DNA from: an uncultured Clostridia bacterium | GTDB taxonomy: Bacteria; Bacillota; Clostridia; Lutisporales; Lutisporaceae | Direction of reading: 5' to 3' | Assembly (NCBI GenBank): GCA_937930535.1 | Contig: CALGKJ010000130.1 | Location: 6,168 to 70,167, forward strand | Length of the DNA stretch: 64,000 nucleotides | Shown: piece after piece, positions 1 to 64,000 of the stretch | How the letters are laid out: each line of letters begins with the position of its first letter | Position numbering within the stretch: the stretch's first letter is position 1 | Position numbers and translations under genes: made by a program | Notes under the pieces: generated by a model | The model's database searches: none | What the model was told of the DNA's origin: nothing | Seen by the model: only the letters and a program-made list of their open reading frames with translations

Positions 1-48
1 CTTATTAAAGTGTTGCGGATATATATATATACTGAGGAGGAATTTTTA

Positions 49-819
49 TTGTCATACAATAAAGCAAATATTAGCGGAGTTTTAGCTCATTCTGCATCTA
101 CACAAAATGTATTAGTAATTGAAGATGAAATTCATATACAGGAGCTAATCAAATATAATCTGGAAAAAAATAATTATAAAGTAACTATCGCAGATAATGG
201 CTTGGAAGGGTTAAATGAGGCTTTCACTAATGTGCCTGATGTTATTTTACTTGATATTATGCTGCCAGGACTGGATGGACTTGAGGTATGCAAACGATTA
301 AGAAATAATAAGCTTACTAAAAAAATACCAATTATTATGCTTACGGCAAAATCAGAAGAATTTGACAAGGTACTTGGCTTGGAGCTTGGTGCAGATGACT
401 ATATTACAAAGCCCTTTAGTGTTAAGGAATTAGTAGCAAGGGTCAGAGCAAGGCTTAGAAGAGTTGAGGAAGATATAGTAGTTCCAGCAAAAAGTGATAT
501 TGCAGGAAGCGTAATAAAAATCGGAGAAATAGAAATTGACAAGGAAAAATATGAGGTGCGAAAAAACGGCGACAAAATTTCTTTAACGCTAAAGGAATTT
601 GAACTGCTGCATATACTGGCTGAGAATCGTGGCAAGGTACTGACGAGAGATTTTCTGCTTGATAAAGTATGGGGATATGATTATATAGGCGAGACAAGGA
701 CGGTTGACGTGCATATCAGGCATTTACGTCAAAAAATTGGGGATGATGAAGGCAGCAGTCAGCTTATTGAAACAATAAGAGGTGTGGGGTACAGGCTGAA
801 TGAAAGTCTGTTAGAATAG
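49..819 (+). CDS. phoP: OmpR/PhoB-family response regulator of the phosphate regulon (PhoP-like)
   Basis: Has a receiver domain (VLVIEDE, DVILLDIMLPGLDG) and a winged-helix output domain (RTVDVHIRHLRQKI, IETIRGVGYRL). It lies directly upstream of a PhoR-like kinase and the pst genes. The ORF track starts at 10 (GTG), but GAGGAGG at 34-40 favours TTG at 49. Confidence 0.9.
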   Translation: MSYNKANISGVLAHSASTQNVLVIEDEIHIQELIKYNLEKNNYKVTIADNGLEGLNEAFTNVPDVILLDIMLPGLDGLEVCKRLRNNKLTKKIPIIMLTAKSEEFDKVLGLELGADDYITKPFSVKELVARVRARLRRVEEDIVVPAKSDIAGSVIKIGEIEIDKEKYEVRKNGDKISLTLKEFELLHILAENRGKVLTRDFLLDKVWGYDYIGETRTVDVHIRHLRQKIGDDEGSSQLIETIRGVGYRLNESLLE

Positions 820-834
820 TAAGCAGGTGATATA

Positions 835-2610
835 ATGCAAAAGAAAATATTTTTTAATTTTGTAATTATTTTGCTTGTTGGAGTGCTTATATCAGGATTT
901 TTATCAGTAAGGATTATTCAAAGCTATTATAATAGTACAATTGTACAGAAGATGGAATCTAATTCCTATTTGATAAAAGATTTAATAGGACATAAGCTTA
1001 TAAATGGAGAAAAGGAACAGCTGGATAAGTACTTACTTGAAATAAAGGATGCTGTTCTAGCTCGAATAACTATTATAGATATAAATGGAATTGTCTTAAA
1101 TGATACTGATAGAGATTCCAGTACAATGGAAAATCACTCAGACAGGCCGGAGATAAAGCAAGCTTTGGCTGGAAGAACTGGAAATTCCAAAAGATACAGC
1201 AATACCTTAAAAACTCATCTTTTATATATTGCTCAGCCACTATATTCAAATGGCAGTATACAAGGGGTATTAAGGCTTTCAACTCCATTATATGAAATTA
1301 ATAGTATAGTGGGCAAGCTGTATAGAAGCACAATAATTTCTATTATAACGGGTCTGCTTGTTGCATCTTTTTTAGGCTTTAGGGTAGCTGTAAGAATAAC
1401 TAAACCAATTAAGGAAATTACACAGATTGCATCTCTTATAACAAAAGGGCAGTTTGAAAAAAGAATCAACCTAATTGAAGAAGACGAAATAGGTCAATTA
1501 GCAAGCTCCATAAATTTTATGGCGTCTACTTTAAATGATACTATTAATAGCATTAAAGACAAAAACATTAAAATGGAAGCAACTTTGTCTAGTGTTATGA
1601 ATGGGATAATTGCTATTGATAGCAAAAACAAAATCCTTTTTATAAATCCAGTAGCCTTTAGTTTATTAAATATAAAGGATAAGGATATTATTGGAAAGCA
1701 TTTTTTGCAAGTAGTACGTAATAATCAATTGGATGATTTTTTAAAAACAATTATTAAAGAAAGTAATTTTCAGGATATAGAAATTTGTTTAGACTATCCT
1801 GAGGAAAAAATATTAAAGATATATACAAATCCAATTAGGCATATTGATAAAGAAGATGTAATGGGTATAATTATTGTTGTTCAAGATATAACAGAGCTAA
1901 GAAAGCTGGAGAGAATGCGCAGTGAGTTTGTTGCGAATGTTTCTCATGAACTGAAGACTCCGTTAACCTCAATAAAGGGCTTCGTAGAAACCTTAAAAGG
2001 TGGAGCAATTGAAGATCAGGAGGCAGCAATTAAGTTTTTGAATATAATCGAGGATGAAGCAGATAGGCTTAATAGGCTTATATCCGATATATTATCTCTT
2101 TCTGAGCTGGAGAATAAAAAGAACAGAAACAATTTTGAGACCATAGATATTAATAATACTATACTTGAAGTAGTTTCAATGCTAACAAATCAAGCTATGA
2201 AAAAGAATATTATTGTTTCATCAGATTTAACGAAGCACATAATGCAGATTTATGGCGATAAAGATAAGTTTAAGCAAATGATTATTAATTTATTAGACAA
2301 TGCTATAAAGTATACTCCTGATAATGGGAAGGTAAAGGTACAAGCGTATGATAATGCTAACAGCATTATTATTAATATAATAGATAATGGAATTGGAATA
2401 TCAAAGGAGCATATTCCAAGGCTGTTTGAAAGATTTTATAGAGTTGATAGAGCAAGGTCAAGAAGAGTAGGTGGAACAGGCCTAGGTTTGGCTATTGTAA
2501 AATATATTATAAAGCTGTTTAATGGAGAAATAAATGTAGAAAGCACTGTAGGAAAGGGTACCAAGTTTCAAATTATACTGCCTCACAATATTTATAATGA
2601 TAACAAGTAA
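835..2610 (+). CDS. phoR: Sensor histidine kinase, PhoR-like (TM-sensor-TM, HAMP, PAS, HisKA, HATPase_c)
   Basis: Has an N-terminal TM helix, H-box FVANVSHELKTPLTSI, N-box LLDNAIKYT, G-boxes DNGIGI and GGTGLGLAIV. It is adjacent to the response regulator gene, separated by a 15-nt gap. Confidence 0.9.
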   Translation: MQKKIFFNFVIILLVGVLISGFLSVRIIQSYYNSTIVQKMESNSYLIKDLIGHKLINGEKEQLDKYLLEIKDAVLARITIIDINGIVLNDTDRDSSTMENHSDRPEIKQALAGRTGNSKRYSNTLKTHLLYIAQPLYSNGSIQGVLRLSTPLYEINSIVGKLYRSTIISIITGLLVASFLGFRVAVRITKPIKEITQIASLITKGQFEKRINLIEEDEIGQLASSINFMASTLNDTINSIKDKNIKMEATLSSVMNGIIAIDSKNKILFINPVAFSLLNIKDKDIIGKHFLQVVRNNQLDDFLKTIIKESNFQDIEICLDYPEEKILKIYTNPIRHIDKEDVMGIIIVVQDITELRKLERMRSEFVANVSHELKTPLTSIKGFVETLKGGAIEDQEAAIKFLNIIEDEADRLNRLISDILSLSELENKKNRNNFETIDINNTILEVVSMLTNQAMKKNIIVSSDLTKHIMQIYGDKDKFKQMIINLLDNAIKYTPDNGKVKVQAYDNANSIIINIIDNGIGISKEHIPRLFERFYRVDRARSRRVGGTGLGLAIVKYIIKLFNGEINVESTVGKGTKFQIILPHNIYNDNK

Positions 2611-2629
2611 ATGGATAAATTTGTAATAA

Positions 2630-2680
2630 AAAAGCTCAAACCGTTGGAATTACTTATTCGGTTTGAGCTTTTTTATTTTT
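2630..2680 (+). terminator. Rho-independent terminator after phoR
   Basis: Stem AAAAGCTCAAACCG / CGGTTTGAGCTTTT followed by a T-run. Confidence 0.8.
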
Positions 2681-2681
2681 G

Positions 2682-2742
2682 TTTACACTCATTTAACATT
2701 ACCTTTTTTATTGCTTAACAATTTCTTTATTATGCGTTAACA
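2682..2742 (+). promoter_or_regulatory. PhoP-box array (TTWACA-like hexamers at 11-bp periodicity) upstream of pstS
   Basis: TTTACA-n5-TTAACA-n5-TTTTTT-n5-TTAACA-n5-TTTATT-n5-TTAACA at 2682, 2693, 2704, 2715, 2726 and 2737. This matches the Bacillus PhoP direct-repeat architecture TT(A/T/C)ACA with roughly 5-bp spacers. It lies about 70 nt upstream of the pstS start. Confidence 0.7.
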
Positions 2743-2812
2743 GTACTCATGTATATTTTATATTGTGGAACACAAAATACATTAATGAAAGAAATTGGGG
2801 AGGAATTAGAAA

Positions 2813-3808
2813 ATGAATTTCAAAAAAATAATCGCAATTGTATGTAGTATGTTACTACTAGCAGGTGTATTAGCAGGATGCGGAAATAATGCTGATACAA
2901 ATAATGCAAATGATACTGGCTCAACAGCTCAACCAGCAGAAAAGCTTGATGGTAAAGTAATAATAGATGGATCTGGTACAGTATATCCTTTGATGGCTAA
3001 TATAGCAGAAGAGTATATGAGCAATGTACAATCCAGAGTAAGTGCACAGGTTGGCAGAGCGGGATCAAGCGCAGGCTTTAAGAAATTCATACCAGGCGAA
3101 TTAGACTTCTCAAATGCATCAAGAAAGATTAAAGATGAAGAAGCCGCTGCTGCAAAGGAAAAGGGAATAGAATACATGGAAATCAAAGTAGCTCTTGACG
3201 GTTTAACAATGGTTATCAATAAGGAAAACACTTGGGCAAAAGAAATGACAAAAGACGAAATAATTAATATGTATTTATCAGGAAAATATAAAGCAGATGA
3301 CAAAGTACTTTGGTCTGATATTAGAGCTGATTGGCCAAAGGAGGAGGTCAAATTCTACGGTCCTAACGAAAATCACGGAACATATGAATTCTTCCATGAG
3401 ACAATTCTTAAGAAGCAAGATATGGTTAAAACTGCTAATCTTCAACAAGAATACTCAACATTAGTTGACTTAGTTTCAAAAGATAAAAATGCAATTGCAT
3501 TCTTTGGATTTGGCTACTATATTACAAATACTGATAAGCTTACTGCAGTAAAGGTTGACTTTGGTAATGGCCCAGTAGAGCCTACATTAGAGACAATCGG
3601 TGAAGAACTTCCATATGCTGGATTTACTCGTCCTGTATTTACTTACCTGAATGTGAACTATGCAAAAGAGAAGCCGCAAGTACTTGACTTTGCTAAATAC
3701 GTTGTATCAGCTGAAGGCTGCAAGAGATTGGCGGGTCAAAATGGATTTGCTCCACTGCCAGATTCTGTATACGCTGAATATCAGAAACAATTAGATGCTT
3801 TGAAATAG
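2813..3808 (+). CDS. pstS: Phosphate ABC transporter substrate-binding lipoprotein PstS
   Basis: Has a lipobox LLAGVLAGC and the PBP motif DGSGTVYPL...RAGSSAGF. It is followed by pstC, pstA and pstB. RBS GGGGAGGAA. Confidence 0.92.
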   Translation: MNFKKIIAIVCSMLLLAGVLAGCGNNADTNNANDTGSTAQPAEKLDGKVIIDGSGTVYPLMANIAEEYMSNVQSRVSAQVGRAGSSAGFKKFIPGELDFSNASRKIKDEEAAAAKEKGIEYMEIKVALDGLTMVINKENTWAKEMTKDEIINMYLSGKYKADDKVLWSDIRADWPKEEVKFYGPNENHGTYEFFHETILKKQDMVKTANLQQEYSTLVDLVSKDKNAIAFFGFGYYITNTDKLTAVKVDFGNGPVEPTLETIGEELPYAGFTRPVFTYLNVNYAKEKPQVLDFAKYVVSAEGCKRLAGQNGFAPLPDSVYAEYQKQLDALK

Positions 3809-3839
3809 TAGAATAAAGAAATTTGCTATAAATTATTAG

Positions 3840-3865
3840 GACGAGGAGATATATTTCTTCTCGTC
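3840..3865 (+). terminator. Hairpin after pstS (attenuator or terminator, weak U-tract)
   Basis: 10-bp stem GACGAGGAGA / TCTTCTCGTC with a 6-nt loop. Only TT follows the stem. Confidence 0.45.
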
Positions 3866-3881
3866 TTAATGAGATTAAGTA

Positions 3882-3905
3882 AATTTAATTTTGAAGTTGT
3901 TTCTC
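3882..3905 (-). repeat. Dispersed repeat module M1, inverted copy (reverse complement GAGAAACAACTTCAAAATTAAATT)
   Basis: 24/24 identical to 47944-47967 in the opposite orientation. The copy at 48093-48116 has one mismatch. Confidence 0.8.
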
Positions 3906-3940
3906 ACAAAGAGATTAGCAACTCTTAACGAAAAATATTT

Positions 3941-3967
3941 GAGTTTTAGAGTTGGTTATCTATAATA
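3941..3967 (+). repeat. Dispersed repeat module M2 (GAGTTTTAGAGTTGGTTATCTATAATA)
   Basis: A 27-nt perfect copy also sits at 5851-5877, and a 20-nt copy at 48130-48149. A near copy lies on the minus strand at 17563-17582. Confidence 0.85.
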
Positions 3968-3979
3968 TGGAGGGTTTTA

Positions 3980-4903
3980 GTGATGAATTTTATTAATAAG
4001 AAACAGATATTTAATAAAAGAGCTGGTACATGGTCAAGAAAATTTGAAAAAATTATTCCTGGTATTTTGCTGCTGATAGCTTCAATATCAATATTGACAT
4101 CCATTGGAATTGTATTGACTTTAGTCATAGATGCTTCTCATTTTTTTAGAGCAGTGCCATTAAGAGAGATTTTTAGCACAAAACTAGCCCCTTTAAAAGA
4201 AAACCCTTCCTTTGGCTTTTTGCCTTTGATTGCTGGAACTTTTGTTACTTCAGCAATTGCAATGATAGTAGCAATACCAATAGGATTAACTGCTGCAATG
4301 TATTTAAGTGAGTTTATATCACCCAAGAGAAGAAAGATACTAAAGCCAATCATAGAGGTTTTAGCAGGAATTCCAACTATAGTATACGGTTTTTTCGCTT
4401 ACTCATTTGTTACGCCATTATTAATGAAGATCATTCCGGGCTTAGAAGCGAAAAATGCACTTAGTCCTGGTATCGTAATGGGAATAATGATAATACCATT
4501 AGTTACTTCCTTATCAGAAGATGCCATGAATGCTGTTCCTAATTCTATTCGAGAAGGTGCTTTGGCACTTGGAGCAACACGATTAGAAGTTACAATAAAG
4601 GTTATCGTTCCTGCTGCTATCTCTGGAATCATTGCCTCTTTCGTATTAGCTATTTCAAGAGCCATTGGAGAAACTATGATTGTTGCAATTGCAAGTGGTA
4701 GTGCAAAGAACTTTACACTTAACTTTACTCAGCCAATGCAAACAATGACAGCCTATATTGTTGAGTTTACAAGTGGAGATGCAGGCAGTGGGACTATTGG
4801 ATATTACAGCTTATATGCTGTAGGGCTTTTACTTTTCACTTTTACACTTTTTATGAATTTAGGGGCAAATTATATTACAAAAAAATATAGGAAGGAATAT
4901 TAA
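3980..4903 (+). CDS. pstC: Phosphate ABC transporter permease PstC
   Basis: Multi-TM protein with the EAA-type loop (SLSEDAMNAVPNSIREGALALGATRLE). RBS GGAGGG at 3969-3974. The start is GTG 3980 or ATG 3983. Confidence 0.9.
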   Translation: MMNFINKKQIFNKRAGTWSRKFEKIIPGILLLIASISILTSIGIVLTLVIDASHFFRAVPLREIFSTKLAPLKENPSFGFLPLIAGTFVTSAIAMIVAIPIGLTAAMYLSEFISPKRRKILKPIIEVLAGIPTIVYGFFAYSFVTPLLMKIIPGLEAKNALSPGIVMGIMIIPLVTSLSEDAMNAVPNSIREGALALGATRLEVTIKVIVPAAISGIIASFVLAISRAIGETMIVAIASGSAKNFTLNFTQPMQTMTAYIVEFTSGDAGSGTIGYYSLYAVGLLLFTFTLFMNLGANYITKKYRKEY

Positions 4904-4905
4904 AC

Positions 4906-5844
4906 ATGAGAGAAACTTCATATATTCATAATACTAATAAAGATAGTAAGAATGGAGTAATAACTTATATCGATAATGAGCTGGCTCACAAAAGAATGAA
5001 AAAAAGGATTATGATGGATAAGGCAGCTAGAATCATATTTTCATTTACAATTGTATTCGCATTGTTTGTACTTGTCTTATTGATATATAGAGTAGTCAGT
5101 CAGAGTATTGGATGGTTGGATTTTCAGTTTTTAACAAGTAAATTATCTATATCCGCTGAAAAGGCTGGTATAAAAGGTGTTATAGTCGGGTCTATTTTGC
5201 TTATGGCAATTGTTGCACCTGTAACATTACTTTTAGGATTAGCAACTGCTATACACATGGAGGAATACTCAAAAAAGGGAGTAATTCAATCCTTGATTAA
5301 TACCAATATTTCCAATTTATCCGGTGTCCCTTCAGTAATATTCGGCTTGCTAGGATTGACGGTATTTGGAAGATTGCTTAATTTAGGTTCTACTGTTCTT
5401 GCAGGGGGATTGACAATGTCATTATTGGTTCTGCCTATTGTTGTTGTTGCCAGTCAAGAAGCTATAAAAGCAGTACCTAATTCTCTAAGGGACGCCTCTT
5501 ATGCTTTAGGTGCTACAAAGTGGACAACTATTAGGAGAATCGTTTTGCCTAGTGCGTTGCCTGGTATTATGACAGGCTCCATCTTATCACTTTCAAGAGC
5601 TATTGGAGAAACTGCCCCTTTGGTTGTTCTGGGTATACCAACATTAATATTAACAACACCTAATAGTTTTATGGATGACTTTACAGCTCTTCCTATTCAA
5701 ATATATTATTGGACACTTGATACTGTTTTAACTAAGGAATATGCCAATTTAGCAGCTGCTACTATAGCAGTGCTGTTGATGCTTCTATTCTTAATGAATT
5801 CAATCGCAATCATTATAAGAAACAAATTTCAAAGACGGTATTAA
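4906..5844 (+). CDS. pstA: Phosphate ABC transporter permease PstA
   Basis: Multi-TM protein with the EAA loop (ASQEAIKAVPNSLRDASYALGATKW). It starts 2 nt after the pstC stop. Confidence 0.9.
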   Translation: MRETSYIHNTNKDSKNGVITYIDNELAHKRMKKRIMMDKAARIIFSFTIVFALFVLVLLIYRVVSQSIGWLDFQFLTSKLSISAEKAGIKGVIVGSILLMAIVAPVTLLLGLATAIHMEEYSKKGVIQSLINTNISNLSGVPSVIFGLLGLTVFGRLLNLGSTVLAGGLTMSLLVLPIVVVASQEAIKAVPNSLRDASYALGATKWTTIRRIVLPSALPGIMTGSILSLSRAIGETAPLVVLGIPTLILTTPNSFMDDFTALPIQIYYWTLDTVLTKEYANLAAATIAVLLMLLFLMNSIAIIIRNKFQRRY

Positions 5845-5850
5845 GAATAT

Positions 5851-5877
5851 GAGTTTTAGAGTTGGTTATCTATAATA
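5851..5877 (+). repeat. Dispersed repeat module M2, second perfect copy
   Basis: Identical 27-mer to 3941-3967. It lies in the 163-nt pstA-pstB spacer. Confidence 0.85.
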
Positions 5878-6007
5878 ATATAAAATGTATTTATATTTTT
5901 CAAAGTTTGAGACAATTGCTTAAATAGAATGAAAGTATACGAATAGAAAACACTATTGCAATAGACGTATAAATTGCTTTACAAGTCGCATATAAGGGGG
6001 ATTTTGA

Positions 6008-6760
6008 ATGTCAGTAAATAAAATAGAAGTTAACCACTTGAATTTGCATTATGGGGATTTTCATGCATTAAAGGATATAGGAATTAATATTGGAGAAAAT
6101 GCAGTAACAGCATTGATAGGACCTTCCGGTTGCGGTAAATCAACCTTTCTGAGAACTCTAAACAGAATGAATGATCTTATTGATGGTGTTACAATTACTG
6201 GTGACATTTCACTTGATGGTAAAGATATTAAGAAGTACGATGTAATTGAACTTAGAAAAAGGGTAGGTATGGTATTTCAGAAGCCCAACCCATTCCCTAT
6301 GACAATATATGATAATGTTGTATACGGACCCAAAATACATGGCTTAAGAGATAGGAAAAAATTGGATGAGTTGGTTGAGAAAAGCTTAAAGGGTGCAGCA
6401 CTATGGGATGAAGTTAAGGATAGATTAAACAAACCTGCACTTGGTCTTTCTGGAGGACAACAGCAAAGACTGTGTATAGCAAGAGTGCTAGCTGTTGAAC
6501 CAGAGGTACTATTGATGGATGAACCAACTTCAGCATTGGATCCAGGCTCCACATTGAAAATAGAAGACCTTATGGAGCAATTAAAGAAAAACTATACTGT
6601 TGTCATAGTAACACATAATATGCAGCAGGCTGGAAGAATTTCTGATTATACTGCATTTTTTCTCAATGGAGAAATTGTAGAAAGTGACTTGACGGAAAAT
6701 ATTTTTTATAAGCCAAGAGATAAAAGAACAGAAGATTACATTACAGGAAGATTTGGTTAA
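6008..6760 (+). CDS. pstB: Phosphate ABC transporter ATP-binding protein PstB
   Basis: Walker [10 protein letters not shown], signature LSGGQQQR, Walker [12 protein letters not shown], and a typical PstB C-terminus ([10 protein letters not shown]). Confidence 0.95.
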
Positions 6761-6800
6761 AATAGTGTATGACGAATTATTTATTAAAAGGAGGATTAAC

Positions 6801-7457
6801 ATGACTAGAAACTATTTTGATAAGGAGCTTCAAGAGTTGCAGCTATCCCTGATAAAAATGAGCAGTGTAGTAGAGGAAGCACTTCTTAATGCTATAAAAG
6901 CTCTCAAGAATCAGGATGTTGAGCTGGCTAAAAAGGTTATAGAATCTGATGATATACCAGATAAAATGGAGTTTGAAATCGAGGATAAATGCTTTAAGCT
7001 TATTGCGTTACAGCAGCCAATGGCTAAGGATCTTAGAATGATTGCAACTGCCTTAAAAATAATAACAGATCTTGAGAGAATAGCAGATCATGCAGTTGAT
7101 ATTTCAAAGATTACAATAAAGCTGGCTAATGAAAAGTATATAAAAGAGCTTATAGATATACCCAGAATGGGTGAAATTGCAAGCAGCATGGTAAAGGACT
7201 GTATAGATGCCTATGTAAATCAGGATATAGAAAAGGCTAAGGAAATATCTAAAAAGGATGACGAGGTAGACGCTTTACATGCACAGATTTTCAGGGAGCT
7301 GCTGCTTATTATGATGGAGGATCCTAAAAAAATAACTCAAGGTACTTACTTTCTTTTTGTAAGCAAGTACCTTGAAAGGGTGGCAGATCACGTAACCAAC
7401 ATCTGCGAGAGAATAATATATTCAGTTACAAGTGAGCACCTTAACTTAAATGATTAG
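6801..7457 (+). CDS. phoU: Phosphate signalling complex protein PhoU
   Basis: Two PhoU repeats with E(R)xADH motifs (DLERIADHAVDI and YLERVADHVTNI). AGGAGG precedes ATG 6801. The ORF-track start at 6753 overlaps pstB and lacks an RBS. Confidence 0.9.
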   Translation: MTRNYFDKELQELQLSLIKMSSVVEEALLNAIKALKNQDVELAKKVIESDDIPDKMEFEIEDKCFKLIALQQPMAKDLRMIATALKIITDLERIADHAVDISKITIKLANEKYIKELIDIPRMGEIASSMVKDCIDAYVNQDIEKAKEISKKDDEVDALHAQIFRELLLIMMEDPKKITQGTYFLFVSKYLERVADHVTNICERIIYSVTSEHLNLND

Positions 7458-7496
7458 GGGGCGGCAAAATATATAAATACATTGTAAATCTTATAA

Positions 7497-7524
7497 ATAT
7501 GTCAAATGACATATTTTTCTTTTT
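7497..7524 (+). terminator. Rho-independent terminator after phoU
   Basis: Stem ATATGTCA / TGACATAT followed by TTTTCTTTTT. Confidence 0.65.
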
Positions 7525-7703
7525 GTCAGGCAATGATATATATAATGTTATAATTGGTTAACTGCTATATGGGAATTTAAAACTTTTATCATAATAATTT
7601 ACTTTAGGTGTATGATTCATTGTGGTATAATTAAAAGTATGTGCCAGAATTGAATATAAGTAAACAACTTATATATTTACAAATGTAAAAGGAGGAAATT
7701 TGA

Positions 7704-9035
7704 TTGAAGGGAAATGGGGTACACATAAAGGATGTACTTCCTGATAGTATAGCTTATGAGCTGGGAATAGAAAAGGGAGACAGGCTGAGAACTATAAATG
7801 GAGTAGAAGTTAAGGATATATTGGAATATAAATTTCTAACAACTGATGAGTTTTTAGAGCTTGAGGTTGAGAAGCCAGATGGGGAAGTATGGATTTTAGA
7901 GCTGGAAAAGGATTATGATGAGGACATAGGTATATTGTTTGAAGGCATTATTGATAAGCCTCGTTCCTGTCATAATAAATGTATTTTTTGCTTTATTGAT
8001 CAATTGCCAAAGGACATGCGAAAAACCCTTTATTTTAAGGATGACGATACAAGACTTTCTTTTTTGCAGGGAAATTTTGTATCAATGACAAATTTGAGCA
8101 GCATTGATATTAATAGAATTATAAAATATAGGATTAGTCCTATTAATGTATCAGTACATACAACAGACCCCGAGCTTAGAAAGAAAATGCTCAATAACAA
8201 AAACGCCGGCAAAATAATGGATTACCTAAAAAAACTTAAGGATAACGGAATTCAGATGAAGGCTCAAATCGTACTCTGTCCTGAAATAAATGATGGAGAT
8301 GCATTAAAGAAAACTATATCAGATTTATCTGGATTATACCCTGAGCTAAGCTGTGCAGCCGTTGTTCCGGTTGGTCTTACCAAATATCGGGATGGATTGT
8401 TTCAATTGAGGGAGTATGATTCGGAGGGAGCACAGAAAGTTATACAGCAGGTAAATGACATGCAGAATCAGTTCCTTAAGAGCTTAGAAACTAGATTCGT
8501 GTTTTTATCCGATGAATTTTATTTGATTTCAAAAGCTGATTTGCCAGAATATGAAGAATATGAAGGCTTTCCCCAGCTTGAAAATGGAGTAGGATTAATT
8601 TCTTTATTTGAATGTGAAATTAATGAAACATTAAAGAATGTAGACACGTATATTACAGAGTGTAACAAAAACATCCATATTGTTACAGGAAAATATGCAG
8701 AGGAGTATATAAATAAAGCAGTATTAAAAATTAAAGAAAAAATAAACAATATCAATATAAATGTAGCAGCAATTGAAAACAATTTTTTTGGAAATGGAGT
8801 TAAAGTATCTGGACTTTTGACTGGCAGAGATATAATGGAGCAGTTAACGCCTCAGTTAAAGGAAAAGAATAATATTGTTTTATTGCCAGATAACATGCTT
8901 AGAGATGGAGAACATATTTTTTTGGATGATATAACTTTAGATGAATTGCGAGACAGTCTGAACGCAGAAGTTATAGTATGCAATCAGGATGGAAGTGACC
9001 TAATACAAAAGATAGTAGACATATGGAGGTGCTAA
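7704..9035 (+). CDS. PDZ-domain / radical-SAM-like DUF512 family protein
   Basis: N-terminal PDZ-like segment ([16 protein letters not shown]) and Cys cluster CHNKCIFCF. It occupies the conserved position immediately upstream of der, as in Clostridia. TTG start follows AGGAGG. Confidence 0.75.
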
Positions 9036-9036
9036 T

Positions 9037-10362
9037 ATGGCAAAACCGATAGTGGCAATTGTAGGAAGACCTAATGTAGGTAAATCTACATTGTTTAATA
9101 AAATTGCTGGAAGAAGAATATCTATAGTAGAGGATAAGCCGGGTGTAACAAGAGATAGAATATATACTGAGGTGGAGTGGCTTGACAAAACCTTTACACT
9201 TATTGATACCGGCGGTATAGAGATTGACGCAGAGGATATTATATTGAAGCAGATGAAGGTACAGGCTGAAATGGCTATTGATACTGCTGATGTTATAATG
9301 TTTATAGTTGACGGTCAGCAAGGAATAACCTCAACAGACCGTGAGGTTGCTGACATGCTTAGACGAACAAAGAAAAACGTACTGCTGGTGTGCAACAAGA
9401 TTGACGCACAAAAATATAAAGACAATGTATATGAGTTTTACAATCTTGGACTGGGAGAGCCTATTGCCATATCATCGGGTCAGGCTCTAGGACTGGGAGA
9501 TTTACTGGATGAGGTTATTAAAAGCTTTCCTGATGAACAGGATGAGGAGTATGACGAGTTTACAATAAAAGTAGCAGTAGTAGGCAAACCAAATGTGGGG
9601 AAATCCTCACTGGTTAATAAAATTCTTGGAGAGGAAAGGGTAATTGTCAGTGATATACCCGGTACTACCAGAGATGCAATTGATACTCCATTTAGTGTAG
9701 AAGATGATAAGTATGTATTTATAGATACTGCTGGTATGAGAAAAAGAGGAAAGGTATTTGAAAATATTGAAAGATACAGCGTTGTAAGATCTCTTACTGC
9801 AATAGAAAGAGCAGATGCTTGTCTTATATTAATAGATGCACAGGAGGGTGTAACAGAACAGGATACCAAGATCGCAGGCTATGTCCATGATCAGGGTAAG
9901 GCATCAATTATAGTAGTAAACAAGTGGGACTTAATTGAAAAAGATGATAAAACCATGGAAAAGTTTAAAAAGGATATAAGAAGCAACCTTCCCTTTATGA
10001 TGTATTCGCCCATATTATTTATATCTGCCCTTACAGGTCAGAGGGTACATAAAACCCTTGAATTAATAAAATACGTATCCAATCAGAGTGCAATGCGTAT
10101 TTCAACAGGTATGATAAATGATATTATCAATGAGGCAGTGCTTATGAACCAGCCAGCAATTTCAGGAGGAAGAAGGCTTAAGCTGCTTTATACCACACAG
10201 GTATCTGTAAAGCCTCCAACCTTTGCTATATTTGTAAACGATCCTTCGCTAATGCATTTTTCGTATGAAAGATATTTGGAAAACCAAATAAGAAAATCCT
10301 TTGGCTTTGAGGGAACACCAATAAGGTTTGTACTTCGCCAGAGAGAAAGAGAAAAAAGATAA
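9037..10362 (+). CDS. der: Ribosome-biogenesis GTPase Der (EngA), double G-domain
   Basis: Two P-loops (GRPNVGKST and GKPNVGKSS), two DTxG motifs and NKxD motifs (NKID, NKWD), and a KH-like C-terminus. Confidence 0.95.
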
Positions 10363-10395
10363 TGAATAATAACAGGTTATATTAGGGGGAAAGTC

Positions 10396-10998
10396 ATGGA
10401 TTATGGTTATATAATTGTAGCTGTAGCTGCATATTTGTTGGGTAATTTTTCAACATCTTATATAGTATCTATGTTATCTGCACATATAGATATCCGCCAG
10501 CATGGAAGCGGCAATGCCGGCGCTACTAATGTATTAAGAGTTTTAGGTGTTAAGTCTGCCGCAATAACTTTTATAGGTGATGGCATTAAAGGCTCTTTGG
10601 CAGTGTTAGTTGGAAGATACTTGTTAGGCAGCTATGGTGAGGTAGTAGCCGGAGTTTTTGTAGTATTAGGTCATAATTGGCCGATAGTATTGAAATTTAA
10701 GGGTGGTAAGGGTATAGCATCAACTATTGGTGTAATACTTTCTATAACTCCCTTGATAGGAGTTATTTCTATTACAGTAGGTTTATTAATAGTATTATCT
10801 ACTAAATATGTTTCTTTAGGTTCAGTAGTGGGTATAACTCTGCTGCCTGTATCATTGTTTGTTTTTAAACAGCCCTCTGAATATTTTATTTTGGGATTGG
10901 TACTGGCATTTCTGGCAGTTTATAGACACTTTGGCAATATCAAAAGATTGCTTGATGGTACAGAGGCAAAGCTTGGACAAAGAAACAAACTTAAATAG
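10396..10998 (+). CDS. plsY: Acyl-phosphate:glycerol-3-phosphate acyltransferase PlsY
   Basis: About 200 aa and multi-TM, with motifs GSGNAGATN and KGGKGIA. It sits in the der-plsY-gpsA synteny. Confidence 0.92.
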   Translation: MDYGYIIVAVAAYLLGNFSTSYIVSMLSAHIDIRQHGSGNAGATNVLRVLGVKSAAITFIGDGIKGSLAVLVGRYLLGSYGEVVAGVFVVLGHNWPIVLKFKGGKGIASTIGVILSITPLIGVISITVGLLIVLSTKYVSLGSVVGITLLPVSLFVFKQPSEYFILGLVLAFLAVYRHFGNIKRLLDGTEAKLGQRNKLK

Positions 10999-11009
10999 GG
11001 GGAAAGCTA

Positions 11010-12038
11010 TTGATGATCATATCAGTTATAGGAGCAGGAAGCTGGGGTACTGCCATGGCGTCTTTGTTATCAAAAAAAGGATACCAAGTTAAGCTGTGGG
11101 TACGGAGAAAAGAGTTGATAACTCAGCTAAATGAAACTAGAGTAAATAATATATATTTGCCAGAAGTAATACTTGGCGAAAATATAACATTTTCAAGTGA
11201 TATAGAGTATTGCTGCAAGGCTGCTGAAATAATTGTAATTGCAACACCCTCCCATACTGTCAGAGAAACAGCTGAGAAAATAAAGAAGTTCGTTAATAAA
11301 GATCAGTTTATAGTAAATCTAGCTAAGGGCATAGAAAATGAAACCTTATTGAGGATGTCCCAGGTTATACAGGAAGTATTACCTGATAACAGGGTAGTTA
11401 CCATGTCTGGACCATGCCATGCAGAAGAGGTTGCAAGAGATATTCCCACGGCTATTGTTTCAACTGCAAAGGAAAGAGCCTCAGCAGAATATATACAGGA
11501 TGTTTTCATGGCACCAAGCTTTAGGGTGTATACTAATCCTGATATAATCGGTGTTGAGCTTGGAGGAGCACTTAAGAATATAATTGCACTTGGTGCTGGA
11601 GTTACTGATGGTCTTGGCTATGGAGATAATACCAAGGCGGCACTTATGTCAAGGGGAATAGTTGAAATGGCTAGGCTGGGAGAAGCCTTAGGGGCAAATA
11701 AGCTAACCTTTGGAGGGCTTTCCGGCATTGGCGATTTAATCGTTACCTGCACCAGTATGCACAGCCGCAATAGAAAGGCAGGAATAGCCCTTGGACAGGG
11801 CAAAAGCCTGCACGAAATACTTGAAGGAACCAGTATGGTTGTAGAAGGCATAAGAACTGCAAAGTCGGCATATTTTCTTGCCAAGAAGCAGGGGGTAGAG
11901 ATGCCTATTACCCAGGAAATCTATGACCTTCTATACAATGGAACCCATGTAAAGGAATCAGTCATAAACCTGATGATGAGATCAAAGACACATGAAATTG
12001 AAGATATCGCAGCTATAAATAACTCGGAATGGATATAA
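11010..12038 (+). CDS. gpsA: NAD(P)H-dependent glycerol-3-phosphate dehydrogenase GpsA
   Basis: Rossmann motif VIGAGSWGTA, LAKGIE and GALKN motifs. The start is TTG 11010 or ATG 11013. Confidence 0.92.
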   Translation: MMIISVIGAGSWGTAMASLLSKKGYQVKLWVRRKELITQLNETRVNNIYLPEVILGENITFSSDIEYCCKAAEIIVIATPSHTVRETAEKIKKFVNKDQFIVNLAKGIENETLLRMSQVIQEVLPDNRVVTMSGPCHAEEVARDIPTAIVSTAKERASAEYIQDVFMAPSFRVYTNPDIIGVELGGALKNIIALGAGVTDGLGYGDNTKAALMSRGIVEMARLGEALGANKLTFGGLSGIGDLIVTCTSMHSRNRKAGIALGQGKSLHEILEGTSMVVEGIRTAKSAYFLAKKQGVEMPITQEIYDLLYNGTHVKESVINLMMRSKTHEIEDIAAINNSEWI

Positions 12039-12061
12039 TATAAGAACATATAGCTATTAAA

Positions 12062-12100
12062 AAATAAGCACTTTCAAAATAACAAGTGCTTATTTTTTTA
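12062..12100 (+). terminator. Rho-independent terminator after gpsA
   Basis: Stem ATAAGCAC / GTGCTTAT followed by a T7 run. Confidence 0.8.
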
Positions 12101-12381
12101 TCCATAATTCAAAAGCTCTATCACCATTTTATATTGTATAAGCAGCTTTTATTGTAAATAATCAGGCTGCATTTTTTTGTAATAATATTGTTCAACTATC
12201 ATATATATATAGAGAACCAAGTCTAGCATTAGTATATACACTTGCTTGGTTCTTAGAAAAGAAGCCAAGGGACTTAATATTTATTATGGCTTCTATATAA
12301 TAGTGGCAAATATTGCAGGAGACTAAGCCTGACTTATTCAGGTGAAATTCTGTATATAGTATTTTATAAGGAGGTAATAAG

Positions 12382-13860
12382 GTGGAAGGATACGATGTAT
12401 ATCGCGATATAGCTGAAAGAACGGAAGGCAGCATATACATAGGTGTTGTTGGACCCGTTAGAACAGGCAAATCCACATTTATTAAGAGATTTATGGATTT
12501 GCTTGTTATACCGAACATAGACAACGAGTTTAAAAAGGAAAGGACACGTGATGAGCTGCCTCAAAGTGCAAATGGAAAGACTATAATGACAACTGAACCA
12601 AAATTTGTTCCCAACGAGGCTGTAGAATTAACCCTTAGAGATAATGCGAAATTTAAGGTAAGGCTGGTGGATTGTGTTGGCTATTTGGTTGACGGCGCAT
12701 TAGGACACGTTGAGGATAATACACCTAGAATGGTAAACACTCCTTGGTTTGAGAACCAGATACCATTTGAAGAAGCTGCTGAAATAGGAACAAGGAAGGT
12801 AATTGCAGAACATTCCACAATAGGAATTGTCGTAACCACTGATGGGTCAATAACTGACCTGCCTCGTAGAAGCTACATAGAAGCAGAAGAAAGAGTAATA
12901 AAAGAATTAAAGGAACTGGAAAAGCCATTTATTATAGTGCTTAATTCAGCGAAACCAAATTCCCAAGAAACAATCGAGCTGCGTGAAGCCCTTGAAACAA
13001 AATATGATACACCTGTAGTAGTAGTAGATTGTTTAAGAATGGAAATGCGGGACTTGGATTCAATACTGGAGAAAATACTATTTGAGTTTCCAGTTAGAGA
13101 AATCAATTTACATTTGCCAAGATGGACAGACAGCTTAGAACTGGATCATTGGCTTAAACGCGGAATAATTGATGGAATAAGAAGTAATCTGGATGGTGTT
13201 TACAGGTTAAGAGATATCGACAATTCAGTGGAAGGTTTTACGACTAATGATAATATAAATAGAACAGATATTACCGATATGCAAATGGGAGAAGGCATAG
13301 TAAATATTACACTGACCTTGAAGGAGGGCTTATTCTTCAGGATACTGGGTGAGGTTTCAGGCTATGACATTAACGGTGATTATCAGTTAATTTCACTGGT
13401 TAAGGATTTGGCTCAATCAAAAAGGGAGTATGAGAAGGTAAGGGATGCTCTAAAGGATGTAAAGGAATTTGGCTATGGTATGGTAGCACCATCTGTTGAA
13501 GAAATCAGGCTAGAGGAACCAGAAATAGCAAAACAAGGTAATAAGTTCGGGGTCAAACTCAGAGCAAGCGCACCGTCACTGCATATCATAAGATGCGATA
13601 TTGAAACAGAAATAGCACCAATTATTGGTACTGAAAAGCAAAGTGAAGAGTTTATAAGGTACTTTATGGAAGAATTTGAGAATAACCCTCAGAAAATATG
13701 GGAAACAAATATGTTTGGAAAATCCCTGTATGATATGGTTAAGGAAGAGCTTCAAGGGAAATTATATAAAATGCCCGATGATATACAAGGCAAGCTGCAA
13801 TTAACCTTGCAAAAGGTGGTAAATGACTCCAAGGGCGGAATAATATGCATAATAATTTAG
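12382..13860 (+). CDS. spoIVA: Stage IV sporulation protein A (spore coat morphogenetic ATPase)
   Basis: N-terminus YRDIAERTEGSIYIGVVGPVRTGKSTFIKRFM (Walker A), about 492 aa, conserved position after gpsA. GTG start follows AGGAGG. Confidence 0.95.
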   Translation: MEGYDVYRDIAERTEGSIYIGVVGPVRTGKSTFIKRFMDLLVIPNIDNEFKKERTRDELPQSANGKTIMTTEPKFVPNEAVELTLRDNAKFKVRLVDCVGYLVDGALGHVEDNTPRMVNTPWFENQIPFEEAAEIGTRKVIAEHSTIGIVVTTDGSITDLPRRSYIEAEERVIKELKELEKPFIIVLNSAKPNSQETIELREALETKYDTPVVVVDCLRMEMRDLDSILEKILFEFPVREINLHLPRWTDSLELDHWLKRGIIDGIRSNLDGVYRLRDIDNSVEGFTTNDNINRTDITDMQMGEGIVNITLTLKEGLFFRILGEVSGYDINGDYQLISLVKDLAQSKREYEKVRDALKDVKEFGYGMVAPSVEEIRLEEPEIAKQGNKFGVKLRASAPSLHIIRCDIETEIAPIIGTEKQSEEFIRYFMEEFENNPQKIWETNMFGKSLYDMVKEELQGKLYKMPDDIQGKLQLTLQKVVNDSKGGIICIII

Positions 13861-13867
13861 AAAAGAA

Positions 13868-13904
13868 AATAGCAGCATCTACTTTTAAAGCAGATGCTGC
13901 TATT
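13868..13904. terminator. Bidirectional terminator between convergent spoIVA and speD
   Basis: Stem AGCAGCATCT / AGATGCTGCT, flanked by A-rich sequence on the 5' side and T-rich sequence on the 3' side. Confidence 0.75.
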
Positions 13905-14723
13905 TTATACTTTTGTAACATTTCTTCCGTAGAATATTTCTGCCATTTCTTTTTTAAGCTTTTGTTTGATTTTCTTCTTTTCGCCAGGAAGAAGATCCTT
14001 TTTTGTAACTCCAAATAGGTAGTTATCCAAGTCAAATTCCTTAAGAATCATCTTTGTATGAAAAATATTCTCTTGATATACGTTAACATCCATCATTTGA
14101 TATATATTCTTAGTATCACTTGAGATATAGTTTTGTATAGAATTAATCTTATGATCTATAAAAAACTTTTTGCCATTAACATCTCGAGTAAAACCTCTGA
14201 CTCTATAATCAATAGTCATTATATCTGAGTCGAAACAATGAATCAAATAGTTTAGAGCTTTTAAAGGAGAAATTCTGCCGCAGGTTGATACATCAATATC
14301 TGCTCTAAAGGTACTGATTCCATCATCAGGGTGACTTTCGGGATATGTATGAACTGTAATATGACTCTTATCCAGATGAGCTAATACTGTATCAGGCAGC
14401 GGACCAGGAGTTTCTGAATCAGTTAATGCCTCCGGCTGATCGCTGTGATTGCCCTCCTCGGCTACAAGCATGGTAACGCTTGCACCCATTGGGTCATAAT
14501 CCTGCTTAGCAATATTGAGTACGTTTGCACCAATAATTTCAGCAACATTTGTTAATATACTGGTAAGACGTTCTGCATTATACTGCTCATCAATATATTC
14601 TAAATAACCTTTACGATCTTCATTAGTCTTTGCATAACAAATATCGTACATGTTGAAGCTTAGTGTTTTGGTAAGATTGTTAAATCCATAAAGCTGAAGC
14701 TTTTTAATAGTTTTGATTTCCAT
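13905..14723 (-). CDS. speD: S-adenosylmethionine decarboxylase proenzyme, long enterobacterial-type SpeD
   Basis: By my recollection of E. coli SpeD, similarity is very high along the whole length ([36 protein letters not shown] carrying the self-cleavage Ser, [13 protein letters not shown]). AGGAGG RBS. Confidence 0.9.
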
Positions 14724-14942
14724 CTTAACCTCCTAGTATACGAAAATATAATAAAGAATTCGCTATAAAATACTGCATAGTAATAGTGCTATTTTTATAT
14801 TTACATTTTGCGAACTCAGCTCAGAGCACTATGGCATTTAAGATAAATACCTGCTTTTACAATTATAAACCTAAGTAATAAATATATCAAGTATAATACA
14901 TTTTTCAAATAATAAATGCAGCACGATTTCATGCTGCATTTA

Positions 14943-16058
14943 TTATTTGAGATTTTCTGGATTTAATACTTCCAATTCTGGTAAAACGAATCTTCCATCT
15001 TTTCTAATTAACACATCATCGAAGAAAATTTCTCCTCCTCCATATTCAGGAGTTTGAATAAATACCAAATCCCAATGTACAGCTGATTTGTTGCCGTTAA
15101 AGCAATCATCATAGGCATTTCCTGGAGTGAAGTGAATACTTCCCATTATTTTTTCATCAAATAAAGTATCCTTCATAGGCTTAATAATATAAGGATTAAC
15201 ACCTATTGCAAATTCGCCTGCATATCTTGCACCAGCATCTGTATCAAATACTTTATTTATTCTTTCAGTATCATTTGCTGTAGCAGCTATAATTTTACCA
15301 TCCTTAAATTCAAGTCTGATATTTTCGTAGGTAAAGCCTTGGTATTCAGCTGGAGTATTATATGTAATGTAACCATTTACAGAGTCAATAACAGGTGCTG
15401 AGAATACCTCTCCATCAGGTATATTTACTTGACCGGCACATTTAATCGCTGGCAGACCTTTGATTGAGAAGGTCAAGTCAGTACCTTTGCCAGTAATTCT
15501 TACTCTGTCGGTTTTCTCCATTATCTTAACTAATGAATCCATAGCATTGGACATTTTTGCATAATCTAAAGTACAAACATTAAAATAAAAGTCCTCAAAC
15601 TGTTCTGTACTCATATTTGCCATCTGTGCCATTGCATCATTTGGATATCTCATAATACACCATTTTGTATTGGGCACTCTTATGTCCGAGTGAACTGGCT
15701 TAAAGAAATTTGTTTGGTAGATGTTCATCTTTTCCCCTGGTACATCAGCCCAGTCAGATGAATTTTTAGCACCTCTGATACCTATATAAGCCTGCATTTT
15801 TTTCATATGCTCTGCTTCTGATTCTGCTATCCTTGTCATATGCTCTTCACTGGTTCCCAGTAGAAGCTCTCTCATTAAGATTCTGTTTTTTACTGATAAG
15901 AAAGGGTAGCCGCCAATTTTATGAGTTTCTTTTATCAGCGCAGCAGCCAGATCTTCGCCGCAATCATAAACTTCAATAAGTATATTTTCACCGGGCTGAA
16001 GATTAACAGAATAACTTAATAAATTTTTGGCTAGCTTAGCGATTCTTGGATCTTTCAT
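14943..16058 (-). CDS. M29 family aminopeptidase (AmpS/PepS-like)
   Basis: 371 aa. N-terminus KLAKNLLSYSVNLQPGENILIE and C-terminal HFTPGNAY...HWDLV are typical of thermophilic-metalloprotease M29. AGGAGG RBS. Confidence 0.85.
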   Translation of the reverse strand: MKDPRIAKLAKNLLSYSVNLQPGENILIEVYDCGEDLAAALIKETHKIGGYPFLSVKNRILMRELLLGTSEEHMTRIAESEAEHMKKMQAYIGIRGAKNSSDWADVPGEKMNIYQTNFFKPVHSDIRVPNTKWCIMRYPNDAMAQMANMSTEQFEDFYFNVCTLDYAKMSNAMDSLVKIMEKTDRVRITGKGTDLTFSIKGLPAIKCAGQVNIPDGEVFSAPVIDSVNGYITYNTPAEYQGFTYENIRLEFKDGKIIAATANDTERINKVFDTDAGARYAGEFAIGVNPYIIKPMKDTLFDEKIMGSIHFTPGNAYDDCFNGNKSAVHWDLVFIQTPEYGGGEIFFDDVLIRKDGRFVLPELEVLNPENLK

Positions 16059-16374
16059 TTATTTGACCTCCTAAAAATTTACAGATTTTATAATAATAAT
16101 TTAAGTCTAAACCACAAATTTTATTATAATAGAATTGTTTCAAATTGTAATCATTAATATTTAGTATAAAACTTTATGTATGATGTTTATGAAATTAGAT
16201 GTGTGTATAATATTATTACATATATAGTATACAACACTAATAATTATGTGTAAAGAAATAACATATAAAAAATAATATTTGCAGAAAATATATTGTGCGA
16301 AATATGATTAATAAATTCATACAAATTATGTAAAGGCAGTATAATAATTTTTAATATAAATAGGAGATGTATAT

Positions 16375-17073
16375 ATGAACTTGATAGAGAAAACCTATGG
16401 AACAGCAGTTAAGACGGTGTTGTGGTTTGTACTTCCATTTAAGGAGATGTTTATAGAAACTTTATGTGAGGTACATGTTTTTATTAATAATCAGGCATTG
16501 GTTATATTGAAAAATGATGGTTATAAGGAGGCTTATGATTTGCTTGACAGCTACAAAGCAGCTATTAATAAAGGGGCTGTCTGGGCAGATCAGGATTTTA
16601 AGAGCAGAGATCATTTCTACAATCCTTTTACACATAAGGGGTTGTTTGGCTGCAAGACCTCAAAGGAATGGTTTAATAAATACTATAGATATGCTCTTGT
16701 TCATTGGGAGCAAGGTGATTACCAAACTGCAATGTTTTATCTTGGAGCAGCAGTACATCTGATTCAGGATGCAACAATACCGCAGCATGGTAACGTAAAC
16801 CTATTGAAAAACCACAGAAGCTATGAACAGTGGATTAAAAAGGTACATGACGATTTTGTACACTACGCCGTTGAAGATAAAGGACTGTACTATAATTGTC
16901 CCAATTACTATATTGACATGAACGCAAAGTGTGCTATAGAAACCTATAGGAGGTATTCCTTGATAAAAAATCCTAAGGATAAATATTTCAGAATAACAAA
17001 TATAACCTTTCCCATAGCTCAAAGAACTACAGCAGGGTGCTTTCTAAATTTCTATAACAAGGTTTCCAATTAA
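16375..17073 (+). CDS. Zinc-dependent phospholipase C family protein
   Basis: Zn-ligand style motifs WADQDF, DHFYNP, HLIQDATIPQHGN. About 230 aa, single-domain PLC-like fold. Confidence 0.65.
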   Translation: MNLIEKTYGTAVKTVLWFVLPFKEMFIETLCEVHVFINNQALVILKNDGYKEAYDLLDSYKAAINKGAVWADQDFKSRDHFYNPFTHKGLFGCKTSKEWFNKYYRYALVHWEQGDYQTAMFYLGAAVHLIQDATIPQHGNVNLLKNHRSYEQWIKKVHDDFVHYAVEDKGLYYNCPNYYIDMNAKCAIETYRRYSLIKNPKDKYFRITNITFPIAQRTTAGCFLNFYNKVSN

Positions 17074-17088
17074 TGATTATCTAAAAAA

Positions 17089-17130
17089 TAATATAAGTGT
17101 CGGTTTTTTGCCCGACACTTATATTATTTT
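17089..17130. terminator. Bidirectional terminator between the PLC-like and ferritin-like genes
   Basis: Stem ATATAAGTGTCGG / CCGACACTTATAT with a T-rich loop and AT-rich flanks. It overlaps the stop codon of the minus-strand gene. Confidence 0.7.
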
Positions 17131-17540
17131 AGCATAGAATATAAATAAACAAATCTGGTTGCGTGTTCCTGCTCATCGGTTATTATTTCAAACAGCATAT
17201 CTCTGTGTTTTTTGCTATCCAGCATCGCGCGGATTTGACGATATAGCTCTACAGCTTTCAATTCACCCTGAATACCTGTTTTTATTCCGTCAATCAACCT
17301 GCATTTTTCAACCTCGGGGGCTGGGACTTCGATAATCTCGCTGGTTAAGTCTTTGAATATTTCCAGAAACATTTTATAGTGTTTTCCTTCGTCAAGGTAG
17401 GCATATCTAATGTTTTCGATTATTTCCTTGTTGTCAGTCAGTTCCATAAGATTCTTATACTTTATAAAGTCATATCTTTCACCTTTCAGTGCGTCTTTTA
17501 TCATATCGAAAAGCCTGTTGATATATTTATTATGCTGCAT
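17124..17540 (-). CDS. Ferritin-like / rubrerythrin-fold domain protein
   Basis: Paired ExxH-type segments (LDEGKHYKMF and TDEQEHATRF). ATG 17540 (MQHNKY) follows GGGGGTGGAGA. The ORF-track GTG at 17552 lies inside that RBS. Confidence 0.6.
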   Translation of the reverse strand: MQHNKYINRLFDMIKDALKGERYDFIKYKNLMELTDNKEIIENIRYAYLDEGKHYKMFLEIFKDLTSEIIEVPAPEVEKCRLIDGIKTGIQGELKAVELYRQIRAMLDSKKHRDMLFEIITDEQEHATRFVYLYSMLK

Positions 17541-17562
17541 GGTACTCTCCACCCCCTACACA

Positions 17563-17582
17563 TAGATAACCAACTCTATAAC
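17563..17582 (-). repeat. M2-like repeat copy (minus-strand reading GTTATAGAGTTGGTTATCTA)
   Basis: 19/20 match to the M2 core. It sits just upstream of the RBS of the ferritin-like gene, the same placement as the copy upstream of pstC. Confidence 0.6.
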
Positions 17583-17613
17583 TGATATAACATTATATGT
17601 AGGTGTAATAATT

Positions 17614-19365
17614 TTATTGTTTGTCTTCATTATAAATACTATCTAGGGGTATAGTCATACTTTTATAATTGCCCTGCTCACTTTTCAAAAAAAACATTAA
17701 AGTTTTTTCTGGAGCTTTATCCTTATAGGCAATATTAATGAAGAACACTTCAAAGGAAACATATTTTAATATATTTTTTGCATCTATATTGATAAAGCTG
17801 TTAGCAAATTTTAGTATATCTAACGAGGTTTTAATAAAATAATGAACGACCTCTTTTATAATAGCGTGATTATAACGCTTTATAATACTCGGTATATTGT
17901 TATTGCCTGAATGCAATATCCAATCAAACTTGATAATTTCATTGAATTCTAAGCTGGAGCTATGCTTGCTTGTAATGAATTCATACAGTATTACACATAA
18001 ATCACTTAAGCTTTTTGGAGAATCATAATAATTTTTTAATACCCAATAATCTGAGAAGCTGTAGTAAAAGCTGAAGGCATCACTGTAATAACTATCAATT
18101 ATATAGTCTAGAGAGCTGCGAAATTTTCCTGAGTTATGATATATATCCAGCAAGTGTTCAATATTTTTAAGCTTAAGCAGCTCCTCATAAGACATCCATT
18201 TTGTGGATAATACTTCATATGGAGGATGCTCATTATATTCTATACTGTACTCAAAGGATTTTTTTCTTATGCCGGAGCCTTTTAAAAGCTTTAAAAATCC
18301 AAGCTGGAGCATGTCTGCTTTTATATTGTATACTGCATTAAAAGAGCTTTTAAAGCTATCGAAGCTTTCATAAGGCAGCCCTGCTATTAAATCTAAATGT
18401 ACGTGTGCATTATTAAATTCTATAATCTTAAGTACATTTTCTCTAACCTTATCAAAATTCATTTTCCTTTTTATTTCATACAGGGTATCGGTATTTGTTG
18501 ACTGTACTCCTATTTCAAATTGAAAAAGACCTTCTGGAGCAGCGGATAATACCTCTAAAAAGCTATTATCTATTAAATCTGCTGCAATCTCGAAGTGGAA
18601 GTTAGTATTGCCTTTCAAGTCTATAATATATTGTATTATTTCTATACTTCTTTTTTTATCACAGTTAAAGGTTCTATCTACCAGCTTTACCTGCTTTACA
18701 TTATTTTTTACAAAAAAAGCTATATCTGATTTAATACGCTCCAAAGAAAAAAATCTGATACCATGTATGGTTGAGGATAAGCAGTACTGGCAGTTAAAGG
18801 GGCAGCCCCTGCTTGTTTCATAATATATTATTTTGTTTTGAAGCTGTGATATATCAACATATGGGAAGGGTATTATATCCAGATTATCTATTTGCCTTCT
18901 TATTTTATTAAGATAGACTTTATTATTATGCTTGTAAGCTATACCATCAACACTTTGCAATTCAGATATCTCTTCATTTATATATTTTGCTAAATCAAGA
19001 AAGGTCAGCTCACCCTCTCCTGCAATTATAAAATCTACATCAGGATTACTGTTTAATAAATCAGTATAGTCATAGGATACTTCTGGTCCTCCAAGTATTA
19101 TAATACTTTTTGGCAGGATTTTTTTTATACTTCTAGCAAGCTTTAATACCAGCTCTATGTTCCATATATAGCAGGAGAAGGCAATAACATTGCAACCACT
19201 ATTATATATTTCCTTTAATATATTGTTAAAGCTGTCATTTATACTGAATTCCTTAATACTAACGCTGTCTATACTTGATTTACAATATTCCTTAATATAT
19301 CTTACAGCTAGATTTGAGTGTATGTACTTTGCGTTTATTGCAGTTAAAAGAAATTTATTATGCAT
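17614..19365 (-). CDS. B12-binding-domain radical SAM protein with DUF4080 C-terminal region
   Basis: N-terminal B12-like Rossmann segment, radical SAM cluster CPFNCQYC, long C-terminal extension. ATG 19365 (MHNKFLL) follows AGGGGGA. The ORF track extends to 19395. Confidence 0.8.
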   Translation of the reverse strand: MHNKFLLTAINAKYIHSNLAVRYIKEYCKSSIDSVSIKEFSINDSFNNILKEIYNSGCNVIAFSCYIWNIELVLKLARSIKKILPKSIIILGGPEVSYDYTDLLNSNPDVDFIIAGEGELTFLDLAKYINEEISELQSVDGIAYKHNNKVYLNKIRRQIDNLDIIPFPYVDISQLQNKIIYYETSRGCPFNCQYCLSSTIHGIRFFSLERIKSDIAFFVKNNVKQVKLVDRTFNCDKKRSIEIIQYIIDLKGNTNFHFEIAADLIDNSFLEVLSAAPEGLFQFEIGVQSTNTDTLYEIKRKMNFDKVRENVLKIIEFNNAHVHLDLIAGLPYESFDSFKSSFNAVYNIKADMLQLGFLKLLKGSGIRKKSFEYSIEYNEHPPYEVLSTKWMSYEELLKLKNIEHLLDIYHNSGKFRSSLDYIIDSYYSDAFSFYYSFSDYWVLKNYYDSPKSLSDLCVILYEFITSKHSSSLEFNEIIKFDWILHSGNNNIPSIIKRYNHAIIKEVVHYFIKTSLDILKFANSFINIDAKNILKYVSFEVFFINIAYKDKAPEKTLMFFLKSEQGNYKSMTIPLDSIYNEDKQ

Positions 19366-19544
19366 ATTTTCCCCCTGTAAAATTGTTATCTTCATTTATA
19401 TATTATACCAATATTTTGTCATGTTTATATTATAAAGTTCAAATGAAGTTAGTCTCTAAATAGTTTAATAGTATTATTATAGTATTTCTAAGCAATTATT
19501 TGGTACAATAAACTATATATTTCTATTATCGGAGGTAAAGGCGA

Positions 19545-21251
19545 ATGGATAAGAGACAACTAAGCAGCATATTTGAAGATATAGCTATGCTGTTGGAAAT
19601 TAAAGGTGAAAATCCTTTTAAGACAAAAGCCTATATCAACGCAGCCAGAACCTTGGAGCTTCTGGAGGGAGACTTAAGTGATTATATAAAAGAGGGCAGC
19701 TTGGAGGATATTAAAGGTATAGGAAAGGCTATATCAGAAAAAATATTAGAGTATGCCCAAACAGGACAAATAAGATATTATGATGAATTAAAGGCAGCAG
19801 TGCCGGCAGGCTTGTTTGATATGCTGAGGATTCCGGGAGTTGGTCCTAAAAAGGTTAAAGTAATTTATGAAAAACTTGGCATAAAGTCTATAGGTGAATT
19901 GGAATACGCATGTATAGAAAACAGGCTGCTTGAAATTGAGGGCTTTGGAAAGAAAACACAAGATAATATTTTAAAAGGTATTGAGCATATCAAGAAGTTT
20001 AAGGGTCAGCACCTTTATGGAGATGTATTTTATCAGGCTCAGCAAATGAAAAATGCCTTGCTTGAATCTGGCTTTATAATACAATGTGAGATAACCGGAA
20101 GCTTAAGAAGAAAAAAGGAAATCGTAAAGGATATAGATATGGTATCAAGCTCAGCAAATCCTTTAAAGCTGGTAAATTACTTTACTACGCTGCCTTTAGT
20201 TGAGGAAATCATTGCAAAGGGTGACACCAAAGCTTCTGTCATACTAAAGTGCGGTATCAATATGGATTTACGAATAGTTGCTGAACATGAATATCCCTAT
20301 GTACTTAATCATTTTACAGGCAGCAAGGAGCATAATACAGCAATAAGACACAGAGCAAAGGCTATGGGCATTAAGGTAAATGAATATGGACTGTTTAGGG
20401 GAGAAGAGCTTATTAAATGCAGCAATGAAGCCGATATATATAAAGTCTTGGGCTTGACATATATCCCACCTGAGCTTAGAGAAAACAGTGGAGAAATAGA
20501 AGCCGCAGAAAAGGATTTATTGCCCTTGCTTATTGAAGCAAAGGACATATTAGGAGCATTTCATATACATACACAATATAGCGACGGTGCTGACACCATT
20601 GAGGAAATGGTAATGGAAGCAAAGAAGCTGGGATTAAGCTATATAGGAATTGCAGATCACAGTAAATCTGCTTTTTATGCAAGAGGCTTAAACGTGGACG
20701 AAATTAAAAGGCAGCATGAGGAAATAGATGAAATAAACTCAAGACAGTCAGGCTTTAAGATTTATAAAGGAATAGAAGCTGATATACTGCCGGATGGATC
20801 TTTGGACTATGAGGATAGTGTTTTAGAGCTTTTTGATTTTGTAATTGCCTCAGTACATTCAAATTTTAAGATGGAAAGAGATAAAATGACCCAGCGACTA
20901 AAAAATGCACTAACAAATCCATATACAACTATGCTTGGTCATCCTACAGGGCGTATACTTCTTGCCAGAGAGGAATATGAAATTGATATATATGAAGTTA
21001 TTGATACTGCTGCTGCATATGGAAAGATAATTGAAATAAACTCAGACCCCCATAGACTGGACTTGGATTGGAGATATATCAAATATGCCAGAGATAAAGG
21101 TGTAAAGCTGTCAATCAACCCTGATGCACATGATATATACGGACTCAAAAACATAGAGTTCGGAGTTGGCATTGCTCGTAAAGGGTGGCTGACTAAAAAG
21201 GATGTTATAAATTCTCTGGATATTCAGCAAATTAATGAGCTTTTAATATGA
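19545..21251 (+). CDS. polX: Family X DNA polymerase with C-terminal PHP phosphoesterase domain (PolX)
   Basis: HhH motifs (IKGIGKAISEKI, IPGVGPKKV), Pol-beta nucleotidyltransferase core (GSLRRKKEIVKDIDM), PHP motifs (HIHTQYSDG, DHS, SVHS, GHPTGR). Confidence 0.9.
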   Translation: MDKRQLSSIFEDIAMLLEIKGENPFKTKAYINAARTLELLEGDLSDYIKEGSLEDIKGIGKAISEKILEYAQTGQIRYYDELKAAVPAGLFDMLRIPGVGPKKVKVIYEKLGIKSIGELEYACIENRLLEIEGFGKKTQDNILKGIEHIKKFKGQHLYGDVFYQAQQMKNALLESGFIIQCEITGSLRRKKEIVKDIDMVSSSANPLKLVNYFTTLPLVEEIIAKGDTKASVILKCGINMDLRIVAEHEYPYVLNHFTGSKEHNTAIRHRAKAMGIKVNEYGLFRGEELIKCSNEADIYKVLGLTYIPPELRENSGEIEAAEKDLLPLLIEAKDILGAFHIHTQYSDGADTIEEMVMEAKKLGLSYIGIADHSKSAFYARGLNVDEIKRQHEEIDEINSRQSGFKIYKGIEADILPDGSLDYEDSVLELFDFVIASVHSNFKMERDKMTQRLKNALTNPYTTMLGHPTGRILLAREEYEIDIYEVIDTAAAYGKIIEINSDPHRLDLDWRYIKYARDKGVKLSINPDAHDIYGLKNIEFGVGIARKGWLTKKDVINSLDIQQINELLI

Positions 21252-21455
21252 AAATAAAGCTGCGTCTGTCTAGGGTCACTTCCTGAGACTTGCTTTCTTT
21301 TCATTGATTGCTGATTTAAAGCTGGGTAGACCAACTTTAAATACAGGTTAATATGAAAATAAAGCTGCGTCTGTCTAGGGTCGCTACCTGAGACTTGCTC
21401 TATTTTCATTGATTACTGCTGAAAAGCTGGGCAGACCAACTTTTCATGTAGGATA
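21243..21455 (+). repeat. Tandem duplication (2 x 105 nt, roughly 85% identical by eye) of a hairpin-rich unit between polX and nth
   Basis: Units start at 21246 and 21351, both with ATATGAAAATAAAGCTGCGTCTGTCTAGGGTC. The first unit contains the polX stop codon. The second ends at the nth RBS. Confidence 0.9.
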
Positions 21456-21467
21456 GGAGGTGAGAAA

Positions 21468-22112
21468 ATGAGGGATGTACAAGAAATAAAAAGCAGAGTC
21501 AGGCACATAAGCAATGCACTATTCAATACATATCCTGAAGCTGCCTGTTCATTAAATTATCAAAAACCTTTAGAGCTTTTGATTGCAACTATTTTGGCTG
21601 CCCAGTGTACAGATGAGCGTGTGAATATTGTAACAAAGGAGCTGTTTAAAAAATATCCCGATGTATATGCATTTGCCAATGCAAATCTAGAGGAGCTGGA
21701 GCAGGATATTAAGTCTACAGGCTTTTACAGAAACAAAGCAAAAAATATAATTGGATGCTGTAAGAAGCTGATTGAGCAATATAATGCTGTTATTCCTGAT
21801 AATATGGAGGATCTTTTAACCTTGCCCGGCGTTGGAAGAAAAACTGCAAATGTAGTATTAGGTAATATCTATAGTATACCAGGTGTAATTGTTGATACAC
21901 ATTGCAAAAGACTTTCAAATAGAATGGGCTTAACAGAAAATGAAGATCCAGTAAAGATAGAGCAGGATCTTATGGAGGTAGTGCCGCAAAAGGACTGGAC
22001 AAAATTCAGCAATTCATTAGTTTATCACGGCAGAGCTATTTGTGATGCAAGAAAACCAAAATGCGAAAAATGTCCTGTATCGCAGCATTGCAGCTTTATA
22101 AACAAAAATTAA
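21468..22112 (+). CDS. nth: Endonuclease III (DNA glycosylase/AP lyase)
   Basis: HhH-GPD motif LPGVGRKTANVV, catalytic region VDTH, C-terminal 4Fe-4S loop CDARKPKCEKCPVSQHC. Confidence 0.93.
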   Translation: MRDVQEIKSRVRHISNALFNTYPEAACSLNYQKPLELLIATILAAQCTDERVNIVTKELFKKYPDVYAFANANLEELEQDIKSTGFYRNKAKNIIGCCKKLIEQYNAVIPDNMEDLLTLPGVGRKTANVVLGNIYSIPGVIVDTHCKRLSNRMGLTENEDPVKIEQDLMEVVPQKDWTKFSNSLVYHGRAICDARKPKCEKCPVSQHCSFINKN

Positions 22113-22440
22113 ATATTTGTCAAAGAATTTTGAAAATACATGTATTTTTTAATAAAAAAATCTCTAAAAATACCTATATTTTGAAGGCTTGCAGCTGTTC
22201 AATAATGGAATAATAAGCTAGGTTAGAAAAAAGTAATATACAGTAGAAATAATTGTATGATATATGTTTAACGAATTTTAGAAGGATTTTAAGTTTTAAT
22301 AACGAATATATTAACATGTGTATGCATTTTTATATGCATACAGGTGATATATGCACCAAAAATTTGTATGTAGTATTGCATAATAAGCGATATTATCATA
22401 AAATTTTTACCCGCAATAAAGTCACATAAACTGGAAAGAG

Positions 22441-22764
22441 GTGGTGAGATATTTGTCGATTGAAGCTATTAAAGGCATACGTGATGCGGAGATTTTAGCA
22501 GATGAAAAAATAAAATCTGCACAGCAGCAAGCTAAGGAAATCATCCTTAAAGCCGAGGAAACAACTGAAAAGATAATCAAAGAAGCTATTGATAGCCAGC
22601 TTGCAAAGAACAAGAAACTACTCGAAGAGGCTGAAACAAAAGCAATTAAGGAAGCCGATAAAAAAAGACAGCTTAATAAAAGCCAGTGTGATGCATTAAG
22701 GGAAAAAGCAAGTGGAAAGTTTGAGGCTGCTGTAAAAATGGTAATGGAGAGGATTGTGAAGTAA
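22441..22764 (+). CDS. ntpF: V-type ATPase small coiled-coil peripheral-stalk subunit (first gene of the operon, E. hirae NtpF position)
   Basis: 107-aa charged helical protein (AEILADEKIKSAQQQAKEII...). It is immediately followed by subunit I. The start may instead be TTG 22453, 9 nt after GAGGTG. Confidence 0.7.
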   Translation: MVRYLSIEAIKGIRDAEILADEKIKSAQQQAKEIILKAEETTEKIIKEAIDSQLAKNKKLLEEAETKAIKEADKKRQLNKSQCDALREKASGKFEAAVKMVMERIVK

Positions 22765-22765
22765 A

Positions 22766-24706
22766 ATGGCCATAGTGAAAATGAAGAAAGCTACCATAAT
22801 AGCTCTCCAATCCGAAAAAGAAATATTAACAAAGGCACTTCAAGAGTTCGGTGGTTTGCATATGCTTGATATAAGAGAAGAGGTATCGGAGCATGAGGAC
22901 ATTAAGCTTTCTAAAGGTGATGTTCTCCAGGGAGAGGATGCAGCCGACGAAGTAAATCGGTTGGAAGCTAGGCTTTCACAAGTAAAATATGCACTCGAAT
23001 TCATAAAGCGATTTGGAACAATAAAAAAATCAATGTTTGCTCCCAAAGTTGAAGTTGATGAAGACAGCTATATCAGATATCTACAGGATGAACCCAAAAT
23101 TAATCAAATTGTAGACAGCTGCAGGGAAATTGACTCTAAGTTTGCTGAACTGAAAAGCAAGGAAACAAAAACACAGAACACGATATCTCAGCTTTTGCCT
23201 TGGAAGGATTTAGACATGAGGCTTGAAGAAATAAAAGCAAGCAGATACACCATCATGTCAATAGGATTTGTTGCTTCAAAATACACTGATGATTTTAAAG
23301 CAGCTCTAAATAGCATTGATGAAAAGGTGTATATAGAAACTATTAGCATAGGCAGGGAAAATACTTATATGCTTATAGTGTGTCATACTGATATTGAAGA
23401 TAATGTGGTTCAGTCAATGAAGCAGTTTGGTTGGAGCAAGGTAGCCTTCAATGATATAACAGGGACTCCGGCAGAAAACATCAAAAAACTTAATGATGAG
23501 CTGCGCAACATAGAAAGCGTTAGGAACAGCTTGGCAGAAAAGGGAAAAGAGTTAATTGACAATAATGAGTATCTGGAAATAATGCATGATATACTTTCTA
23601 TTGAGCGGGATAAAAAGGATGTAACCAGTAATTTTGTTAAAACTGAAAAAACAGTATTAATATCCGGCTGGATACCAGAGAAGGTGACTAATGATTTAGA
23701 AGCAGCTATTGCCAAGATTACAGAGAGCTATTCTCTGGAATTTCAAGAGCCTAGAGAGGATGAACTATATCCAACACTATTGGATAATCCATCCTTCGCA
23801 CAGCCTGTTGAGTTTATAACTGACCAATATAGTATTCCAAGCTCAAAGGGTGTTGATCCCAATATTATTATGGCTCCCTTCTTTATAATGTTCTTTGGTC
23901 TGATGGTGAGTGATGCGGTGTATGGTATACTGGTTGCAACAATTTCTGCACTGCTGTTATTGAAGATTAAGCCACAGGGCAATTTCAAGAAGCTGGTTGG
24001 ATTAATGGCTTTAGGCGGGGCAGCTACAGCCTTTTGGGGTATAATGTTTGGCGGCTGGCTAGGCGGAATGATACGCATACCAGCAATAATGTTTGATCCC
24101 TTGCAGGAGCCCTTTGCTATGATTGGCTTATGTGTCGGCATGGGTATACTGCATTTATTCGTAGGTATGGGCTTGCAGGCTTATAAAAACATAAGAAACG
24201 GTAATGTTCTTGATGCAGTTTTTGATCAGGGCTTCTGGTATTTACTGCTTATTGGTATATTGATGTTAGCACTTCCTGCAACGGCTATAATAGGTAAGTA
24301 TATGGCGATAACTGGTGCAGCAGGTTTGGTACTTACACAGGGAAGAACTGAGAAAAACATAATAAAGAGGCTTTTATCAGGCGTACTGAGTCTTTATAAT
24401 ATTACTGGTTTTCTCGGCGATGCACTTTCCTATTTAAGGCTATTTGCTTTGGGACTTGCAACTGGTGTTATAGGGCAGGTAATAAACTCCATGGCACTAA
24501 TGCTTGGGGGGACTATTATTGGATCTATAATAATGGTAATAGTCTTAATATTCGGTCATACCTTTAATATTGGTATAAATGTACTTGGTGCATATGTACA
24601 TTCAAGCCGTCTTCAATACGTAGAATTTTTCAGTAAGTTCTATGAAGGTGACGGTATCCAGTATAACCCTTTCAGAATTAAAACAAAATTTATTGTTAAA
24701 AAGTAA
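22766..24706 (+). CDS. ntpI: V-type ATPase subunit I (membrane a-subunit)
   Basis: 646 aa. Soluble coiled N-terminal half plus multi-TM C-terminal half with the conserved YLRLFALGLA arginine motif. Confidence 0.92.
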   Translation: MAIVKMKKATIIALQSEKEILTKALQEFGGLHMLDIREEVSEHEDIKLSKGDVLQGEDAADEVNRLEARLSQVKYALEFIKRFGTIKKSMFAPKVEVDEDSYIRYLQDEPKINQIVDSCREIDSKFAELKSKETKTQNTISQLLPWKDLDMRLEEIKASRYTIMSIGFVASKYTDDFKAALNSIDEKVYIETISIGRENTYMLIVCHTDIEDNVVQSMKQFGWSKVAFNDITGTPAENIKKLNDELRNIESVRNSLAEKGKELIDNNEYLEIMHDILSIERDKKDVTSNFVKTEKTVLISGWIPEKVTNDLEAAIAKITESYSLEFQEPREDELYPTLLDNPSFAQPVEFITDQYSIPSSKGVDPNIIMAPFFIMFFGLMVSDAVYGILVATISALLLLKIKPQGNFKKLVGLMALGGAATAFWGIMFGGWLGGMIRIPAIMFDPLQEPFAMIGLCVGMGILHLFVGMGLQAYKNIRNGNVLDAVFDQGFWYLLLIGILMLALPATAIIGKYMAITGAAGLVLTQGRTEKNIIKRLLSGVLSLYNITGFLGDALSYLRLFALGLATGVIGQVINSMALMLGGTIIGSIIMVIVLIFGHTFNIGINVLGAYVHSSRLQYVEFFSKFYEGDGIQYNPFRIKTKFIVKK

Positions 24707-24725
24707 AAATTTTAACTAATTATGA

Positions 24726-25232
<507 letters not shown>

Positions 25233-25245
25233 GGGAGTGGCTTAA

Positions 25246-25842
25246 ATGGCAGGAGTAGAAAAAATAATAGAAAAAATAGTTAAAGATAGTGAAGTAAAGG
25301 CGGCGGAAATAATAAGCAGTGCCAATGCTCAAGCGGCAGAAATAATAAAAAAAGCTAATGCAGTTGCAGCAGACAAGGTTGAAGAACTGAAAAGAAAAGC
25401 AGAGCATGAAATAAATGACAAAAACAGAATATTTAATTCTATGGCAGAGCTTGAAGTTAGAAATGAGATATTAAATACAAAGCAGGATATTATTGCAAAG
25501 GCATTTAACGAAGCTCTTAATAAGTTAGGCTCAATGGATATTAACCAATACAAGGAAATGTTCAAAAGCATGATAATTAAGGCTGTCGAAACAGGAGAAG
25601 AGGAGATACTGCTGTCTCCAAAGGACAAAGACAGGATTCCTAAAAGCTTTATAGATGAGGTTAATAGTATTCTACAACAAAACGGAAAAAGAGGAGCACT
25701 CAGGTTATCAGACGAAACCATTAATATTTCCGGCGGGTTCTTACTAAGAAGCAGCGGTGTAGAAATAAATAACTCCTTTGAAGCGTTAATAAGGATGCAT
25801 AGGGATGAAATTGAACCGAAAGTAGCTGAATTGCTCTTCTAG
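25246..25842 (+). CDS. ntpE: V-type ATPase subunit E
   Basis: 198 aa with a charged N-terminal helix and a globular C-terminus. It occupies the expected operon position. Confidence 0.85.
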   Translation: MAGVEKIIEKIVKDSEVKAAEIISSANAQAAEIIKKANAVAADKVEELKRKAEHEINDKNRIFNSMAELEVRNEILNTKQDIIAKAFNEALNKLGSMDINQYKEMFKSMIIKAVETGEEEILLSPKDKDRIPKSFIDEVNSILQQNGKRGALRLSDETINISGGFLLRSSGVEINNSFEALIRMHRDEIEPKVAELLF

Positions 25843-25880
25843 TGAAGCTTATTTACTGGAAGGAAGGAGGATAAGCCTTA

Positions 25881-26882
25881 ATGTTTGATAGTAAATACCT
25901 ATATTCGGTGACTAGAACCAGGGTTTTAGAAACCAGACTTCTGGATAGAACCAAAATTGAAAGAATGGTAGATGTTAAAAATGCAGAAGATGTAATAAAG
26001 GTTCTTTCCGAGACTGATTATGGGACTTCAATATCAGAAATGAGAGATATTTATGACTACGAGAGTATTTTGCTCAAGGAAACAGTAAAGACCTATGCGT
26101 ACATTCGTGAAGTATCTCCAGAACCTGAGTTAACAAACATATTTCTTTTAAAGTATGATATTCATAATTTAAAAGTACTTTTAAAGAGCATGCTGCTGGG
26201 AGAAGAAAATGACTATCTGCTTATGCATATAGGAACTATACCAGTAACAAAGCTTAAAGAGGCAGTCAAGGAAAGAGACTTTAAAAGCCTTCATCCTAGA
26301 GTAGCTGAGGGAGTTGTGGATATTCTCAACAGCTTCGAATCTCAACCAGATCCACAATATATTGATTTGATTCTGGATAAAAGCTTGTACAATGCTATGT
26401 ATGAAATGGCTGCAAAATTTAAGAATAATTTTCTTAGAGAATATCTGTCAAACCAGATAGATTTAATCAATATTAAATCATTTGTAAGGATAAAAGCCGT
26501 TGGCTATGGCAGGGATTATCTTTCTAAAGTTATTATAAAAAATGGTAATATCAGCCTTGACTTTTTCGATAGAAATTTTGATGAGCCAGTAGATATTTTA
26601 TCAGATAAACTGCTTAGTACAAAGTATCATAAGGTTATAGAAGAAGGTCTTGAAAGCTATGCAGCAACAAAAACTCTTACAAGATTTGAAAAGCTGGCAG
26701 ATGATTTTATATTTGAGATAGCTAAGAGAGGCAAGTATATAGCCTTTGGTATTGAGCCATTAGTCGGATATATAATGGCTAAGGAAAACGAAGTTAAGAT
26801 CATCAGGATAATCATGGTTGGAAAAATCAATCAGATTCCTAATGAATTGATAAGAGAAAGGCTACGTGATGTTTATGTATAA
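25881..26882 (+). CDS. ntpC: V-type ATPase subunit C (d-type)
   Basis: 333-aa helical repeat protein in the expected operon position (YLYSVTRTRVLETRLL start is typical). Confidence 0.85.
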   Translation: MFDSKYLYSVTRTRVLETRLLDRTKIERMVDVKNAEDVIKVLSETDYGTSISEMRDIYDYESILLKETVKTYAYIREVSPEPELTNIFLLKYDIHNLKVLLKSMLLGEENDYLLMHIGTIPVTKLKEAVKERDFKSLHPRVAEGVVDILNSFESQPDPQYIDLILDKSLYNAMYEMAAKFKNNFLREYLSNQIDLINIKSFVRIKAVGYGRDYLSKVIIKNGNISLDFFDRNFDEPVDILSDKLLSTKYHKVIEEGLESYAATKTLTRFEKLADDFIFEIAKRGKYIAFGIEPLVGYIMAKENEVKIIRIIMVGKINQIPNELIRERLRDVYV

Positions 26883-27201
26883 GATTGGTGTTATTGGAGA
26901 CAAGGATTCAATACTAGGCTTCAAGGCTCTTGGAATATCAGTATTTCCGACTGCTGATTACAGAGAAGCTCATAAAACTGTTCTAAAGCTGGCAAAGGAT
27001 AACTATGCAGTTATATTTGTTACAGAACAGCTTGCCAAGGATATGGATGAAACCTTTGATACATTCAAGGATCAGTTGACACCTGCACTGATAATGATTC
27101 CAAACAACAGAGGAACTCTTGGGCTTGGTATTCAAGGTGTAAAACAATCAGTAGAAAAAGCTATAGGTGCAGATATATTATTCGGGAAAGAAGGTAGATA
27201 A
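26875..27201 (+). CDS. ntpG: V-type ATPase subunit F (E. hirae NtpG position)
   Basis: [21 protein letters not shown] is the typical N-terminus. It overlaps the end of subunit C. The ORF track begins at 26866 (GTG). Confidence 0.85.
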
Positions 27202-27202
27202 C

Positions 27203-28966
27203 TTGAAGGAAGGAAGAATTATAAAAGTATCAGGACCTCTTGTCATAGCTGAAGGCATGCAGGATGCAAGGATGTATGACGTTGTCCGTGTTAGTGATAG
27301 AAAATTAATAGGCGAAATAATTGAAATACGTGAAGATAAGGCTTCTATTCAGGTTTATGAAGAGACTTCCGGTCTCGGACCTGGTGAACCGGTATTTACT
27401 ACTGGTGAGCCTCTAAGCGTTGAATTAGGACCAGGACTAATAGAATCAATATTTGATGGTATTCAAAGACCACTGGACGTTGTAAGAAGTGCAGTAGGCG
27501 ACCATATAACAAGAGGTGTTGAGGTAAACAAACTTAACAGAGCTAGAAAATGGAACTTTAAGCCCACTGTAGCAAAGGGCGCAAAGGTTATTAGCGGAGA
27601 TATTATTGGTACAGTCAGGGAAACATCAATTATTGAGCATAAAATAATGGTTCCATATGGCATAGAGGGAACTATTGAAGACATATTATCAGGCGAATTT
27701 ACAATAGAAGAAACAGTAGCAAGAATCAAAACCAGCAAAGGCACTAAGGACATACAAATGCTTCAAAAGTGGCCTGTTAGAAGAGGAAGACCATACAAAC
27801 AAAAGCTTGCTCCAACAAATCCAATGATAACTGGGCAAAGAATAATAGACACATTTTTCCCTGTAGCAAAGGGTGGTACTGCTTGTATACCAGGACCCTT
27901 CGGAAGCGGTAAAACAGTTGTACAGCACCAGCTTGCAAAATGGGCTGATGCAGAGCTGATAGTATATATAGGCTGCGGAGAACGTGGAAACGAGATGACG
28001 GACGTTCTTATGGAGTTCCCTGAACTAAAGGACCCAAAAACCGGCGAGCCGTTAATGAAAAGAACAGTTCTAATAGCCAATACTTCAGATATGCCTGTTG
28101 CGGCTCGTGAAGCCAGCATATATACAGGTATAACTATAGGTGAATATTTCAGAGACATGGGCTACTCAGTAGCACTAATGGCAGACTCCACATCCAGATG
28201 GGCGGAAGCGCTTAGAGAAATGTCTGGACGTCTTGAGGAAATGCCTGGTGAAGAAGGTTATCCTGCATATCTGGGCTCAAAGCTTGCTGAGTTCTATGAA
28301 AGAGCCGGCAGAGTAATATGCCATGGAAGTGAAGGAAGAGAAGGTGCTTTAACCGCAGTAGGTGCAGTTTCACCTCCGGGAGGAGACCTTTCAGAGCCTG
28401 TTACACAAGCCACTTTGCGTATTGTTAAGGTATTCTGGGGCTTGGATGCTTCTCTTGCTTACAGAAGACACTTTCCGGCAATAAACTGGCTGTTAAGCTA
28501 CTCACTATACCTTGAAAGACTTGGTGATTGGTTTGCCAAGGAAGTATCAACTGATTGGGAAAGATTAAGAATAGAAGCAATGAGAATTTTACAGGAAGAA
28601 GCAGAGCTTCAAGAAATAGTAAGACTTGTAGGTCTGGATGCACTATCAATAAAAGATAGATTTACCCTTGAAACATCAAAATCCATAAGAGAGGACTACC
28701 TGCATCAAAATGCCTTCCATGATGTGGACACATATGCATCAATACAAAAACAGTTTAGAATGTTAAAGCTCATACTCATGTTCCACAATGAAGGACATAA
28801 GGCATTGAGTGAGGGTGCTTTGTATAAGGATATAGTAAATCTTCCAATAAGGGAAAGAATAGCTAAATCCAAGTTTATCCCTGAAAGTAATATTAGTGAA
28901 TTTGATGCGATAGAGGCTGACATCAGAAAGCAGATTGCTTCTACCCTTTCGAATGGAGGAATATAA
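27203..28966 (+). CDS. ntpA: V-type ATPase catalytic subunit A
   Basis: Walker [10 protein letters not shown], the non-homologous insert typical of A subunits, and Walker B region [15 protein letters not shown] 27203 lies just after the subunit F stop. The ORF-track start at 27167 overlaps subunit F. Confidence 0.93.
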
Positions 28967-28969
28967 CAT

Positions 28970-30364
28970 ATGCTTAAGGAATACAGAACCATAAAAGAAG
29001 TTGCCGGACCGCTGATGCTTGTTGATCAGGTTGAAGGCGTTAAGTATAATGAGCTTGTTGAGATAGAAATGGGTGATGGTGAACAAAGAAGAGGCAGAGT
29101 GCTTGAGGTTAACGGCAACGTAGCATTACTACAGCTTTTCGAAGGTTCACAAGGTTTAAATATTAACGAAAGCAAGGTTAGGTTCCTTGGACACGGGTTG
29201 GAGCTGCCAGTTTCAATGGATATACTGGGTAGAGTATTTGACGGTCTGGGAAGACCAAAGGACGGCGGACCCAGAATAATTCCTGAAGCAAGAATGGATA
29301 TAAACGGAAACCCTATTAATCCCGCAGCAAGAGACTATCCTTCTGAGTTTATACAAACTGGTATTTCGGCTATAGATGGTCTGAACACACTTGTAAGAGG
29401 GCAAAAGCTGCCTGTTTTCTCAGGCTCTGGTCTGCCTCATGCAAGGCTTGCGGCACAGATTGCAAGACAAGCAAAGGTGCTTGGCGGTGAATCAGAGTTC
29501 GCTGTTGTATTTGCTGCTGTAGGAATAACCTTTGAAGAAGCAGATTACTTTATATCAGACTTTAAAAAGACTGGTGCAATAGATAGAGCAGTACTATTTA
29601 TGAACCTTGCAAATGACCCTGCTATTGAGCGTATTGCAACACCTCGTATGGCATTAACCGCTGCTGAGTATCTTGCTTATGAAAAGGGAATGCAGGTTTT
29701 GGTTATAATGACCGACTTAACAAACTATGCTGATGCACTCCGTGAAATATCAGCAGCAAGAAAAGAAGTTCCAGGAAGAAGAGGTTATCCGGGATACCTA
29801 TACACTGACCTTGCAACCTTATATGAAAGAGCAGGAAGAATCAGAGACAGAAAGGGTTCAATAACACAGATACCTATACTGTCAATGCCTGAGGATGACA
29901 AAACACATCCAATTCCTGACCTTACAGGATATATTACAGAGGGTCAGATAATACTCAGCAGAGAGCTTTACAGAAAAGGCATACTGCCTCCTATAGACGT
30001 TCTTCCATCCCTTTCACGTTTGAAGGATAAAGGTATTGGAAAGAACAAAACAAGAGAAGATCATGCAGATACGATGAACCAGCTTTTTGCAGCTTATGCA
30101 AGAGGTAAGGAAGCAAAAGAGCTTGCCGTAATACTGGGTGAAGGAGCACTAAGCGAAACAGATAGATTATTTGCTAAGTTTGCTGATGAATTTGAAAAAA
30201 GATATGTATCACAGGGAGAAAACGAGGATAGAAGTATTATAGAGACTTTATCTATTGGTTGGGAGCTGCTTTCCATATTACCAAAGGCAGAGCTTAAGAG
30301 AATCAGAGATGAATACATCGAAAAATACTTGCCGAAAGTAAATTCACCTGAAGGGGATGCTTAG
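28970..30364 (+). CDS. ntpB: V-type ATPase subunit B
   Basis: 464 aa with a degenerate P-loop region (FSGSGLPH) and motif [29 protein letters not shown]. Confidence 0.93.
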
Positions 30365-30367
30365 TAA

Positions 30368-31009
30368 ATGGCTATTTTAAGAGTAAACCCTACCAGAATG
30401 GAGCTTACCAGACTAAAGAAAAGGCTTAAGACAGCGCAACGGGGACATAAGCTCTTAAAGGATAAGCAGGATGAATTAATGAAAAAATTCATTGAGCTTG
30501 TTAAAAAGAATAAGGAGCTTAGAGAAAATGTTGAAAAAGAGCTTACACAAGCCTTTAAGGATTTTCTCATAGCAAGAGCCGTAATGTCCTCAGAGGTGCT
30601 TGAAGAAGCAATAATGTATCCTACTCAAAGGATTTCTTTAGAGCTGGGAACAAAAAATATTATGAGCGTAAATTCTCCCATATTTAAGCTAGTAAAGCAA
30701 AGTAGTGAAGACAATGCTGCAACCATGTATCCTTATGGTTTTGCCAGCACATCAGGAGAATTGGACAGTGCTATTTTCTCTCTTCAAGGTGTAGTAGAAA
30801 AGCTTATAGAGCTGGCACAGGTTGAAAAAACATGTCAGCTTATGGCAAATGAAATTGAAAAAACCAGAAGAAGGGTAAATGCACTGGAATACGTTATGAT
30901 ACCTCAGCTAGTAGAGACAGTAAAATATATTACTATGAAGCTGGATGAAAACGAGAGAGGTAATCGTGTAAGGCTTATGAAGGTTAAGGATATGGTTCAA
31001 GGTCAGTAG
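30368..31009 (+). CDS. ntpD: V-type ATPase central-stalk subunit D
   Basis: N-terminus [28 protein letters not shown] is the subunit D signature. It is the last gene of the operon. Confidence 0.92.
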
Positions 31010-31011
31010 AT

Positions 31012-31049
31012 AAAAAAGACCGCAGAATTGCTTCTGCGGTTGTTTTTTG
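31012..31049. terminator. Bidirectional terminator between ntpD and the convergent DUF1540 gene
   Basis: Stem ACCGCAGAA / TTCTGCGGT flanked by an A6 run and a T-run. Confidence 0.85.
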
Positions 31050-31259
31050 TTATGCTCTGCCTTGAGGAACAAATGTTGTACAGCAAGTACCGTCACTTGT
31101 TTGTGCGCGTCCATCGCCCATTGGGTTAACTTCTATTACGCTTGCATTGCAATAGTTGCTGTCATAATAGTAGCAAGTATCAACGTTACATTTTATGCTG
31201 TGGTTGTGGCTATGCATTTTATTTCTTTCTAAATCATTTCTATCTATATTGTTGTTCAT
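31050..31259 (-). CDS. Small Cys-rich DUF1540-like protein
   Basis: Two C-x-V-x-x-C-x-Y...C-x-A-x-x-I-x-V-like units (KCNVDTCYYYDSNYCNASVIEV). GGAGGTG precedes ATG 31259. The ORF-track start at 31298 lacks an RBS. Confidence 0.6.
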   Translation of the reverse strand: MNNNIDRNDLERNKMHSHNHSIKCNVDTCYYYDSNYCNASVIEVNPMGDGRAQTSDGTCCTTFVPQGRA

Positions 31260-31486
31260 TGTTACACCTCCATAATTCGTTATGCTTATATTTTGCACAG
31301 ATTAAAATTTTCGATTCAATAAATGCTATATGTAAATTGTGGTTATAGATTAATTTCAAAATTAAAATAAAAAAATCTAAAAACACAAATAATACTTATG
31401 TATATAAATAGTCATAAAGATTTTCTGCTTCATACAAATATATGACACTATTTATATATTAAAAACAATTAAAATGGAGGTAGACT

Positions 31487-32023
31487 ATGGACTTCAATCA
31501 AGTTTTACAAGATAGAAGAAGTGTGAAGAATTTTAAATCTCAAGAAATACCTCAGGATAAAATAGATAGTATACTTAATGCAGCTAGATTAGCACCATCT
31601 TGGGGTAATAAGCAGTGCTGGAAGTTTGTACTGGTTAAGAATTATGAAACTAGAAAAAACATATCAAATGCATTGCTAAATGAAAATTCTGCAAGAATGG
31701 GCGTGGAACAAGCACCCCTTACAGTTATAGTTTGTGCTGAACCAGAAAAATCCTCGGAAGTTAACAATCAGCAATACTATCTGGTTGATTCTGCAATAGC
31801 TATGGATCATCTGATATTAGCCGCTCAGAATGAAGGGCTTGGCACATGCTGGGTAGGTCAGTTTGATGAGAGAAGAATCAAGGAAATGCTGCATATACCA
31901 GAGGAATACAGAGTAGTAGCTCTTACACCGGTAGGAATACCAAATGAAACTCCTGATACAGAAGCTAAAAGAGACATAAATGAAATAGCATATTCAGATA
32001 GCTGGGGAAATTATCTGCATTAA
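31487..32023 (+). CDS. Nitroreductase family protein (FMN-dependent)
   Basis: N-terminal RRSVKNF, then APSWGNKQCWKF. 178 aa. GGAGGT RBS. Confidence 0.85.
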   Translation: MDFNQVLQDRRSVKNFKSQEIPQDKIDSILNAARLAPSWGNKQCWKFVLVKNYETRKNISNALLNENSARMGVEQAPLTVIVCAEPEKSSEVNNQQYYLVDSAIAMDHLILAAQNEGLGTCWVGQFDERRIKEMLHIPEEYRVVALTPVGIPNETPDTEAKRDINEIAYSDSWGNYLH

Positions 32024-32207
32024 TACTAATGAGAGTCAAGTCTATTAAACAGCTTGGCTCTCAAATTGAACCCCATATAGAATAATTGCTTATGCAATAT
32101 CTTTTAATCATATATTTACAGAGGCTAAGCATATAATATTATACCAAAAGCAGCATAAAATAAATATAAGCTTGATGCAGCAAGCATTAATGTAGGAGGA
32201 ATGAAAA

Positions 32208-32534
32208 ATGTGGAAATGTACAGTTTGCGGATACATACATCATAATGAGGAGTCAACAGAAAAATGTCCAAAGTGTGGGGCGGCAAAAGAAAAGTTTATT
32301 AAATTAACAGAGGAACAGTCCGGCTTAATAACTAAGTCTCTTAGAACTAACGATTTGCATATGAGACTTTGTTTACTGATGGATAAGGTTATTGAGGTAT
32401 GCAATGAGGGCATTGAGCTTAATCTTGACCCAGGATGTGTTGATACCTTTAATAAGAGCAAGATCCATTGTGAAATTTTAAAAAATATTGCTAAGGCTGA
32501 GATTGCAGCTCATGTAGGAAAAAATAAATGGTAA
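32208..32534 (+). CDS. Rubredoxin-like zinc-ribbon protein with helical C-terminal domain
   Basis: N-terminal CTVCGY...CPKCG four-Cys knuckle followed by an ~80-aa helical region. AGGAGG RBS. Confidence 0.55.
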   Translation: MWKCTVCGYIHHNEESTEKCPKCGAAKEKFIKLTEEQSGLITKSLRTNDLHMRLCLLMDKVIEVCNEGIELNLDPGCVDTFNKSKIHCEILKNIAKAEIAAHVGKNKW

Positions 32535-32537
32535 ATG

Positions 32538-32567
32538 AAAGAGTATCTGTTTAAACGGATACTCTTT
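32538..32567 (+). terminator. Hairpin terminator after the rubredoxin-like gene
   Basis: Stem AAAGAGTATC / GATACTCTTT. The U-tract is weak. Confidence 0.5.
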
Positions 32568-32775
32568 CGTGCTAATTGAGTTTATAAATTCAATAAAAAA
32601 TTTAACATTTATAAATTTTTTTTAAAACCAGTAGAATTATTGCTGTATTTAATGTAAAATTATATTGGAAGATGGTTTTATATAACTATATATAAAAACT
32701 ATAAAATAATATATATTTTATAGTTGATAAGTTATTTTGATGGCGGGTTACAAATATATGGGGGTGTTTAAAAAC

Positions 32776-33954
32776 ATGGGAATTAAATTTGCCAATAGAA
32801 TGGAGAATATAAAAAGCTCCGCTATTCGCGAACTGTTAAAGCTTACAGAACAACCAGATATAATTTCCTTTGCAGGTGGATTGCCAGCTCCAGAATTATT
32901 TCCAATAAAGGAACTAGAAAAGGTATGCAGCAGAGTACTTAATGAAGAAGGCCAGGCAGCATTGCAGTACAGTTCTACGGATGGTTTTTTACCATTAAGA
33001 ATTCAAATTGCAGAGCGTATGAAGAAATTAGGAGTTGAGTGCACTGCTCAAAATATACTTATAACCAGTGGTTCTCAGCAGGGGTTAGAATTTTCCGGCA
33101 GGATATTTATAAATGAAGGTGATGTTGTTATATGTGAAAGCCCCAGCTATTTAGGTGCTTTAAATGCATTTAAGGCATATTTGCCGAAGTTTGTTGAAAT
33201 TCCTATGGACGAAGAAGGAATGATAGTAGACGAGCTTGAAAAGGCATTGGAGCAATATCCAAACGCAAAATTTATATATACCATTCCTGATTTTCAAAAT
33301 CCAACGGGAAGAACAATGAATCTGGAAAGAAGAAAACGCCTTATGGATTTGGCTATAAAATATGATATGCCAGTTTTAGAAGATAATCCATACGGTGAGC
33401 TTAGATTTGAGGGTGAGCATTTACCTACATTAAAATCCTTTGATACAAAAGGACTCGTAATACACCTTGGTACTTTCTCTAAGATATTTTGTCCAGGATT
33501 AAGACTGGGATGGGTAATTGCAGAGCCAGAAATTCTTCAAAAATATATTATTGTTAAGCAGGGTGCGGATTTACAATGCAGCTCCATAGCTCAAAGAGAG
33601 ATTTATAGATTTATGGAAATGTATGATATTGATGAGCATATTGCTAACCTTATTAATGTTTATAGAAGAAGAAGAGACTTAATGATTGAAACCATGAAAG
33701 CGGAATTTCCATCCAACATAACCTTCACACATCCAGAGGGTGGACTATTTGCTTGGGCTACCTTGCCAGAAGGAGTGGATGCAGCAGATGTGCTTAAAAA
33801 AGCATTAGAGGAAAAGGTTGCATTTGTACCTGGAGAACCTTTCTACCCAAATGGTGGAAATGCAAATCATTGCAGACTTAATTATTCTAATATGCCAGAG
33901 GAAAAGATAGTTGAAGGCATAAAGAGACTAGGAAAAGTTTTAAAATCCTTATAG
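32776..33954 (+). CDS. PLP-dependent aminotransferase, class I/II (2-aminoadipate/aromatic aminotransferase-like)
   Basis: SSAIRELLK N-terminal motif, TSGSQQGL, DNPYGELRF, PLP-lysine region GTFSKIFCPGLRLGW. The start is probably ATG 32776. The ORF track begins at 32737. Confidence 0.85.
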   Translation: MGIKFANRMENIKSSAIRELLKLTEQPDIISFAGGLPAPELFPIKELEKVCSRVLNEEGQAALQYSSTDGFLPLRIQIAERMKKLGVECTAQNILITSGSQQGLEFSGRIFINEGDVVICESPSYLGALNAFKAYLPKFVEIPMDEEGMIVDELEKALEQYPNAKFIYTIPDFQNPTGRTMNLERRKRLMDLAIKYDMPVLEDNPYGELRFEGEHLPTLKSFDTKGLVIHLGTFSKIFCPGLRLGWVIAEPEILQKYIIVKQGADLQCSSIAQREIYRFMEMYDIDEHIANLINVYRRRRDLMIETMKAEFPSNITFTHPEGGLFAWATLPEGVDAADVLKKALEEKVAFVPGEPFYPNGGNANHCRLNYSNMPEEKIVEGIKRLGKVLKSL

Positions 33955-33961
33955 AAAATAT

Positions 33962-33990
33962 GTCTCCGTTATGCGGAGACTTTTTTATTT
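33962..33990 (+). terminator. Rho-independent terminator after the aminotransferase gene
   Basis: Stem GTCTCCG / CGGAGAC followed by TTTTTTATTT. Confidence 0.8.
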
Positions 33991-34155
33991 TGAATAGTAA
34001 AATATGGTAAGTATAGACTATTAACATTAGCAGATAATAAGCTTATAGAGAATTTATATGGAAAACATATCAAAAAAAGCTGGAAAAGAAATATAAATTG
34101 TGTTATAATAAAATAAATACTAACAAGTAATTATTATTGATTAGGAGGACTAAAT

Positions 34156-34314
34156 ATGGAAAAATATGTTTGTACAGTATGCGGTTATGTTTATGATCCA
34201 GAGCAGGGAGATTCTGATAATGGAGTAGCACCAGGTACTGCATTTGAAAATATCCATGAAGATTGGGTTTGTCCACTTTGTGGAGTAGGAAAGGATATGT
34301 TTGAAAAGGAGTAA
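34156..34314 (+). CDS. Rubredoxin (52 aa; absent from the supplied ORF track because it is under 60 aa)
   Basis: My own translation gives [52 protein letters not shown], with the canonical CxxCG...CPxCG pairs. AGGAGG at 34144-34149. The stop lies 12 nt before the flavodiiron gene start. Confidence 0.9.
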
Positions 34315-34326
34315 TTGGAGGACAAT

Positions 34327-35523
34327 ATGAAATCATACGAATTAAAAAAAGACCTTTATTGGGTAGGTGTAAGGGATGCAGATCTTAGGGTATTCGACAT
34401 AATAATGAAAACTGAATATGGAACAACCTACAATTCCTATCTGATTAAGGGTGAGAAAAACATACTTATTGAAACGGTAAAGATAGATTTTTACGATGAG
34501 TTTATCAAAGCTATTGAAAATGTAATAGGAAATGAAGAAATTCATTATATAATAGCTAACCATACAGAACCAGATCATTCAGGCTCAGTTAAAAATCTTT
34601 TAACAAAATACTCTAAAGCGGAGGTAATATGCAGTAAACCCGCTTCCATGTACTTAAAAGCCATGCTAAATGAAGATTTTAGCTGTAGAGTAGTTTCGGA
34701 TGGCGAGGAAATGAATCTTGGCGGAAGAAATTTTAGATTTATTTCCGCACCATTTTTGCATTGGCCTGATACAATATTTACATATTATGTAGATGAAAAG
34801 ATATTATTTAGTGGTGACGTTTTAGGCTGTCATTATTGTCCAGAAACTGGTGTTGTACTTGATACGCAGTCAGGTGACTTTATGGATACCTTTGAATACT
34901 ATTTTGATGTCATAATGGGTCCATTTAAGGATCATGTTTTAAAAGCCATGAGCAAAATAGAGAACATTGATATTAATATGGTATGCCCAAGTCATGGTCC
35001 TGTTCTCACTGATAATATTGATAAATGCATTAAGCTCTACACAGCTTGGAGCAGAGAGGCGGTTGTCAAGCGAGATAAAAAATATATTGTGATTGCTTAT
35101 GTATCAGCTTATGGCTTTACACGCACTATTGCAGAGGAATTATATAGAAGCATGTCAGAGGATAGTGAGCTGGATGTAGAAATTATAGACATTTCAAATC
35201 ATGAGCTTATGGCTGTAAAAAGAAAATTAGAAGCTGCTGATGGTATAATGATTGGTTCACCTACATTTAATCAGGATGCGCTAAAGCCCGTATGGGATGC
35301 GCTGTCGGTAGTATGTCCGATAAATGTTAGAGGCAAGCTGGCTGCTGCCTTTGGTTCCTTTGGCTGGAGCGGTGAAGCAGTTAAAATGCTTGAGGAAAGG
35401 CTTAAGTCTCTAAAATACAAGGTTATTGAATCGGGGCTTCGTATTAACTTTGCACCATCGGATCATGACCTTCATACAGCTTCTGCATTTGCTAAACAGT
35501 TTGTTAATATGATAAAGGGTTAG
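34327..35523 (+). CDS. fprA: Flavodiiron protein (MBL-like diiron domain plus flavodoxin domain; O2/NO reductase)
   Basis: Diiron motif NHTEPDHSG, a further His ligand in CPSHGP, and a C-terminal flavodoxin segment (IGSPTFNQD). ATG 34327 follows GGAGGA. Confidence 0.9.
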   Translation: MKSYELKKDLYWVGVRDADLRVFDIIMKTEYGTTYNSYLIKGEKNILIETVKIDFYDEFIKAIENVIGNEEIHYIIANHTEPDHSGSVKNLLTKYSKAEVICSKPASMYLKAMLNEDFSCRVVSDGEEMNLGGRNFRFISAPFLHWPDTIFTYYVDEKILFSGDVLGCHYCPETGVVLDTQSGDFMDTFEYYFDVIMGPFKDHVLKAMSKIENIDINMVCPSHGPVLTDNIDKCIKLYTAWSREAVVKRDKKYIVIAYVSAYGFTRTIAEELYRSMSEDSELDVEIIDISNHELMAVKRKLEAADGIMIGSPTFNQDALKPVWDALSVVCPINVRGKLAAAFGSFGWSGEAVKMLEERLKSLKYKVIESGLRINFAPSDHDLHTASAFAKQFVNMIKG

Positions 35524-35893
35524 ACAATAGTCTAGCTCTTTTTTTATAAAAATATTATTGTTTAAATGGAGGAATTTAGGAAAATTTGTTGAATGATACA
35601 TTATAATTACTATAATATGCTACATAGCTAAATTAATGGCAGAACAGCTTTTGCAGGGTTTAAAATAAAGGATGTTGCAGATATGATAAAATATTATACT
35701 CAGCATTATATATAATAGTATTAATGTAAATATTGCTATAATAATATAACAAGGAACGAATATCATAAAATGGATAGTTACAAACAAGTATGCGAGTAAA
35801 GCTGTCAGCCTTTAGAAAATCAAATCTAAGTGAATGAAGAGTGTAACGACTAAAGTAGGTTAATCTATTCCAGTATTTACAAGGAGGGAGATT

Positions 35894-37942
35894 ATGAAAA
35901 GCATTAAGATTAAATTAATAGTATTCATGCTTCTTATGTCAATTATTCCACTACTTATCGCAGGTGCAGTTAGCTATAACATCAGTTCATCTGCCTTAAA
36001 AAATCAGACAGAGGAAAGTCTAAGTAATATGACCAATCAAGTATATGATATGGTAGAACAAGTACAGATGGAATTAGAAAAGGAAATTAGAGGCTACATT
36101 GAATTTATGACAGACAGCTTTTATAACCTCGGCAATGTTAGAATGGATGAAAGCGCAGCAATGGCTACAGGCTCTTATAACTTGCCCACTTTGGTAACTG
36201 ATAAAGGAATAATTAATAATAACTATGAATTTGTAGATAGGATCAAAGAGTTTACTGGAGCTAATGCTACTGTATTTTTACTTCGCAATAACGAATTAGT
36301 AAGAATATCGACTAATGTTAAGATGGAAAATGGGGAACGAGCTGTAGGAACTGCAATAAAAAGTGACAGCATTGTATACAGAACTATTAAGGAAGGTAAA
36401 ACCTTTATCGGCAGAGCTAACGTGGTAGGACATATGAACATAACAGCATATGCACCCATAAAGGATTCAGAAGGCAGCATAATTGGAGCTGTGTTTATAG
36501 GAAGACCTGAAGATGAGGGCACATTGGCAGAAAAGATAAAATCATTGAAAATAGGCAAAACAGGTTATATTTTTGTTATGGATTCAAATGCAGATATAAT
36601 AATTAATGAGTCAAATGACAACAATCAAAAGAACAGTGAGTATATAAATGAAATAATTGCTGAAAAAGATGGGCTAAGTCACTATAAATGGAAGGGACAG
36701 AACAAAATATCTGTATACAGATATTTTGAAAAGTGGGATTGGTATATAGTTGCCAGTGTTCTTGAAGAAGAGGTATTTGAAGCTGTATCTAAGCTTATGA
36801 TAATAATGATAGCAGTAACTGCGGTTTGTATGATTTTAGTTCTGGCAGTTGGTTATTTAATAGCTGCAAGTCTGGCTAAGCCTATTAAGAATGTAGTATC
36901 TGCCTTTGAAAAAATGAAGTCTGGTGACTTAACCGTAAAGGTTGAAGCAAAATCAAAGGATGAAGTAGGATTGCTGGCTTCAAGCTTCAATATAATGACA
37001 GAAAATTTAAGAAATATAATTAAGGATATTCAGATATCATCAGAATCAGTATCTGAGGCAAGCGGATGCTTAAGTATTGCTACCGAGGAAAGTAATAAAT
37101 CTATTAGTGAGGTTGCAGCAAGCATAATGCATATATCAAATGATTCTCAAGATAATGCAGCATCAATTCAGCAGACTTTAGCAGGTGTTGAAGAGGTTAC
37201 AAGCAGTGCTCAAATCATTGCTAAATCCTCCAATGAAATTGCAGAGCTGAGTAAAGGCGTTGAGCAGTCAGCGGAAAGCGGAGCAAGCTCAGTAAAAAGT
37301 GTGGCAGAAAAGATAAATAATATATCAGCTTCCTTTAATAGTGTAATAAGCTTAATTACAGAGTTGAATAGTTCCACCGGAAAAATTAACGATATTATAG
37401 AGTTTATTAATGGGATATCCAACCAGACAAATATGCTGGCATTAAATGCTGCTATTGAAGCTGCAAGAGCCGGTGAAGCAGGAAAAGGCTTTGCAGTAGT
37501 TGCAGATGAGGTTAGAAAGTTGGCTGAGGAGAGCAAGCATTCTACAAATCAGATTGTGAGATTAATAGAGGATGTCCAGCTTAAGACTGCAAAGGTAATT
37601 GAAGCAGTAAAAAGCTCAGAGCTTCTTGTTGAAGAAGGCGTAGTTAATGCAGACTCAACATATATGAGCATTAAGGAAATACTAGAGAGTATAAAAAAGG
37701 TAAGCAGCAGAATGAGCAGTATTTCAAGCAGCACAGAAATGCAGGCTCAGACAGCAGAACAAATATCAAAGGCAATAGAGGCTGTTGCACTTTCAACTGG
37801 TTCTACCGCATCTAAAACTCAGGAAATAAATGCAGGAATTGAAGAACAGCTAAGTATAGTAGAGGAAATTGAATCTACTGCTCAAGAAATGAGTAATATG
37901 GCTCTTAAGCTGAATCAGATTATTAAGAACTTTAAGATTTAA
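35894..37942 (+). CDS. Methyl-accepting chemotaxis protein with Cache-type sensor, HAMP and MA domains
   Basis: TM1, periplasmic Cache-like region, TM2, HAMP (DLTVKV...[13 protein letters not shown]), and the highly conserved signalling hairpin [40 protein letters not shown]. Confidence 0.92.
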
Positions 37943-37944
37943 AT

Positions 37945-37990
37945 TAAAGGTATGGTATATTTATAGCGTATACCATACCTTTAATTTTTT
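37945..37990 (+). terminator. Rho-independent terminator after the chemoreceptor gene
   Basis: 14-bp stem AAAGGTATGGTATA / TATACCATACCTTT followed by a T8 run. Confidence 0.9.
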
Positions 37991-38079
37991 TTCCTGATAC
38001 TCATATATAGAAGATATAAAAAAAGGATGTTATAATATATCATAAGTGCTATATAAAATGTTGAAGCGGAGGAAGGTAA

Positions 38080-38946
38080 ATGAAAAGACTAAAGAGTTTG
38101 ATCATTTTTGTAGCTGCCATAATGCTATTCACTGGATGCAGTAAGGATAATGATCTTGAATCACTTATTAATGAAAATGAGGAATTAAAAGAAGAATTGA
38201 TAAAGCTGGAGCAGAGAATACAGGGTTACGAGCAATTAAGGCTTGAGCTGGAAAGTATTAAATATAGTGAGTTTTATCTCCTTAACGAATTAAATATCTG
38301 CTTGGGTAATAAGGAATATAACAAAGCTCTTGATATCATATATACTATTGTACAAAAACAACCTGATTCACCTGAAGCCGCTAAAGCTGCTGAAATTAAA
38401 GCACAGATTATGGCGGCTGTAAGTGGGAGTAAAGGCAAAAACAATATAGAAGCAAGCACAAAGGATTTGGCAGATATTGCGAAAAATATTAAGACCAGAT
38501 TTGATGAAGAAAAGCAGATGGATTGGCATGTACACAACAGCTCGCCTAGTAAGAATGATGTGAATGCCTTTTATTTATACTATGGAATGAAAGAAAAAAA
38601 TCTTCCATGGTTGAGAATGCGTATTCAGTATGCAGGTGAGGGATATCTGGATATTACTAAATTTACAATAAATGCAGATAATCATCTATATGAGATAGTG
38701 CCGCCGCAGTTTGCGGTTAAGAAAGATAAAATGGGTGAGCTTGCATGGGAATGGTATGATGCAAGTGTGGAAAATAACGTATATAAAATATTTAAAGCCG
38801 CAGCAAATGCTGAAAAAGCATCTATTATTTGTGTAGGAAATATTAAAAGCTATGAGCGTACGTTATCTGCTTCAGAAAAACAGGCACTAAAATACATTAT
38901 AGCATCCTATGAATTGTCAGGGGGCTTTATTTCTGATGTTCAATAG
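38080..38946 (+). CDS. Hypothetical lipoprotein
   Basis: Signal peptide with lipobox LFTGC, a coiled-coil N-terminal segment, and no recognisable catalytic motif. GGAGGAAGG RBS. Confidence 0.6.
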   Translation: MKRLKSLIIFVAAIMLFTGCSKDNDLESLINENEELKEELIKLEQRIQGYEQLRLELESIKYSEFYLLNELNICLGNKEYNKALDIIYTIVQKQPDSPEAAKAAEIKAQIMAAVSGSKGKNNIEASTKDLADIAKNIKTRFDEEKQMDWHVHNSSPSKNDVNAFYLYYGMKEKNLPWLRMRIQYAGEGYLDITKFTINADNHLYEIVPPQFAVKKDKMGELAWEWYDASVENNVYKIFKAAANAEKASIICVGNIKSYERTLSASEKQALKYIIASYELSGGFISDVQ

Positions 38947-39031
38947 AAGCTCCATACAGTTAAGTTTTAGATTTACTTCCCTATAGGTGGTGGGTTATAT
39001 AATTAGATTTATGGGACTAAAGGTGGTGTCT

Positions 39032-40945
39032 ATGATGAAAATGTATATAGAGGCATCTCATGAAAGATGCAAAAAAAAGGGGATTAGACCTGAAAATATA
39101 TTTAGCACCAGAGTTCTTGAAGGTGAGCCTCTGAAGCTGAAGCTGGAGCAGAATAAAGAGCTTATAAGCACAGCAGCCCCTTTTCTGAACCATTTATACA
39201 ATTTTGTGCAGGGATCAGGCTTCTTTGCCATATTAAATGACGCCGAAGGATGTATACTAAGCGTTATCGGCGATGACACTATTTTAAAAGAAGCCAATAA
39301 GCTGAAAATGATACCAGGAGCTTATATGGATGAAGAAAATATAGGCACAAATGCTATGAGCATGGTCATTAGTGAAGGTATGCCGGTTCAAGTATCGGGC
39401 AAAGAACATTTTATAAAAGCATATCATAAATGGACATGTTCTGCTGCTCCTATAAAGGATTCAAACGGTAAAATAATAGGCATTATAGATCTTACCGGAT
39501 ATAGTGAAAATGTTCATCCTCATACACTTGGTATTGTAGTTGCGGCGGCAAATGCAATTGAAAGGATGCTGGAGGTAAATAGCATAAACTCAGTATTAAG
39601 AATATCTAAGCAGCATATAGAGAGTATATTCGATTCCATTTCTTCTGGCATTTTGACATCTGATTTATCAGGAAATATTACTTCTATTAACAAGCATGCT
39701 GTAAAAATGTTCGGCTATAGTGAGTATGAATTGAGAAATATGAAAATATGGAGCTTCATTGACAATTGGAGTGAAATTGTAAGTATACTAAAAGCCAGAG
39801 AGAATTTTGTTGAAAAGGATGTAAATGTAAGAGCAAGAACAAACAAAATGCAGTTTACTCTCACCACTTATCCAATATATAATTCTGATAAGGAAATAGT
39901 CGAGATTGTACACATATTCTATGAGTTGAAAAAAAATAGAAAGCTGGCAGGAAAAATACTCAGCGGGCAAGCCATATACACCTTTGATAAGATTATATGC
40001 AGAAATAAAGAGTTTTTAAAGACTATAGAATATGCAAAAAAAATAGCCGACAGTAGTTCGACTATACTGATTACAGGTGAAAGCGGTACAGGTAAGGAAG
40101 TATTTGCACAATCTATTCATAATTATAGCATCAGGAAGGAAGAACCGTTTATAGCAGTAAATTGCGGAGCTATTCCTAGAACACTGATTGAGTCAGAGCT
40201 ATTTGGTTATGAGGAGGGTGCTTTTACAGGAGCTAGAAAGGGTGGAAATGCAGGTAAATTTGAGCTGGCTGATGAAGGTACTATTTTTTTGGATGAAATC
40301 GGAGAAATGCCCATAGATATGCAAATCAAGCTATTAAGAGTTATTGAGGAAGGTGTAATAAATCGCATAGGAAGTCATAGGCAGATACCTGTAAATGTTA
40401 GAATTATAGCTGCTACTAACAAAGACTTAGCAAAAGAGGTTGAAAAAGGAAACTTTAGGAAGGATCTTTATTATAGGTTGAATGTACTTCCAATATATTT
40501 GCCTCCGCTTAGGGAACGTATGGATGATATTCCACTGCTTATTGAATATTACATGGAAAAGACATCAAAACGATTAAACAAGCGGAGTATAAATATACCT
40601 ATGGAATATTTGGAATATCTGAAAAATCGTGAATGGCAAGGTAATATAAGAGAATTAGAAAATGTAATAGAGCTTATTGTAAATACTGAATCTATTCAAA
40701 CCAATTTTTCAGAGGTTAAGTCAAAAGATAGCAGCAAAGCAAAAAGTATACAAAGTATGCTTAGCTTGGAGCAGGTTGAAAAGCAGCATATTATTAATGT
40801 TATAAATGATACACAAGGAAATGTTACAAATGCTGCAAAAATATTAGATATAGGTCGAAATACTTTATATAGGAAGCTTGAAAAATACAACATTGACTGT
40901 TCGAAAATGGAACATTGTTCCGAAATGGAACGCATGGATGGTTGA
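39032..40945 (+). CDS. Sigma-54-dependent transcriptional activator (AcoR-like GAF, PAS, AAA+, Fis-type HTH)
   Basis: Walker A GESGTGKE, the sigma-54 contact loop GAFTGA, Walker B FLDEIGEM, and C-terminal [29 protein letters not shown] precedes ATG 39032. The ORF track begins at 38987. Confidence 0.92.
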
Positions 40946-40966
40946 TATTGTGTTCCGAAATGGAAC
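40899..40966 (+). promoter_or_regulatory. Three copies of the inverted-repeat motif GTTC(C/G)-AAAT-GGAAC, a candidate enhancer (UAS) for the sigma-54 activator
   Basis: GTTCGAAAATGGAAC at 40899-40913, and GTTCCGAAATGGAAC at 40917-40931 and 40952-40966. The third copy is nested in a larger palindrome TTGATATTG...CAATATCAA (40942-40976). The sites lie 80-150 nt upstream of the -24/-12 promoter. Confidence 0.65.
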
Positions 40967-41047
40967 GCAATATCAACTAATATATTTTTACTGTTTACAA
41001 ACCAGTAAAACCAAGAGCTGCAGCCTCCTTGCGTATTTTTTTAATAT

Positions 41048-41063
41048 TGGCACAAATATTGCT
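41048..41063 (+). promoter_or_regulatory. Sigma-54 (-24/-12) promoter for aor
   Basis: TGGCAC-AAATA-TTGCT matches the TGGCAC-n5-TTGCW consensus exactly. It lies 39 nt upstream of the aor ATG and directly downstream of a sigma-54 activator gene. Confidence 0.85.
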
Positions 41064-41101
41064 TAATATTATTTATGAAAATATGATAAGGGGGTTTTTG
41101 A

Positions 41102-42898
41102 ATGTACGGTTATATCGGAAAGGTATTAAGAATTAACTTAAAGCAAAAGAGCGTAAATGTAGAGTCCCTTGATTTGGAAAATGCAAAAAAATTCATAGGC
41201 GGCAGAGGATTAGGAACTAAGCTATTTATGGATGAGGTTGATCCTAAGGTAGATGCTTTAAGTGCAGAAAACAAACTTTTCATAGTTGCAGGTCCTTTGA
41301 CTGGTACTAATGTACCAACAGGCGGCAGATATATGGTAGTAACAAAATCACCATTATCAAATACAATAGCAAGCTCCAACTCAGGCGGTTTTTGGGGAGC
41401 TGAGCTTAAGGCGGCTGGCTATGACGTAATAATCATAGAAGATAAAGCTGATGAGCCAGTATATATAACTATAGAAGATGACAAAGTAGAAATAAAGGAT
41501 GCAGCTAGGCTGTGGGGAAAAGTTGTTTCTGAGGTTACAGACGAACTGAAAAATGAAATGCCTGAAAAGTCCAGAATACTGACAATAGGACCAGGGGGAG
41601 AGAAATTATCCAGAATGGCTTCAATAATGAATGACTATGAAAGAGCAGCAGGTCGTTCGGGTGTTGGTGCTGTAATGGGTTCAAAAAATCTTAAAGCTAT
41701 AGCAGTAAAAGGAAGCGGAAAAGCACAAGTATTTGATGAAGAAAAGCTTAAAGAAGTAAACTCCGAATGTCTGAAAAAAATTAAAGAAAATGGAGTTACA
41801 GGAGCAGGACTTCCAACCTACGGTACAGCAGTATTGGTTAATATAATAAATGAAAATGGTGTATTCCCCACAAACAACTTCCAAACATCAGTTTTTGAAA
41901 AAGCAGATGATATAAGCGGCGAGACAATGGCTAAGGATTATCTGTTAAAGAAGAGTCCTTGCTACAGATGCCCTATAGCTTGCGGCAGAATTGTTAAGAT
42001 TGAAGATATGGGTCTTGAAGTTGGAGGACCAGAATACGAAACACTTTGGGCTTTTGGTTCAGACTGCGGAGTATCCGATATAGTAGCTATATTTAAGGCT
42101 AACTACTATTGCAACGAATACGGCTTGGATACTATATCTGTAGGAGCTACTATAGCTGCTGCAATGGAGCTGTATCAAAAGGGATATATTAAAGAGGAAG
42201 AGCTGGAAGGCTTATCACTAGAGTTTGGTAATGCTGATGCAGTTGTAGAGTGGACAAAGAAAATAGGTAAAGGTGAAGGCTTGGGAGCGAAAATGGCAGA
42301 AGGTTCATATAGATTGTGTGAGCAATATGGTGTGCCGGAGCTTTCAATGTCAGTTAAAAAACTTGAATTACCTGCATACGATCCAAGAGGTATCATGGGT
42401 CACGGTCTGCAATATGCTACCTCAAACAGAGGCGGCTGCCATGTAAGAGGATATATGATATCACCTGAAATACTTGCACTGCCAGAAAAGCTTGATAGAT
42501 TTACTTTAGAAGGCAAGGCTCAGTGGGTTAAGACATTCCAAGACCTTACCGCTGTTATAGATTCCTTAGGCTTATGTCTGTTTACATCCTTTGCAATGGA
42601 TGCTTCTATGTATACTGCTGCTTACAACGCTGTTTGCGGTACAGAGCACACTGCAGAAACCTTATTGGAAGCAGGAGAAAGAATATATAACCTGGAAAGA
42701 TTATTTAATATAGCATCCGGTATAGATCCAAAAGAGGATACCTTACCAAAGAGACTTTTAGAGGATCCAATTCCTGACGGTCCTTCAAAAGGAAATGTTC
42801 ACAGATTATCAGAGCTTCTTCCTGAGTACTACACGCTTAGAGGCTGGGGAGAAGATGGAATCCCAGAAGCTGAAAGGTTATCTAAGTTGGGATTGTAA
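41102..42898 (+). CDS. aor: Aldehyde:ferredoxin oxidoreductase (tungstopterin AOR family)
   Basis: N-terminus YIGKVLRINL...GGRGLG, 4Fe-4S ligand segment CYRCPIAC, and pterin-binding motifs (GLDTIS, GGCHVRGY, DSLGLC). 598 aa. Confidence 0.92.
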   Translation: MYGYIGKVLRINLKQKSVNVESLDLENAKKFIGGRGLGTKLFMDEVDPKVDALSAENKLFIVAGPLTGTNVPTGGRYMVVTKSPLSNTIASSNSGGFWGAELKAAGYDVIIIEDKADEPVYITIEDDKVEIKDAARLWGKVVSEVTDELKNEMPEKSRILTIGPGGEKLSRMASIMNDYERAAGRSGVGAVMGSKNLKAIAVKGSGKAQVFDEEKLKEVNSECLKKIKENGVTGAGLPTYGTAVLVNIINENGVFPTNNFQTSVFEKADDISGETMAKDYLLKKSPCYRCPIACGRIVKIEDMGLEVGGPEYETLWAFGSDCGVSDIVAIFKANYYCNEYGLDTISVGATIAAAMELYQKGYIKEEELEGLSLEFGNADAVVEWTKKIGKGEGLGAKMAEGSYRLCEQYGVPELSMSVKKLELPAYDPRGIMGHGLQYATSNRGGCHVRGYMISPEILALPEKLDRFTLEGKAQWVKTFQDLTAVIDSLGLCLFTSFAMDASMYTAAYNAVCGTEHTAETLLEAGERIYNLERLFNIASGIDPKEDTLPKRLLEDPIPDGPSKGNVHRLSELLPEYYTLRGWGEDGIPEAERLSKLGL

Positions 42899-42905
42899 TA
42901 ACAAG

Positions 42906-42935
42906 CCCCTGGCTAATACCCAGGGGTATTTTTTA
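42906..42935 (+). terminator. Rho-independent terminator after aor
   Basis: Stem CCCCTGG / CCAGGGG followed by TATTTTTT. Confidence 0.8.
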
Positions 42936-42992
42936 TTATGAACGTACTATAATAATATAAGAAAAAGCAATTTGCATCAGGGAGGTGATATT

Positions 42993-43217
42993 GTGAGAAT
43001 TACAGTTAAGTTATTTGCAACCTTTAGAGATGGCAGGCAGAAAATTTACGATATGGACTTGCCGGAAGTGACAACTGTACAAAACATAATCAGCAGCTTG
43101 GGAATAGAAAAATCGGAAGTGGCTATACTGCTCATTAATGGAAGAGATGGAGATTTTGATAAAGAATTAGTTGAGGGTGATACGGTATCGCTTTTCCCAC
43201 CGGTAGGAGGAGGTTAA
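42993..43217 (+). CDS. MoaD/ThiS-family ubiquitin-like sulfur-carrier protein
   Basis: About 74 aa, beta-grasp-like, ending in PPVGGG. GTG 42993 follows GGGAGGTG. It is followed 1 nt later by a ThiF-like E1 gene. Confidence 0.75.
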   Translation: MRITVKLFATFRDGRQKIYDMDLPEVTTVQNIISSLGIEKSEVAILLINGRDGDFDKELVEGDTVSLFPPVGGG

Positions 43218-43218
43218 A

Positions 43219-43902
43219 ATGCTGCCCAAAAGATATTCAAGAAATATTGCAACCATTTCTGAGGAAGAGAATCAGAGTATATGCAATAAAAAAGTCTGCG
43301 TAGTGGGCTGTGGAGGTCTTGGAGGATATGTTATAGAAATGCTTGCAAGGCTTGGAATTGGGCACATTATTGCAGTAGACGGAGATGTTTTTGAGGAATC
43401 CAACCTGAATAGACAAATATTATCGGATGTTGAATCCTTGGGAATTAAAAAGGCTTTGGCTGCAAGGGAACGTATTAAGAAGGTAAATCCATTGGTGCAG
43501 GTGGAGGCCATAACAAAAAGGCTTACTGCTGAAAATGCAAAACAAATAATTGATAACGCTGATGTAGTAGTGGATGCACTGGACAGTATAGAAACACGAC
43601 TTCTATTGGAAGCCTTTTGTCAGGAGCTTGAAATTCCTCTAGTGCATGGTGCTATAGCAGGCTGGTATGGTCAGGTTTGTACTGTTTTGCCTGGGGAACG
43701 GACTCTAAGTCGTTTTTACAAAGATAAAAGCTTAAGCGGAGTAGAAAAAAAGCTGGGTAATCCATCCTTTACGCCAGCATTGATTGCATCTATGCAGGTC
43801 AGTGAAGTCTTAAAGCTTCTTATAAAAAGGGGAGACTTATTAAATAAAAAGATACTTCTTATAGATCTGCTGAGACATGAATATGACATTATAGACTTTT
43901 AA
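43219..43902 (+). CDS. ThiF/MoeB/HesA-family E1-like adenylyltransferase
   Basis: Nucleotide-binding motif VVGCGGLGG, then DGDVFEESNLNRQ. 227 aa, paired with the MoaD-like gene. Confidence 0.85.
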   Translation: MLPKRYSRNIATISEEENQSICNKKVCVVGCGGLGGYVIEMLARLGIGHIIAVDGDVFEESNLNRQILSDVESLGIKKALAARERIKKVNPLVQVEAITKRLTAENAKQIIDNADVVVDALDSIETRLLLEAFCQELEIPLVHGAIAGWYGQVCTVLPGERTLSRFYKDKSLSGVEKKLGNPSFTPALIASMQVSEVLKLLIKRGDLLNKKILLIDLLRHEYDIIDF

Positions 43903-43907
43903 AAGAT

Positions 43908-43960
43908 AAAAACAATAGCCGCTAACGAAAAGTTAGTTCATTATGGCTATTGTTTTTTTA
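43908..43960 (+). terminator. Rho-independent terminator after the ThiF-like gene; last core-gene signal before the accessory region
   Basis: 13-bp stem AAAAACAATAGCC / GGCTATTGTTTTT with an internal mini-hairpin CTAAC/GTTAG, followed by a T-run. Confidence 0.8.
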
Positions 43961-44010
43961 TTACGATTAAAACCTAATCTGCAAATCGGCTAGGCTCAGG
44001 TACTGCGATC

Positions 44011-44032
44011 ACTTCAAAATTGAATTTTTCCA
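44011..44032 (+). repeat. Partial M1 repeat copy (ACTTCAAAATTGAATTTTTCCA)
   Basis: 22/22 identical to 48101-48122. It is followed by CTCTATAAC, which resembles the reverse complement of the M2 core. Confidence 0.75.
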
Positions 44033-44983
44033 CTCTATAACCCATTTATTAACATTATCATACTATAGGGTTTTTGACTTAAAACTTAAATTATACCAAG
44101 CTAAAAACCTAGAAGGGGAGCAATAACTAACCCATGAATAAGTTAAGTTTTATGGTTGATTCCCTATAATAGTGAATAATTATAAAAGACATGTTGCGAC
44201 CCATGGGCCTTGCGACAGTTGTATAAAATACTTAGGTATAAGTGAGTTTTTAATAAAATGTAAGTAGAATAAAAATGACAGTTTGCATAGCATACAGCAG
44301 TGCATTGAGTATGTTGTATACTTGAGCAGGATGTGACGTGCAAATCAACTAATTAATTATAGAAACTAATTACAATAATGCATTGTAGATTTCGACAAAA
44401 TGCACAAAAATGTAGCAAGTTAATATTGACATCTGTTTTTTGGTATAATATACTATCATAAATGTTAATGTTTTCCGAGTGTTATTTTTTATTGTAAATA
44501 CAAGTAATAAAGAAAATAAAATGTTATGACTAATTACTAAAATATGATATAATAAGACTCAGGTTATTTTCACTTAAAACTATAATTTGATTTCGACAAA
44601 ACCGATTTAATAAAGTATGTATAACAAAAAAAATGTTCTGTATAGTTAGTGAAGTTTGTGGATATATAGTGTAAGACAAATTAACAGTTTGTGGTTGTAA
44701 ACAAACTATAAGTTTATTTTGACATATTTGCTGCCATATCTTGATGTTGACAATATGTGAAGTATAAATATGAAAAAGTGTAGTTAAGCAGCTGATTATT
44801 TGCAGGCTCAAAAAAATTGACCATAGAAATGGAGGTGAACTGTATCGCATAATCATATGCAAATAAATCAAACTTAAGATAATGAATCAGGTGAAATTAT
44901 GCTAACCTATAAAACAGTCAGCATCAAGTAGATATAATTACAATGAATTTTAAATCAATGTAGTATTAGTAAGGGAGAGTTAT

Positions 44984-45721
44984 ATGAAGAATTACAAAAA
45001 ATTAATTATTATCATACCTGTAGTTATAATAGTATCAATAGTTGCGTTTTTAGCTTTTTTTATAGTCCAGGAAAATATTGAATATCGAAAGATGACGCCA
45101 TTAAACACACAAGAAATAATACCAGATGTATATGCAGTTAATAATGGAAACGTTAATCTTTATTTGATTAAGAACAATGAGGGATATATAGCTATTGATG
45201 CTGGTTCAAGTCCTAATGTAACTAAAAGGGAATTGGATAAGCTGGGAATCAACCCTGATGATGTAACGATGGTATTTTTAACCCATACAGATATGGATCA
45301 TGTAGCTTCTGTAAAGCTTTTTAAAAATGCCAAGATTTATATTTCAGAAGAAGAAAAGCAAATGATAACTGGTGAGACCAAACGTAAACTAATATTTGGT
45401 AATAAACTGGATTGTGAATACAGTACATTAAAGGATGGGGAAAAAATAAATTCTTCCAATACGGAAATACAATGCATATTAACACCGGGACATACTATAG
45501 GATCCGCATGCTACATAGTAAACGGAGAGTTGCTTTTTTCAGGAGATACTATAAGCTTAAAGGTTGGAACAGTAGACACATTTAATAAACCGCTGAACAT
45601 GGATACTGAAGCTCAAAAGGATAGTATCAATAAGCTTAAGCAGTTGACAAACATAAAATATATTTTCACAGGTCATTACGGTTATTCCGATAATTTCGAA
45701 AAGGCTTTTAAAGAAAATTAG
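44984..45721 (+). CDS. Membrane-anchored metallo-beta-lactamase-fold hydrolase
   Basis: N-terminal TM helix (LIIIIPVVIIVSIVAFLAFFIV). MBL motif region FLTHTDMDHV reads H-x-D-x-D-H instead of H-x-H-x-D-H. Later His residues are in TPGHT and TGHYG. Confidence 0.75.
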   Translation: MKNYKKLIIIIPVVIIVSIVAFLAFFIVQENIEYRKMTPLNTQEIIPDVYAVNNGNVNLYLIKNNEGYIAIDAGSSPNVTKRELDKLGINPDDVTMVFLTHTDMDHVASVKLFKNAKIYISEEEKQMITGETKRKLIFGNKLDCEYSTLKDGEKINSSNTEIQCILTPGHTIGSACYIVNGELLFSGDTISLKVGTVDTFNKPLNMDTEAQKDSINKLKQLTNIKYIFTGHYGYSDNFEKAFKEN

Positions 45722-45754
45722 CATTTTAATAATTCCATTATTAGTAATTGAACA

Positions 45755-45801
45755 TTAAGATTACATTACAAATAATGGAATTATTTGTAATGTAATCTTA
45801 A
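45755..45801. repeat. Perfect 22-bp-arm palindrome (TTAAGATTACATTACAAATAAT-GGA-ATTATTTGTAATGTAATCTTAA)
   Basis: I checked the arms base by base. It lies between the MBL and acyltransferase genes, and no U-tract follows. Confidence 0.85.
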
Positions 45802-45960
45802 TCTATATCACAAATGCAATTATTTATTTCGTTTGTACAATAAGTGTTTTAAGTATAAGTATTATTATTCAGTGATGGGTTTGCTTTGAAGAAGCGCATA
45901 GCAGTTCAAAGTTTATATGTTTTTCTTAAATAACAATAATCTAAATCAGAGGTGAAGAAT

Positions 45961-47226
45961 ATGAAATTAGCAATGTTATTTCCAGGCCAAGGTTCTCAAT
46001 ATGTAGGAATGGGAAAAGCCTTATGTGATCAATTTGATGTTGCACAAAGGACTTTTCAGGAAGCAAATGAAGCTTTGAATTTTGATATTCAAAAGCTGTG
46101 CTTTGAAGGAAGCATGGATGAACTAACAAAAACAGAAAACAGTCAGCCGGCTATTTTAACAGCCAGTGTTGCTGCTTTCAGAGTATATATGCAGGAAATA
46201 GGTGTTGCTCCGCATATTTTAGCAGGACATAGCTTAGGAGAGTATTCGGCTTTAGTATGTACAAACAGTATTGAATTTGCTGATGCCGTTAAAGTTGTTA
46301 GGCAAAGAGGTCTATTTATGCAGACTGCTGTTCCGGTAGGAATGGGGGCTATGGCAGCAATCAGTGGTTTGGATATAGAAACTGTCGAAAAGGAATGTAA
46401 CAAATACTCAGCCAGCGGCGATAATATCGCAAGTGTGTCTAATTACAATGCTAAAGACCAGATTGTTATCTCGGGTCATAAGCCAGCAGTTGAAGCACTA
46501 AGTGAGACCTTCGGCAAAATGGGTGCAACAGTTATTCCTTTAAAAGTAAGTGCACCATTCCACTGCTCATTAATGAAACCCGCAGCAGACAATTTGAGGC
46601 TGGAGCTGGAAAAATACACTTATAAAGATTTTACATATCCGGTAATTTCAAATGTTGAGGCTGTTCCTTATACAAGTAAGGATACAATAGTTGATATTCT
46701 AACCAAACAGGTGGTAGATGCTGTAAGATGGCATGAATCAATGAAATATCTGGCTGGCTTGGATATAGATTTTGCAATCGAAATGGGACCCAAAAATGTA
46801 TTGAAGAATCTGATGAAGAAAAATCTTAAGGAACTGACTGCTTATACATTTGACAGAGAAGATGATAAGAAAATGATAAGAAATAGACTTGCTGTCAAAG
46901 AAAACAGCAGTAACGGCGACGATAAGTTTATGGCTGTAATAACAAGATGCATGGCTGTTGCGGTATGTACTAAAAACAGTAACTGGAATAATGATGAATA
47001 TAATAGCGGCGTAATTGAACCATATAGATACATAAAACAAATGCAGATGAGCATGGAAAAGGATGGTATTAAGCCAACTAAAGAACAGGCTGAGGAAGCC
47101 ATTGATATGCTTAAATCTGTGTTTAAAACAAAAGGAACACCTAACGAGGAGCGAATTAAGAGATTTAATCAAATATTAGATGAAACTAACACAATAGAAT
47201 TTTTTGAAAGCATCATAACAGCATAA
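45961..47226 (+). CDS. Discrete malonyl-CoA:ACP transacylase-like acyltransferase with a ~115-aa C-terminal extension
   Basis: GQGSQYVGMG, active-site GHSLGEYSA, SAPFH. The FabD-like core ends around residue 300, followed by a helical extension. ATG 45961 follows GAGGTG. Confidence 0.88.
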   Translation: MKLAMLFPGQGSQYVGMGKALCDQFDVAQRTFQEANEALNFDIQKLCFEGSMDELTKTENSQPAILTASVAAFRVYMQEIGVAPHILAGHSLGEYSALVCTNSIEFADAVKVVRQRGLFMQTAVPVGMGAMAAISGLDIETVEKECNKYSASGDNIASVSNYNAKDQIVISGHKPAVEALSETFGKMGATVIPLKVSAPFHCSLMKPAADNLRLELEKYTYKDFTYPVISNVEAVPYTSKDTIVDILTKQVVDAVRWHESMKYLAGLDIDFAIEMGPKNVLKNLMKKNLKELTAYTFDREDDKKMIRNRLAVKENSSNGDDKFMAVITRCMAVAVCTKNSNWNNDEYNSGVIEPYRYIKQMQMSMEKDGIKPTKEQAEEAIDMLKSVFKTKGTPNEERIKRFNQILDETNTIEFFESIITA

Positions 47227-47248
47227 TATTTGCGATGGAGAAGTGATT

Positions 47249-47944
47249 ATGAAAAAAATAAAACTATTTTGCTTGCCTTATGCAGGTGGAACAGCAGCAA
47301 TCTATAATAAATGGAAAAAATCCGTTAACAAGCATATAGAGGTATGTCCCATTGAATTGCCAGGCAGAGGGAAGCGGTTTATCGAGCCTCTATTTCATAA
47401 TATGTCAGACGCTGTTGATGATATTTTTCATAGTGTAAGAAACTATTTAGATGTTCAGCCATATGCCTTTTTTGGTTATAGTATGGGAAGCTGGCTGGCT
47501 TATGAGGTTATACGAAAAGCACTAAAGGCAGGCTACAGACCTCCAGTACATGCATTCTTTGCTGCAAAGGATGCACCTTCTGTAGTTCGTGATAAGGTAA
47601 AAATGCATTTGCTTGAACATGATGAGTTTGTTAATAGAATTTTAAAGCTCGGAGGCACTCCAGAAGGGATATTTGAAAATGACGAGCTGATGGAGATATT
47701 TGTTAATATACTAAGAACCGACTATGAGGTTGTGGAAACCTATAAGCATTGTGCCGCTGATAATAAAATAAACTGCAATATATCAGTTTTATATGGTGCA
47801 AAGGACAGCTATCCAGAGGAGGATGTAAAAGCTTGGACTGATATTACTAGCGGAAATTGCAGCTTTACCAGTTTTGATGACGGACATTTCTTTATTAATA
47901 ATTATCAGGATAAAATAATAAATATTGTAAACACAATGTTATAG
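47249..47944 (+). CDS. Type II (editing) thioesterase
   Basis: LFCLPYAGG N-terminus, nucleophile motif GYSMGS, C-terminal His in DDGHFF. About 230 aa. Confidence 0.88.
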   Translation: MKKIKLFCLPYAGGTAAIYNKWKKSVNKHIEVCPIELPGRGKRFIEPLFHNMSDAVDDIFHSVRNYLDVQPYAFFGYSMGSWLAYEVIRKALKAGYRPPVHAFFAAKDAPSVVRDKVKMHLLEHDEFVNRILKLGGTPEGIFENDELMEIFVNILRTDYEVVETYKHCAADNKINCNISVLYGAKDSYPEEDVKAWTDITSGNCSFTSFDDGHFFINNYQDKIINIVNTML

Positions 47945-47967
47945 AGAAACAACTTCAAAATTAAATT
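47942..47967 (+). repeat. M1 repeat, copy overlapping the thioesterase stop codon
   Basis: TAGAGAAACAACTTCAAAATTAAATT. 25/26 identical to 48091-48116, which lies 149 nt downstream. Confidence 0.85.
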
Positions 47968-47975
47968 CAACTATA

Positions 47976-48020
47976 GAAAGCACTAAGTATTATATTTACT
48001 GTCCCTAATTAGTGCTTTCT
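47976..48020 (+). terminator. Hairpin (possible terminator) after the thioesterase gene
   Basis: 12-bp stem AGAAAGCACTAA / TTAGTGCTTTCT with a 21-nt loop, followed by TAAAA. The U-tract is poor. Confidence 0.4.
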
Positions 48021-48090
48021 TAAAATCATAAATGACAAACATAGTATCTTTAGCAGAATAAGTATTAACATAAATACTGTATCGTTTTGA

Positions 48091-48149
48091 TAGAGAAACA
48101 ACTTCAAAATTGAATTTTTCCAGTTGTTTGAGTTTTAGAGTTGGTTATC
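48091..48149 (+). repeat. Composite M1 + M2 repeat upstream of the FAAL-ACP-C gene
   Basis: TAGAGAAACAACTTCAAAATTGAATTTTTCCAGTTGTTTGAGTTTTAGAGTTGGTTATC. M1 and M2 are imperfect inverted repeats of each other, and AAACAACT / AGTTGTTT forms an inner 8-bp stem. Confidence 0.8.
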
Positions 48150-48231
48150 AATAAGACTGCAAAGCTGCTAAGTCATAAATCGTACAGCAATTATAAGATT
48201 TTATTATAACTGTAATTAGGGGGATAAAAAA

Positions 48232-51200
48232 ATGATCAAGCACAAGAACCTTATCGAAGCATTAGAGGGAGCACGAAAAGAGACAGAAAAAGGAATACGG
48301 TTTATTAATGGCGATAAGGACAGTACATTTGTTACTTATGAAGAATTATATCAAAATTCACTCATCATTTTAGGCTATTTGCAATCAATTGGAATAGAGC
48401 ATGGTTCTGAATTAGTATTTCAGATACAGGATAATGATCATACAATCTATATGTTTTGGGCTTGTCTTCTTGGCGGCTTTATACCAGTGCCTGTAGCAGT
48501 AGGAAATAATGATGAACACAGACTTAAACTGTTTAAAATATGGAGCTATCTAAATAATCCATATTTAGTTATAGATGCAAAGTCGCTCTCAGCATTAACT
48601 GTATACGGTAAAGAAAACAATTTAGAAAGTCAAATGGAAACAATGAAAAACAAGACTATCTATATTGAGAGTGTTTTCAACAAAAACTCAATCATTGTAA
48701 CATCAAATCAAGGCGTTATTCATATGCCGGAACCGGGCAGTATTGCCTTCATTCAATTTTCTTCTGGCTCAACAGGAGACCCAAAGGGCGTTATATTAAC
48801 TCATGAAAATCTGATAGCAAACATAATGGGGATAGTTATAGCTACAGAAACAACTAGCGACGATTCATTCTTATCTTGGATGCCTCTTACACATGACATG
48901 GGAATGATAGGTTTTCACTTAGTACCCTTAGCATTGCATATAAATCAATATCTGATTCCCACAAAACTATTTGTAAGACACCCAACCTTATGGTTAAAAG
49001 CGGTTAATGAATTTAGAGCGACATTAATAAGCTCACCAAACTTTGGCTATAGCTACCTGTTATCTCATTTTTCACAAGAAATTGCTAAAGACTGGGATTT
49101 ATCATGTGTCAGACTACTTGTTAATGGTGCAGAGCCTATTTCATATGAGCTATGTAACCAGTTCTTAGATGAAATGCTCAAATATGGTCTAAAAAGAACA
49201 AGTATGTTTACAGTATATGGTATGGCAGAAGCCTGTGTTGGAGTTGCTATGCCCCACTTAGGTCATGAATTTAAGACTGTAATGGTAGACCGAAACCATC
49301 TAGGCATTGGCGAACGTATAATAGAAATGAGTGCAGAAGATGCTAATGTTGTCGGTTTTGTCGAGGAAGGATATGCAATTGATTATTGCAGCCTTAGAAT
49401 ATGTGATGAAAAGGATAATGTTGTAGAAGACAGGGTTGTGGGTCAAATACAGATAAAGGGAGAAAACGTTACAAGGGGATATTATAATAATCCGGCGGCT
49501 ACGGAGAAAATCATTACAAAGGACGGATGGCTCAGAACTGGAGATCTTGCCTTTTTGCGTGATGGAAGTCTGGTGGTAACAGGAAGGCTTAAGGATATAA
49601 TCTTTGTTAATGGTCAGAACTTTTACCCCCATGATATTGAACGAGTATTGGAAGAGATTGAAGGCTTGGAAACAGGCAGAGTAGTAGCAGCAGGAGCTTT
49701 CAATAATGAAACTAAAGAAGAGGAAATTATAATATTTGTTTTATACAAAAAGAAGCTGGAAGATTTCTTGCCTTTAGCTTCACGTATTAAGTTACTTCTA
49801 AAAGAAAAAATTGGTCTATTTATCAGACATGTTGTTCCAATTAAGAAAGTACCAAAAACAACCAGTGGAAAGGTGCAAAGATACAAGCTGGCTGATATGT
49901 ATCAAGGAGGTAGCTTTTCAGAAGAGCTAAGCAAAATTGAGGAACTGAAAGCAGAAATTGCAGCTACGGAAAATAATGCTTTAACATATAGCGATACAGA
50001 GGAATTGGTTATTAAGCTGTGTAGAGATACCTTTAAAAATAATAATATTGATATTAATGGAAGCTTTGTTGAGCTGGGTATAAACTCACTGAAGCTTACT
50101 TCATTAGCATCAGCTATACACGAGCATCTGAATGTAGAAATTCCCTTAAAGGACATGTTTCAGATCTCAACCGTAAGGGAATTGGCAGAGTACATTTCAG
50201 ATTATCATGAGCAGAGTATATATTCATCTATTGAAGCGGTTGCAGGAAACCCTGAACATCCACAAGGCTGCTTTGAAGCATCCTCGGCACAGAAGAGGCT
50301 TTATGTAATAGATCAGATAGATACTGATACAATAGGGCCTAATACCGGCTATAATATGCCGGAAGCACTGCTTATTGAAGGTGAGCTGGATATAGCTGCA
50401 ATGGAGCAGGCATTTCGTACACTAATAAAAAGACATGAATCCCTGAGAACATCCTTTACAACTATAGACGGTGAACCTATTCAGAGAATTCATGATAATG
50501 TAGATTTCAAAATAAGCTGCTTTAAGACTACAGAGGATAAAGTAAATGATATCATGAGAGACTTTATCCGACCATTTACAATGGATGTTCCACCGCTTTT
50601 CAGAGTTGCTTTAATAGAAATAGCAGCTAATAAATATGTACTTGTACTGGACATGCATCACATCATATCTGATGGCTGGTCCGTAATGGTGCTGATAAAG
50701 GAGTTATTGCTGCTGCTTGAGGGGGAAAGTCTTCCTGATTTAGAGATTCAATACAAGGATTTTGCAGTATGGCAAAACAAGCTTTTTAAGTCGGATGAAA
50801 TGCAAAAGAAGGAAGAATACTGGCTGAAAAGGTTTGAAGTAAAGGATGGCGGTAAGCTGCCAGTACTAAACATTCCTACTGATTTTCCAAGACCTTCAAA
50901 TAAGTCCTATGAAGGCGACCGATTGGTAATAACAACCGGCAGAGAGCTGATTGATGCACTTAATAAAGTTGCAGAAATTACATCAAGTACTTTGCACATG
51001 GTAATGCTTGCAGCCTATACTATACTTCTTTCAAAATATTCGGGTCAGGAGGATATTATAGTAGGCTCGCCCATAGCTGGAAGACCTCACAAGGACTTAC
51101 AAGACATTATAGGAATGTTTATAAATATGTTAGCCAATAGAAATACTCCAAGACGTGATATGACCTTTAAAGATTTCCTAGCTGAGGTAAAAGAGAACTG

Positions 51201-51621
51201 CTTGAATACATATCAAAATCAGGAATATCAGTTTGATGAGCTTGTAAGCAAGCTTAAGGTAAAGCGAGACATGAGCAGAAATCCGTTGTTTGACTATGTT
51301 TTTGCGGTTCAAAATCTTGATATACCAGATATGCAAAATAGCAAAATATCAGTAAGACCATATGATTTTGCCTACAATATTTCAAGATTCGATATGTTCC
51401 TTTCTGTAATGGAAATGGGTGACAGTGTTAGATTCTTGCTTGAGTATTCAACTGCACTTTTCAAGAAAACAACAGCAGAGAGAATTATTAAGCACTACAT
51501 GGAAATCCTGGAACAAATCAAGGATAACGTAAATATTAGACTTGAAGATATAGTACTTAGTCATAACCTATCAACAGCTAAAAGCAATATTTTAAAATCA
51601 GATGATGATTTTGATTTTTAA
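48232..51621 (+). CDS. Lipoinitiation module: fatty acyl-AMP ligase (FAAL) - carrier protein - condensation domain
   Basis: FAAL-type motifs FSSGSTGDPKGV, WMPLTHDMGMIG, GYYNNPAAT, TGDLAF, TTSGKVQR. Carrier motif LGINSL. C-domain motifs SSAQKRLYV and HHIISDGWS. The C-terminal tail is NILKSDDDFDF. Confidence 0.9.
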   Translation: MIKHKNLIEALEGARKETEKGIRFINGDKDSTFVTYEELYQNSLIILGYLQSIGIEHGSELVFQIQDNDHTIYMFWACLLGGFIPVPVAVGNNDEHRLKLFKIWSYLNNPYLVIDAKSLSALTVYGKENNLESQMETMKNKTIYIESVFNKNSIIVTSNQGVIHMPEPGSIAFIQFSSGSTGDPKGVILTHENLIANIMGIVIATETTSDDSFLSWMPLTHDMGMIGFHLVPLALHINQYLIPTKLFVRHPTLWLKAVNEFRATLISSPNFGYSYLLSHFSQEIAKDWDLSCVRLLVNGAEPISYELCNQFLDEMLKYGLKRTSMFTVYGMAEACVGVAMPHLGHEFKTVMVDRNHLGIGERIIEMSAEDANVVGFVEEGYAIDYCSLRICDEKDNVVEDRVVGQIQIKGENVTRGYYNNPAATEKIITKDGWLRTGDLAFLRDGSLVVTGRLKDIIFVNGQNFYPHDIERVLEEIEGLETGRVVAAGAFNNETKEEEIIIFVLYKKKLEDFLPLASRIKLLLKEKIGLFIRHVVPIKKVPKTTSGKVQRYKLADMYQGGSFSEELSKIEELKAEIAATENNALTYSDTEELVIKLCRDTFKNNNIDINGSFVELGINSLKLTSLASAIHEHLNVEIPLKDMFQISTVRELAEYISDYHEQSIYSSIEAVAGNPEHPQGCFEASSAQKRLYVIDQIDTDTIGPNTGYNMPEALLIEGELDIAAMEQAFRTLIKRHESLRTSFTTIDGEPIQRIHDNVDFKISCFKTTEDKVNDIMRDFIRPFTMDVPPLFRVALIEIAANKYVLVLDMHHIISDGWSVMVLIKELLLLLEGESLPDLEIQYKDFAVWQNKLFKSDEMQKKEEYWLKRFEVKDGGKLPVLNIPTDFPRPSNKSYEGDRLVITTGRELIDALNKVAEITSSTLHMVMLAAYTILLSKYSGQEDIIVGSPIAGRPHKDLQDIIGMFINMLANRNTPRRDMTFKDFLAEVKENCLNTYQNQEYQFDELVSKLKVKRDMSRNPLFDYVFAVQNLDIPDMQNSKISVRPYDFAYNISRFDMFLSVMEMGDSVRFLLEYSTALFKKTTAERIIKHYMEILEQIKDNVNIRLEDIVLSHNLSTAKSNILKSDDDFDF

Positions 51622-51683
51622 GCTTTGCAGTCAAAGGATATGAGATTATGACACCTCAAATATTCTAATTTATGGAGGTAATT

Positions 51684-53402
51684 ATGGAAATTAAAAATGT
51701 TTCACAAAAAAAGGATGAAAAAGCTCTAAAGGTTGTTCTGGGGATGATGCCCTACTGGACTCCTTTAAATCCACCCCAAGGAATAGGTATGCTAAAGGCA
51801 TATTTGCAGAAGTTTGGGTATAAGGTAAAGATTCTTGACCTTAATGTTCATGAAACCTTTAAGAAGGTTTACGTAGACTATTTTAAAAAGCTGGAAGAGT
51901 TTGTGCCTCCAGAGAAAAGAGGTAATTTCTATAATATCGGACATGATGTACTGCATAACCATATGATGGCAGCCTTCAAGTACACAGATGAAAATAAGTA
52001 CATAGAGCTGGTAAAAATATTAATATATCATACATATTATGTAAACATCAACAATGATCAAGCAAAAGAATTAAATGCGTTAATGAGCTTTTTCTACAAG
52101 GAATTAGAAGCATATTATACTAATCTGGTTGAAACAGAGAAGCCTGATGTTGTAGGATTCAGTATATTTAAAGGTAATATACCTGCTTCAATATTTGCTG
52201 CAAGAGTTGTAAAAAAACTGAATTCACAAATTAAGGTAGTTATGGGTGGAGGAGCTTTTGCTGATTCACATGCTGTAGGTTCACCAAATTACGATACACT
52301 TCTTAAGGAAACTGAAGACTGTGTAGATTTAATAATGAGAGATGGTCAAGGGGAGCAATCCTTATTAAAATTCTTGAGAGGCGAGATATCTGATAGGAGA
52401 GTTGTTTCCCTCAGTGACTTAGGGTTAACTCCAATACCTTTTAACCAGTTAGATATAGCAGATTTATCAGATATTAATACAGCAAGCTATCCATATATAA
52501 TAGCAACAGGTTCTTCAAGCTGTCCTAATGAATGCAGCTTCTGTAACTCATCAAGATATTGGGGCAAGTATAAAACAAAGGATATAAAACAGACAGTAAG
52601 CGAAATGATAAAGATGTATAAGAAATATGGAAACCAGTTATTCTTTATGTCTGATGCGCTGTTAAATCCAATAATCAGCGAGCTTTCTGCTGAATTTATA
52701 AATTCAGACTATACATTGTATTATGACTGCTATTTTAGAGTAGACGAGCCATCTGGAAACCTGGACAATACTATCCAGTGGAGACGTGGTGGTATGTATA
52801 GAACCAGAATAGGTGTAGAAAGCGGTTCTCAAAAGATACTTGATTTAATGCACAAGGAAATAAAGGTAGAGCAAACCAAGGAAACACTATATGCTTTGGC
52901 TACTGCGGGAATAAAAACCACAACGTATATAGTTATCGGACATCCAGACGAGACAGAGGAAGATTTCCAAATGACCCTTGATCTAGTTGAGGAGATGAAG
53001 GATTATATCTGGCAGGCTGAACCAAATCCTTTCTACTATCATTATGCAGGTCAGTTTGATTCAGATCAATGGGCAGATAAGAGAGAACTGCTTTATCCGG
53101 CAGAGGCTAGAGATATGCTGGTATTTGATACATGGACATTAAAATGCGAGCCTATGAGAGAAGAAAGATATAACAGATTACATCGTTTTATGGCTCACTG
53201 TGCTAAGCTTGGCATACCAAATCCATATAATGCTACTCAGCTGCACAATGCGGATGAAAGATGGAAGAAGCTTCATAAGAATGCAGTACCATCAATATGG
53301 GAATTCGAAAGATGGGGCAAAATGGTGCATGAAGCTAAGCAAATCGTAAAATTAGCTGGTGCAAAGAATATTTTAAGTAATGATGATGACTTCGGTTTTT
53401 AA
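51684..53402 (+). CDS. Stand-alone B12-binding-domain radical SAM enzyme (class B-like)
   Basis: N-terminal cobalamin-binding-like Rossmann segment. The CPNECSFC cluster (CxxxCxxC) is at 52521-52544. GGAGGT precedes ATG 51684. The C-terminal tail is NILSNDDDFGF. Confidence 0.85.
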   Translation: MEIKNVSQKKDEKALKVVLGMMPYWTPLNPPQGIGMLKAYLQKFGYKVKILDLNVHETFKKVYVDYFKKLEEFVPPEKRGNFYNIGHDVLHNHMMAAFKYTDENKYIELVKILIYHTYYVNINNDQAKELNALMSFFYKELEAYYTNLVETEKPDVVGFSIFKGNIPASIFAARVVKKLNSQIKVVMGGGAFADSHAVGSPNYDTLLKETEDCVDLIMRDGQGEQSLLKFLRGEISDRRVVSLSDLGLTPIPFNQLDIADLSDINTASYPYIIATGSSSCPNECSFCNSSRYWGKYKTKDIKQTVSEMIKMYKKYGNQLFFMSDALLNPIISELSAEFINSDYTLYYDCYFRVDEPSGNLDNTIQWRRGGMYRTRIGVESGSQKILDLMHKEIKVEQTKETLYALATAGIKTTTYIVIGHPDETEEDFQMTLDLVEEMKDYIWQAEPNPFYYHYAGQFDSDQWADKRELLYPAEARDMLVFDTWTLKCEPMREERYNRLHRFMAHCAKLGIPNPYNATQLHNADERWKKLHKNAVPSIWEFERWGKMVHEAKQIVKLAGAKNILSNDDDFGF

Positions 53403-53464
53403 GTGTGTAAAAGTTAATTGAAATTATTATATATTAATAAATCAAGTTTTACGGAGGGTTGAAA

Positions 53465-56400
53465 ATGAATAAATCTGGCATAGCAGCAATAGCTGCGAGT
53501 CAACATGTAAAAGAAGGCGAATATTGGTTAAATAAACTATCAGGTGAGCTTGTAAAAAGCTTCTTCCCATATGATCACAATGTTACTGATACAAATAAAT
53601 ACAAAACAGTAACAGCCAAAGCCAGCTTTGAGCTTTCAGGAGAAATATATTCAAAGCTGTCAAAGCTAAGCAATGGTGCAGACGCAAGACTATTTATGAT
53701 TTTAGTAACCGGCATCAGCTTACTGCTGGACAGATATACAGGAAACAGTGACGTAGTTATTGGCGCACCAATATTTAAGCAGGAAGAAGAAGCGGAATTC
53801 GTAAATACAGTGCTTGCCTTAAGAAATGAAATTAAGAGAGATGGTTCCTTTAAGGATTTGCTGCTTCAAGTAAAGGATACAATTTTTGAAGCCTCCGAAA
53901 ATCAAAACTATCCTATGGAAACACTACTGTACCAGTTGGGTATGGAACAGGAAGAAAACAGCTTCCCATTATTTGAGGTAGTAGTATTATTAGAAAATGT
54001 ACATAACAAAAGCTATATAAGCAATATTATGACAAGCATAGTAATGTCCTTTAATAATACAAAAGACGTTATTAAGGGTGAAATAGAATACAATACGTCC
54101 TTATATGAAGCTGAAACCATCGAAAGAATAATAACACATTTTAAGAATCTGCTTTTATGCGGAGTAAGCAATGTTAATGCCAAGCTTTCTGAGCTTACTA
54201 TGCTTCCAGAAGAAGAAAAGCAGCTTATACTAAATAGCTTTAATAACAGTGCAGTACCTTATCCAAAGGAAAAAACCATATCCGGGCTATTTGAAGAGCA
54301 GGTTAAGCTGACACCGGAATGCATGGCTGTACAATTTGAAGGTGAAGCACTTACATATGCTGAGCTTAATAAGAAAGCAAACAGCCTTGCAAGAATATTG
54401 AGAGAGCATGGTGTAGGAACCTCAGAAGGCAACAATATTGTTGCAATTATGGTTGACAGATCCCTTGAAATGGTAGTTGGCATGATGGCGATACTTAAGG
54501 CTGGCGGAGCTTATCTTCCAGTTGATCCAGAGTATCCTGCTGAAAGAAAGCAGTTTATGCTGAAGGATAGTGATGTAAAGGTTCTGCTAATAAAGGGTGC
54601 AGTTAATGAAGAAATAGAGTTTGAAGGCACTATAATAGACTTAGAAAAAGAAAAAAATTACCTAGGAAATTCTGAAAACCTAGAAACAATTTCTTCAGAT
54701 TCATTGGCATATATCATATATACATCAGGATCAACAGGGCAGCCAAAGGGTGTACTTGTAAAGCACACTACTATTGTTAATACACTGACATGGAGAAAGG
54801 ACTACTATCAATTTACTGATAAGGATGCTGTACTGCAAATTCCTTCCTTCTCCTTTGACAGTTCAGTTGAAGATATATTTACACCACTTATAAGCGGTTC
54901 AAAGCTGGTACTTGTAAATAACCAGAACAGATTTAACGTTGCATATCTGCAAGAGGTTGTTACTGACTGCAAGGTAACACACTTCCTGATTACTCCTGGT
55001 TTATACAAGGTATTTATGGATGAGTATCCAGAAAGCTTAAAGTATCTGAGAATCATAACTGTAGCTGGAGATAAGTTTAACGAAGATTTGGTTAAAGAGC
55101 ACTTTGAGAAGCTTAATAACGTTAGATTTATTAATGAGTATGGGCCGACAGAAAACAGCGTTTGCTCAACGGTTTACGAAATTACACCAGAAAATATGAA
55201 GGTACTTATTGGTAAACCAATAAATAATGTAAAATGCTATATCGTTGATAAATACGGCTGCTTATGCCCAGTAGGGATACCCGGCGAGCTATGCGTATCG
55301 GGGACAGGCTTGGCAGTAGGATACCTAAACAGACCAGAGCTGACAAGTGAAAAGTTTATTAATAACCCATATGCAGAGGGCGAGAGGTTATATAAAACTG
55401 GTGACCTTGCAAGATGGCTGCCAGATGGAAATATAGAATTTTTAGGCAGAATAGATCATCAAGTAAAAATCAGAGGCTTTAGAATAGAGCTTGGTGAAAT
55501 CGAAAACCAATTGTTAACTCATGAACAGGTAAAAGAAACCCTAGTAATAGCTAAAGAAAATTGTGACGGCACAAAATATCTTGTTCAATACTTTACAGCC
55601 AATGAAAAGCTGACTGTACCTGAGCTTAGATGGTGTCTGGCAGACGCTCTTCCAGAGTACATGATTCCAGCTCATTTTGTACAGTTAGACAAAATGCCAT
55701 TGACTCCAAATGGAAAGATTGACAGACGAGCTCTTCCAGAACCAGAAGAAAATCTGGACTCATCAGCTATATATGAGGAGCCAACCAACGAAACAGAAGA
55801 AGAGCTTGTAACAGTATGGAAGGAAATACTTGACCTGGAAAAGGTAGGTATAAACGATAATTTCTTTGAAGTAGGCGGACACTCTCTTAGAGCAACTATA
55901 CTGGTTTCACAAATAAGAAAGAGATTCCATGTTGATGTGCCATTAAGAGAAATATTCAGAAAGCCAACAATAAAACAGCTGGCAAAGTTCATAGATCGTG
56001 GAGAAAAGAATATCTATATATCCATTCAGCCAGTTGAGAAGAAGGAATACTATCCAGCATCTCCAGCACAAAAGAGAATGTATCTGGTTAACAAGGTGGA
56101 TGGTATAGGGGTTACATATAACGTACCATTGGCTATGCATATTGACAAACATCTGGATAAGGAAAGAACTCAGAATGCTTTTGCTGAAATAGTAAAAAGA
56201 CATGAGGCCTTTAGAACCTCCTTTGACTTTGTTGAGGATGAATTAGTACAAAGAGTACATGATGAAGTAAATTTTGAAATAGATTACATGGAAGCTGAAG
56301 AAAATCAGGTTAACAAAATAGCTGAAAGCTTTGTACGTACCTTTGATTTCAAAGCAGCACCACTTCTCAGAGTTATGCTAATAAACCTGAAGGAAGGCAA

Positions 56401-59188
56401 AAGCATCCTAATGACAGATATGCACCACATAATATCTGATGGTGTGTCAATGGATATATTGGTTAAAGAGTTTGTTACATTATATGAAAATAAAGAACTG
56501 CCTGAGCTTAGAATCCAATACAGAGACTTTACTGCATGGCAGAATACAATGATAAACAGCGATGCAATGAAAGAGCAAAAGGAATTCTGGTTAAGGGAAT
56601 TCGCAGGAGAGCTTCCAGTGCTTAATATGCCAACTGATTATCCAAGACCGGCAGTACAAAGCTTTGAAGGAGACAAGGTAAGAGTAAAGGTAGATGAAGA
56701 AACTACCACTGCATTATTAGGACTAGCTAATAAGACAGGTACAACCTTATTCTCAGTAATGCTAGGAGCATACAATGTATTGCTGTCCAAGTACTCAGGA
56801 CAGGATGATATAGTTGTTGGTACTCCTATAGCCGGCAGAACCAGCACGGACTTAGAAAATGTAATAGGTATGTTTATCAATATGCTTGCATTACGAAACT
56901 ACCCAGAAAGCACCAGGAGCTTTAGGGATTTCTTAAAGGATGTAGGAGAAAATTCAATAAGAGCATTTGAAAATCAGGATTATCAATTTAACGATTTAGT
57001 TGATGCTTTACGTCCAGACAGAAATATGAGCAGAAGTCCTCTATTTGATACAATGTTTGCACTTCAAAATATGGAGTTCAGACAAACAGAGATAGATGGC
57101 ATCAGATTTGGTCTGGAAGATGTTGAAACAAAAATCTCCAAGTTTGATATAACAACTATTGCTATAGAAAGAAATAATCAGATAGATTTAATATTTGAAT
57201 ACTGCACAAAGCTGTTCAAAAAAGAAACCATGGAAAGATTTGCTAATCATTATGTGAAGCTGTTAAAAGAAGCTGTTAATAACCCAGATAATAAACTATA
57301 TGAGCTTCAAATGATTTCAGAATGTGAACAAAAGCAAATACTAAACAGCTTCAATAACAATAAAGTAGAATATGATAAAACCAGAACGATACAAAGCCTG
57401 TTTGAAGAGCAAGCAGCTAAAACTCCTGACAATGTCGTTGCAGTATATAAAGATAAGTCCATGACCTACAAGGAAATGAACGAAAAGGCTAATCAGCTTG
57501 CTGCTGCATTAAGAAACAATAAAATCAATACTAATGATATAGTAGGCATAATGGTTGAAGAGTCCTTGGAGATGCTAGTAGGAATAATGGGTATCTTAAA
57601 GGCAGGAGCGGCATATCTGCCCATAGATCCTCAATACCCGCAGGATAGAATCAAATACATGCTGGAAGACAGCAAAGCAGTAATGCTGCTTACACAAGAG
57701 CATTTGCTTGAGCAGGTTAAATATGAAGTCAAGATAATAAATCTTGACAGTTCAGAAGCATATGCAGCAAATAAAGAAAATGTGACATGTGAAAGCAAGG
57801 CGGATGATATAGCATATGTAATATATACCTCTGGTTCTACAGGAAAGCCTAAGGGAGTTATGGTGGAGCACAAGGCTCTTGCAAATCTATGTCAGTGGCA
57901 CAATAAATACTATGAGGTTACTGCTGAAGATAGAGCAACAAAATATGCAGGTTTTGGCTTCGATGCTTCTGTTTGGGAAATATTCCCTTACCTAATATGC
58001 GGAGCATCAATCCACTTAATAGACAAGAAGATTAAGCTGGATACTATTAAGCTTAATGAGTACTTTGAGAAAAACAATATAACCATAAGCTTTTTACCGA
58101 CACAAATATGCGAGCAGTTTATGGATTTAAACAATACCTCCCTAAGAAAGCTTTTGACTGGCGGAGATAAGCTGAATCAATTTACAAAGAAAGCCTATGA
58201 GTTGATAAACAACTACGGTCCAACTGAAAACACTGTTGTAGCTACAAGCTTCGTAGTAGATGAATATTACAGTAATATTCCTATAGGAAAGCCAATAACA
58301 AATACAGAAGCTTATGTACTGGATAAATACAACAACTTACAGCCAGTTGGAGTACCGGGAGAATTATGCATAAGCGGTGACAGTCTGGCAAGAGGATATC
58401 TGAATAAACCAGAGTTAACAAAAGAAAAATTTGTAGAAAACCCATTTGAAGCAAACACACTGATGTATCGTACAGGAGACCTTGTAAAGTGGCTGCCTGA
58501 TGGCAATATAGAATTCCTTGGCAGAATAGATTATCAAGTAAAAATCAGAGGCAACAGAATAGAGCTGGGTGAAATAGAAAATCAACTGCTTAAGCATGAA
58601 GACATTAAAGAAGCTGTAGTAATAGCAAGAGACGACAAAGGCGAAAACAAATACCTCTGTGCTTACTTAGTTACTGAAAAGGAAATGACCGTAGCAGATA
58701 TAAAGGAACATCTGTCAAAAGAGCTTCCTGAATATATGATTCCATCATATTTTGTTCAGGTAGACCAAATACCAATGACCTCAAACGGCAAGGTAGATAA
58801 GAAAGCACTGCCTGAGCCAGATGGAAGCATAAGTACAGGCGTTGAATATGCAGCACCAACAAGTGAAACAGAAGAAAAGCTTGTTGCAATATGGCAGGAG
58901 GTACTAGGAGTTGAAAAGATAGGTACTAACGACAACTTCTTTGACCTTGGCGGTAACTCGCTGCTTATGATGAAGGTAATAAGCAAGATCTGTACTCTGT
59001 TTAATGCATCAGAAGAGGAAATTACAGTTATGACAATGTTTAAATATCCTACTATAGCACTTATGGCTAAGCAGTTGGACGGAGAATCTGCTGTTGATAA
59101 GAGTTCCTTTGAACAAATCTCCAGCAGAATCGAAAGGAGAAACCAAGCTGCAAGAAGACCTACAAGCGGGAGGGGCAGAAATGAGTAA
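53465..59188 (+). CDS. Bimodular NRPS: [C-terminal half of a C domain]-A-T-C-A-T
   Basis: Two A domains (YTSGSTGQPKGV / YTSGSTGKPKGV, NEYGPTEN / NNYGPTEN, GELCVSG / GELCISG, KIRGFRIELGEIE / KIRGNRIELGEIE). Carrier motifs GGHSL and GGNSL. One full C domain (HHIISDGVS). The N-terminal ~245 aa match only the post-His half of a C domain. ATG 53465 follows GGAGGG. Confidence 0.92.
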   Translation: MNKSGIAAIAASQHVKEGEYWLNKLSGELVKSFFPYDHNVTDTNKYKTVTAKASFELSGEIYSKLSKLSNGADARLFMILVTGISLLLDRYTGNSDVVIGAPIFKQEEEAEFVNTVLALRNEIKRDGSFKDLLLQVKDTIFEASENQNYPMETLLYQLGMEQEENSFPLFEVVVLLENVHNKSYISNIMTSIVMSFNNTKDVIKGEIEYNTSLYEAETIERIITHFKNLLLCGVSNVNAKLSELTMLPEEEKQLILNSFNNSAVPYPKEKTISGLFEEQVKLTPECMAVQFEGEALTYAELNKKANSLARILREHGVGTSEGNNIVAIMVDRSLEMVVGMMAILKAGGAYLPVDPEYPAERKQFMLKDSDVKVLLIKGAVNEEIEFEGTIIDLEKEKNYLGNSENLETISSDSLAYIIYTSGSTGQPKGVLVKHTTIVNTLTWRKDYYQFTDKDAVLQIPSFSFDSSVEDIFTPLISGSKLVLVNNQNRFNVAYLQEVVTDCKVTHFLITPGLYKVFMDEYPESLKYLRIITVAGDKFNEDLVKEHFEKLNNVRFINEYGPTENSVCSTVYEITPENMKVLIGKPINNVKCYIVDKYGCLCPVGIPGELCVSGTGLAVGYLNRPELTSEKFINNPYAEGERLYKTGDLARWLPDGNIEFLGRIDHQVKIRGFRIELGEIENQLLTHEQVKETLVIAKENCDGTKYLVQYFTANEKLTVPELRWCLADALPEYMIPAHFVQLDKMPLTPNGKIDRRALPEPEENLDSSAIYEEPTNETEEELVTVWKEILDLEKVGINDNFFEVGGHSLRATILVSQIRKRFHVDVPLREIFRKPTIKQLAKFIDRGEKNIYISIQPVEKKEYYPASPAQKRMYLVNKVDGIGVTYNVPLAMHIDKHLDKERTQNAFAEIVKRHEAFRTSFDFVEDELVQRVHDEVNFEIDYMEAEENQVNKIAESFVRTFDFKAAPLLRVMLINLKEGKSILMTDMHHIISDGVSMDILVKEFVTLYENKELPELRIQYRDFTAWQNTMINSDAMKEQKEFWLREFAGELPVLNMPTDYPRPAVQSFEGDKVRVKVDEETTTALLGLANKTGTTLFSVMLGAYNVLLSKYSGQDDIVVGTPIAGRTSTDLENVIGMFINMLALRNYPESTRSFRDFLKDVGENSIRAFENQDYQFNDLVDALRPDRNMSRSPLFDTMFALQNMEFRQTEIDGIRFGLEDVETKISKFDITTIAIERNNQIDLIFEYCTKLFKKETMERFANHYVKLLKEAVNNPDNKLYELQMISECEQKQILNSFNNNKVEYDKTRTIQSLFEEQAAKTPDNVVAVYKDKSMTYKEMNEKANQLAAALRNNKINTNDIVGIMVEESLEMLVGIMGILKAGAAYLPIDPQYPQDRIKYMLEDSKAVMLLTQEHLLEQVKYEVKIINLDSSEAYAANKENVTCESKADDIAYVIYTSGSTGKPKGVMVEHKALANLCQWHNKYYEVTAEDRATKYAGFGFDASVWEIFPYLICGASIHLIDKKIKLDTIKLNEYFEKNNITISFLPTQICEQFMDLNNTSLRKLLTGGDKLNQFTKKAYELINNYGPTENTVVATSFVVDEYYSNIPIGKPITNTEAYVLDKYNNLQPVGVPGELCISGDSLARGYLNKPELTKEKFVENPFEANTLMYRTGDLVKWLPDGNIEFLGRIDYQVKIRGNRIELGEIENQLLKHEDIKEAVVIARDDKGENKYLCAYLVTEKEMTVADIKEHLSKELPEYMIPSYFVQVDQIPMTSNGKVDKKALPEPDGSISTGVEYAAPTSETEEKLVAIWQEVLGVEKIGTNDNFFDLGGNSLLMMKVISKICTLFNASEEEITVMTMFKYPTIALMAKQLDGESAVDKSSFEQISSRIERRNQAARRPTSGRGRNE

Positions 59189-62100
59189 CGACAACACTCA
59201 AAATTTTGGCGATAATATAGCAATTATCAGTCTGGCTGGAAGATTTCCGGGGGCTGACAGCATAAATGAGTTTTGGAATAATATTAAAAACGGTGTTGAG
59301 TCAATACAATTCTTCACAGATGAAGAATTGAAGAAATCCAATATAGAACCGGCTTTATTTAATGATTCCAACTATGTAAAGGCTGGAGCTGTAATTGAAG
59401 ACATAGACATGTTTGATCCACAGTTCTTTGGCTTTAATAAAAGAGAAGCAGAAATACTAAACCCACAGCACCGTATGTTTCTTGAATGTGCTTGGGAAGC
59501 CATCGAAAGTGCAGGCTATAATCCAGAAACATATAATGGCAGGATAGGAGTTTACGCAGGTGAAGGCTTTAATACCTATCTGCTGAACATTGCATCAGAC
59601 CCGCATTTAGCAAGTACAATGAACGAAATACAGATGCTTATAGGTAATGATAAGGACTTTCTGGCAACACAGGTGTCCTATAAGCTTAACCTGAAAGGAC
59701 CAGGCGTTACCGTTCAATGCGGCTGCTCAACCTCCCTTGTTGCATTGACAATGGCATGTCAGGGACTAAACAGCTATCAATGTGATATGGCACTGGCTGG
59801 GGGCATAAGGCTCGGTATTCCACAGAAGGGAGGCTACCTTTATAAAGAAGGTAGCATCCTGTCCCCTGATGGGCACTGTAAGCCCTTTGACGAAAAGGCC
59901 AATGGCACAGTAGGCGGAAACGGAGCTGCTATAGTAGCCTTAAAGAGACTTGAGGATGCTTTGGCGGACGGAGACTACATATATGCCGTAATAAAGGGAA
60001 CAGCAATTAATAATGATGGTTCCCTGAAAATAGGTTACACCGCCCCCAGTATTGAGGGACAGTCTGAGGTTATATATGAAGCACAAGAGGTAGCTGGCAT
60101 AAACCCTGAAAATATAGAATATATCGAAACCCATGGAACAGGTACAGAGTTGGGTGATCCAATAGAGTTTAACGCTTTAACAGAGGTATATAGAAATAAA
60201 ACCAGCAAAAAAAGATTTTGTGCTCTAGGTTCAGTTAAAGCCAATATCGGACATTTGGATGCCGCCGCTGGAACTGCCGGAGTAATAAAAGCAGCACTGA
60301 CTCTTAAAAATAAGACAATACCTCCATGTGTAAATTTTGAAAAGCCAAACCCAAAGCTTAAGATGGAAGATAGTCCATTTTATGTACCAACAGAAGCTCT
60401 TGCGTGGAAAAGCGAAGGAAAGCCTCGCAGAGCAGGAGTAAGCTCCTTTGGTATAGGGGGTACAAATGCCCATGTAGTGCTTGAAGAAGCACCAGAAATA
60501 CAAAGTACAGTATCCAATAAGCCTTGGCATATGCTTACACTATCTGCAAAAACAGAGAACGCTTTAGATAATATGACTATTAATTTACTGGAATTCTTGA
60601 GAAACAACCCAGAGACTAATCTTGCAGATGCGGCACACACCTTGCAAATGGGCAGAAAAGAGTTTAACCATAGAAAAGCTGTCGTTTGTAATAACATAGC
60701 AGATGCGGTAGAAGTAATGGAAAAATCCTTTAATGAACGTATAGTAAAAGGCAGCGGAGAAGTAACTGGAAGAGGCGTAGTATTCATGTTCCCAGGTCAA
60801 GGCTCTCAATATATCAACATGGGACTGGAATTGTATAAAAATGAGAAAATATTTAAAGAACAGGTAGATTTATGTGCCAAGCTGTTAGAACCCCATCTGG
60901 GATTGGATCTGCGTGAGGTTTTATTTCCAAATGATCAGGAAGCAGATGCAGAGCAGATAAATCAAACCTATCTGGCACAGCCAGCGTTGTTTACCATGGA
61001 ATATGCAATGGCACAAACACTAATAAGCTATGGCATAGTACCAAAGGCTATGGTAGGACATAGTGTTGGTGAATATGTAGCGGCATGTATATCTGGTGTC
61101 ATTACCCTAAAGGAAGTACTGCCCTTAATCGCTGCAAGAGGCAGAATGATGCAGGGACAGCCTCGTGGAGTTATGACAGCAGTATCAGAATGTGAAAAAG
61201 AAGTGCTGCCGCTGCTTAATGAAGATGTATCTATTGCTGCTGTTAACAGCCCTATGTCCTGTGTAATATCAGGACCAGAGGAAAAGGTATCAGAGGTTGA
61301 AGCAGTATTGGAGCAAAAGGGCGTAAAATACGTAAGGCTGCATACCTCACATGCTTTCCATTCATCTATGATGGATTCCATAATAGAGCCTTTTGCAGCC
61401 AAGGTAGGCAAAGCACAGCTAAATGCACCAAAAATACCAATAGTATCAAACCTGACAGGTACATGGCTGAAGGATGAGGAAGCAAAGGATCCAATTTATT
61501 GGGCTAGACATTTGGCAGAGGCTGTAAGATTCTCTCAATGTCTGGAGGAGCTTTTAAAGGACGACAGCTTGGTATTAATAGAAGCCGGACCAGGAAATAC
61601 ACTTAGTACGCTGGCAAAGCAGCAAATTAATAAGGAATCCAATATAAAAGTAGTACCTACAATGAGGCATCCTCGCCAAAAGAACTCGGACACAGCAGTG
61701 TTATACTGCGCTTTAGGCAAGATGTGGTCAGAAGGCATAAAGGTTAACTTCTCAGAGCTTTATAAGAATGAAAAGAGAATGAGAATACCTCTGCCAACAT
61801 ACCCATTTGAAAGAATAAGCTGCTGGATGGGCGGGGATAGAAAAACACAAAAGCCTGTAGATGCCATAAAAAAAGCAGCTAAGAACCCGGAAGTATCTGA
61901 ATGGCTTTATGCCCCATATTGGAAGCCGGCAGTACCAGTGGAACAAGTTGAGGAAAATAGCTTAAAATGGCTGATATTTGCTGATGAGCATGGAATAGCA
62001 GACAGCGTGGCTTCAAGACTTAATAGCATGGGTAATGAAACAACAATGGTATATGCTGGAGAAAAATATAAAGCTGACGAAAACGATTCATACAGTTTAA

Positions 62101-63764
62101 ATCCTGAAAAAGCGGAAGATTACGTAGAGTTATTTAAGACCTTGAAGTCAAAGGATAAGCTGCCAGACAACATCATTCATTTATGGTGTGTTGATGACAA
62201 ACATAAGGAAGATAAAAGCAGATACTTTGAAGAAATGCAAAACAGGGGCTTTTATAGCTTGATAAATATAGCAAAAGCAATCAGCAAGCTAAATATTATT
62301 GAACAAGTAAAAATTTCAGTAGTAACTGATTGTATGCAGGAAGTTTGCGGAGAAAAGGAGCTGCACCCTGAAAAGGCTACAGTACTTGGTGCAGTAAGAG
62401 TAATACCACAGGAATATATGAATGTATCCTGTATAAGCATAGATATAAACATAGCAGACAAGCTAAGTCAGTGTGAATATATGGCAGAAAATATTATCAG
62501 AGAAACTCAAAAGGGCGGAAGCGAGTATGCAATAGCCTACAGAGGAAGCTCAAGATGGGTACAAAGCTTTGAAAGCATAAAGCCATCAGGAAATAACATA
62601 ACGACTTATCTTAAGAATGAAGGCGTTTATCTCGTAACCGGAGGTCTGGGAAATATAGGCTTGATATTTGCAGGGCATTTAGCCAAGGAATACAAAGCAA
62701 AGCTTGTACTAATCAGCAGAACTGAATTCCCGGAAAAAGATCAGTGGACACAATGGCTTGCAGCAAAAGGCAGCGAAGATTCTGTCAGCAAAAAGATAGT
62801 GAAGCTTATGGAATTAGAAGAAGCTGGAGCAGAGGTGCTAATATATGTAGCAGACGTATCCAGTGAAGAGCAGATGCAGAAAGCTGTTGAAACAGCAGTT
62901 GCGAGGTTTGGAATAATTAATGGAGTAATCCATGCAGCAGGAGTTGTCGGTGAAAAAACTTACAGCTCTATCCAAGAGCTAGATATTGCTAAATACAAAG
63001 AACAAGCTGTACCTAAAATATATGGCACAAATGTATTGGCGAAGGTTTTAAGAGACATAAAATTGGATTTCTATTTAATGGTATCGTCTTTATCAGTAGT
63101 GCTTGGAGGACTTGGACTATCTGCTTATTCAGCAGTAAATCTATATATGGATGCTTTTGCGAGAAAATGTAATACACAAAGTGAAGTACCGTGGATTAGT
63201 GCAAACTGGGACGGATGGGCATTTACAGAAAAGGTTGAAAGTCCTGACGGATTCTTCATATCACCTGAGGAAGGCGTAAAAGCTCTAGGTTATGTATTAG
63301 CAAAGGGCATGATGAAAAACACAATAGTCTCCAGTGGAGATCTAAAGCATAGAATTGACCGTTGGGTAATAAGCAGTAATGCTGGCATTAAGAACAATGC
63401 CCAGTCAAAACAAGGCAGAAAAGATTGTACTGGCGGACAAGGAAATGAGCTGGAACAAAAAATAGCTTACATATGGAGTGACTTATTGGGAGTTGAGCAG
63501 CTAGGGTTAAATGATGATTTCTTTGAATTGGGAGGAAATTCACTTATTGCCGCACAAGTCATATACCGTATGAGAGCTGAACTGCAATTGGATATGCCCA
63601 TAAAAGAATTTTTTGATACTCCTACTGTCAGCGGTATTGCAAAAAAGATTCAAAGTATGGAGGATAATAAGAAAAAAATTGCTGAAGCTCTAAATTCAGT
63701 CAAGTCCCTTTCAAAAACAGAAGTGGAAAAGCTGTTAGAACAAGTTAAAGCAAGAAAGGAATAA
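59181..63764 (+). CDS. Type I PKS module KS-AT-KR-ACP
   Basis: KS motifs GCSTSLVA, ETHGTGT and NIGHLDAAAG. AT motifs GQGSQY, GHSVGEY and HAFHS (malonyl-type). KR motifs TGGLGNIG and YSAVN. ACP motif GGNSL. ATG 59181 overlaps the NRPS stop (ATGAGTAA). The ORF track extends to 59094. Confidence 0.92.
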   Translation: MSNDNTQNFGDNIAIISLAGRFPGADSINEFWNNIKNGVESIQFFTDEELKKSNIEPALFNDSNYVKAGAVIEDIDMFDPQFFGFNKREAEILNPQHRMFLECAWEAIESAGYNPETYNGRIGVYAGEGFNTYLLNIASDPHLASTMNEIQMLIGNDKDFLATQVSYKLNLKGPGVTVQCGCSTSLVALTMACQGLNSYQCDMALAGGIRLGIPQKGGYLYKEGSILSPDGHCKPFDEKANGTVGGNGAAIVALKRLEDALADGDYIYAVIKGTAINNDGSLKIGYTAPSIEGQSEVIYEAQEVAGINPENIEYIETHGTGTELGDPIEFNALTEVYRNKTSKKRFCALGSVKANIGHLDAAAGTAGVIKAALTLKNKTIPPCVNFEKPNPKLKMEDSPFYVPTEALAWKSEGKPRRAGVSSFGIGGTNAHVVLEEAPEIQSTVSNKPWHMLTLSAKTENALDNMTINLLEFLRNNPETNLADAAHTLQMGRKEFNHRKAVVCNNIADAVEVMEKSFNERIVKGSGEVTGRGVVFMFPGQGSQYINMGLELYKNEKIFKEQVDLCAKLLEPHLGLDLREVLFPNDQEADAEQINQTYLAQPALFTMEYAMAQTLISYGIVPKAMVGHSVGEYVAACISGVITLKEVLPLIAARGRMMQGQPRGVMTAVSECEKEVLPLLNEDVSIAAVNSPMSCVISGPEEKVSEVEAVLEQKGVKYVRLHTSHAFHSSMMDSIIEPFAAKVGKAQLNAPKIPIVSNLTGTWLKDEEAKDPIYWARHLAEAVRFSQCLEELLKDDSLVLIEAGPGNTLSTLAKQQINKESNIKVVPTMRHPRQKNSDTAVLYCALGKMWSEGIKVNFSELYKNEKRMRIPLPTYPFERISCWMGGDRKTQKPVDAIKKAAKNPEVSEWLYAPYWKPAVPVEQVEENSLKWLIFADEHGIADSVASRLNSMGNETTMVYAGEKYKADENDSYSLNPEKAEDYVELFKTLKSKDKLPDNIIHLWCVDDKHKEDKSRYFEEMQNRGFYSLINIAKAISKLNIIEQVKISVVTDCMQEVCGEKELHPEKATVLGAVRVIPQEYMNVSCISIDINIADKLSQCEYMAENIIRETQKGGSEYAIAYRGSSRWVQSFESIKPSGNNITTYLKNEGVYLVTGGLGNIGLIFAGHLAKEYKAKLVLISRTEFPEKDQWTQWLAAKGSEDSVSKKIVKLMELEEAGAEVLIYVADVSSEEQMQKAVETAVARFGIINGVIHAAGVVGEKTYSSIQELDIAKYKEQAVPKIYGTNVLAKVLRDIKLDFYLMVSSLSVVLGGLGLSAYSAVNLYMDAFARKCNTQSEVPWISANWDGWAFTEKVESPDGFFISPEEGVKALGYVLAKGMMKNTIVSSGDLKHRIDRWVISSNAGIKNNAQSKQGRKDCTGGQGNELEQKIAYIWSDLLGVEQLGLNDDFFELGGNSLIAAQVIYRMRAELQLDMPIKEFFDTPTVSGIAKKIQSMEDNKKKIAEALNSVKSLSKTEVEKLLEQVKARKE

Positions 63765-63769
63765 TAATA

Positions 63770-64000
63770 ATGGATATATTAAATAGTCTTAATGAATTAT
63801 CGCCGGAACAACAGGAATTATTAGCCGAGCTGCTAAAACAGCAAGGAATTGATATATCTCAATATGTAGGCAGTGAAGATAAATATTCATCTATACAGCC
63901 TGTAGAAAAGAAAGATTATTATGCAGTTTCTTCTGCACAAAAACGTTTATATGTATTAAGTCAGATGGATGGAACTTATATAAGCTATAATATGCCAGGC
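63770..64000 (+). CDS. Next NRPS protein (N-terminal docking region plus start of a condensation domain), truncated by the window end
   Basis: My own translation from ATG 63770 gives MDILNSLNELSPEQQELLAELLKQQG...YYAVSSAQKRLYVLSQMDG (C1 motif). The frame stays open to base 64000. Confidence 0.8.
   Translation, partial: MDILNSLNELSPEQQELLAELLKQQGIDISQYVGSEDKYSSIQPVEKKDYYAVSSAQKRLYVLSQMDGTYISYNMPG

Follow-up and report, generated by a model that had tools for sequence, protein, structure and literature searches.

Within the 64,000-nt stretch of DNA analysed here (the window), an uncultured anaerobe of the spore-forming type from the Bacillota encodes an intact NRPS / cis-AT PKS hybrid assembly line. 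The cluster as a whole is probably best explained as an acyl-His-Leu-ketide line whose subunits would dock through an acidic tail and an orphan C-lobe, and on which a B12 radical-SAM enzyme (rSAM) would carry out methylation. Eight co-directional genes were located on the plus strand at 44984-64000, where a sequence-only reading had placed them, and both the ORF coordinates and Pfam bear out this arrangement. The features are:

43903-43962, plus strand: hairpin and T-run after a thiF-like gene (inverted repeat I3)
43963-44983, plus strand: AT-rich non-coding leader of the cluster
44984-45721, plus strand: metallo-beta-lactamase-fold (MBL) hydrolase, 245 aa (Pfam Lactamase_B, 59 bits)
45952-47226, plus strand: discrete FabD-type malonyl transferase (TIGR00128 fabD, 325 bits, cut-off 261)
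47243-47944, plus strand: type II thioesterase (TEII), 233 aa (Pfam Thioesterase, 135 bits; GYSMGS)
48232-51621, plus strand: FAAL-ACP-C loading protein, 1129 aa (Pfam)
51684-53402, plus strand: stand-alone cobalamin-type rSAM, 572 aa (Pfam Radical_SAM and B12-binding)
53465-59188, plus strand: NRPS, truncated C-A1(His)-T-C-A2(Leu)-T (Pfam, specificity codes)
53510-54247, plus strand: truncated C domain, C-terminal lobe alone, without HHxxxDG (alignment)
59181-63764, plus strand: PKS module KS-AT(malonyl, HAFHS)-KR-ACP, its start overlapping the NRPS stop by 8 nt
63770-64000, plus strand: start of the next NRPS, an N-terminal docking helix followed by a C domain, clipped by the window end

Intergenic junctions measured, in order, +230, +16, +287, +50, +56, -8 and +5 nt, and the overlap of NRPS stop and PKS start (ATGAGTAA at 59181-59188) reads as previously described. 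The true start is likely 51684 for the rSAM (exact database protein P0121) and ATG 53465 for the NRPS (gene call in L007). Every domain named beforehand was detected by Pfam far above the curated cut-off: Lactamase_B, Acyl_transf_1 and Thioesterase in the accessory genes; AMP-binding, PP-binding and Condensation in the FAAL protein; B12-binding and Radical_SAM in the rSAM; two each of Condensation, AMP-binding and PP-binding in the NRPS; and ketoacyl-synt, Acyl_transf_1, KR and PP-binding in the PKS. The NRPS modules comprise two complete ones plus the C domain of the loading protein, with Pfam scores of 48-555 bits for the A, T and C domains. The translations contain HAFHS, FDSSVED and FDASVWE, and in them the catalytic motifs of all domains were read as intact. 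Domains and motifs thus support the proposed hybrid lipo-NRPS/PKS. An Rfam scan of the window gave zero matches.

The NRPS contains the C-domain motifs MHHIISDGWS and MHHIISDGVS and the T-domain motifs GGHSL and GGNSL. For A1, the low-confidence string FDSSVED stood, and the full ten-residue code (DSELTAEVCK) now gives His, being identical to that of the bacitracin His module and to the His code of BacC/SubC. An aromatic-activating A2, as read earlier from FDASVWE, was rejected, since the full code of ten residues, DAWFLGNVVK, is the canonical one for Leu (PMC12283262). The His and Leu codes were also found in the orthologs L008 and L009/L014, and the A1 code of L015 is DSELTAEIC. A literature search on the A1 code string returned no description of the system.

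Judged by sequence, the adenylating domain of the loading protein appears to belong to the FAAL clade. It matched the PDB FAALs 3pbk, 3kxw, FadD32, FadD23 and FadD28, with McyG as the best match; the best single-domain NCBIfam model, NF006624, stayed below its cut-off (334 vs 600 bits). The motifs SGSTGDPKG (FAAL) and GINSL (ACP) were present. McyG, the best structural relative, activates phenylpropanoids, and the starter may therefore be something other than a fatty acid. The C domain of this protein was closest to the elongation-type C domain of TycC (2jgp, E=6e-128), a far stronger match than the surfactin synthetase C-domain chains 8f7f/8f7h (about 1e-25), and a starter (Cs) subtype was rejected as improbable on this comparison. 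The FAAL-type ligase would charge the ACP with an acyl starter, most likely a fatty acyl group, and the terminal C domain would join this to the His carried by the following subunit's first T domain. Leu would be added next, after which KS-AT-KR-ACP would add one malonate and reduce it to the beta-hydroxyl. This domain order supports the product predicted earlier, an acylated dipeptide extended by one malonate with ketoreduction and then by further amino acids.

The PKS has the features of a type I cis-AT PKS: the KS motifs CSTSL, HGTGT and NIGHL, the AT motifs GHSVGE and HAFHS (malonyl type), the KR NADPH site GGLGNIG and the ACP motif GGNSL. Inspection of the KR revealed neither an LDD nor a W motif, and no stereotype was assigned. 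Orthologs are P0253 (66%) and P0258 (62%), and the nearest named relatives are from Paenibacillus and Bacillus (40-44% identity). A genome-collection scan with the PKS gave no ortholog; its best match (L002, 49%) is a PKS-NRPS cluster that lacks the rSAM and is organised in another way. In orthologous clusters the PKS is followed by two more NRPSs, each ~2,630 aa long, in agreement with the earlier view that the cluster extends past the window end. The identical contig L001 extends the next NRPS to 506 aa, and its orthologs (2,631 and 2,621 aa) have the order C-A(Thr)-T-C-A-T-C and a VFNF tail. A homolog search with the 506-aa start did not return a full-length protein, and the contig probably ends within the gene. 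Judging from the orthologs, two further NRPSs would add at least Thr, one more residue, Phe and others. No release domain had been seen before, and neither a chain-release function (TE, R, terminal C) nor a PPTase was found in the window or, for two orthologs, in the 10 kb downstream of the PKS.

The NRPS opens with half a C domain, as had been claimed: its residues 18-263 align to residues 181-442 of its own full C domain (31%, E=6e-33). The rSAM stop and the NRPS ORF are only 56 nt apart, which leaves no space for the missing N-lobe. Lacking HHxxxDG, the truncated domain is catalytically dead, and together with the lack of a visible release domain and PPTase this would suit a decayed or silent cluster in which the truncated C is a deletion scar. 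Such decay is very improbable. Every catalytic motif is intact, where the sequence-only reading had taken degenerate motifs as the sign of decay, and no gene is interrupted. In four orthologous and three distant clusters, the boundaries of the truncated C are unchanged and its N-terminal motif is conserved. The four orthologous clusters (L008, L009/L014, L013, L015/L016) come from other metagenomes and share gene order and undisrupted, full-length genes at 54-73% identity. Exact matches to the PKS, FAAL and rSAM were confined to the short Logan contigs L001 and L007. In searches outside MIBiG, of the genome collection and the literature, no gene-for-gene match to the cluster was found.

The cluster is preceded by the expected 1.1 kb non-coding spacer, which measures 1,081 nt (43903-44983), lies downstream of the thiF-like gene and falls in the 2-kb block where the GC content of the window is lowest (0.287). 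Inverted repeat I3, with 18-nt arms (89% complementary) followed by TTTTTTT, probably terminates the neighbouring upstream operon. The leader contains an exact 13-nt direct repeat, GATTTCGACAAAA, at 44388 and 44589, and its best promoter-like site is TTGACA-17-TATACT (44426-44454). Promoter-like sites numbered 27 against 23.6 expected from shuffles, which is not above chance, so they serve as leads only; the promoter/terminator scan of the leader as a whole was likewise not above chance. The idea of an accessory island gains support from one ortholog, in which the same MBL-AT-FAAL start has other neighbours, namely a serine recombinase, cotJ and a truncated sigK.

The MBL hydrolase carries an N-terminal transmembrane helix as membrane anchor and a variant metal motif, H-T-D-M-D-H; motif and anchor are kept in the ortholog (54% identity) at the head of the L016 cluster. 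The discrete AT has the motifs GHSLGE and SAPFHC and orthologs in L016 (63%) and L008 (48%). Its ~130-aa C-terminal extension gave no family match, and its start is probably 45961, because the product from 45952 is absent from database records. The TEII gene is missing from the corresponding position in L016. These three proteins would be accessory, with possible roles in processing or immunity, malonyl supply and editing, respectively.

The evidence for docking came from the protein termini. The loading protein ends in the acidic tail SDDDFDF (nt 51598-51618) and the rSAM in DDDFGF (nt 53382-53399). Among rSAM homologs, 112 of 120 end in F-x-[FLIY]-COOH, and in 118 the motif lies at most two residues from the end. 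All nine NRPS subunits observed to terminate in a C domain end in an acidic F-x-F-type tail; subunits ending in T or ACP have other termini. Each locus with a tailed subunit also has one starting with a truncated C. The N-terminal signature EYWLNKLSGEL...FPYD was found at nine tail/truncated-C junctions from six distinct related clusters, and three of the nine junctions have no rSAM. The truncated C and the rSAM, treated earlier as incidental, appear from these comparisons to form a conserved unit, and the acidic F-x-F tail and truncated C may be regarded as a putative docking pair that also recruits the rSAM. C-ending subunits would find their partner by binding of the tail to the orphan C-lobe of the next subunit. 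Since the rSAM carries the same tail, docking at the same junction is proposed, where it would modify the carrier-bound intermediate at the acyl-His step. With slightly less than even confidence, tail and orphan C-lobe are put forward as a previously undescribed docking class for a C|A split, from which the rSAM family would have taken the donor tail, so as to act in trans on carrier-bound intermediates.

The F-x-F terminus could instead be a degron, a folding element or an inherited feature of the C-A linker, with the rSAM acting on a free amino acid or fatty acid as precursor, or on the peptide after its release. In vitro, DscE methylates discodermins that have already been released (PMC12858407), unlike the carrier-bound action proposed for the rSAM, and the amino acid following the rSAM varies between loci. 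This alternative is considered quite unlikely, as the two kinds of protein that bear the tail are unrelated and have nothing in common but their place before a truncated-C subunit. The tail is lost when the rSAM is fused to the truncated C, as in the natural fusions P0373 and P0375 (rSAM-truncated C-A-T, with a linker in its place), but is kept in rSAM-C fusions; most members of a ~1,200-aa subfamily composed of rSAM and a C-like domain end in it. Both kinds of fusion link the rSAM to the junction. The position of the rSAM gene between two subunits is also kept across phyla.

Homologs of the rSAM (E<=1e-30) comprised 1,142 word-indexed sequences and 1,143 representatives at 50% identity, from Bacillota, Acidobacteriota, Aminicenantes and Kapabacteria. 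Nine loci around family members were fetched, representing seven distinct clusters and four phylum-level groups; in all of them the gene stood among NRPS genes, and where the upstream gene was on the contig, the rSAM followed a protein ending in a C domain. This large, unnamed family is thus found within NRPS loci in several phyla. L010 departs from the docking order, in that a PKS gene follows the rSAM and the truncated-C subunit lies upstream. The residue specified after the rSAM varies, being His in the window and read from an Asn-like code in L011 and L012. A target fixed by the next A domain was therefore rejected.

The cluster motif of the rSAM is CPNECSFC, and C280, C284 and C287 were invariant in 42 homologs, among which the conserved N-terminal Cys triad of methylthiotransferase type was absent. 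Pfam scores were 55.7 bits for Radical_SAM and 40 bits for B12-binding (cut-off 32.1). The AF2 model (pLDDT 91) showed a disordered tail on a confident core. Top Foldseek matches were TsrM, MgmA, OxsB, TokK and CysS (9n1c/9n1d), the last solved with a pantetheinylated substrate; four of the five are methylases. TM-scores were 0.45-0.69 at 11-15% sequence identity, and AprD4 and MiaB/RimO, which are not B12 users, likewise scored well. The closest sequence families were the RiPP C-methyltransferase TIGR03975 (101 vs 282 bits) and PhpK (94 vs 600 bits), no named NCBIfam cut-off being reached, and the best PDB sequence match was MgmA (9ccb, E=6e-8). On this analysis the rSAM is a probable cobalamin methylase, and its most likely reaction would be C-methylation of an unactivated carbon. 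The methylation reading is drawn from the enzyme class, because no family cut-off was reached, TM-scores were low and non-B12 enzymes matched. Other radical chemistry on the line (C-C or C-N cross-linking, desaturation, rearrangement or epimerisation) is unlikely: non-methylases of the B12-domain rSAM fold (OxsB, and AprD4 without B12) score near the methylases, and the window's part of the line has no E domain, but the closest families and the top folds TsrM, MgmA, CysS and TokK are methylases. CysS and DscE, the only characterised B12-rSAMs of NRPS pathways found in the literature, also methylate.

The cluster and its rSAM were compared with the closest known systems. The two best fold matches of the rSAM, TsrM and MgmA (the glutamine C-methylase of methyl-coenzyme M reductase), each methylate a carbon of an amino acid; they are remote relatives without NRPS context, their substrates being free Trp and a ribosomal protein. 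CysS (cystobactamid) and DscE (discodermin) share enzyme class and fold with the rSAM and belong to NRPS clusters, a combination of NRPS and rSAM C-methyltransferase called unusual in the Entotheonella paper (PMC12858407). In the literature searched, no conserved C-terminal docking tail, position between NRPS subunits or C/truncated C-A-T fusion was found, and searches on the rSAM-NRPS arrangement and truncated-C docking gave no description of the system. FAAL-ACP lipopeptide and hybrid lines (mycosubtilin/iturin type, puwainaphycins) and NRPS-PKS lines of Clostridia and Paenibacillus resemble the cluster in that an acyl-AMP ligase and ACP feed the starter to C-A-T; they also have a cis-AT KS-AT-KR-ACP between NRPS modules and a discrete TEII. 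Unlike these lines, this cluster has an elongation-type loading C, the rSAM and truncated-C heads.

As in COM (E|C), PAX three-helix bundle and SLiM/beta-hairpin (T|C) docking, a short C-terminal element would be met by the next N-terminus, the putative pairing being closest in this respect to SLiM/betaHD. In contrast to the COM, PAX and beta-hairpin domains, found at E|C or T|C junctions with short helical or beta-hairpin acceptors at the N-terminus, the subunits of this line are split at C|A, and the putative acceptor is a C-lobe of ~245 aa rather than an element of 30-60 aa. The donor, an acidic stretch ending in F-x-F-COOH and also used by a tailoring enzyme, is likewise unlike known docking systems. 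No such class appears among those given in the docking review of 2021 (PMC9113145).

The predicted product would be a new acyl-His-Leu-hydroxyacyl-Thr-...-Phe lipopeptide of an uncultured anaerobe, from a group with few known non-ribosomal products. To our knowledge, non-ribosomal biosynthesis seldom involves radical C-H functionalisation of a peptide held on a carrier; if true, the present reading would place a radical tailoring step on the line. The junction rule offers a testable prediction of NRPS subunit order in clusters of uncultured bacteria whose genes, as in L010, are not arranged colinearly, and the putative tail/truncated-C pair may provide compact docking for engineering NRPSs split at C|A. 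The rule also points to the rSAM family, with more than 1,000 members, as a candidate source of radical chemistry on assembly lines.

The cluster comprises eight co-directional open reading frames that start at 44984 and reach the window end; successive junctions measure +230, +16, +287, +50, +56, -8 and +5 nt. The GC content is about 0.35 and is low across the whole window. Every domain named in the sequence-only reading was recovered by Pfam well above the curated cut-offs, in the following order:

44984-64000, + strand: whole cluster, running off the window end
+ strand: MBL hydrolase, 245 aa (Lactamase_B), with an N-terminal hydrophobic helix
+ strand: discrete acyltransferase (AT), 424 aa (Acyl_transf_1)
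+ strand: type II thioesterase (TEII), 233 aa (Thioesterase)
+ strand: loading protein FAAL-ACP-C, 1129 aa (AMP-binding, PP-binding, Condensation)
51684-53402, + strand: B12-type radical SAM enzyme (rSAM), 572-576 aa (B12-binding, Radical_SAM)
+ strand: NRPS with truncated first C domain (truncC), truncC-A1-T-C-A2-T, 1909 aa (two each of Condensation, AMP-binding and PP-binding)
+ strand: PKS, 1527 aa (ketoacyl-synt, Acyl_transf_1, KR, PP-binding)
63770 to window end, + strand: start of the next NRPS

The catalytic motifs, whose degeneracy would have argued for decay, were all intact in the translations, and the overlap of NRPS stop and PKS start, ATGAGTAA, was exact. On these grounds, the cluster is real and not visibly decayed; its identity as a hybrid lipopeptide cluster is near certain. 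The metal motif of the MBL hydrolase (45260-45300, residues ~98-106) reads H-T-D-M-D-H and not H-x-H-x-D-H. Since the ortholog in the metagenomic locus L016 carries the same substitution (HTDYDH), it is a conserved variant and not decay. The discrete FabD-type AT stands beside a cis-AT PKS module in the same cluster and has a C-terminal extension of ~130 aa without family match (46900-47226, residues ~300-424). Its length class of 421-426 aa was also found in L008 (an ortholog locus), L016 and an unrelated PKS-NRPS cluster (L002).

Products of the genes upstream of the cluster include subunit D of a V-type ATPase, a flavorubredoxin-type protein, a methyl-accepting chemotaxis protein, a sigma-54 activator, an aldehyde:ferredoxin oxidoreductase and MoaD/ThiF-like proteins, which indicates an anaerobic Clostridia-like Bacillota host. 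A hairpin with T-run (43903-43962) lies 3' of the thiF-like gene and is followed by an AT-rich leader of ~1 kb. The number of promoter-like sites in this leader was not above chance, and an Rfam scan of the window gave no match. An exact 13-nt direct repeat, GATTTCGACAAAA, was found in the leader at 44388-44400 and 44589-44601, 201 nt apart. The repeat lies close to the best of the promoter-like sites (44426-44454) and may serve a regulator, or may have arisen by chance, the leader being AT-rich.

Short contigs of the same DNA were found in run ERR9287890, one of which (L001) adds 1,288 nt beyond the window with 0 mismatches. The source organism was absent from a set of 185,579 species representatives, in which the best relative of the PKS was 49% identical and belonged to a differently built cluster. 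Close relatives of the rSAM (60-75% identity) were located on metagenomic contigs, in neighbourhoods with the same gene order as the window: AT, FAAL-ACP-C, rSAM, NRPS and PKS in L008; rSAM, NRPS and PKS in both L009/L014 and L013; and the full cluster order in L015/L016. Identities to the window proteins were 54% for MBL, 63% for AT, 59% for FAAL-ACP-C, 73% for rSAM, 65-69% for NRPS and 62-66% for PKS, so that MBL and AT are both conserved members of the cluster. TEII is absent in L016, where a membrane alpha/beta hydrolase precedes MBL.

The proposed continuation of the cluster beyond the window was borne out by NRPSs of 2,631 aa (L014) and 2,621 aa (L015) encoded 3' of the PKS. Their N-terminus matches the window gene at 63770 (64-66% identity), and their layout is C-A(Thr, DFWNIGMVH)-T-C-A-T-C. 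The next NRPS (2,640/2,611 aa) opens with truncC-A(Phe, DAWTIAAIC) and extends past the fetched loci. These two further NRPSs bring the cluster to 35 kb or more, and a release domain was not seen in the window or in the ortholog loci as far as fetched. The T domain of the Thr module (L014:12272-20167, L015:14593-22458) reads GGDSIKAI, a form typical of T domains preceding epimerising domains. In the C domain that follows, canonical HHxxxDG was not found by pattern search; this domain may be dual E/C or otherwise atypical.

The flank of the L016 cluster (run SRR27396957) differs from that of the window (AOR, MoaD, ThiF). L016:1-2402 holds a truncated sigK, covering only positions 4-119 of 235 of the SigK profile before the protein diverges, with a serine recombinase and cotJABC adjoining. 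The cluster begins at L016:2788, ~390 nt past the truncated sigK. Because of this gene combination, a sigK-intervening (skin-like) element may carry the cluster in the L016 relative.

Specificity codes were read by alignment of the A4-A5 cores to a GrsA-PheA segment that was self-consistent with the published positions 235-331. A2 gave DAWFLGNVV(K), the canonical and commonest Leu signature (PMC12283262), so the earlier suggestion that A2 is aromatic-activating was wrong. A1 gave DSE(L/I)TAEVC(K), with L or I depending on the placement of a 3-residue insertion; DSELTAEVCK is the His code of BacC/SubC (Table S21 in PMC12283262). Both codes are the same in the orthologs except for A1 of L015 (DSELTAEIC). 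The adenylating domain of the loading protein matches the solved FAALs 3pbk, 3kxw and FadD32/23/28, with McyG as top match; the starter is most likely, though not certainly, a fatty acid. The C domain of the loading protein is closest to the TycC elongation C domain (E=6e-128), and not to 8f7f/8f7h, the C-domain chains of surfactin synthetase.

Over residues 18-263, the NRPS aligns with positions 181-442 of the full C domain further downstream in its own sequence (31% identity, E=6e-33). The truncC is the C-terminal lobe alone, and the HHxxxDG lobe is absent. The C domain of the upstream FAAL-ACP-C is complete (profile positions 5-448 of 456), so the truncated copy is an extra, non-catalytic piece.

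FAAL-ACP-C and rSAM share an acidic C-terminal F-x-F tail (...SDDDFDF and ...NDDDFGF, respectively). Of the top 120 homologs of the rSAM (46-100% identity), 112 terminate in F-x-[FLIY]-COOH and 118 have this motif at most 2 residues from the end, with about three acidic residues on average in the last ten. In the AF2 model of the rSAM (pLDDT 91), confidence is low only in the last ~18 residues and at the N-terminus. C-domain-terminated subunits carried the same kind of tail in every locus examined: DFDF in the window, DFCF in L008, DFLF in L015, AFDL in L010 (Acidobacteriota), YFNF and DFGF in L011 (Kapabacteria), DFNF in the distant locus L012, and VFNF in the second NRPS of L014 and L015. 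Each tail-bearing locus has a subunit that opens with the truncC signature (..KE.EYWLNKLSGEL...FPYD). Subunits terminated by T or ACP have other termini, and their partners have either KS or a helical element plus full C at the N-terminus. An F-x-F end was also present in 16/120 unrelated C-domain fragments (Paenibacillus, Brevibacillus, Abyssisolibacter, metagenomes). The rSAM is absent at three of nine tail/truncC junctions, so the pair belongs to subunit junctions in general and is not bound to the rSAM. In L011, rSAM and the truncC-headed NRPS are separated by an ORF of 66 aa (L011:9351-9551) that contains a CATCNGNC motif; Pfam gave no match for it.

When 1.84 billion representatives were searched with a profile, 1,143 rSAM-family proteins were recovered at E<=1e-30. 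In all three distant members at ~50% identity (Acidobacteriota MAG, Kapabacteria MAG, JGI metagenome), the gene directly 5' encodes a C-terminated NRPS protein. P0373 (2,077 aa) and P0375 (1,377 aa) are natural rSAM-truncC-A-(A)-T fusions, in which a linker leading into the truncC motif stands where the tail would be. P0368 fuses rSAM to a full C domain, and most members of the rSAM plus C-like domain subfamily (~1,100-1,230 aa) end in the F-x-F tail. The tail thus occurs on two unrelated proteins with a common partner, is missing where the rSAM is fused to this partner and is kept where the fusion is to the other side, a pattern that would place the rSAM physically at the C | truncC-A-T junction. 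In L010:2-4720 (GCA_030837085.1), a truncC-headed NRPS subunit contains another B12-binding/radical SAM domain, unrelated to the first (CSQRCFYC; 26% identity with the window rSAM), inserted just past the A-domain start and followed by A core and T; here, an rSAM domain lies in cis within an NRPS module.

CxxxCxxC is canonical and invariant across the rSAM family, the B12-binding domain exceeds the Pfam cut-off, and the family lacks conserved cysteines at the N-terminus like those of methylthiotransferases. No cut-off of a curated family was reached, the best being the RiPP C-methyltransferase TIGR03975 (101 vs 282 bits) and PhpK. MgmA (9ccb) was the best PDB sequence match, and Foldseek ranked TsrM, MgmA, OxsB, AprD4, CysS and TokK highest (TM-scores 0.45-0.69). 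By analogy with this class, the chemistry is most likely C-methylation. The A domain 3' of the rSAM has a His code in the window and an Asn-like one in L011 and L012 (DLTKVGEV/DLTKIGEV); as a guess, the target may be a carbon close to the backbone, either in the acceptor residue or in the fresh condensation product.

B12-rSAM methylases of NRPS pathways are known but few, such as CysS and DscE of discodermin; action of DscE on the released peptide was shown in 2025, and NRPS plus rSAM was termed an unusual enzyme combination (PMC12858407). A 2021 review of NRPS docking lists COM (E|C) and PAX and beta-hairpin (T|C) classes (PMC9113145). Docking at a C|A split, where the tail/truncC pair sits, is absent from these classes. 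No description of the pair or of this rSAM family was found in the literature, in which subscription papers were thinly covered. The predicted tail/truncC docking model is well supported at the level of sequence comparison. The new hybrid lipopeptide cluster was correctly annotated and is by itself ordinary as a kind; the putative mode of subunit joining and radical SAM recruitment is conserved and apparently undescribed.

Follow-up and report, generated by a model that had tools for sequence, protein, structure and literature searches.

A C-terminal acidic-aromatic tail common to a condensation-domain subunit and a cobalamin-type radical SAM enzyme is a probable docking motif for an N-terminal half-condensation domain

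Results

The window, that is, the whole stretch of 64 kb that was analyzed, contains three successive genes on the forward strand, part of an assembly line of the peptide-antibiotic type, that are referred to here as P5, P6, and P7 (Table 1). Pfam assigns to P5 an AMP-binding domain of the FAAL type (residues 29-418), a PP-binding domain (599-655), and a Condensation domain (681-1111). The condensation (C) domain has both lobes as well as the HHxxxDG motif (MHHIISDGWS), and the AF2 model of residues 665-1129 reached a pTM of 0.83 and a mean pLDDT of 86.5. The P6 reading frame is open from position 51672 (51672..53402). Its true start is most likely the ATG at 51684, because a GGAGG sequence lies 5 nt upstream and the resulting protein matches the 572-residue database protein P0001. 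P7, the next NRPS after P6, starts with an ATG at 53465. The first A domain of P7 has the specificity-code residues DSELTAEVC, and the T domain of this module likely carries the substrate that is reached by the C domain of P5 and would also be reached by the radical SAM (rSAM) enzyme.

Table 1 Features of P5, P6, and the start of P7 in the window
Feature	Coordinates	Strand	Evidence
P5, FAAL-ACP-C subunit, 1129 aa, upstream assembly-line protein	48232..51621	+	Pfam
P5 complete condensation (C) domain	50272..51564	+	Pfam Condensation 5-448 of 456, E = 5e-114
P5 acidic-aromatic tail STAKSNILKSDDDFDF, proposed docking motif	51571..51618	+	Sequence
P6, free-standing cobalamin-type radical SAM enzyme, 572 aa	51684..53402	+	Pfam B12-binding, Radical_SAM
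P6 CxxxCxxC radical SAM cluster motif, CPNECSFC	52521..52544	+	Sequence
P6 acidic-aromatic tail AKNILSNDDDFGF, proposed docking motif	53361..53399	+	Sequence
halfC, orphan C-terminal lobe of a C domain, P7 N terminus, proposed acceptor of both tails	53465..54208	+	
A and T domains, first P7 module	54314..55993	+	Pfam AMP-binding, PP-binding 782-845

The preliminary description of this DNA, made from the sequence alone, had pointed to near-identical acidic-aromatic ends on P5 and P6. This is borne out by direct reading: P5 terminates in ...SNILKSDDDFDF (tail STAKSNILKSDDDFDF, up to the stop codon) and P6 in ...KNILSNDDDFGF (full end ...GAKNILSNDDDFGF, likewise up to the stop codon). As described, the two proteins are otherwise unrelated, with their similarity confined to the tail, and no third copy was found when all six frames of the 64 kb were scanned with a regular expression. 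The likeness extends to the DNA, where 28 of 36 positions in the tail segments are identical. The same codon is used at six of the eight residues common to both tails, compared to 4.1 expected from the codon usage of the cluster itself, so that the DNA resemblance needs no recent duplication. Across related proteins, the tail follows the consensus ..A.N....[DE][DG]DFxF, an acidic run followed by aromatic-x-hydrophobic, over approximately 12 to 16 residues. On otherwise confident AF2 models, pLDDT drops below 50 for residues 560-572 of P6 (mean pLDDT of 90.3) and over the final 16 residues of P5, and both window tails are accordingly predicted to be intrinsically disordered.

P6 contains an N-terminal B12-binding Rossmann domain (PF02310, E = 3.9e-10) and a radical SAM core with CxxxCxxC (PF04055, E = 8.6e-15), the features by which class B radical SAM enzymes are recognized, and C280, C284, and C287 are invariant in an alignment of 28 sequences. 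The top Foldseek matches of the P6 model are OxsB, MgmA, TsrM, AprD4, TokK, and CysS (E values of 1e-14 to 1e-9, TM scores of 0.45 to 0.57), and the predicted fold is thus of the cobalamin-dependent rSAM type. Class B also includes members that are not methylases, namely OxsB and AprD4. None of the curated NCBIfam models scored above its cutoff with P6 (best, TIGR03975, 101 bits versus 282), and a sequence search of the PDB with P6 gave weak matches only. The family is large, comprising 1,005 representatives at E <= 1e-30 (HMMER), none of which is apparently characterized.

Nearly all of the best 120 P6 homologues, which are 46 to 75% identical and originate from Aminicenantes, Kapabacteria, Bacillota, and other phyla, end in [DE]xDFxF/L. 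More distant rSAM representatives (50% clusters) are tail-ended as well where the match reaches the end of the profile. The idea of a tail copied from P5 onto P6 therefore has to be given up: the P6 tail is not a local copy but ancestral to the whole rSAM family, and it is also found on other enzyme families. Together with the codon counts, this family-wide ancestry rules out that the tail arose by a recent local duplication or by gene conversion.

Behind rSAM junctions, the A-domain specificity codes vary (Asn-like, Val-like, Pro-like, DIWELTADD, and DSELTAEVC), and therefore the substrate and reaction of the rSAM cannot be read from sequence. The same codes recur in modules lacking an rSAM, and a single substrate amino acid for the rSAM is ruled out on both counts. 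A role in replacing epimerization domains is less likely, given that E-type domains with COM-like ends are retained in related clusters.

The preliminary description had also called the P7 N terminus a half-C domain, and the alignments agree, showing the C-terminal lobe of a C domain without the N-terminal one. This orphan lobe (halfC) aligns with the C-lobe of C domains from about residue 17 onward, matching only positions ~180-434 of the P5 C domain and only profile positions ~154/187-456 of Pfam Condensation. Its N-terminal motif, A..Q..KE.EYWL.KLSGEL, is kept across phyla. Throughout the data set, the halfC is located only at subunit N termini or directly behind a fused rSAM, and no cis C-halfC-A arrangement was found in the related loci. 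The halfC has a mean net charge of -5.9, and full C domains have one of -7.8 in their C-lobes. Since the halfC is not basic overall, there is no bulk charge complementarity to the acidic tail, and this idea was dismissed, as the net charges show no notable difference.

Approximately 150 related gene clusters were considered. The order [..T-C-tail][rSAM-tail][halfC-A-T..] is repeated in about 100 related loci (L001-L015 and L083-L162). Because the tail recurs on both types of partner at about 100 independent loci, the match between P5 and P6 is far beyond chance. In the related loci, the tail is present on 77 of 95 rSAM ORFs, and a tail of this kind on 70 of 93 ORFs terminating in a C domain; the same holds for 44 of the best 120 homologues of the P5 C domain. 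A tail-bearing gene lies upstream of 72 of the 78 ORFs that start with a halfC (66 strict and 6 loose tails), whereas a real tail was found upstream of none of the 16 ORFs starting with a full C domain. Similarly, a C/A split without a halfC in L110 is without a tail, and the divergent tail-less rSAMs of L008, L011, L013, L014, and L157 have no halfC neighbor. Conservation of the tail in orthologous clusters, set beforehand as a test of the docking proposal, held for both partners and across phyla.

The rSAM is not the only enzyme found in this position: U32-like proteins and a second B12-rSAM family occupy the same slot and bear the same tail. C-tail/halfC junctions also occur without an intervening enzyme (L005, L015, L096, L110, L127, and L164) and, for example in Paenibacillus, without any rSAM, suggesting that the tail is a subunit docking device first and a recruitment tag second. 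A search for named PmxB relatives yielded only nine matches, none of them informative. In L015, a tailed rSAM is followed by a halfC subunit, even though neither a C domain nor a tail ends the protein upstream. Two or three tails face one halfC, which implies either that they take turns or that there is more than a single site.

Tails that meet at one junction co-vary (z = 5.6 to 8). Own-junction pairs have a mean local BLOSUM score of 22.9, compared to 18.1 +/- 0.58 for shuffled pairs. With the set reduced to 35 junctions at which rSAM identity is below 60%, z is still 5.6 and none of 20,000 shuffles reaches the observed value. Where a locus contains two junctions, the score is 23.75 for own-junction pairs, compared to 17.0 for cross-junction pairs (p = 0.023). 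Mixed junctions, in which a W-type rSAM tail is combined with an F-type C tail, are present in L012, L112, L114, and L145. A mutual-information scan of tail type (F/W) against halfC and A-domain columns gave no halfC-specific signal, the scan being underpowered and confounded by phylogeny. In two proteins, P0250 and P0251, the B12-rSAM is fused directly to halfC-A-T, and the joint has no tail. At L165, one such rSAM fusion locus, the upstream C-A-T-C protein keeps its tail and ends in EDVLDFDF.

Discussion

The tail is probably a C-terminal docking motif for the halfC, and would join subunits split at the C/A boundary and recruit trans-acting tailoring enzymes. The proposal that it serves the rSAM and the upstream subunit alike as a linear docking motif on the half-C is supported by its conservation, the co-variation at junctions, the association with the halfC, the predicted disorder on both window proteins, and its loss exactly where the rSAM is fused to the halfC. 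The pair of tail and halfC would hold together P5, with its complete catalytic C domain, and the halfC-A-T start of P7. The same tail would bring the cobalamin-type rSAM to the module, and elsewhere the second B12-rSAM family and the U32-like proteins; by carrying it, these oxygen-independent tailoring enzymes would reach the same module. The tails would bind at a site on the halfC and may occupy it alternately. In such a scheme, the T domain would be loaded by the A domain, the docked rSAM would then alter the aminoacyl-S-T, with C-methylation of an unactivated carbon as the most plausible chemistry, and the docked C domain of P5 would finally condense the acyl chain onto the modified aminoacyl-S-T.

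It is unlikely, though the strongest of the alternatives, that the motif docks onto an acceptor other than the halfC. This could be the downstream A or T domain, or the proteins could form a daisy chain in which the rSAM tail contacts the full C domain upstream, at its C-lobe, and only the tail of the C protein contacts the halfC. Because A-T always follows the halfC, synteny by itself does not tell which of the three, halfC, A, or T, is the acceptor; homology links the halfC to the C-lobe of full C domains, several tails face each halfC, and the mutual-information scan, underpowered and phylogeny-confounded as it was, showed no preference for halfC columns. However, tails are missing upstream both where a C-terminated subunit is followed by one that opens directly with an A domain (L110) and where a subunit starts with a full C domain. 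Moreover, the rSAM tail is gone specifically upon fusion to the halfC N terminus, and the tailed rSAM of L015 precedes a halfC even though no C domain or tail is available on the protein upstream.

A role unrelated to docking, either as a stability or proteolysis signal, as a localization tag, or as a contact point for a chaperone, maturation factor, or reductase that these proteins have in common, is considerably less probable. Short acidic-aromatic C termini do act as general partner handles elsewhere, as in the C-terminal tip of SSB, and the tails are predicted to be disordered. Yet a general tag would not be expected to co-vary by junction within one cluster, to track a downstream halfC, or to disappear on halfC fusion, and no recurrent candidate gene for a common partner is present in the related loci. 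Least credible of all is that the tails are functionless historical debris, with a remnant of a C-A linker on P5 that was transferred to the rSAM gene by local duplication or gene conversion. The P5 tail is indeed placed where a C-A linker would begin (compare '..EQKQILNSFNNNKVEY' after an internal C domain of P7), and the DNA identity of the tail segments noted above would fit a transfer. But codon identity does not exceed codon bias, the tail is conserved down to 46% overall identity, and a C-A linker was never part of the rSAM and U32-like families, which nevertheless keep the tail across phyla. A vestigial linker fits the position of the P5 tail but leaves unexplained why rSAM and U32-like proteins carry this tail too, and the debris explanation is already contradicted by conservation throughout these families.

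Among known docking systems, the proposed pair of tail and halfC resembles the SLiM-betaHD pairs of tubulysin (TubC), rhabdopeptide (Kj12), and enacyloxin (Bamb_5915/5917) synthesis, in which a disordered C-terminal peptide of fewer than 15 residues likewise binds a structured N-terminal element and one acceptor can serve several partners, as proposed here. P5 and P6 both have the short C terminus, predicted to be disordered, that characterizes SLiM donors, and SLiMs are also known on non-carrier proteins such as oxidases (PMC9113145). In contrast, the betaHD acceptor has 60 residues arranged as alpha-beta-beta-alpha-alpha, whereas the acceptor proposed here is an orphan C-lobe of approximately 250 residues, and Pfam found no TubC_N or other docking-domain match in P7. 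SLiM donors follow a carrier protein (T or ACP) at T/C or T/Cy junctions, while the present tails follow a C domain or an enzyme at a C/A junction; the acidic-aromatic motif (DFxF) also differs from those systems. COM domains at E/C junctions similarly set subunit order through short terminal elements, but the COM donor, a helix located behind an E or T domain, binds the N terminus of a full C domain, whereas the present tail sits behind a C domain and has a half C as its proposed partner. Both systems coexist in related clusters, with COM-like motifs at other junctions, as in L001, where the ORF at 11773-15765 ends in ..TPSDLTDEELSIEELDNILEFVDSI and the next begins with MGKANQVQKIYSLSPMQEGV.

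The halfC can also be compared to degenerate, non-catalytic C folds that act as landing platforms for trans-acting tailoring enzymes. The X-domain of glycopeptide NRPSs reportedly recruits cytochrome P450s (Haslinger et al. 2015), and interface (I) domains are said to recruit beta-hydroxylases (Reitz et al. 2019). By analogy, the halfC may play a comparable part. X and I domains are, however, full length and lie inside a subunit, whereas the halfC is half a domain at a subunit N terminus. Their partners bind through folded surfaces and are oxygen dependent; the enzymes considered here are anaerobic (rSAM and U32-like) and carry a portable linear tag that, unlike X/I-domain systems, would also join assembly-line subunits.

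With regard to the enzyme itself, CysS (cystobactamid) and TokK have the same three-domain Cbl-rSAM architecture as P6 (TM score of ~0.5, identity of 11 to 14%) and are cobalamin-dependent radical SAM methylases of pantetheine- or carrier-tethered substrates. CysS acts on a pantetheinylated NRPS building block, and the paper describing it mentions neither a docking tail nor interleaving with NRPS subunits (PMC12846815). DscE, the C-methyltransferase of the discodermin cluster, is like P6 a cobalamin-type rSAM encoded in an NRPS cluster, which its authors call 'an unusual enzyme combination'; in vitro, it transferred methyl groups to free discodermins, resembling a late modification of the RiPP type (PMC12858407). 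Unlike DscE, the P6 family has features that point to on-line action, its members being encoded between subunits, bearing the subunit docking tail, and sometimes being fused into a module.

On balance, we lean toward a docking code that extends across many phyla and was unrecognized before, in which an acidic-aromatic C-terminal motif and an orphan C-lobe would provide junction-specific joining at C/A boundaries and, in anaerobes, recruit an oxygen-independent toolbox acting on carrier-bound intermediates during assembly. Full-text literature searches returned no account of the tail, of the halfC as a docking element, or of NRPS-docked rSAM or U32 enzymes. The same pair may join subunits in aerobic Paenibacillus lipopeptide synthetases with a polymyxin-cluster-like layout. 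The proposed toolbox would comprise two B12-radical-SAM families, U32-like proteins, and PP-loop-rSAM fusions.

Known NRPS docking systems (COM, PAX, and SLiM-betaHD) work at T/C or E/C junctions (PMC9113145). A natural, portable docking pair at the C/A boundary would be new, and the tail-halfC pair could become an orthogonal connector for NRPS engineering. This boundary is where engineers already cut to obtain 'exchange units'. Enzymes of the radical SAM and U32-like types are apparently brought to a specific module by the same tag. If true, this would show how the assembly lines of strict anaerobes functionalize C-H bonds without oxygen-dependent P450 or non-heme-iron enzymes, and would give a simple sequence rule for finding such modules in metagenomes, namely a gene whose product terminates in ..DFxF and, after it, a subunit that begins with ..EYWL.KLSG. 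Polymyxin-type synthetases may have this type of junction as well, which would provide a possible clinical link.

The tail shared by P5 and P6

The FAAL-ACP-C subunit P5 and the downstream B12-type radical SAM (rSAM) enzyme P6 end in ..STAKSNILKSDDDFDF and ..GAKNILSNDDDFGF, respectively, as read directly from the sequence. This acidic-aromatic tail, reported in the preliminary description, is real and non-random and recurs across homologous loci. Within the 64-kb window it is confined to these two proteins, as a six-frame pattern scan gave no third copy. The next NRPS subunit, P7, does begin with the C-terminal lobe only of a condensation (C) domain (half-C), followed by A-T. The similarity also extends to the DNA (28/36 nucleotides identical). 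Recent copying of the tail DNA is not required to explain this, as the same codon occurs at 6/8 shared tail residues versus 4.1 expected from local codon usage, so that the nucleotide likeness follows from the peptide likeness.

Translation of P6 most likely begins at ATG 51684, based on a GGAGG 5 nt upstream and the match to an identical 572-aa database protein. The PKS ORF after P7 probably starts further downstream than listed, near ..MSNDNTQNF. The genes upstream of P5 are probably accessory genes of the P5-P7 cluster, and the ORFs in the first ~42 kb resemble housekeeping genes, judged from end sequences only.

Features of the window and of homologous loci (L, locus; P, protein)
Feature	Location	Strand	Description
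Genes upstream of P5	window 43219-47944		ThiF-family E1-like, metallo-beta-lactamase-fold, free-standing acyltransferase, type II thioesterase
P5	window 48232-51621	+	1129 aa; FAAL/AMP-binding, ACP, complete C domain
P6	window 51672-53402 (ORF)	+	B12-binding and radical SAM
P7	window 53459/53465-59188	+	N-terminal partial C, then A-T-C-A-T
PKS subunit	after P7; listed from TTG 59094	+	as listed, overlaps P7 end by 95 nt (59094-59188)
Tandem rSAM genes	L100 5644-9120; L101 8642-12156; L129 294-3684		two of the same family, both tail bearing
Peptidase_U32-like proteins	L093 585-1784; L104 503-1711; L140 362-1579		~400 aa; ends ..DYGDFDF, ..DTGDFDF, ..AIDFELD
Second B12-rSAM family	L005 4352-6043; L137 7677-9356; L161 7885-9567		~560 aa; ends ..VDFNLD, ..ADFDFI, ..EADFDF
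Extended rSAMs	L004 3517-6240; L140 7598-10378; P0247		tail bearing; ~350-aa N-terminal extension
rSAM within A domain	L004 6221-11848 (aa ~383-965); L006 11701-14238; L140 10412-15604; L140 1628-7552		half-C-A-T modules
Enzyme-free junction	L164 1-5172		Paenibacillus algorifonticola; upstream subunit ends ..LEDIEFAF (..SRKGSLEDIEFAF)
COM-like junction	L001 11773-15765 / 15848-20608		also in L004, L009, L109

The tail is ancestral in the rSAM family

The preliminary description had the tail copied onto the rSAM enzyme. It is instead ancestral: nearly all of the best 120 P6 homologues (46-75% identity; Aminicenantes, Kapabacteria, Bacillota, and many metagenomic bacteria) end in [DE]x[DG]DFxF/L. 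Among 1.84 billion cluster representatives searched with HMMER, 1005 were relatives at E <= 1e-30, and among the matches listed, every representative matching through the profile end retains the ending. A sister group stops ~20-30 residues earlier and has no tail. No curated NCBIfam model covers the P6 family.

The AlphaFold model of P6 (28 sequences; mean pLDDT 90.3, pTM 0.89) falls below a pLDDT of 50 only at residues 1-11 and in the tail (560-572). Likewise, the P5 C domain is modeled with a mean pLDDT of 86.5, with its last 16 residues below 50. The solved folds nearest to P6 are the cobalamin-dependent radical SAM enzymes OxsB, MgmA, TsrM, AprD4, TokK, and CysS (TM ~0.5, 11-16% identity).

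Tails accompany half-C and co-vary within junctions

The loci compared were L001, from a homologue with 59% identity; L002, from the genome of an Aminicenantes bacterium; L003-L015, 13 in-family loci of species-representative genomes; and L083-L162, 80 loci retrieved from metagenomes with the C-terminal region specific to the family. The order [..T-C + tail], [rSAM + tail], [half-C-A-T] recurs in most loci with enough flanking sequence, and the half-C N-terminal motif A..Q..KE.EYWL.KLSGEL..FP.D is kept across phyla. Tail conservation in homologous clusters had been set beforehand as a refutation test. With ORF classes set by script from window reference domains, the tail was found on 77/95 rSAM ORFs and 70/93 ORFs ending in a C domain, several of the tail-less ones being visible variants or frameshifts. 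It also occurs on 14/65 other NRPS/PKS ORFs and on 26/2966 ORFs without a reference-domain match, the latter mostly minus-strand noise.

Among 78 ORFs that start with half-C and have an ORF upstream, this neighbor carries a strict tail in 66 and a loose one in 6; the remaining 6 cases are broken genes or variant endings, for example ..VEDFNENF. No genuine tail precedes any of the 16 full-C-starting ORFs that have an upstream ORF. In L110, a C-ended subunit without a tail is followed by a subunit starting directly with A, and divergent tail-less rSAMs (L008, L011, L013, L014, L157) have no half-C neighbor.

In addition, rSAM tails resemble the C-protein tail of their own junction more closely than those of other junctions, both for 8-residue cores (18.5 versus 14.5 +/- 0.69) and for local alignments of the last 12 residues (22.9 versus 18.1 +/- 0.58). 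At 35 thinned junctions (rSAMs <60% identical), z equals 5.6 and 0/20000 shuffles reach the observed value, although kinship among loci inflates these statistics. Matched pairs include DDGDWF/DDRDDWGL, DDDVDFNF/EDEVDFNF, DFNL/DFKL, and DFMI/DFEI; at some junctions the types disagree (W-type versus F-type). In four two-junction loci, own pairs score 23.75 versus 17.0 for cross pairs (one-sided P = 0.023), which hints at a junction-specific code. Neither half-C bulk charge nor an underpowered, phylogeny-confounded mutual-information scan pointed to a tail site. Half-C is the likely tail acceptor.

Other occupants of the junction

In P0250 (2077 aa) and P0251 (1377 aa), a B12-rSAM is joined directly to half-C-A-T, with no acidic-aromatic motif at the joint, and the C-A-T-C protein 8 bp upstream of the P0250 gene retains its ..EDVLDFDF end. 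The rSAM tail thus appears dispensable exactly when the enzyme is covalently tied to half-C. A sizeable clade (P0279-P0312, ~1100-1230 aa) has the rSAM fused to at least one C-like domain. Most members end in ..[DE]xFxF; P0279, P0280, and ~20 others keep the tail at the new C terminus, and P0298 has a TauD-type dioxygenase domain in its place.

Other enzymes bear the tail as well. Peptidase_U32-like proteins lie directly upstream of half-C subunits. Peptidase_U32 members include oxygen-independent hydroxylases (PMC11574389), although the cysteine pattern here differs from the canonical CX6CX15CX3C. A second B12-rSAM family, distant from that of P6, occupies the slot between C-tail and half-C genes, and some tail-bearing rSAMs carry extensions resembling PP-loop ATPases (weak Pfam matches to tRNA_Me_trans/PAPS_reduct/ATP_bind_3). 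Tandem rSAM pairs sit between one C-tail and one half-C subunit, suggesting that a single module undergoes two radical modifications in succession. An rSAM core (CPYQCAYC) and B12-like domain are also embedded within A domains, in the stretch separating regions A2 and A3 or just after the A-domain start; interrupted A domains are not known to contain a radical SAM insertion.

A C-tail faces half-C directly, with no enzyme between, in L005, L015, L096, L110, L127, and L164. In L164, a 1093-aa half-C-A-T-TE protein and two ABC transporters follow, a layout resembling pmxA-pmxB-pmxC-pmxD of the polymyxin cluster. Several further Paenibacillus C-ended fragments finish in ..EFLF or ..EFAF. The proposal that the tail is a docking motif survives its refutation test and several further ones, with the correction that the tail would be a device of C|A junctions in general, not of rSAM recruitment alone.

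Proposed mechanism and relation to known docking systems

A docking pair is the simplest account of the tails. The disordered C-terminal motif would bind the orphan C-lobe starting the next subunit, primarily to assemble an NRPS split between C and A, and tailoring enzymes with the same tag would be brought to the same module. One half-C faces two or three tails, and the T domain of P7 module 1 would be accessible to both the P5 C domain and the rSAM, presumably in the order loading, radical modification of aminoacyl-S-T, and condensation. From the cobalamin-type architecture, C-methylation is the most likely chemistry, although class B radical SAM enzymes also include non-methylases. CysS is a cobalamin rSAM able to act on pantetheine-tethered NRPS building blocks (PMC12846815). 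The A domains that follow rSAM junctions have varied codes (Asn-like, Val-like, Pro-like, DIWELTADD; DSELTAEVC in the window), so either the target is a backbone-proximal position that many residues share, or members of the family have diversified.

The NRPS docking pairs named in a 2021 review are COM, PAX, and SLiM-betaHD, and the review records SLiMs on oxidases too (PMC9113145). The tail-half-C pair would work in the same manner as SLiMs, but it has no betaHD, sits at a C|A junction, and does not have a carrier protein as donor. X-domain recruitment of P450s likewise uses a degenerate C fold as platform; here, the platform would be a half domain that opens the subunit, and the enzymes themselves bear the tag, which is portable. 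Canonical COM-like junctions also occur in tail-bearing clusters, where ..TPSDLTDEELSIEELDNILEFVDSI closes a subunit whose last domain is E-type and MGKANQVQKIYSLSPMQEGV opens the next one, so that two docking systems coexist in one assembly line. A 2025 study still calls the combination of an NRPS with an rSAM methyltransferase unusual, and in that case the enzyme was shown to act on the free peptide, post-assembly (PMC12858407). Full-text literature searches did not turn up any account of the tail, of a docking role for half-C, or of modules with docked rSAM or U32 enzymes. Short linear motif docking of megasynthases is already known; the tail-half-C pair would be its new form at the C|A junction.

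Follow-up and report, generated by a model that had tools for sequence, protein, structure and literature searches.

The window, that is the whole stretch of 64,000 nucleotides analysed here, carries on its + strand an open reading frame that ends at 53402 and opens at 51672 or 51684. The likely start is the ATG at 51684, with a Shine-Dalgarno sequence, GGAGG (51674..51678), lying 5 nt ahead of it. The gene (51684..53402) encodes a class-B, i.e. B12-binding, radical SAM protein (rSAM) of 572 aa from an unnamed NRPS-associated family, and a chance reading frame is ruled out because homologues match at E = 0. A first-pass annotation had described a 572-aa frame with a cobalamin-binding-like domain and a CPNECSFC motif, and our Pfam search agreed, with both domains above their cut-offs: Radical_SAM (PF04055) at aa 279-435 (E 8.5e-15, 55.7 bits against a gathering score of 29.5) and B12-binding (PF02310; E 4.1e-10, 40 bits with the cut-off at 32.1). 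The N-terminal Rossmann-type cobalamin-binding domain (51729..52403, about aa 16-240) was delimited by the Pfam match, by a stretch aligned to TIGR03975 (aa 17-233) and by the AF2 model, in which aa 16-240 form a beta-alpha-beta domain. Within it lies a helical insert of about 100 aa (aa 57-152) that holds the invariant residues G80-N81-F82 and H87. The partial TIM-barrel core (52491..53030, about aa 270-449; Pfam and AF2 model) contains the [4Fe-4S] cluster ligands C280-P-N-E-C284-S-F-C287 (52521..52544), invariant in the homologue alignment, where CxxxCxxC was found in 120/120 best homologues, as well as an invariant G377-x-E379-x-G381-S382. A family-specific conserved C-terminal domain follows (53031..53288, about aa 450-535; invariant columns 446-536, pLDDT about 90); a Pfam search of aa 433-572 returned no match. 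The protein ends with a poorly conserved linker (aa 536-565) and the tail N-D-D-D-F-G-F-COOH (aa 566-572; together 53289..53399). Mean pLDDT of the model was 89.9, and that of the last residues 36-43. Domain content and model together confirm the rSAM as a class-B (cobalamin-type) radical SAM enzyme, for which use of cobalamin is predicted. An Rfam scan of the window found nothing, hence no cobalamin riboswitch.

On the 5' side lies a lipoinitiation synthetase of FAAL-ACP-C order (48232..51621, + strand, 1129 aa; Pfam AMP-binding 29-418, PP-binding 599-655, Condensation 681-1111). Its FAAL was identified by the NCBIfam fatty acyl-AMP ligase model (334 bits), its full C domain has an intact HHIISDG motif, and it ends in S-D-D-D-F-D-F-COOH (51598..51618), a proposed docking motif. 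On the 3' side, the NRPS gene halfC-A-T-C-A(DAWFLGNVV)-T (53465..59188, + strand, 1907 aa) starts with the ATG at 53465. The N-terminus of this acceptor synthetase is a half-C, the C-terminal lobe of a condensation domain (53465..54232), which at aa 13-256 covers Pfam Condensation profile positions 190-456 of 456, lacks HHxxxDG and is the proposed receptor of the tails. The acceptor module A1-T1 (54266..55999, + strand) has the specificity code D-S-E-L-T-A-E-V-C, which we take to match the published His code. The position assigned earlier to the rSAM, between a gene ending in a C domain and the gene of an A-T acceptor module, holds as to location, but the downstream gene begins with the half-C rather than with an A domain. 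Further 3' is a PKS module KS-AT-KR-ACP (59094..63764, + strand), a mechanically listed frame whose true start is probably further downstream. Accessory genes for an MBL-fold protein, a stand-alone acyltransferase and a type II thioesterase (44984..47944, + strand) mark the probable start of the cluster and are preceded by a promoter-like site at 44426-44454. No + strand terminator-like site was found between 48232 and 53465, so the FAAL-ACP-C, rSAM and NRPS genes are probably co-transcribed.

At E<=1e-30 the rSAM family counts 1158 representatives, a single genome often has several copies, and the nearest species representative is a Clostridiaceae MAG with 70% identity. We compared 77 related loci from at least 10 bacterial lineages, and among 88 rSAM copies 79 were assessable for each neighbour. 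The order of a synthetase ending in T-C, the rSAM and a synthetase beginning with half-C-A-T recurs across these loci: the 5' neighbour was a C domain in 63/79 copies, the 3' neighbour was a half-C in 66/79, and C, rSAM and halfC-A-T stood in line in 52 copies assessable on both sides. NRPS genes adjoin the rSAM not only in the window but also in some 80% of the related loci. Of the half-C copies, 87/87 start no more than 70 aa, and 85/87 no more than 42 aa, before the YWL motif. The slot is kept across Clostridia, Aminicenantes, Acidobacteriota, Bacteroidales, Omnitrophota, KSB1, Deferrimicrobium and others, with up to two rSAM cassettes per cluster; exceptions are L042, L059, L069 and L072, which lie outside the usual context or lack the tail. 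Across phyla, homologues 47-75% identical to the window protein retain the cluster cysteines, GxExGS and dozens of core residues without change. This conserved slot in NRPS lines bears out the proposed dedication of the enzyme to secondary metabolism.

In almost every case the rSAM follows an ordinary A-T-C elongation module, and the codes of these upstream modules vary widely. Among 88 copies, FAAL-ACP-C took this place in just two, those of the window and of its closest relative. By these gene orders the cassette is a conserved NRPS feature, not one tied to lipoinitiation. Full-text literature searches, with subscription-only papers outside their reach, found no description of an rSAM / half-C cassette. 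It thus appears to be widespread, yet undescribed; what had been called an uncommon tailoring logic does look new, but the number of family representatives speaks against its rarity. In related clusters the rSAM slot is also occupied by a tail-bearing protein of the Peptidase_U32 family, sometimes together with an rSAM.

The rSAM and the synthetase upstream of it share the ending (D/E)(D/E)GDFxF-COOH, represented in the window by NDDDFGF and SDDDFDF, respectively. Among the best 120 rSAM homologues the tail was present in strict form in 103/120 and in loose form in a further 14. By junction, it was found at 54/63 from rSAM to half-C, 56/66 from C to rSAM and 11/13 from C to half-C; about 40 other junctions between proteins all lacked it. 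It occurs on 150/450 + strand frames against 0/320 - strand frames, and 133/150 of the tailed frames precede an rSAM or a half-C. Tails from one locus resemble each other, with 3.13/7 positions matching compared to 2.54 +/- 0.09 after shuffling, a value that 0/10000 shuffles reached. Disorder in the model and a position after a variable linker give the tail the look of a short linear motif, and we propose that it docks onto the half-C. Thirteen C to half-C junctions exist without an rSAM, and at rSAM junctions two tails, that of the rSAM and that of the upstream synthetase, are present for a single half-C. A search for covariation between the last tail residue (F versus L/I) and half-C columns gave nothing convincing, with only 7 variant tails and a best p of 0.006, uncorrected.

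Further links tie the rSAM to the acceptor module. P0131 and P0133 are rSAM-halfC-A-T fusions, and P0165 (locus L079) is an rSAM fused to a C-like domain without HHxxxDG and ending in a tail, with halfC-A following it in the locus. The rSAM clades follow the downstream A code: with near-orthologues excluded, the nearest neighbour among the rSAM proteins predicted it (4.32 versus 2.98 of 9 positions, z 4.7, 0/2000 shuffles), whereas the upstream A code was not predicted (z 0.3). This link could also stem from co-inheritance of rSAM and halfC-A-T as one cassette rather than from substrate recognition. The 51 A-domain codes found after the rSAM are diverse, and the idea of a single-substrate family was dropped. 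They resemble codes for unmodified amino acids (Asn/Asp-, Gln-, Tyr-, His-, Dab-, Lys-, Pro- and Phe-like), which suggests that modification follows loading. In sum, the genomic association of the rSAM is conserved and specific to a single NRPS module, and this putatively modified module carries in cis a degenerate C-type domain, the half-C without HHxxxDG.

These sequence relations lead us to read the rSAM, with a probability of about 0.6, as a trans-acting tailoring enzyme that docks on the acceptor module and modifies its carrier-bound first residue, most likely by C-methylation. Slot, shared tail, fusions and coupling to the downstream A code all favour on-line modification of the first residue, that of the acceptor, which was one of the options named in the first-pass annotation. 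In this mechanism, the disordered C-terminal tail would tether the rSAM to the acceptor synthetase, which opens with a catalytically dead C-domain lobe followed by A-T, and the upstream FAAL-ACP-C would dock on the same synthetase through its own, similar tail. A1 would load its amino acid, presumably His, on T1. The rSAM would then modify the T1-bound residue, most likely by transfer of a methyl group from methylcobalamin to an unactivated carbon (C-beta, possibly C-alpha), and the docked C domain would acylate the T1-bound residue with the fatty acyl chain. We infer the binding of the tail to the half-C, the carrier-bound nature of the substrate, the order of action relative to condensation and the chemistry.

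As to chemistry, a Foldseek search with the AF2 model gave TsrM, OxsB, MgmA, AprD4, MiaB, TokK and CysS as best PDB matches (E 7e-14 to 2e-8), all of class-B fold except the MiaB methylthiotransferases. The PDB sequence search gave only weak matches in the core, the best being MgmA (9ccb; E 5.7e-8), an MCR glutamine C-methylase. Classification by profile HMMs, which had been put forward earlier, succeeded for the Pfam domains but not for NCBIfam, where every score was far below its curated cut-off and the protein fell into no curated family. The best was TIGR03975, the RiPP maturation radical SAM C-methyltransferases (101 bits against 281.85), followed by PhpK (94.5/600), BchE (73.7/481), the MCR Gln C-methylase TIGR04014 (59.4/360), HpnR (47.8/650) and KedN5 (28.4/700). 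Membership of TIGR03975 was rejected on this score and on the neighbourhood, where NRPS genes, not a RiPP precursor, adjoin the rSAM; membership of the other five was rejected for the same shortfall. With scores so far under the cut-offs, chemistry is not transferable by homology. The top-scoring families are mostly methyltransferases (TIGR03975, PhpK, the MCR Gln C-methylase, HpnR), and C-methylation would be the likeliest reaction. TIGR03975, the PoyB/PoyC-type family, and MgmA are the best matches by HMM and by PDB sequence, respectively, and both place methyl groups on sp3 carbons (C-beta, C-alpha) of amino-acid residues. They act on ribosomal peptides or proteins recognised through a leader or the protein itself, whereas the window rSAM has an NRPS context and its own C-terminal domain and tail.

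An unlikely alternative keeps recruitment to the acceptor module and replaces methylation with another reaction of the 5'-deoxyadenosyl radical, which might or might not involve cobalamin. Candidates are O2-independent hydroxylation, desaturation, rearrangement, cyclisation and epimerisation, among others. The class-B matches do include the non-methylating OxsB, AprD4 and BchE (AprD4 has the class-B fold but is not known to use cobalamin), all curated family cut-offs are unmet, and the residue types presumed to follow the rSAM (Asp/Asn, Gln, Tyr-, His-, Pro-like, Phe, Dab, Lys) are those whose beta-hydroxylation on the carrier is typical of aerobic NRPS systems. However, methylases make up most of the characterised class-B enzymes and of the top HMM matches. 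Hydroxylation, moreover, seems to be the role of another enzyme, since the separate tail-bearing U32 protein can take the same slot and the U32 family holds known O2-independent hydroxylases. Epimerisation in particular is disfavoured. C domains before the rSAM had been suspected to be DCL-like, but 50/56 cluster with ordinary cis C domains, and those after the rSAM module fall mostly in the ordinary, LCL-like cluster and not with post-E domains; the epimerase role was dropped.

Other readings move the substrate away from the acceptor module. It is improbable that the rSAM acts on the upstream donor, a fatty acyl-S-ACP in the window and a peptidyl-S-T elsewhere. Its gene does lie directly 3' of the donor-carrying gene, with a tail in common, but the rarity of FAAL-ACP-C among upstream modules, the great diversity of the A-T-C codes found there instead, the failure to predict the upstream A code and the fusions, which join the rSAM to halfC-A-T and not to the upstream module, all weigh against it. 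The modification of the lipid tail once suggested likewise finds no echo in the rSAM clades, which show no correspondence with the upstream module. Non-proteinogenic building blocks of NRPS lines are in many cases prepared as free amino acids before activation, and an rSAM that supplied A1 with such a precursor would fit this custom; the docking-type tail, the fusions and the strict module-by-module placement nevertheless point to physical integration, and the A codes resemble those for unmodified amino acids, leaving precursor supply a slim prospect. Tailoring of the finished lipopeptide after release has a precedent in DscE of discodermin biosynthesis, which like the window enzyme is a cobalamin rSAM whose gene belongs to an NRPS cluster, and which C-methylates amino-acid residues of the released peptide in vitro (PMC12858407). 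Unlike the window rSAM, DscE acts on the released peptide, and its report indicates no module-specific placement or docking (PMC12858407). A late enzyme needs neither a slot between C and half-C nor a synthetase-type tail or module fusion, and the copy number and position of the rSAM follow individual modules, so that we hold such late action to be very improbable. Finally, the rSAM sits at the split between C and A and bears the tail of that junction, as a non-catalytic structural adaptor bridging the synthetases might. Cluster cysteines, GxExGS and dozens of core residues kept invariant at 47-75% identity and the 13 C to half-C junctions that work without an rSAM make this scarcely credible.

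The reading of the rSAM as a docked, carrier-directed enzyme has partial parallels in known systems. CysS is a tailoring enzyme of the cystobactamid NRPS pathway (PMC7966384), crystallised with a pantetheinylated substrate (title of PDB entry 9n1c). Like the window rSAM, CysS and TokK/ThnK join a cobalamin-binding domain to an rSAM core, and as class-B methylases they work on thioester- or pantetheine-tethered substrates. The fold match to CysS has E 2e-8 and TMq 0.47, identity of these enzymes to the rSAM is 11-13%, no conserved placement between C and A-T is known for them, and what CysS methylates is an alkoxy side chain on an aminobenzoate rather than a proteinogenic residue. Nor are they known to have a DFxF tail, a half-C partner or fusions to modules.

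In glycopeptide synthetases the X domain, and in beta-hydroxyaspartate siderophore synthetases the I domains, are dead C-type domains in cis that recruit trans tailoring enzymes to a carrier-bound substrate. By analogy, the half-C and the degenerate C domain of P0165 may follow the same recruitment logic. Unlike X and I domains, the half-C is a C-terminal lobe only, forms the N-terminus of its protein and apparently also docks the upstream synthetase. The cassette enzymes (B12-rSAM, U32-like) are O2-independent, whereas the partners of X and I domains are P450s or non-haem iron hydroxylases, and recognition in the cassette seems to be based on a short C-terminal linear motif.

NRPS proteins are also known to dock through COM domains and beta-hairpin docking domains, and engineered XUC units are split inside C domains. 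The tail and half-C resemble the former in pairing a short C-terminal element with an N-terminal element of the next protein, and the latter in that the acceptor (C-terminal) lobe travels with its A domain. Known natural docking pairs, however, lie between E and C or between T and C, while the cassette is split between C and A, with a complete C upstream and an extra C-lobe downstream. Unlike COM, beta-hairpin and XUC systems, the docking code of the cassette is also used by tailoring enzymes.

In aerobic NRPS lines, carrier-bound residues are diversified by O2-requiring P450s and iron/2-oxoglutarate hydroxylases. If our reading is true, the cassette shows how anaerobes reach comparable carrier-bound chemistry, by recruiting a cobalamin radical SAM enzyme to individual modules. 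A wider proposal, which we put at slightly short of even chances, is that anaerobes and microaerophiles of many phyla share a hitherto undescribed plug-in code in which tail and half-C recruit synthetases, B12-rSAM enzymes and, in related clusters, Fe-S Peptidase_U32-like putative hydroxylases, so that selected carrier-bound residues are modified without oxygen. The window enzyme would be its founding example and would C-methylate the first, His-like residue of a lipopeptide-polyketide. As a short, portable element, the tail and half-C could serve engineered trans-tailoring or the splitting of synthetases, and in genome mining the unnamed rSAM family can be used to predict at which positions residues are modified. 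For the window cluster we predict a lipopeptide-polyketide with an extra carbon, or a different radical modification, on its first residue.

The ORF of the radical SAM protein occupies 51672-53402 on the + strand in the ORF list, and its likely start is the ATG at 51684, downstream of a GGAGG (51674-51678) that ends 5 nt before it; the likely product is therefore a protein of 572 aa. The first-pass annotation had ascribed a B12-binding-like domain and a CPNECSFC motif to this protein, and both were borne out by Pfam and the sequence (Radical_SAM, aa 279-435, E 8.5e-15; B12-binding, E 4.1e-10; both above gathering scores; cluster motif C280-P-N-E-C284-S-F-C287). We also confirmed its placement between a FAAL-ACP-C gene (48232-51621, HHIISDG intact) and an NRPS gene starting at ATG 53465. 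The latter had been thought to begin with an A domain, which is not so: of the 456 positions in the Condensation profile, its first 256 residues cover 190-456 alone, and represent the C-terminal lobe of a condensation domain without the catalytic HHxxxDG lobe (hereafter half-C), after which A-T-C-A-T follows. A KS-AT-KR-ACP gene comes next, and genes for an MBL-fold protein, a stand-alone acyltransferase and a type II thioesterase lie ahead of the FAAL gene. No + strand terminator-like sites were found between the FAAL-ACP-C, radical SAM and NRPS genes, and an Rfam scan of the window returned zero families at gathering threshold. GC content in 2-kb windows ranges over 29-42%. Immediately ahead of the cluster, 38987-43902 encodes a GAF-PAS sigma-54 activator, a tungsten-type aldehyde:ferredoxin oxidoreductase and a ThiF/MoeB-like protein, genes typical of a strict anaerobe.

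Classification by HMMs reached the Pfam domains but missed every NCBIfam cut-off. The best match, TIGR03975 (RiPP maturation radical SAM C-methyltransferase), scored 101 bits versus a cut-off of 281.85, and PhpK, BchE, MCR glutamine C-methylase, HpnR and others scored lower still. An AlphaFold2 model built with 30 homologues was confident (pLDDT 89.9, pTM 0.89), and comprised a Rossmann-type domain with a helical insert of roughly 100 residues (aa 16-240), a radical SAM barrel, a family-specific C-terminal domain and a disordered final dozen residues. Foldseek against the PDB retrieved chiefly the class-B folds TsrM, OxsB, MgmA, AprD4, TokK and CysS, with MiaB methylthiotransferases interspersed (E 7e-14 to 2e-8, TMq 0.45-0.58, identity 11-16%). 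The fold is therefore class B, in a family of its own: the protein has the sequence and fold features that define class-B enzymes, and lies below the cut-offs of all named subfamilies tested. This family is large and well conserved. The best 120 matches in a 90%-identity database were 46-75% identical to the window protein, nearly all without names, and searching 1.84 billion 50%-identity representatives with a profile gave 1158 proteins at E<=1e-30.

In a scan of GTDB species representatives we found 77 loci with homologues, in Clostridia, Aminicenantes, Acidobacteriota, Bacteroidales and other Bacteroidota, Omnitrophota, KSB1, Deferrimicrobium, Geobacteraceae and others. Paralogues are frequently numerous: one Aminicenantes MAG has at least 8 and one Clostridia MAG at least 7. 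Among the hosts in culture are Clostridium puniceum DSM 2619, Ruminiclostridium cellobioparum DSM 1351, Wukongibacter sp. M2B1 and Chitinophaga sp. RAB17. When these loci were annotated by tblastn with the window's own domains, nearly all shared one arrangement: a gene ending in T-C, the radical SAM gene, and a gene opening with half-C-A-T. Among 88 copies, a C domain lay upstream in 63/79 assessable cases and a half-C downstream in 66/79, with both in 52; several clusters contain two such cassettes. FAAL-ACP-C stands upstream only in the window and its closest relative, L002, and an ordinary A-T-C elongation module takes its place elsewhere. The association is therefore with the junction between C and half-C-A, and the link to lipoinitiation suggested earlier is incidental. 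A variant was seen in Bacteroidota (L044:6147-7802, Saprospiraceae MAG; L052:10001-11677, Chitinophaga sp. RAB17), where a T domain closes the upstream protein, a full C-A-T follows the radical SAM gene instead of half-C, and both tails terminate in ..(E/D)F-I-F.

In the window, the radical SAM protein ends in ...SNDDDFGF and the FAAL-ACP-C protein in ...KSDDDFDF, and across related loci (D/E)(D/E)GDFxF-COOH is the end of both the enzyme and the upstream synthetase. Scored as [DE]x0-2[FW]x[FLI]-COOH, the tail was present at 54/63 junctions from radical SAM to half-C, 56/66 from C to radical SAM, and 11/13 from C to half-C without the enzyme (the remaining two being near fits), and at 0 of about 40 other inter-protein junctions (T to KS, T to C, C to A and others). 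ORFs of at least 150 aa in related loci carried it in 150/450 cases on the + strand and 0/320 on the - strand, and 133 of these 150 have a radical SAM gene or half-C within the next 400 nt. Tail pairs from one locus shared 3.13 identical positions of 7, versus 2.54 +/- 0.09 when shuffled (reached by 0/10000 shuffles), and the best 120 homologues had the strict motif in 103 cases and a loose version in 14. The tail is preceded by a poorly conserved linker in the alignment and is disordered in the AlphaFold2 model, as would be expected of a short linear docking motif. Half-C copies start at most 70 residues before a conserved YWL motif in 87/87 cases, and at most 42 in 85/87; the N-terminal lobe is therefore genuinely absent. 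Since junctions from C to half-C without the enzyme carry the same tail, its receptor should lie within the protein that begins with half-C-A-T, and would most parsimoniously be half-C itself. Other junction types have recurring C-termini of their own, which may be further docking codes: ..DDLENE(x) in 4/5 proteins ending in C ahead of a full A domain, and often ..K(I/V)x(I)-COOH (e.g. NKIII, DKIEI, NKVTI) in proteins ending in T ahead of a full C.

Natural fusions from the profile search give an independent, physical link of the enzyme with C-type scaffolds and the downstream module. P0131 (2077 aa) and P0133 (1377 aa) are radical SAM-half-C-A-T in a single polypeptide, and in P0126 the enzyme is joined to a full-length C-type domain without HHxxxDG. 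About 25 further representatives (P0160-P0198, roughly 1100-1230 aa) consist of the enzyme followed by a C-like domain without HHxxxDG, and most terminate in a ..DxFxF tail; in the one case examined, P0165 (L079:283-3942), the next gene opens with half-C-A. Such proteins are possible X-domain-like adaptors.

In order to ask which residue is modified, we aligned every A domain to the first A domain of the window NRPS and read Stachelhaus-type codes. The 51 A domains behind radical SAM and half-C had diverse codes, which we take to be Gln-like (about 11), Asn/Asp (about 9), Tyr-like (DGTITAEVM and relatives, about 8), and further Dab-like, Lys-like, Pro-like and Phe. The window-type code DSELTAEVC occurred in 6 of 51; DSELTAEVC(K) would correspond to the published His code. 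Codes presumed to be Gly, Ser, Thr, Val, Cys and Leu were found in 0/51, though elsewhere in these loci other modules often have them. The nearest enzyme by sequence predicted the downstream code (5.12 of 9 versus 2.98 +/- 0.29), and still did so when neighbours less than 30% divergent, i.e. near-orthologous clusters, were excluded (4.32, z 4.7, 0/2000 shuffles); under the same exclusion the upstream code was no longer predicted (z 0.3). For example, one Asp-associated and one Tyr-like clade each extend across different phyla, with differing upstream residues. As similarity tracks the downstream and not the upstream code, the enzyme is coupled to the amino acid of the acceptor module, although co-inheritance of the enzyme with half-C-A-T as a cassette would yield the same statistic. 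Since A domains with such codes would select amino acids in their unmodified form, the simplest reading is that the residue is altered once it is loaded on the carrier. Of the on-line tailoring proposed earlier, the first residue is thus supported as target, but the lipid tail is not.

The reaction itself is not fixed by any feature of the sequence. Methylation is favoured because characterised class-B enzymes are mostly methylases, as are the nearest HMMs, which represent methylases of sp3 carbons in peptides and proteins (TIGR03975; MgmA, also the best PDB sequence match). To the extent that the codes are correctly assigned, every target residue type has a C-alpha-H and a methylene at C-beta, compatible with attack at either carbon. 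Epimerisation is disfavoured, since C domains before and after the radical SAM module fall mainly in the ordinary cluster and not in that following E domains. The enzyme might instead hydroxylate its substrate, but a separate client already occupies the same slot in related clusters, namely a Peptidase_U32-family protein of about 400 aa (L023:11712-12914, L051:15679-16866, L066:12009-13193, L077:11790-12980) with conserved Fe-S-type Cys motifs (invariant C189, C193, C223; CxxxCxxCxxC at 322-332) and a C-terminal DF(x)F/L tail. Its gene sits just ahead of half-C-A-T, either behind the radical SAM gene or straight after a C domain. The O2-independent hydroxylases UbiU/UbiV, TrhP and RlhA belong to the U32 family, and by analogy the tail-bearing members suggest anaerobic hydroxylation on the carrier; no description of such NRPS-linked proteins was found in the literature. 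The two proteins stand side by side in three loci, and therefore probably have different roles. We give a probability of about three quarters to a carrier-directed radical modification of the acceptor residue of whatever kind, and consider C-methylation in particular an even bet.

X-domains and interface domains are dead C-type domains that recruit tailoring enzymes in trans, to which the present recruitment can be likened. The window enzyme would also work like CysS and the TokK-type class-B methylases, whose substrates are bound as a thioester or through pantetheine. DscE, a similar cobalamin radical SAM enzyme, C-methylates an NRPS peptide, but after its release (PMC12858407). What appears new is the conserved slot, the tail common with the upstream synthetase, the half-C partner, the module fusions and the breadth across anaerobic phyla. 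No description of the cassette was found in the full-text literature outside subscription papers, and an earlier one is possible. The finding is real and richer than first framed, and this recruitment architecture of a class-B tailoring enzyme is apparently new and general.

Related loci also contained A domains interrupted by a radical SAM insert of about 565 aa (L019:12840-14531, L034:5461-7173 and 19 further copies; 17/78 related loci, the window having none), for which no description was found in the literature. The insert site is near positions 110-140 of the window's first A domain, estimated to lie between core motifs A2 and A3. The order is permuted, the Radical_SAM core preceding B12-binding, and identity to the stand-alone enzyme is only 22%. 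Interrupted A domains occur in modules behind radical SAM and half-C as well as in ordinary C-A-T modules, and Clostridium puniceum (L055) is among the hosts; in L054 and L062 the insert is located between A and T instead. At the same A-domain position, L006:5029-5988 has a class-I SAM methyltransferase insert of 320 aa. Finally, P0154, P0157, P0196, P0204, P0206 and about 40 more representatives (0.9-2.7 kaa) contain two to four tandem units of a more distantly related B12-radical SAM protein, several with recurrent C-termini (..IIFPGS, ..LLGGRKK).
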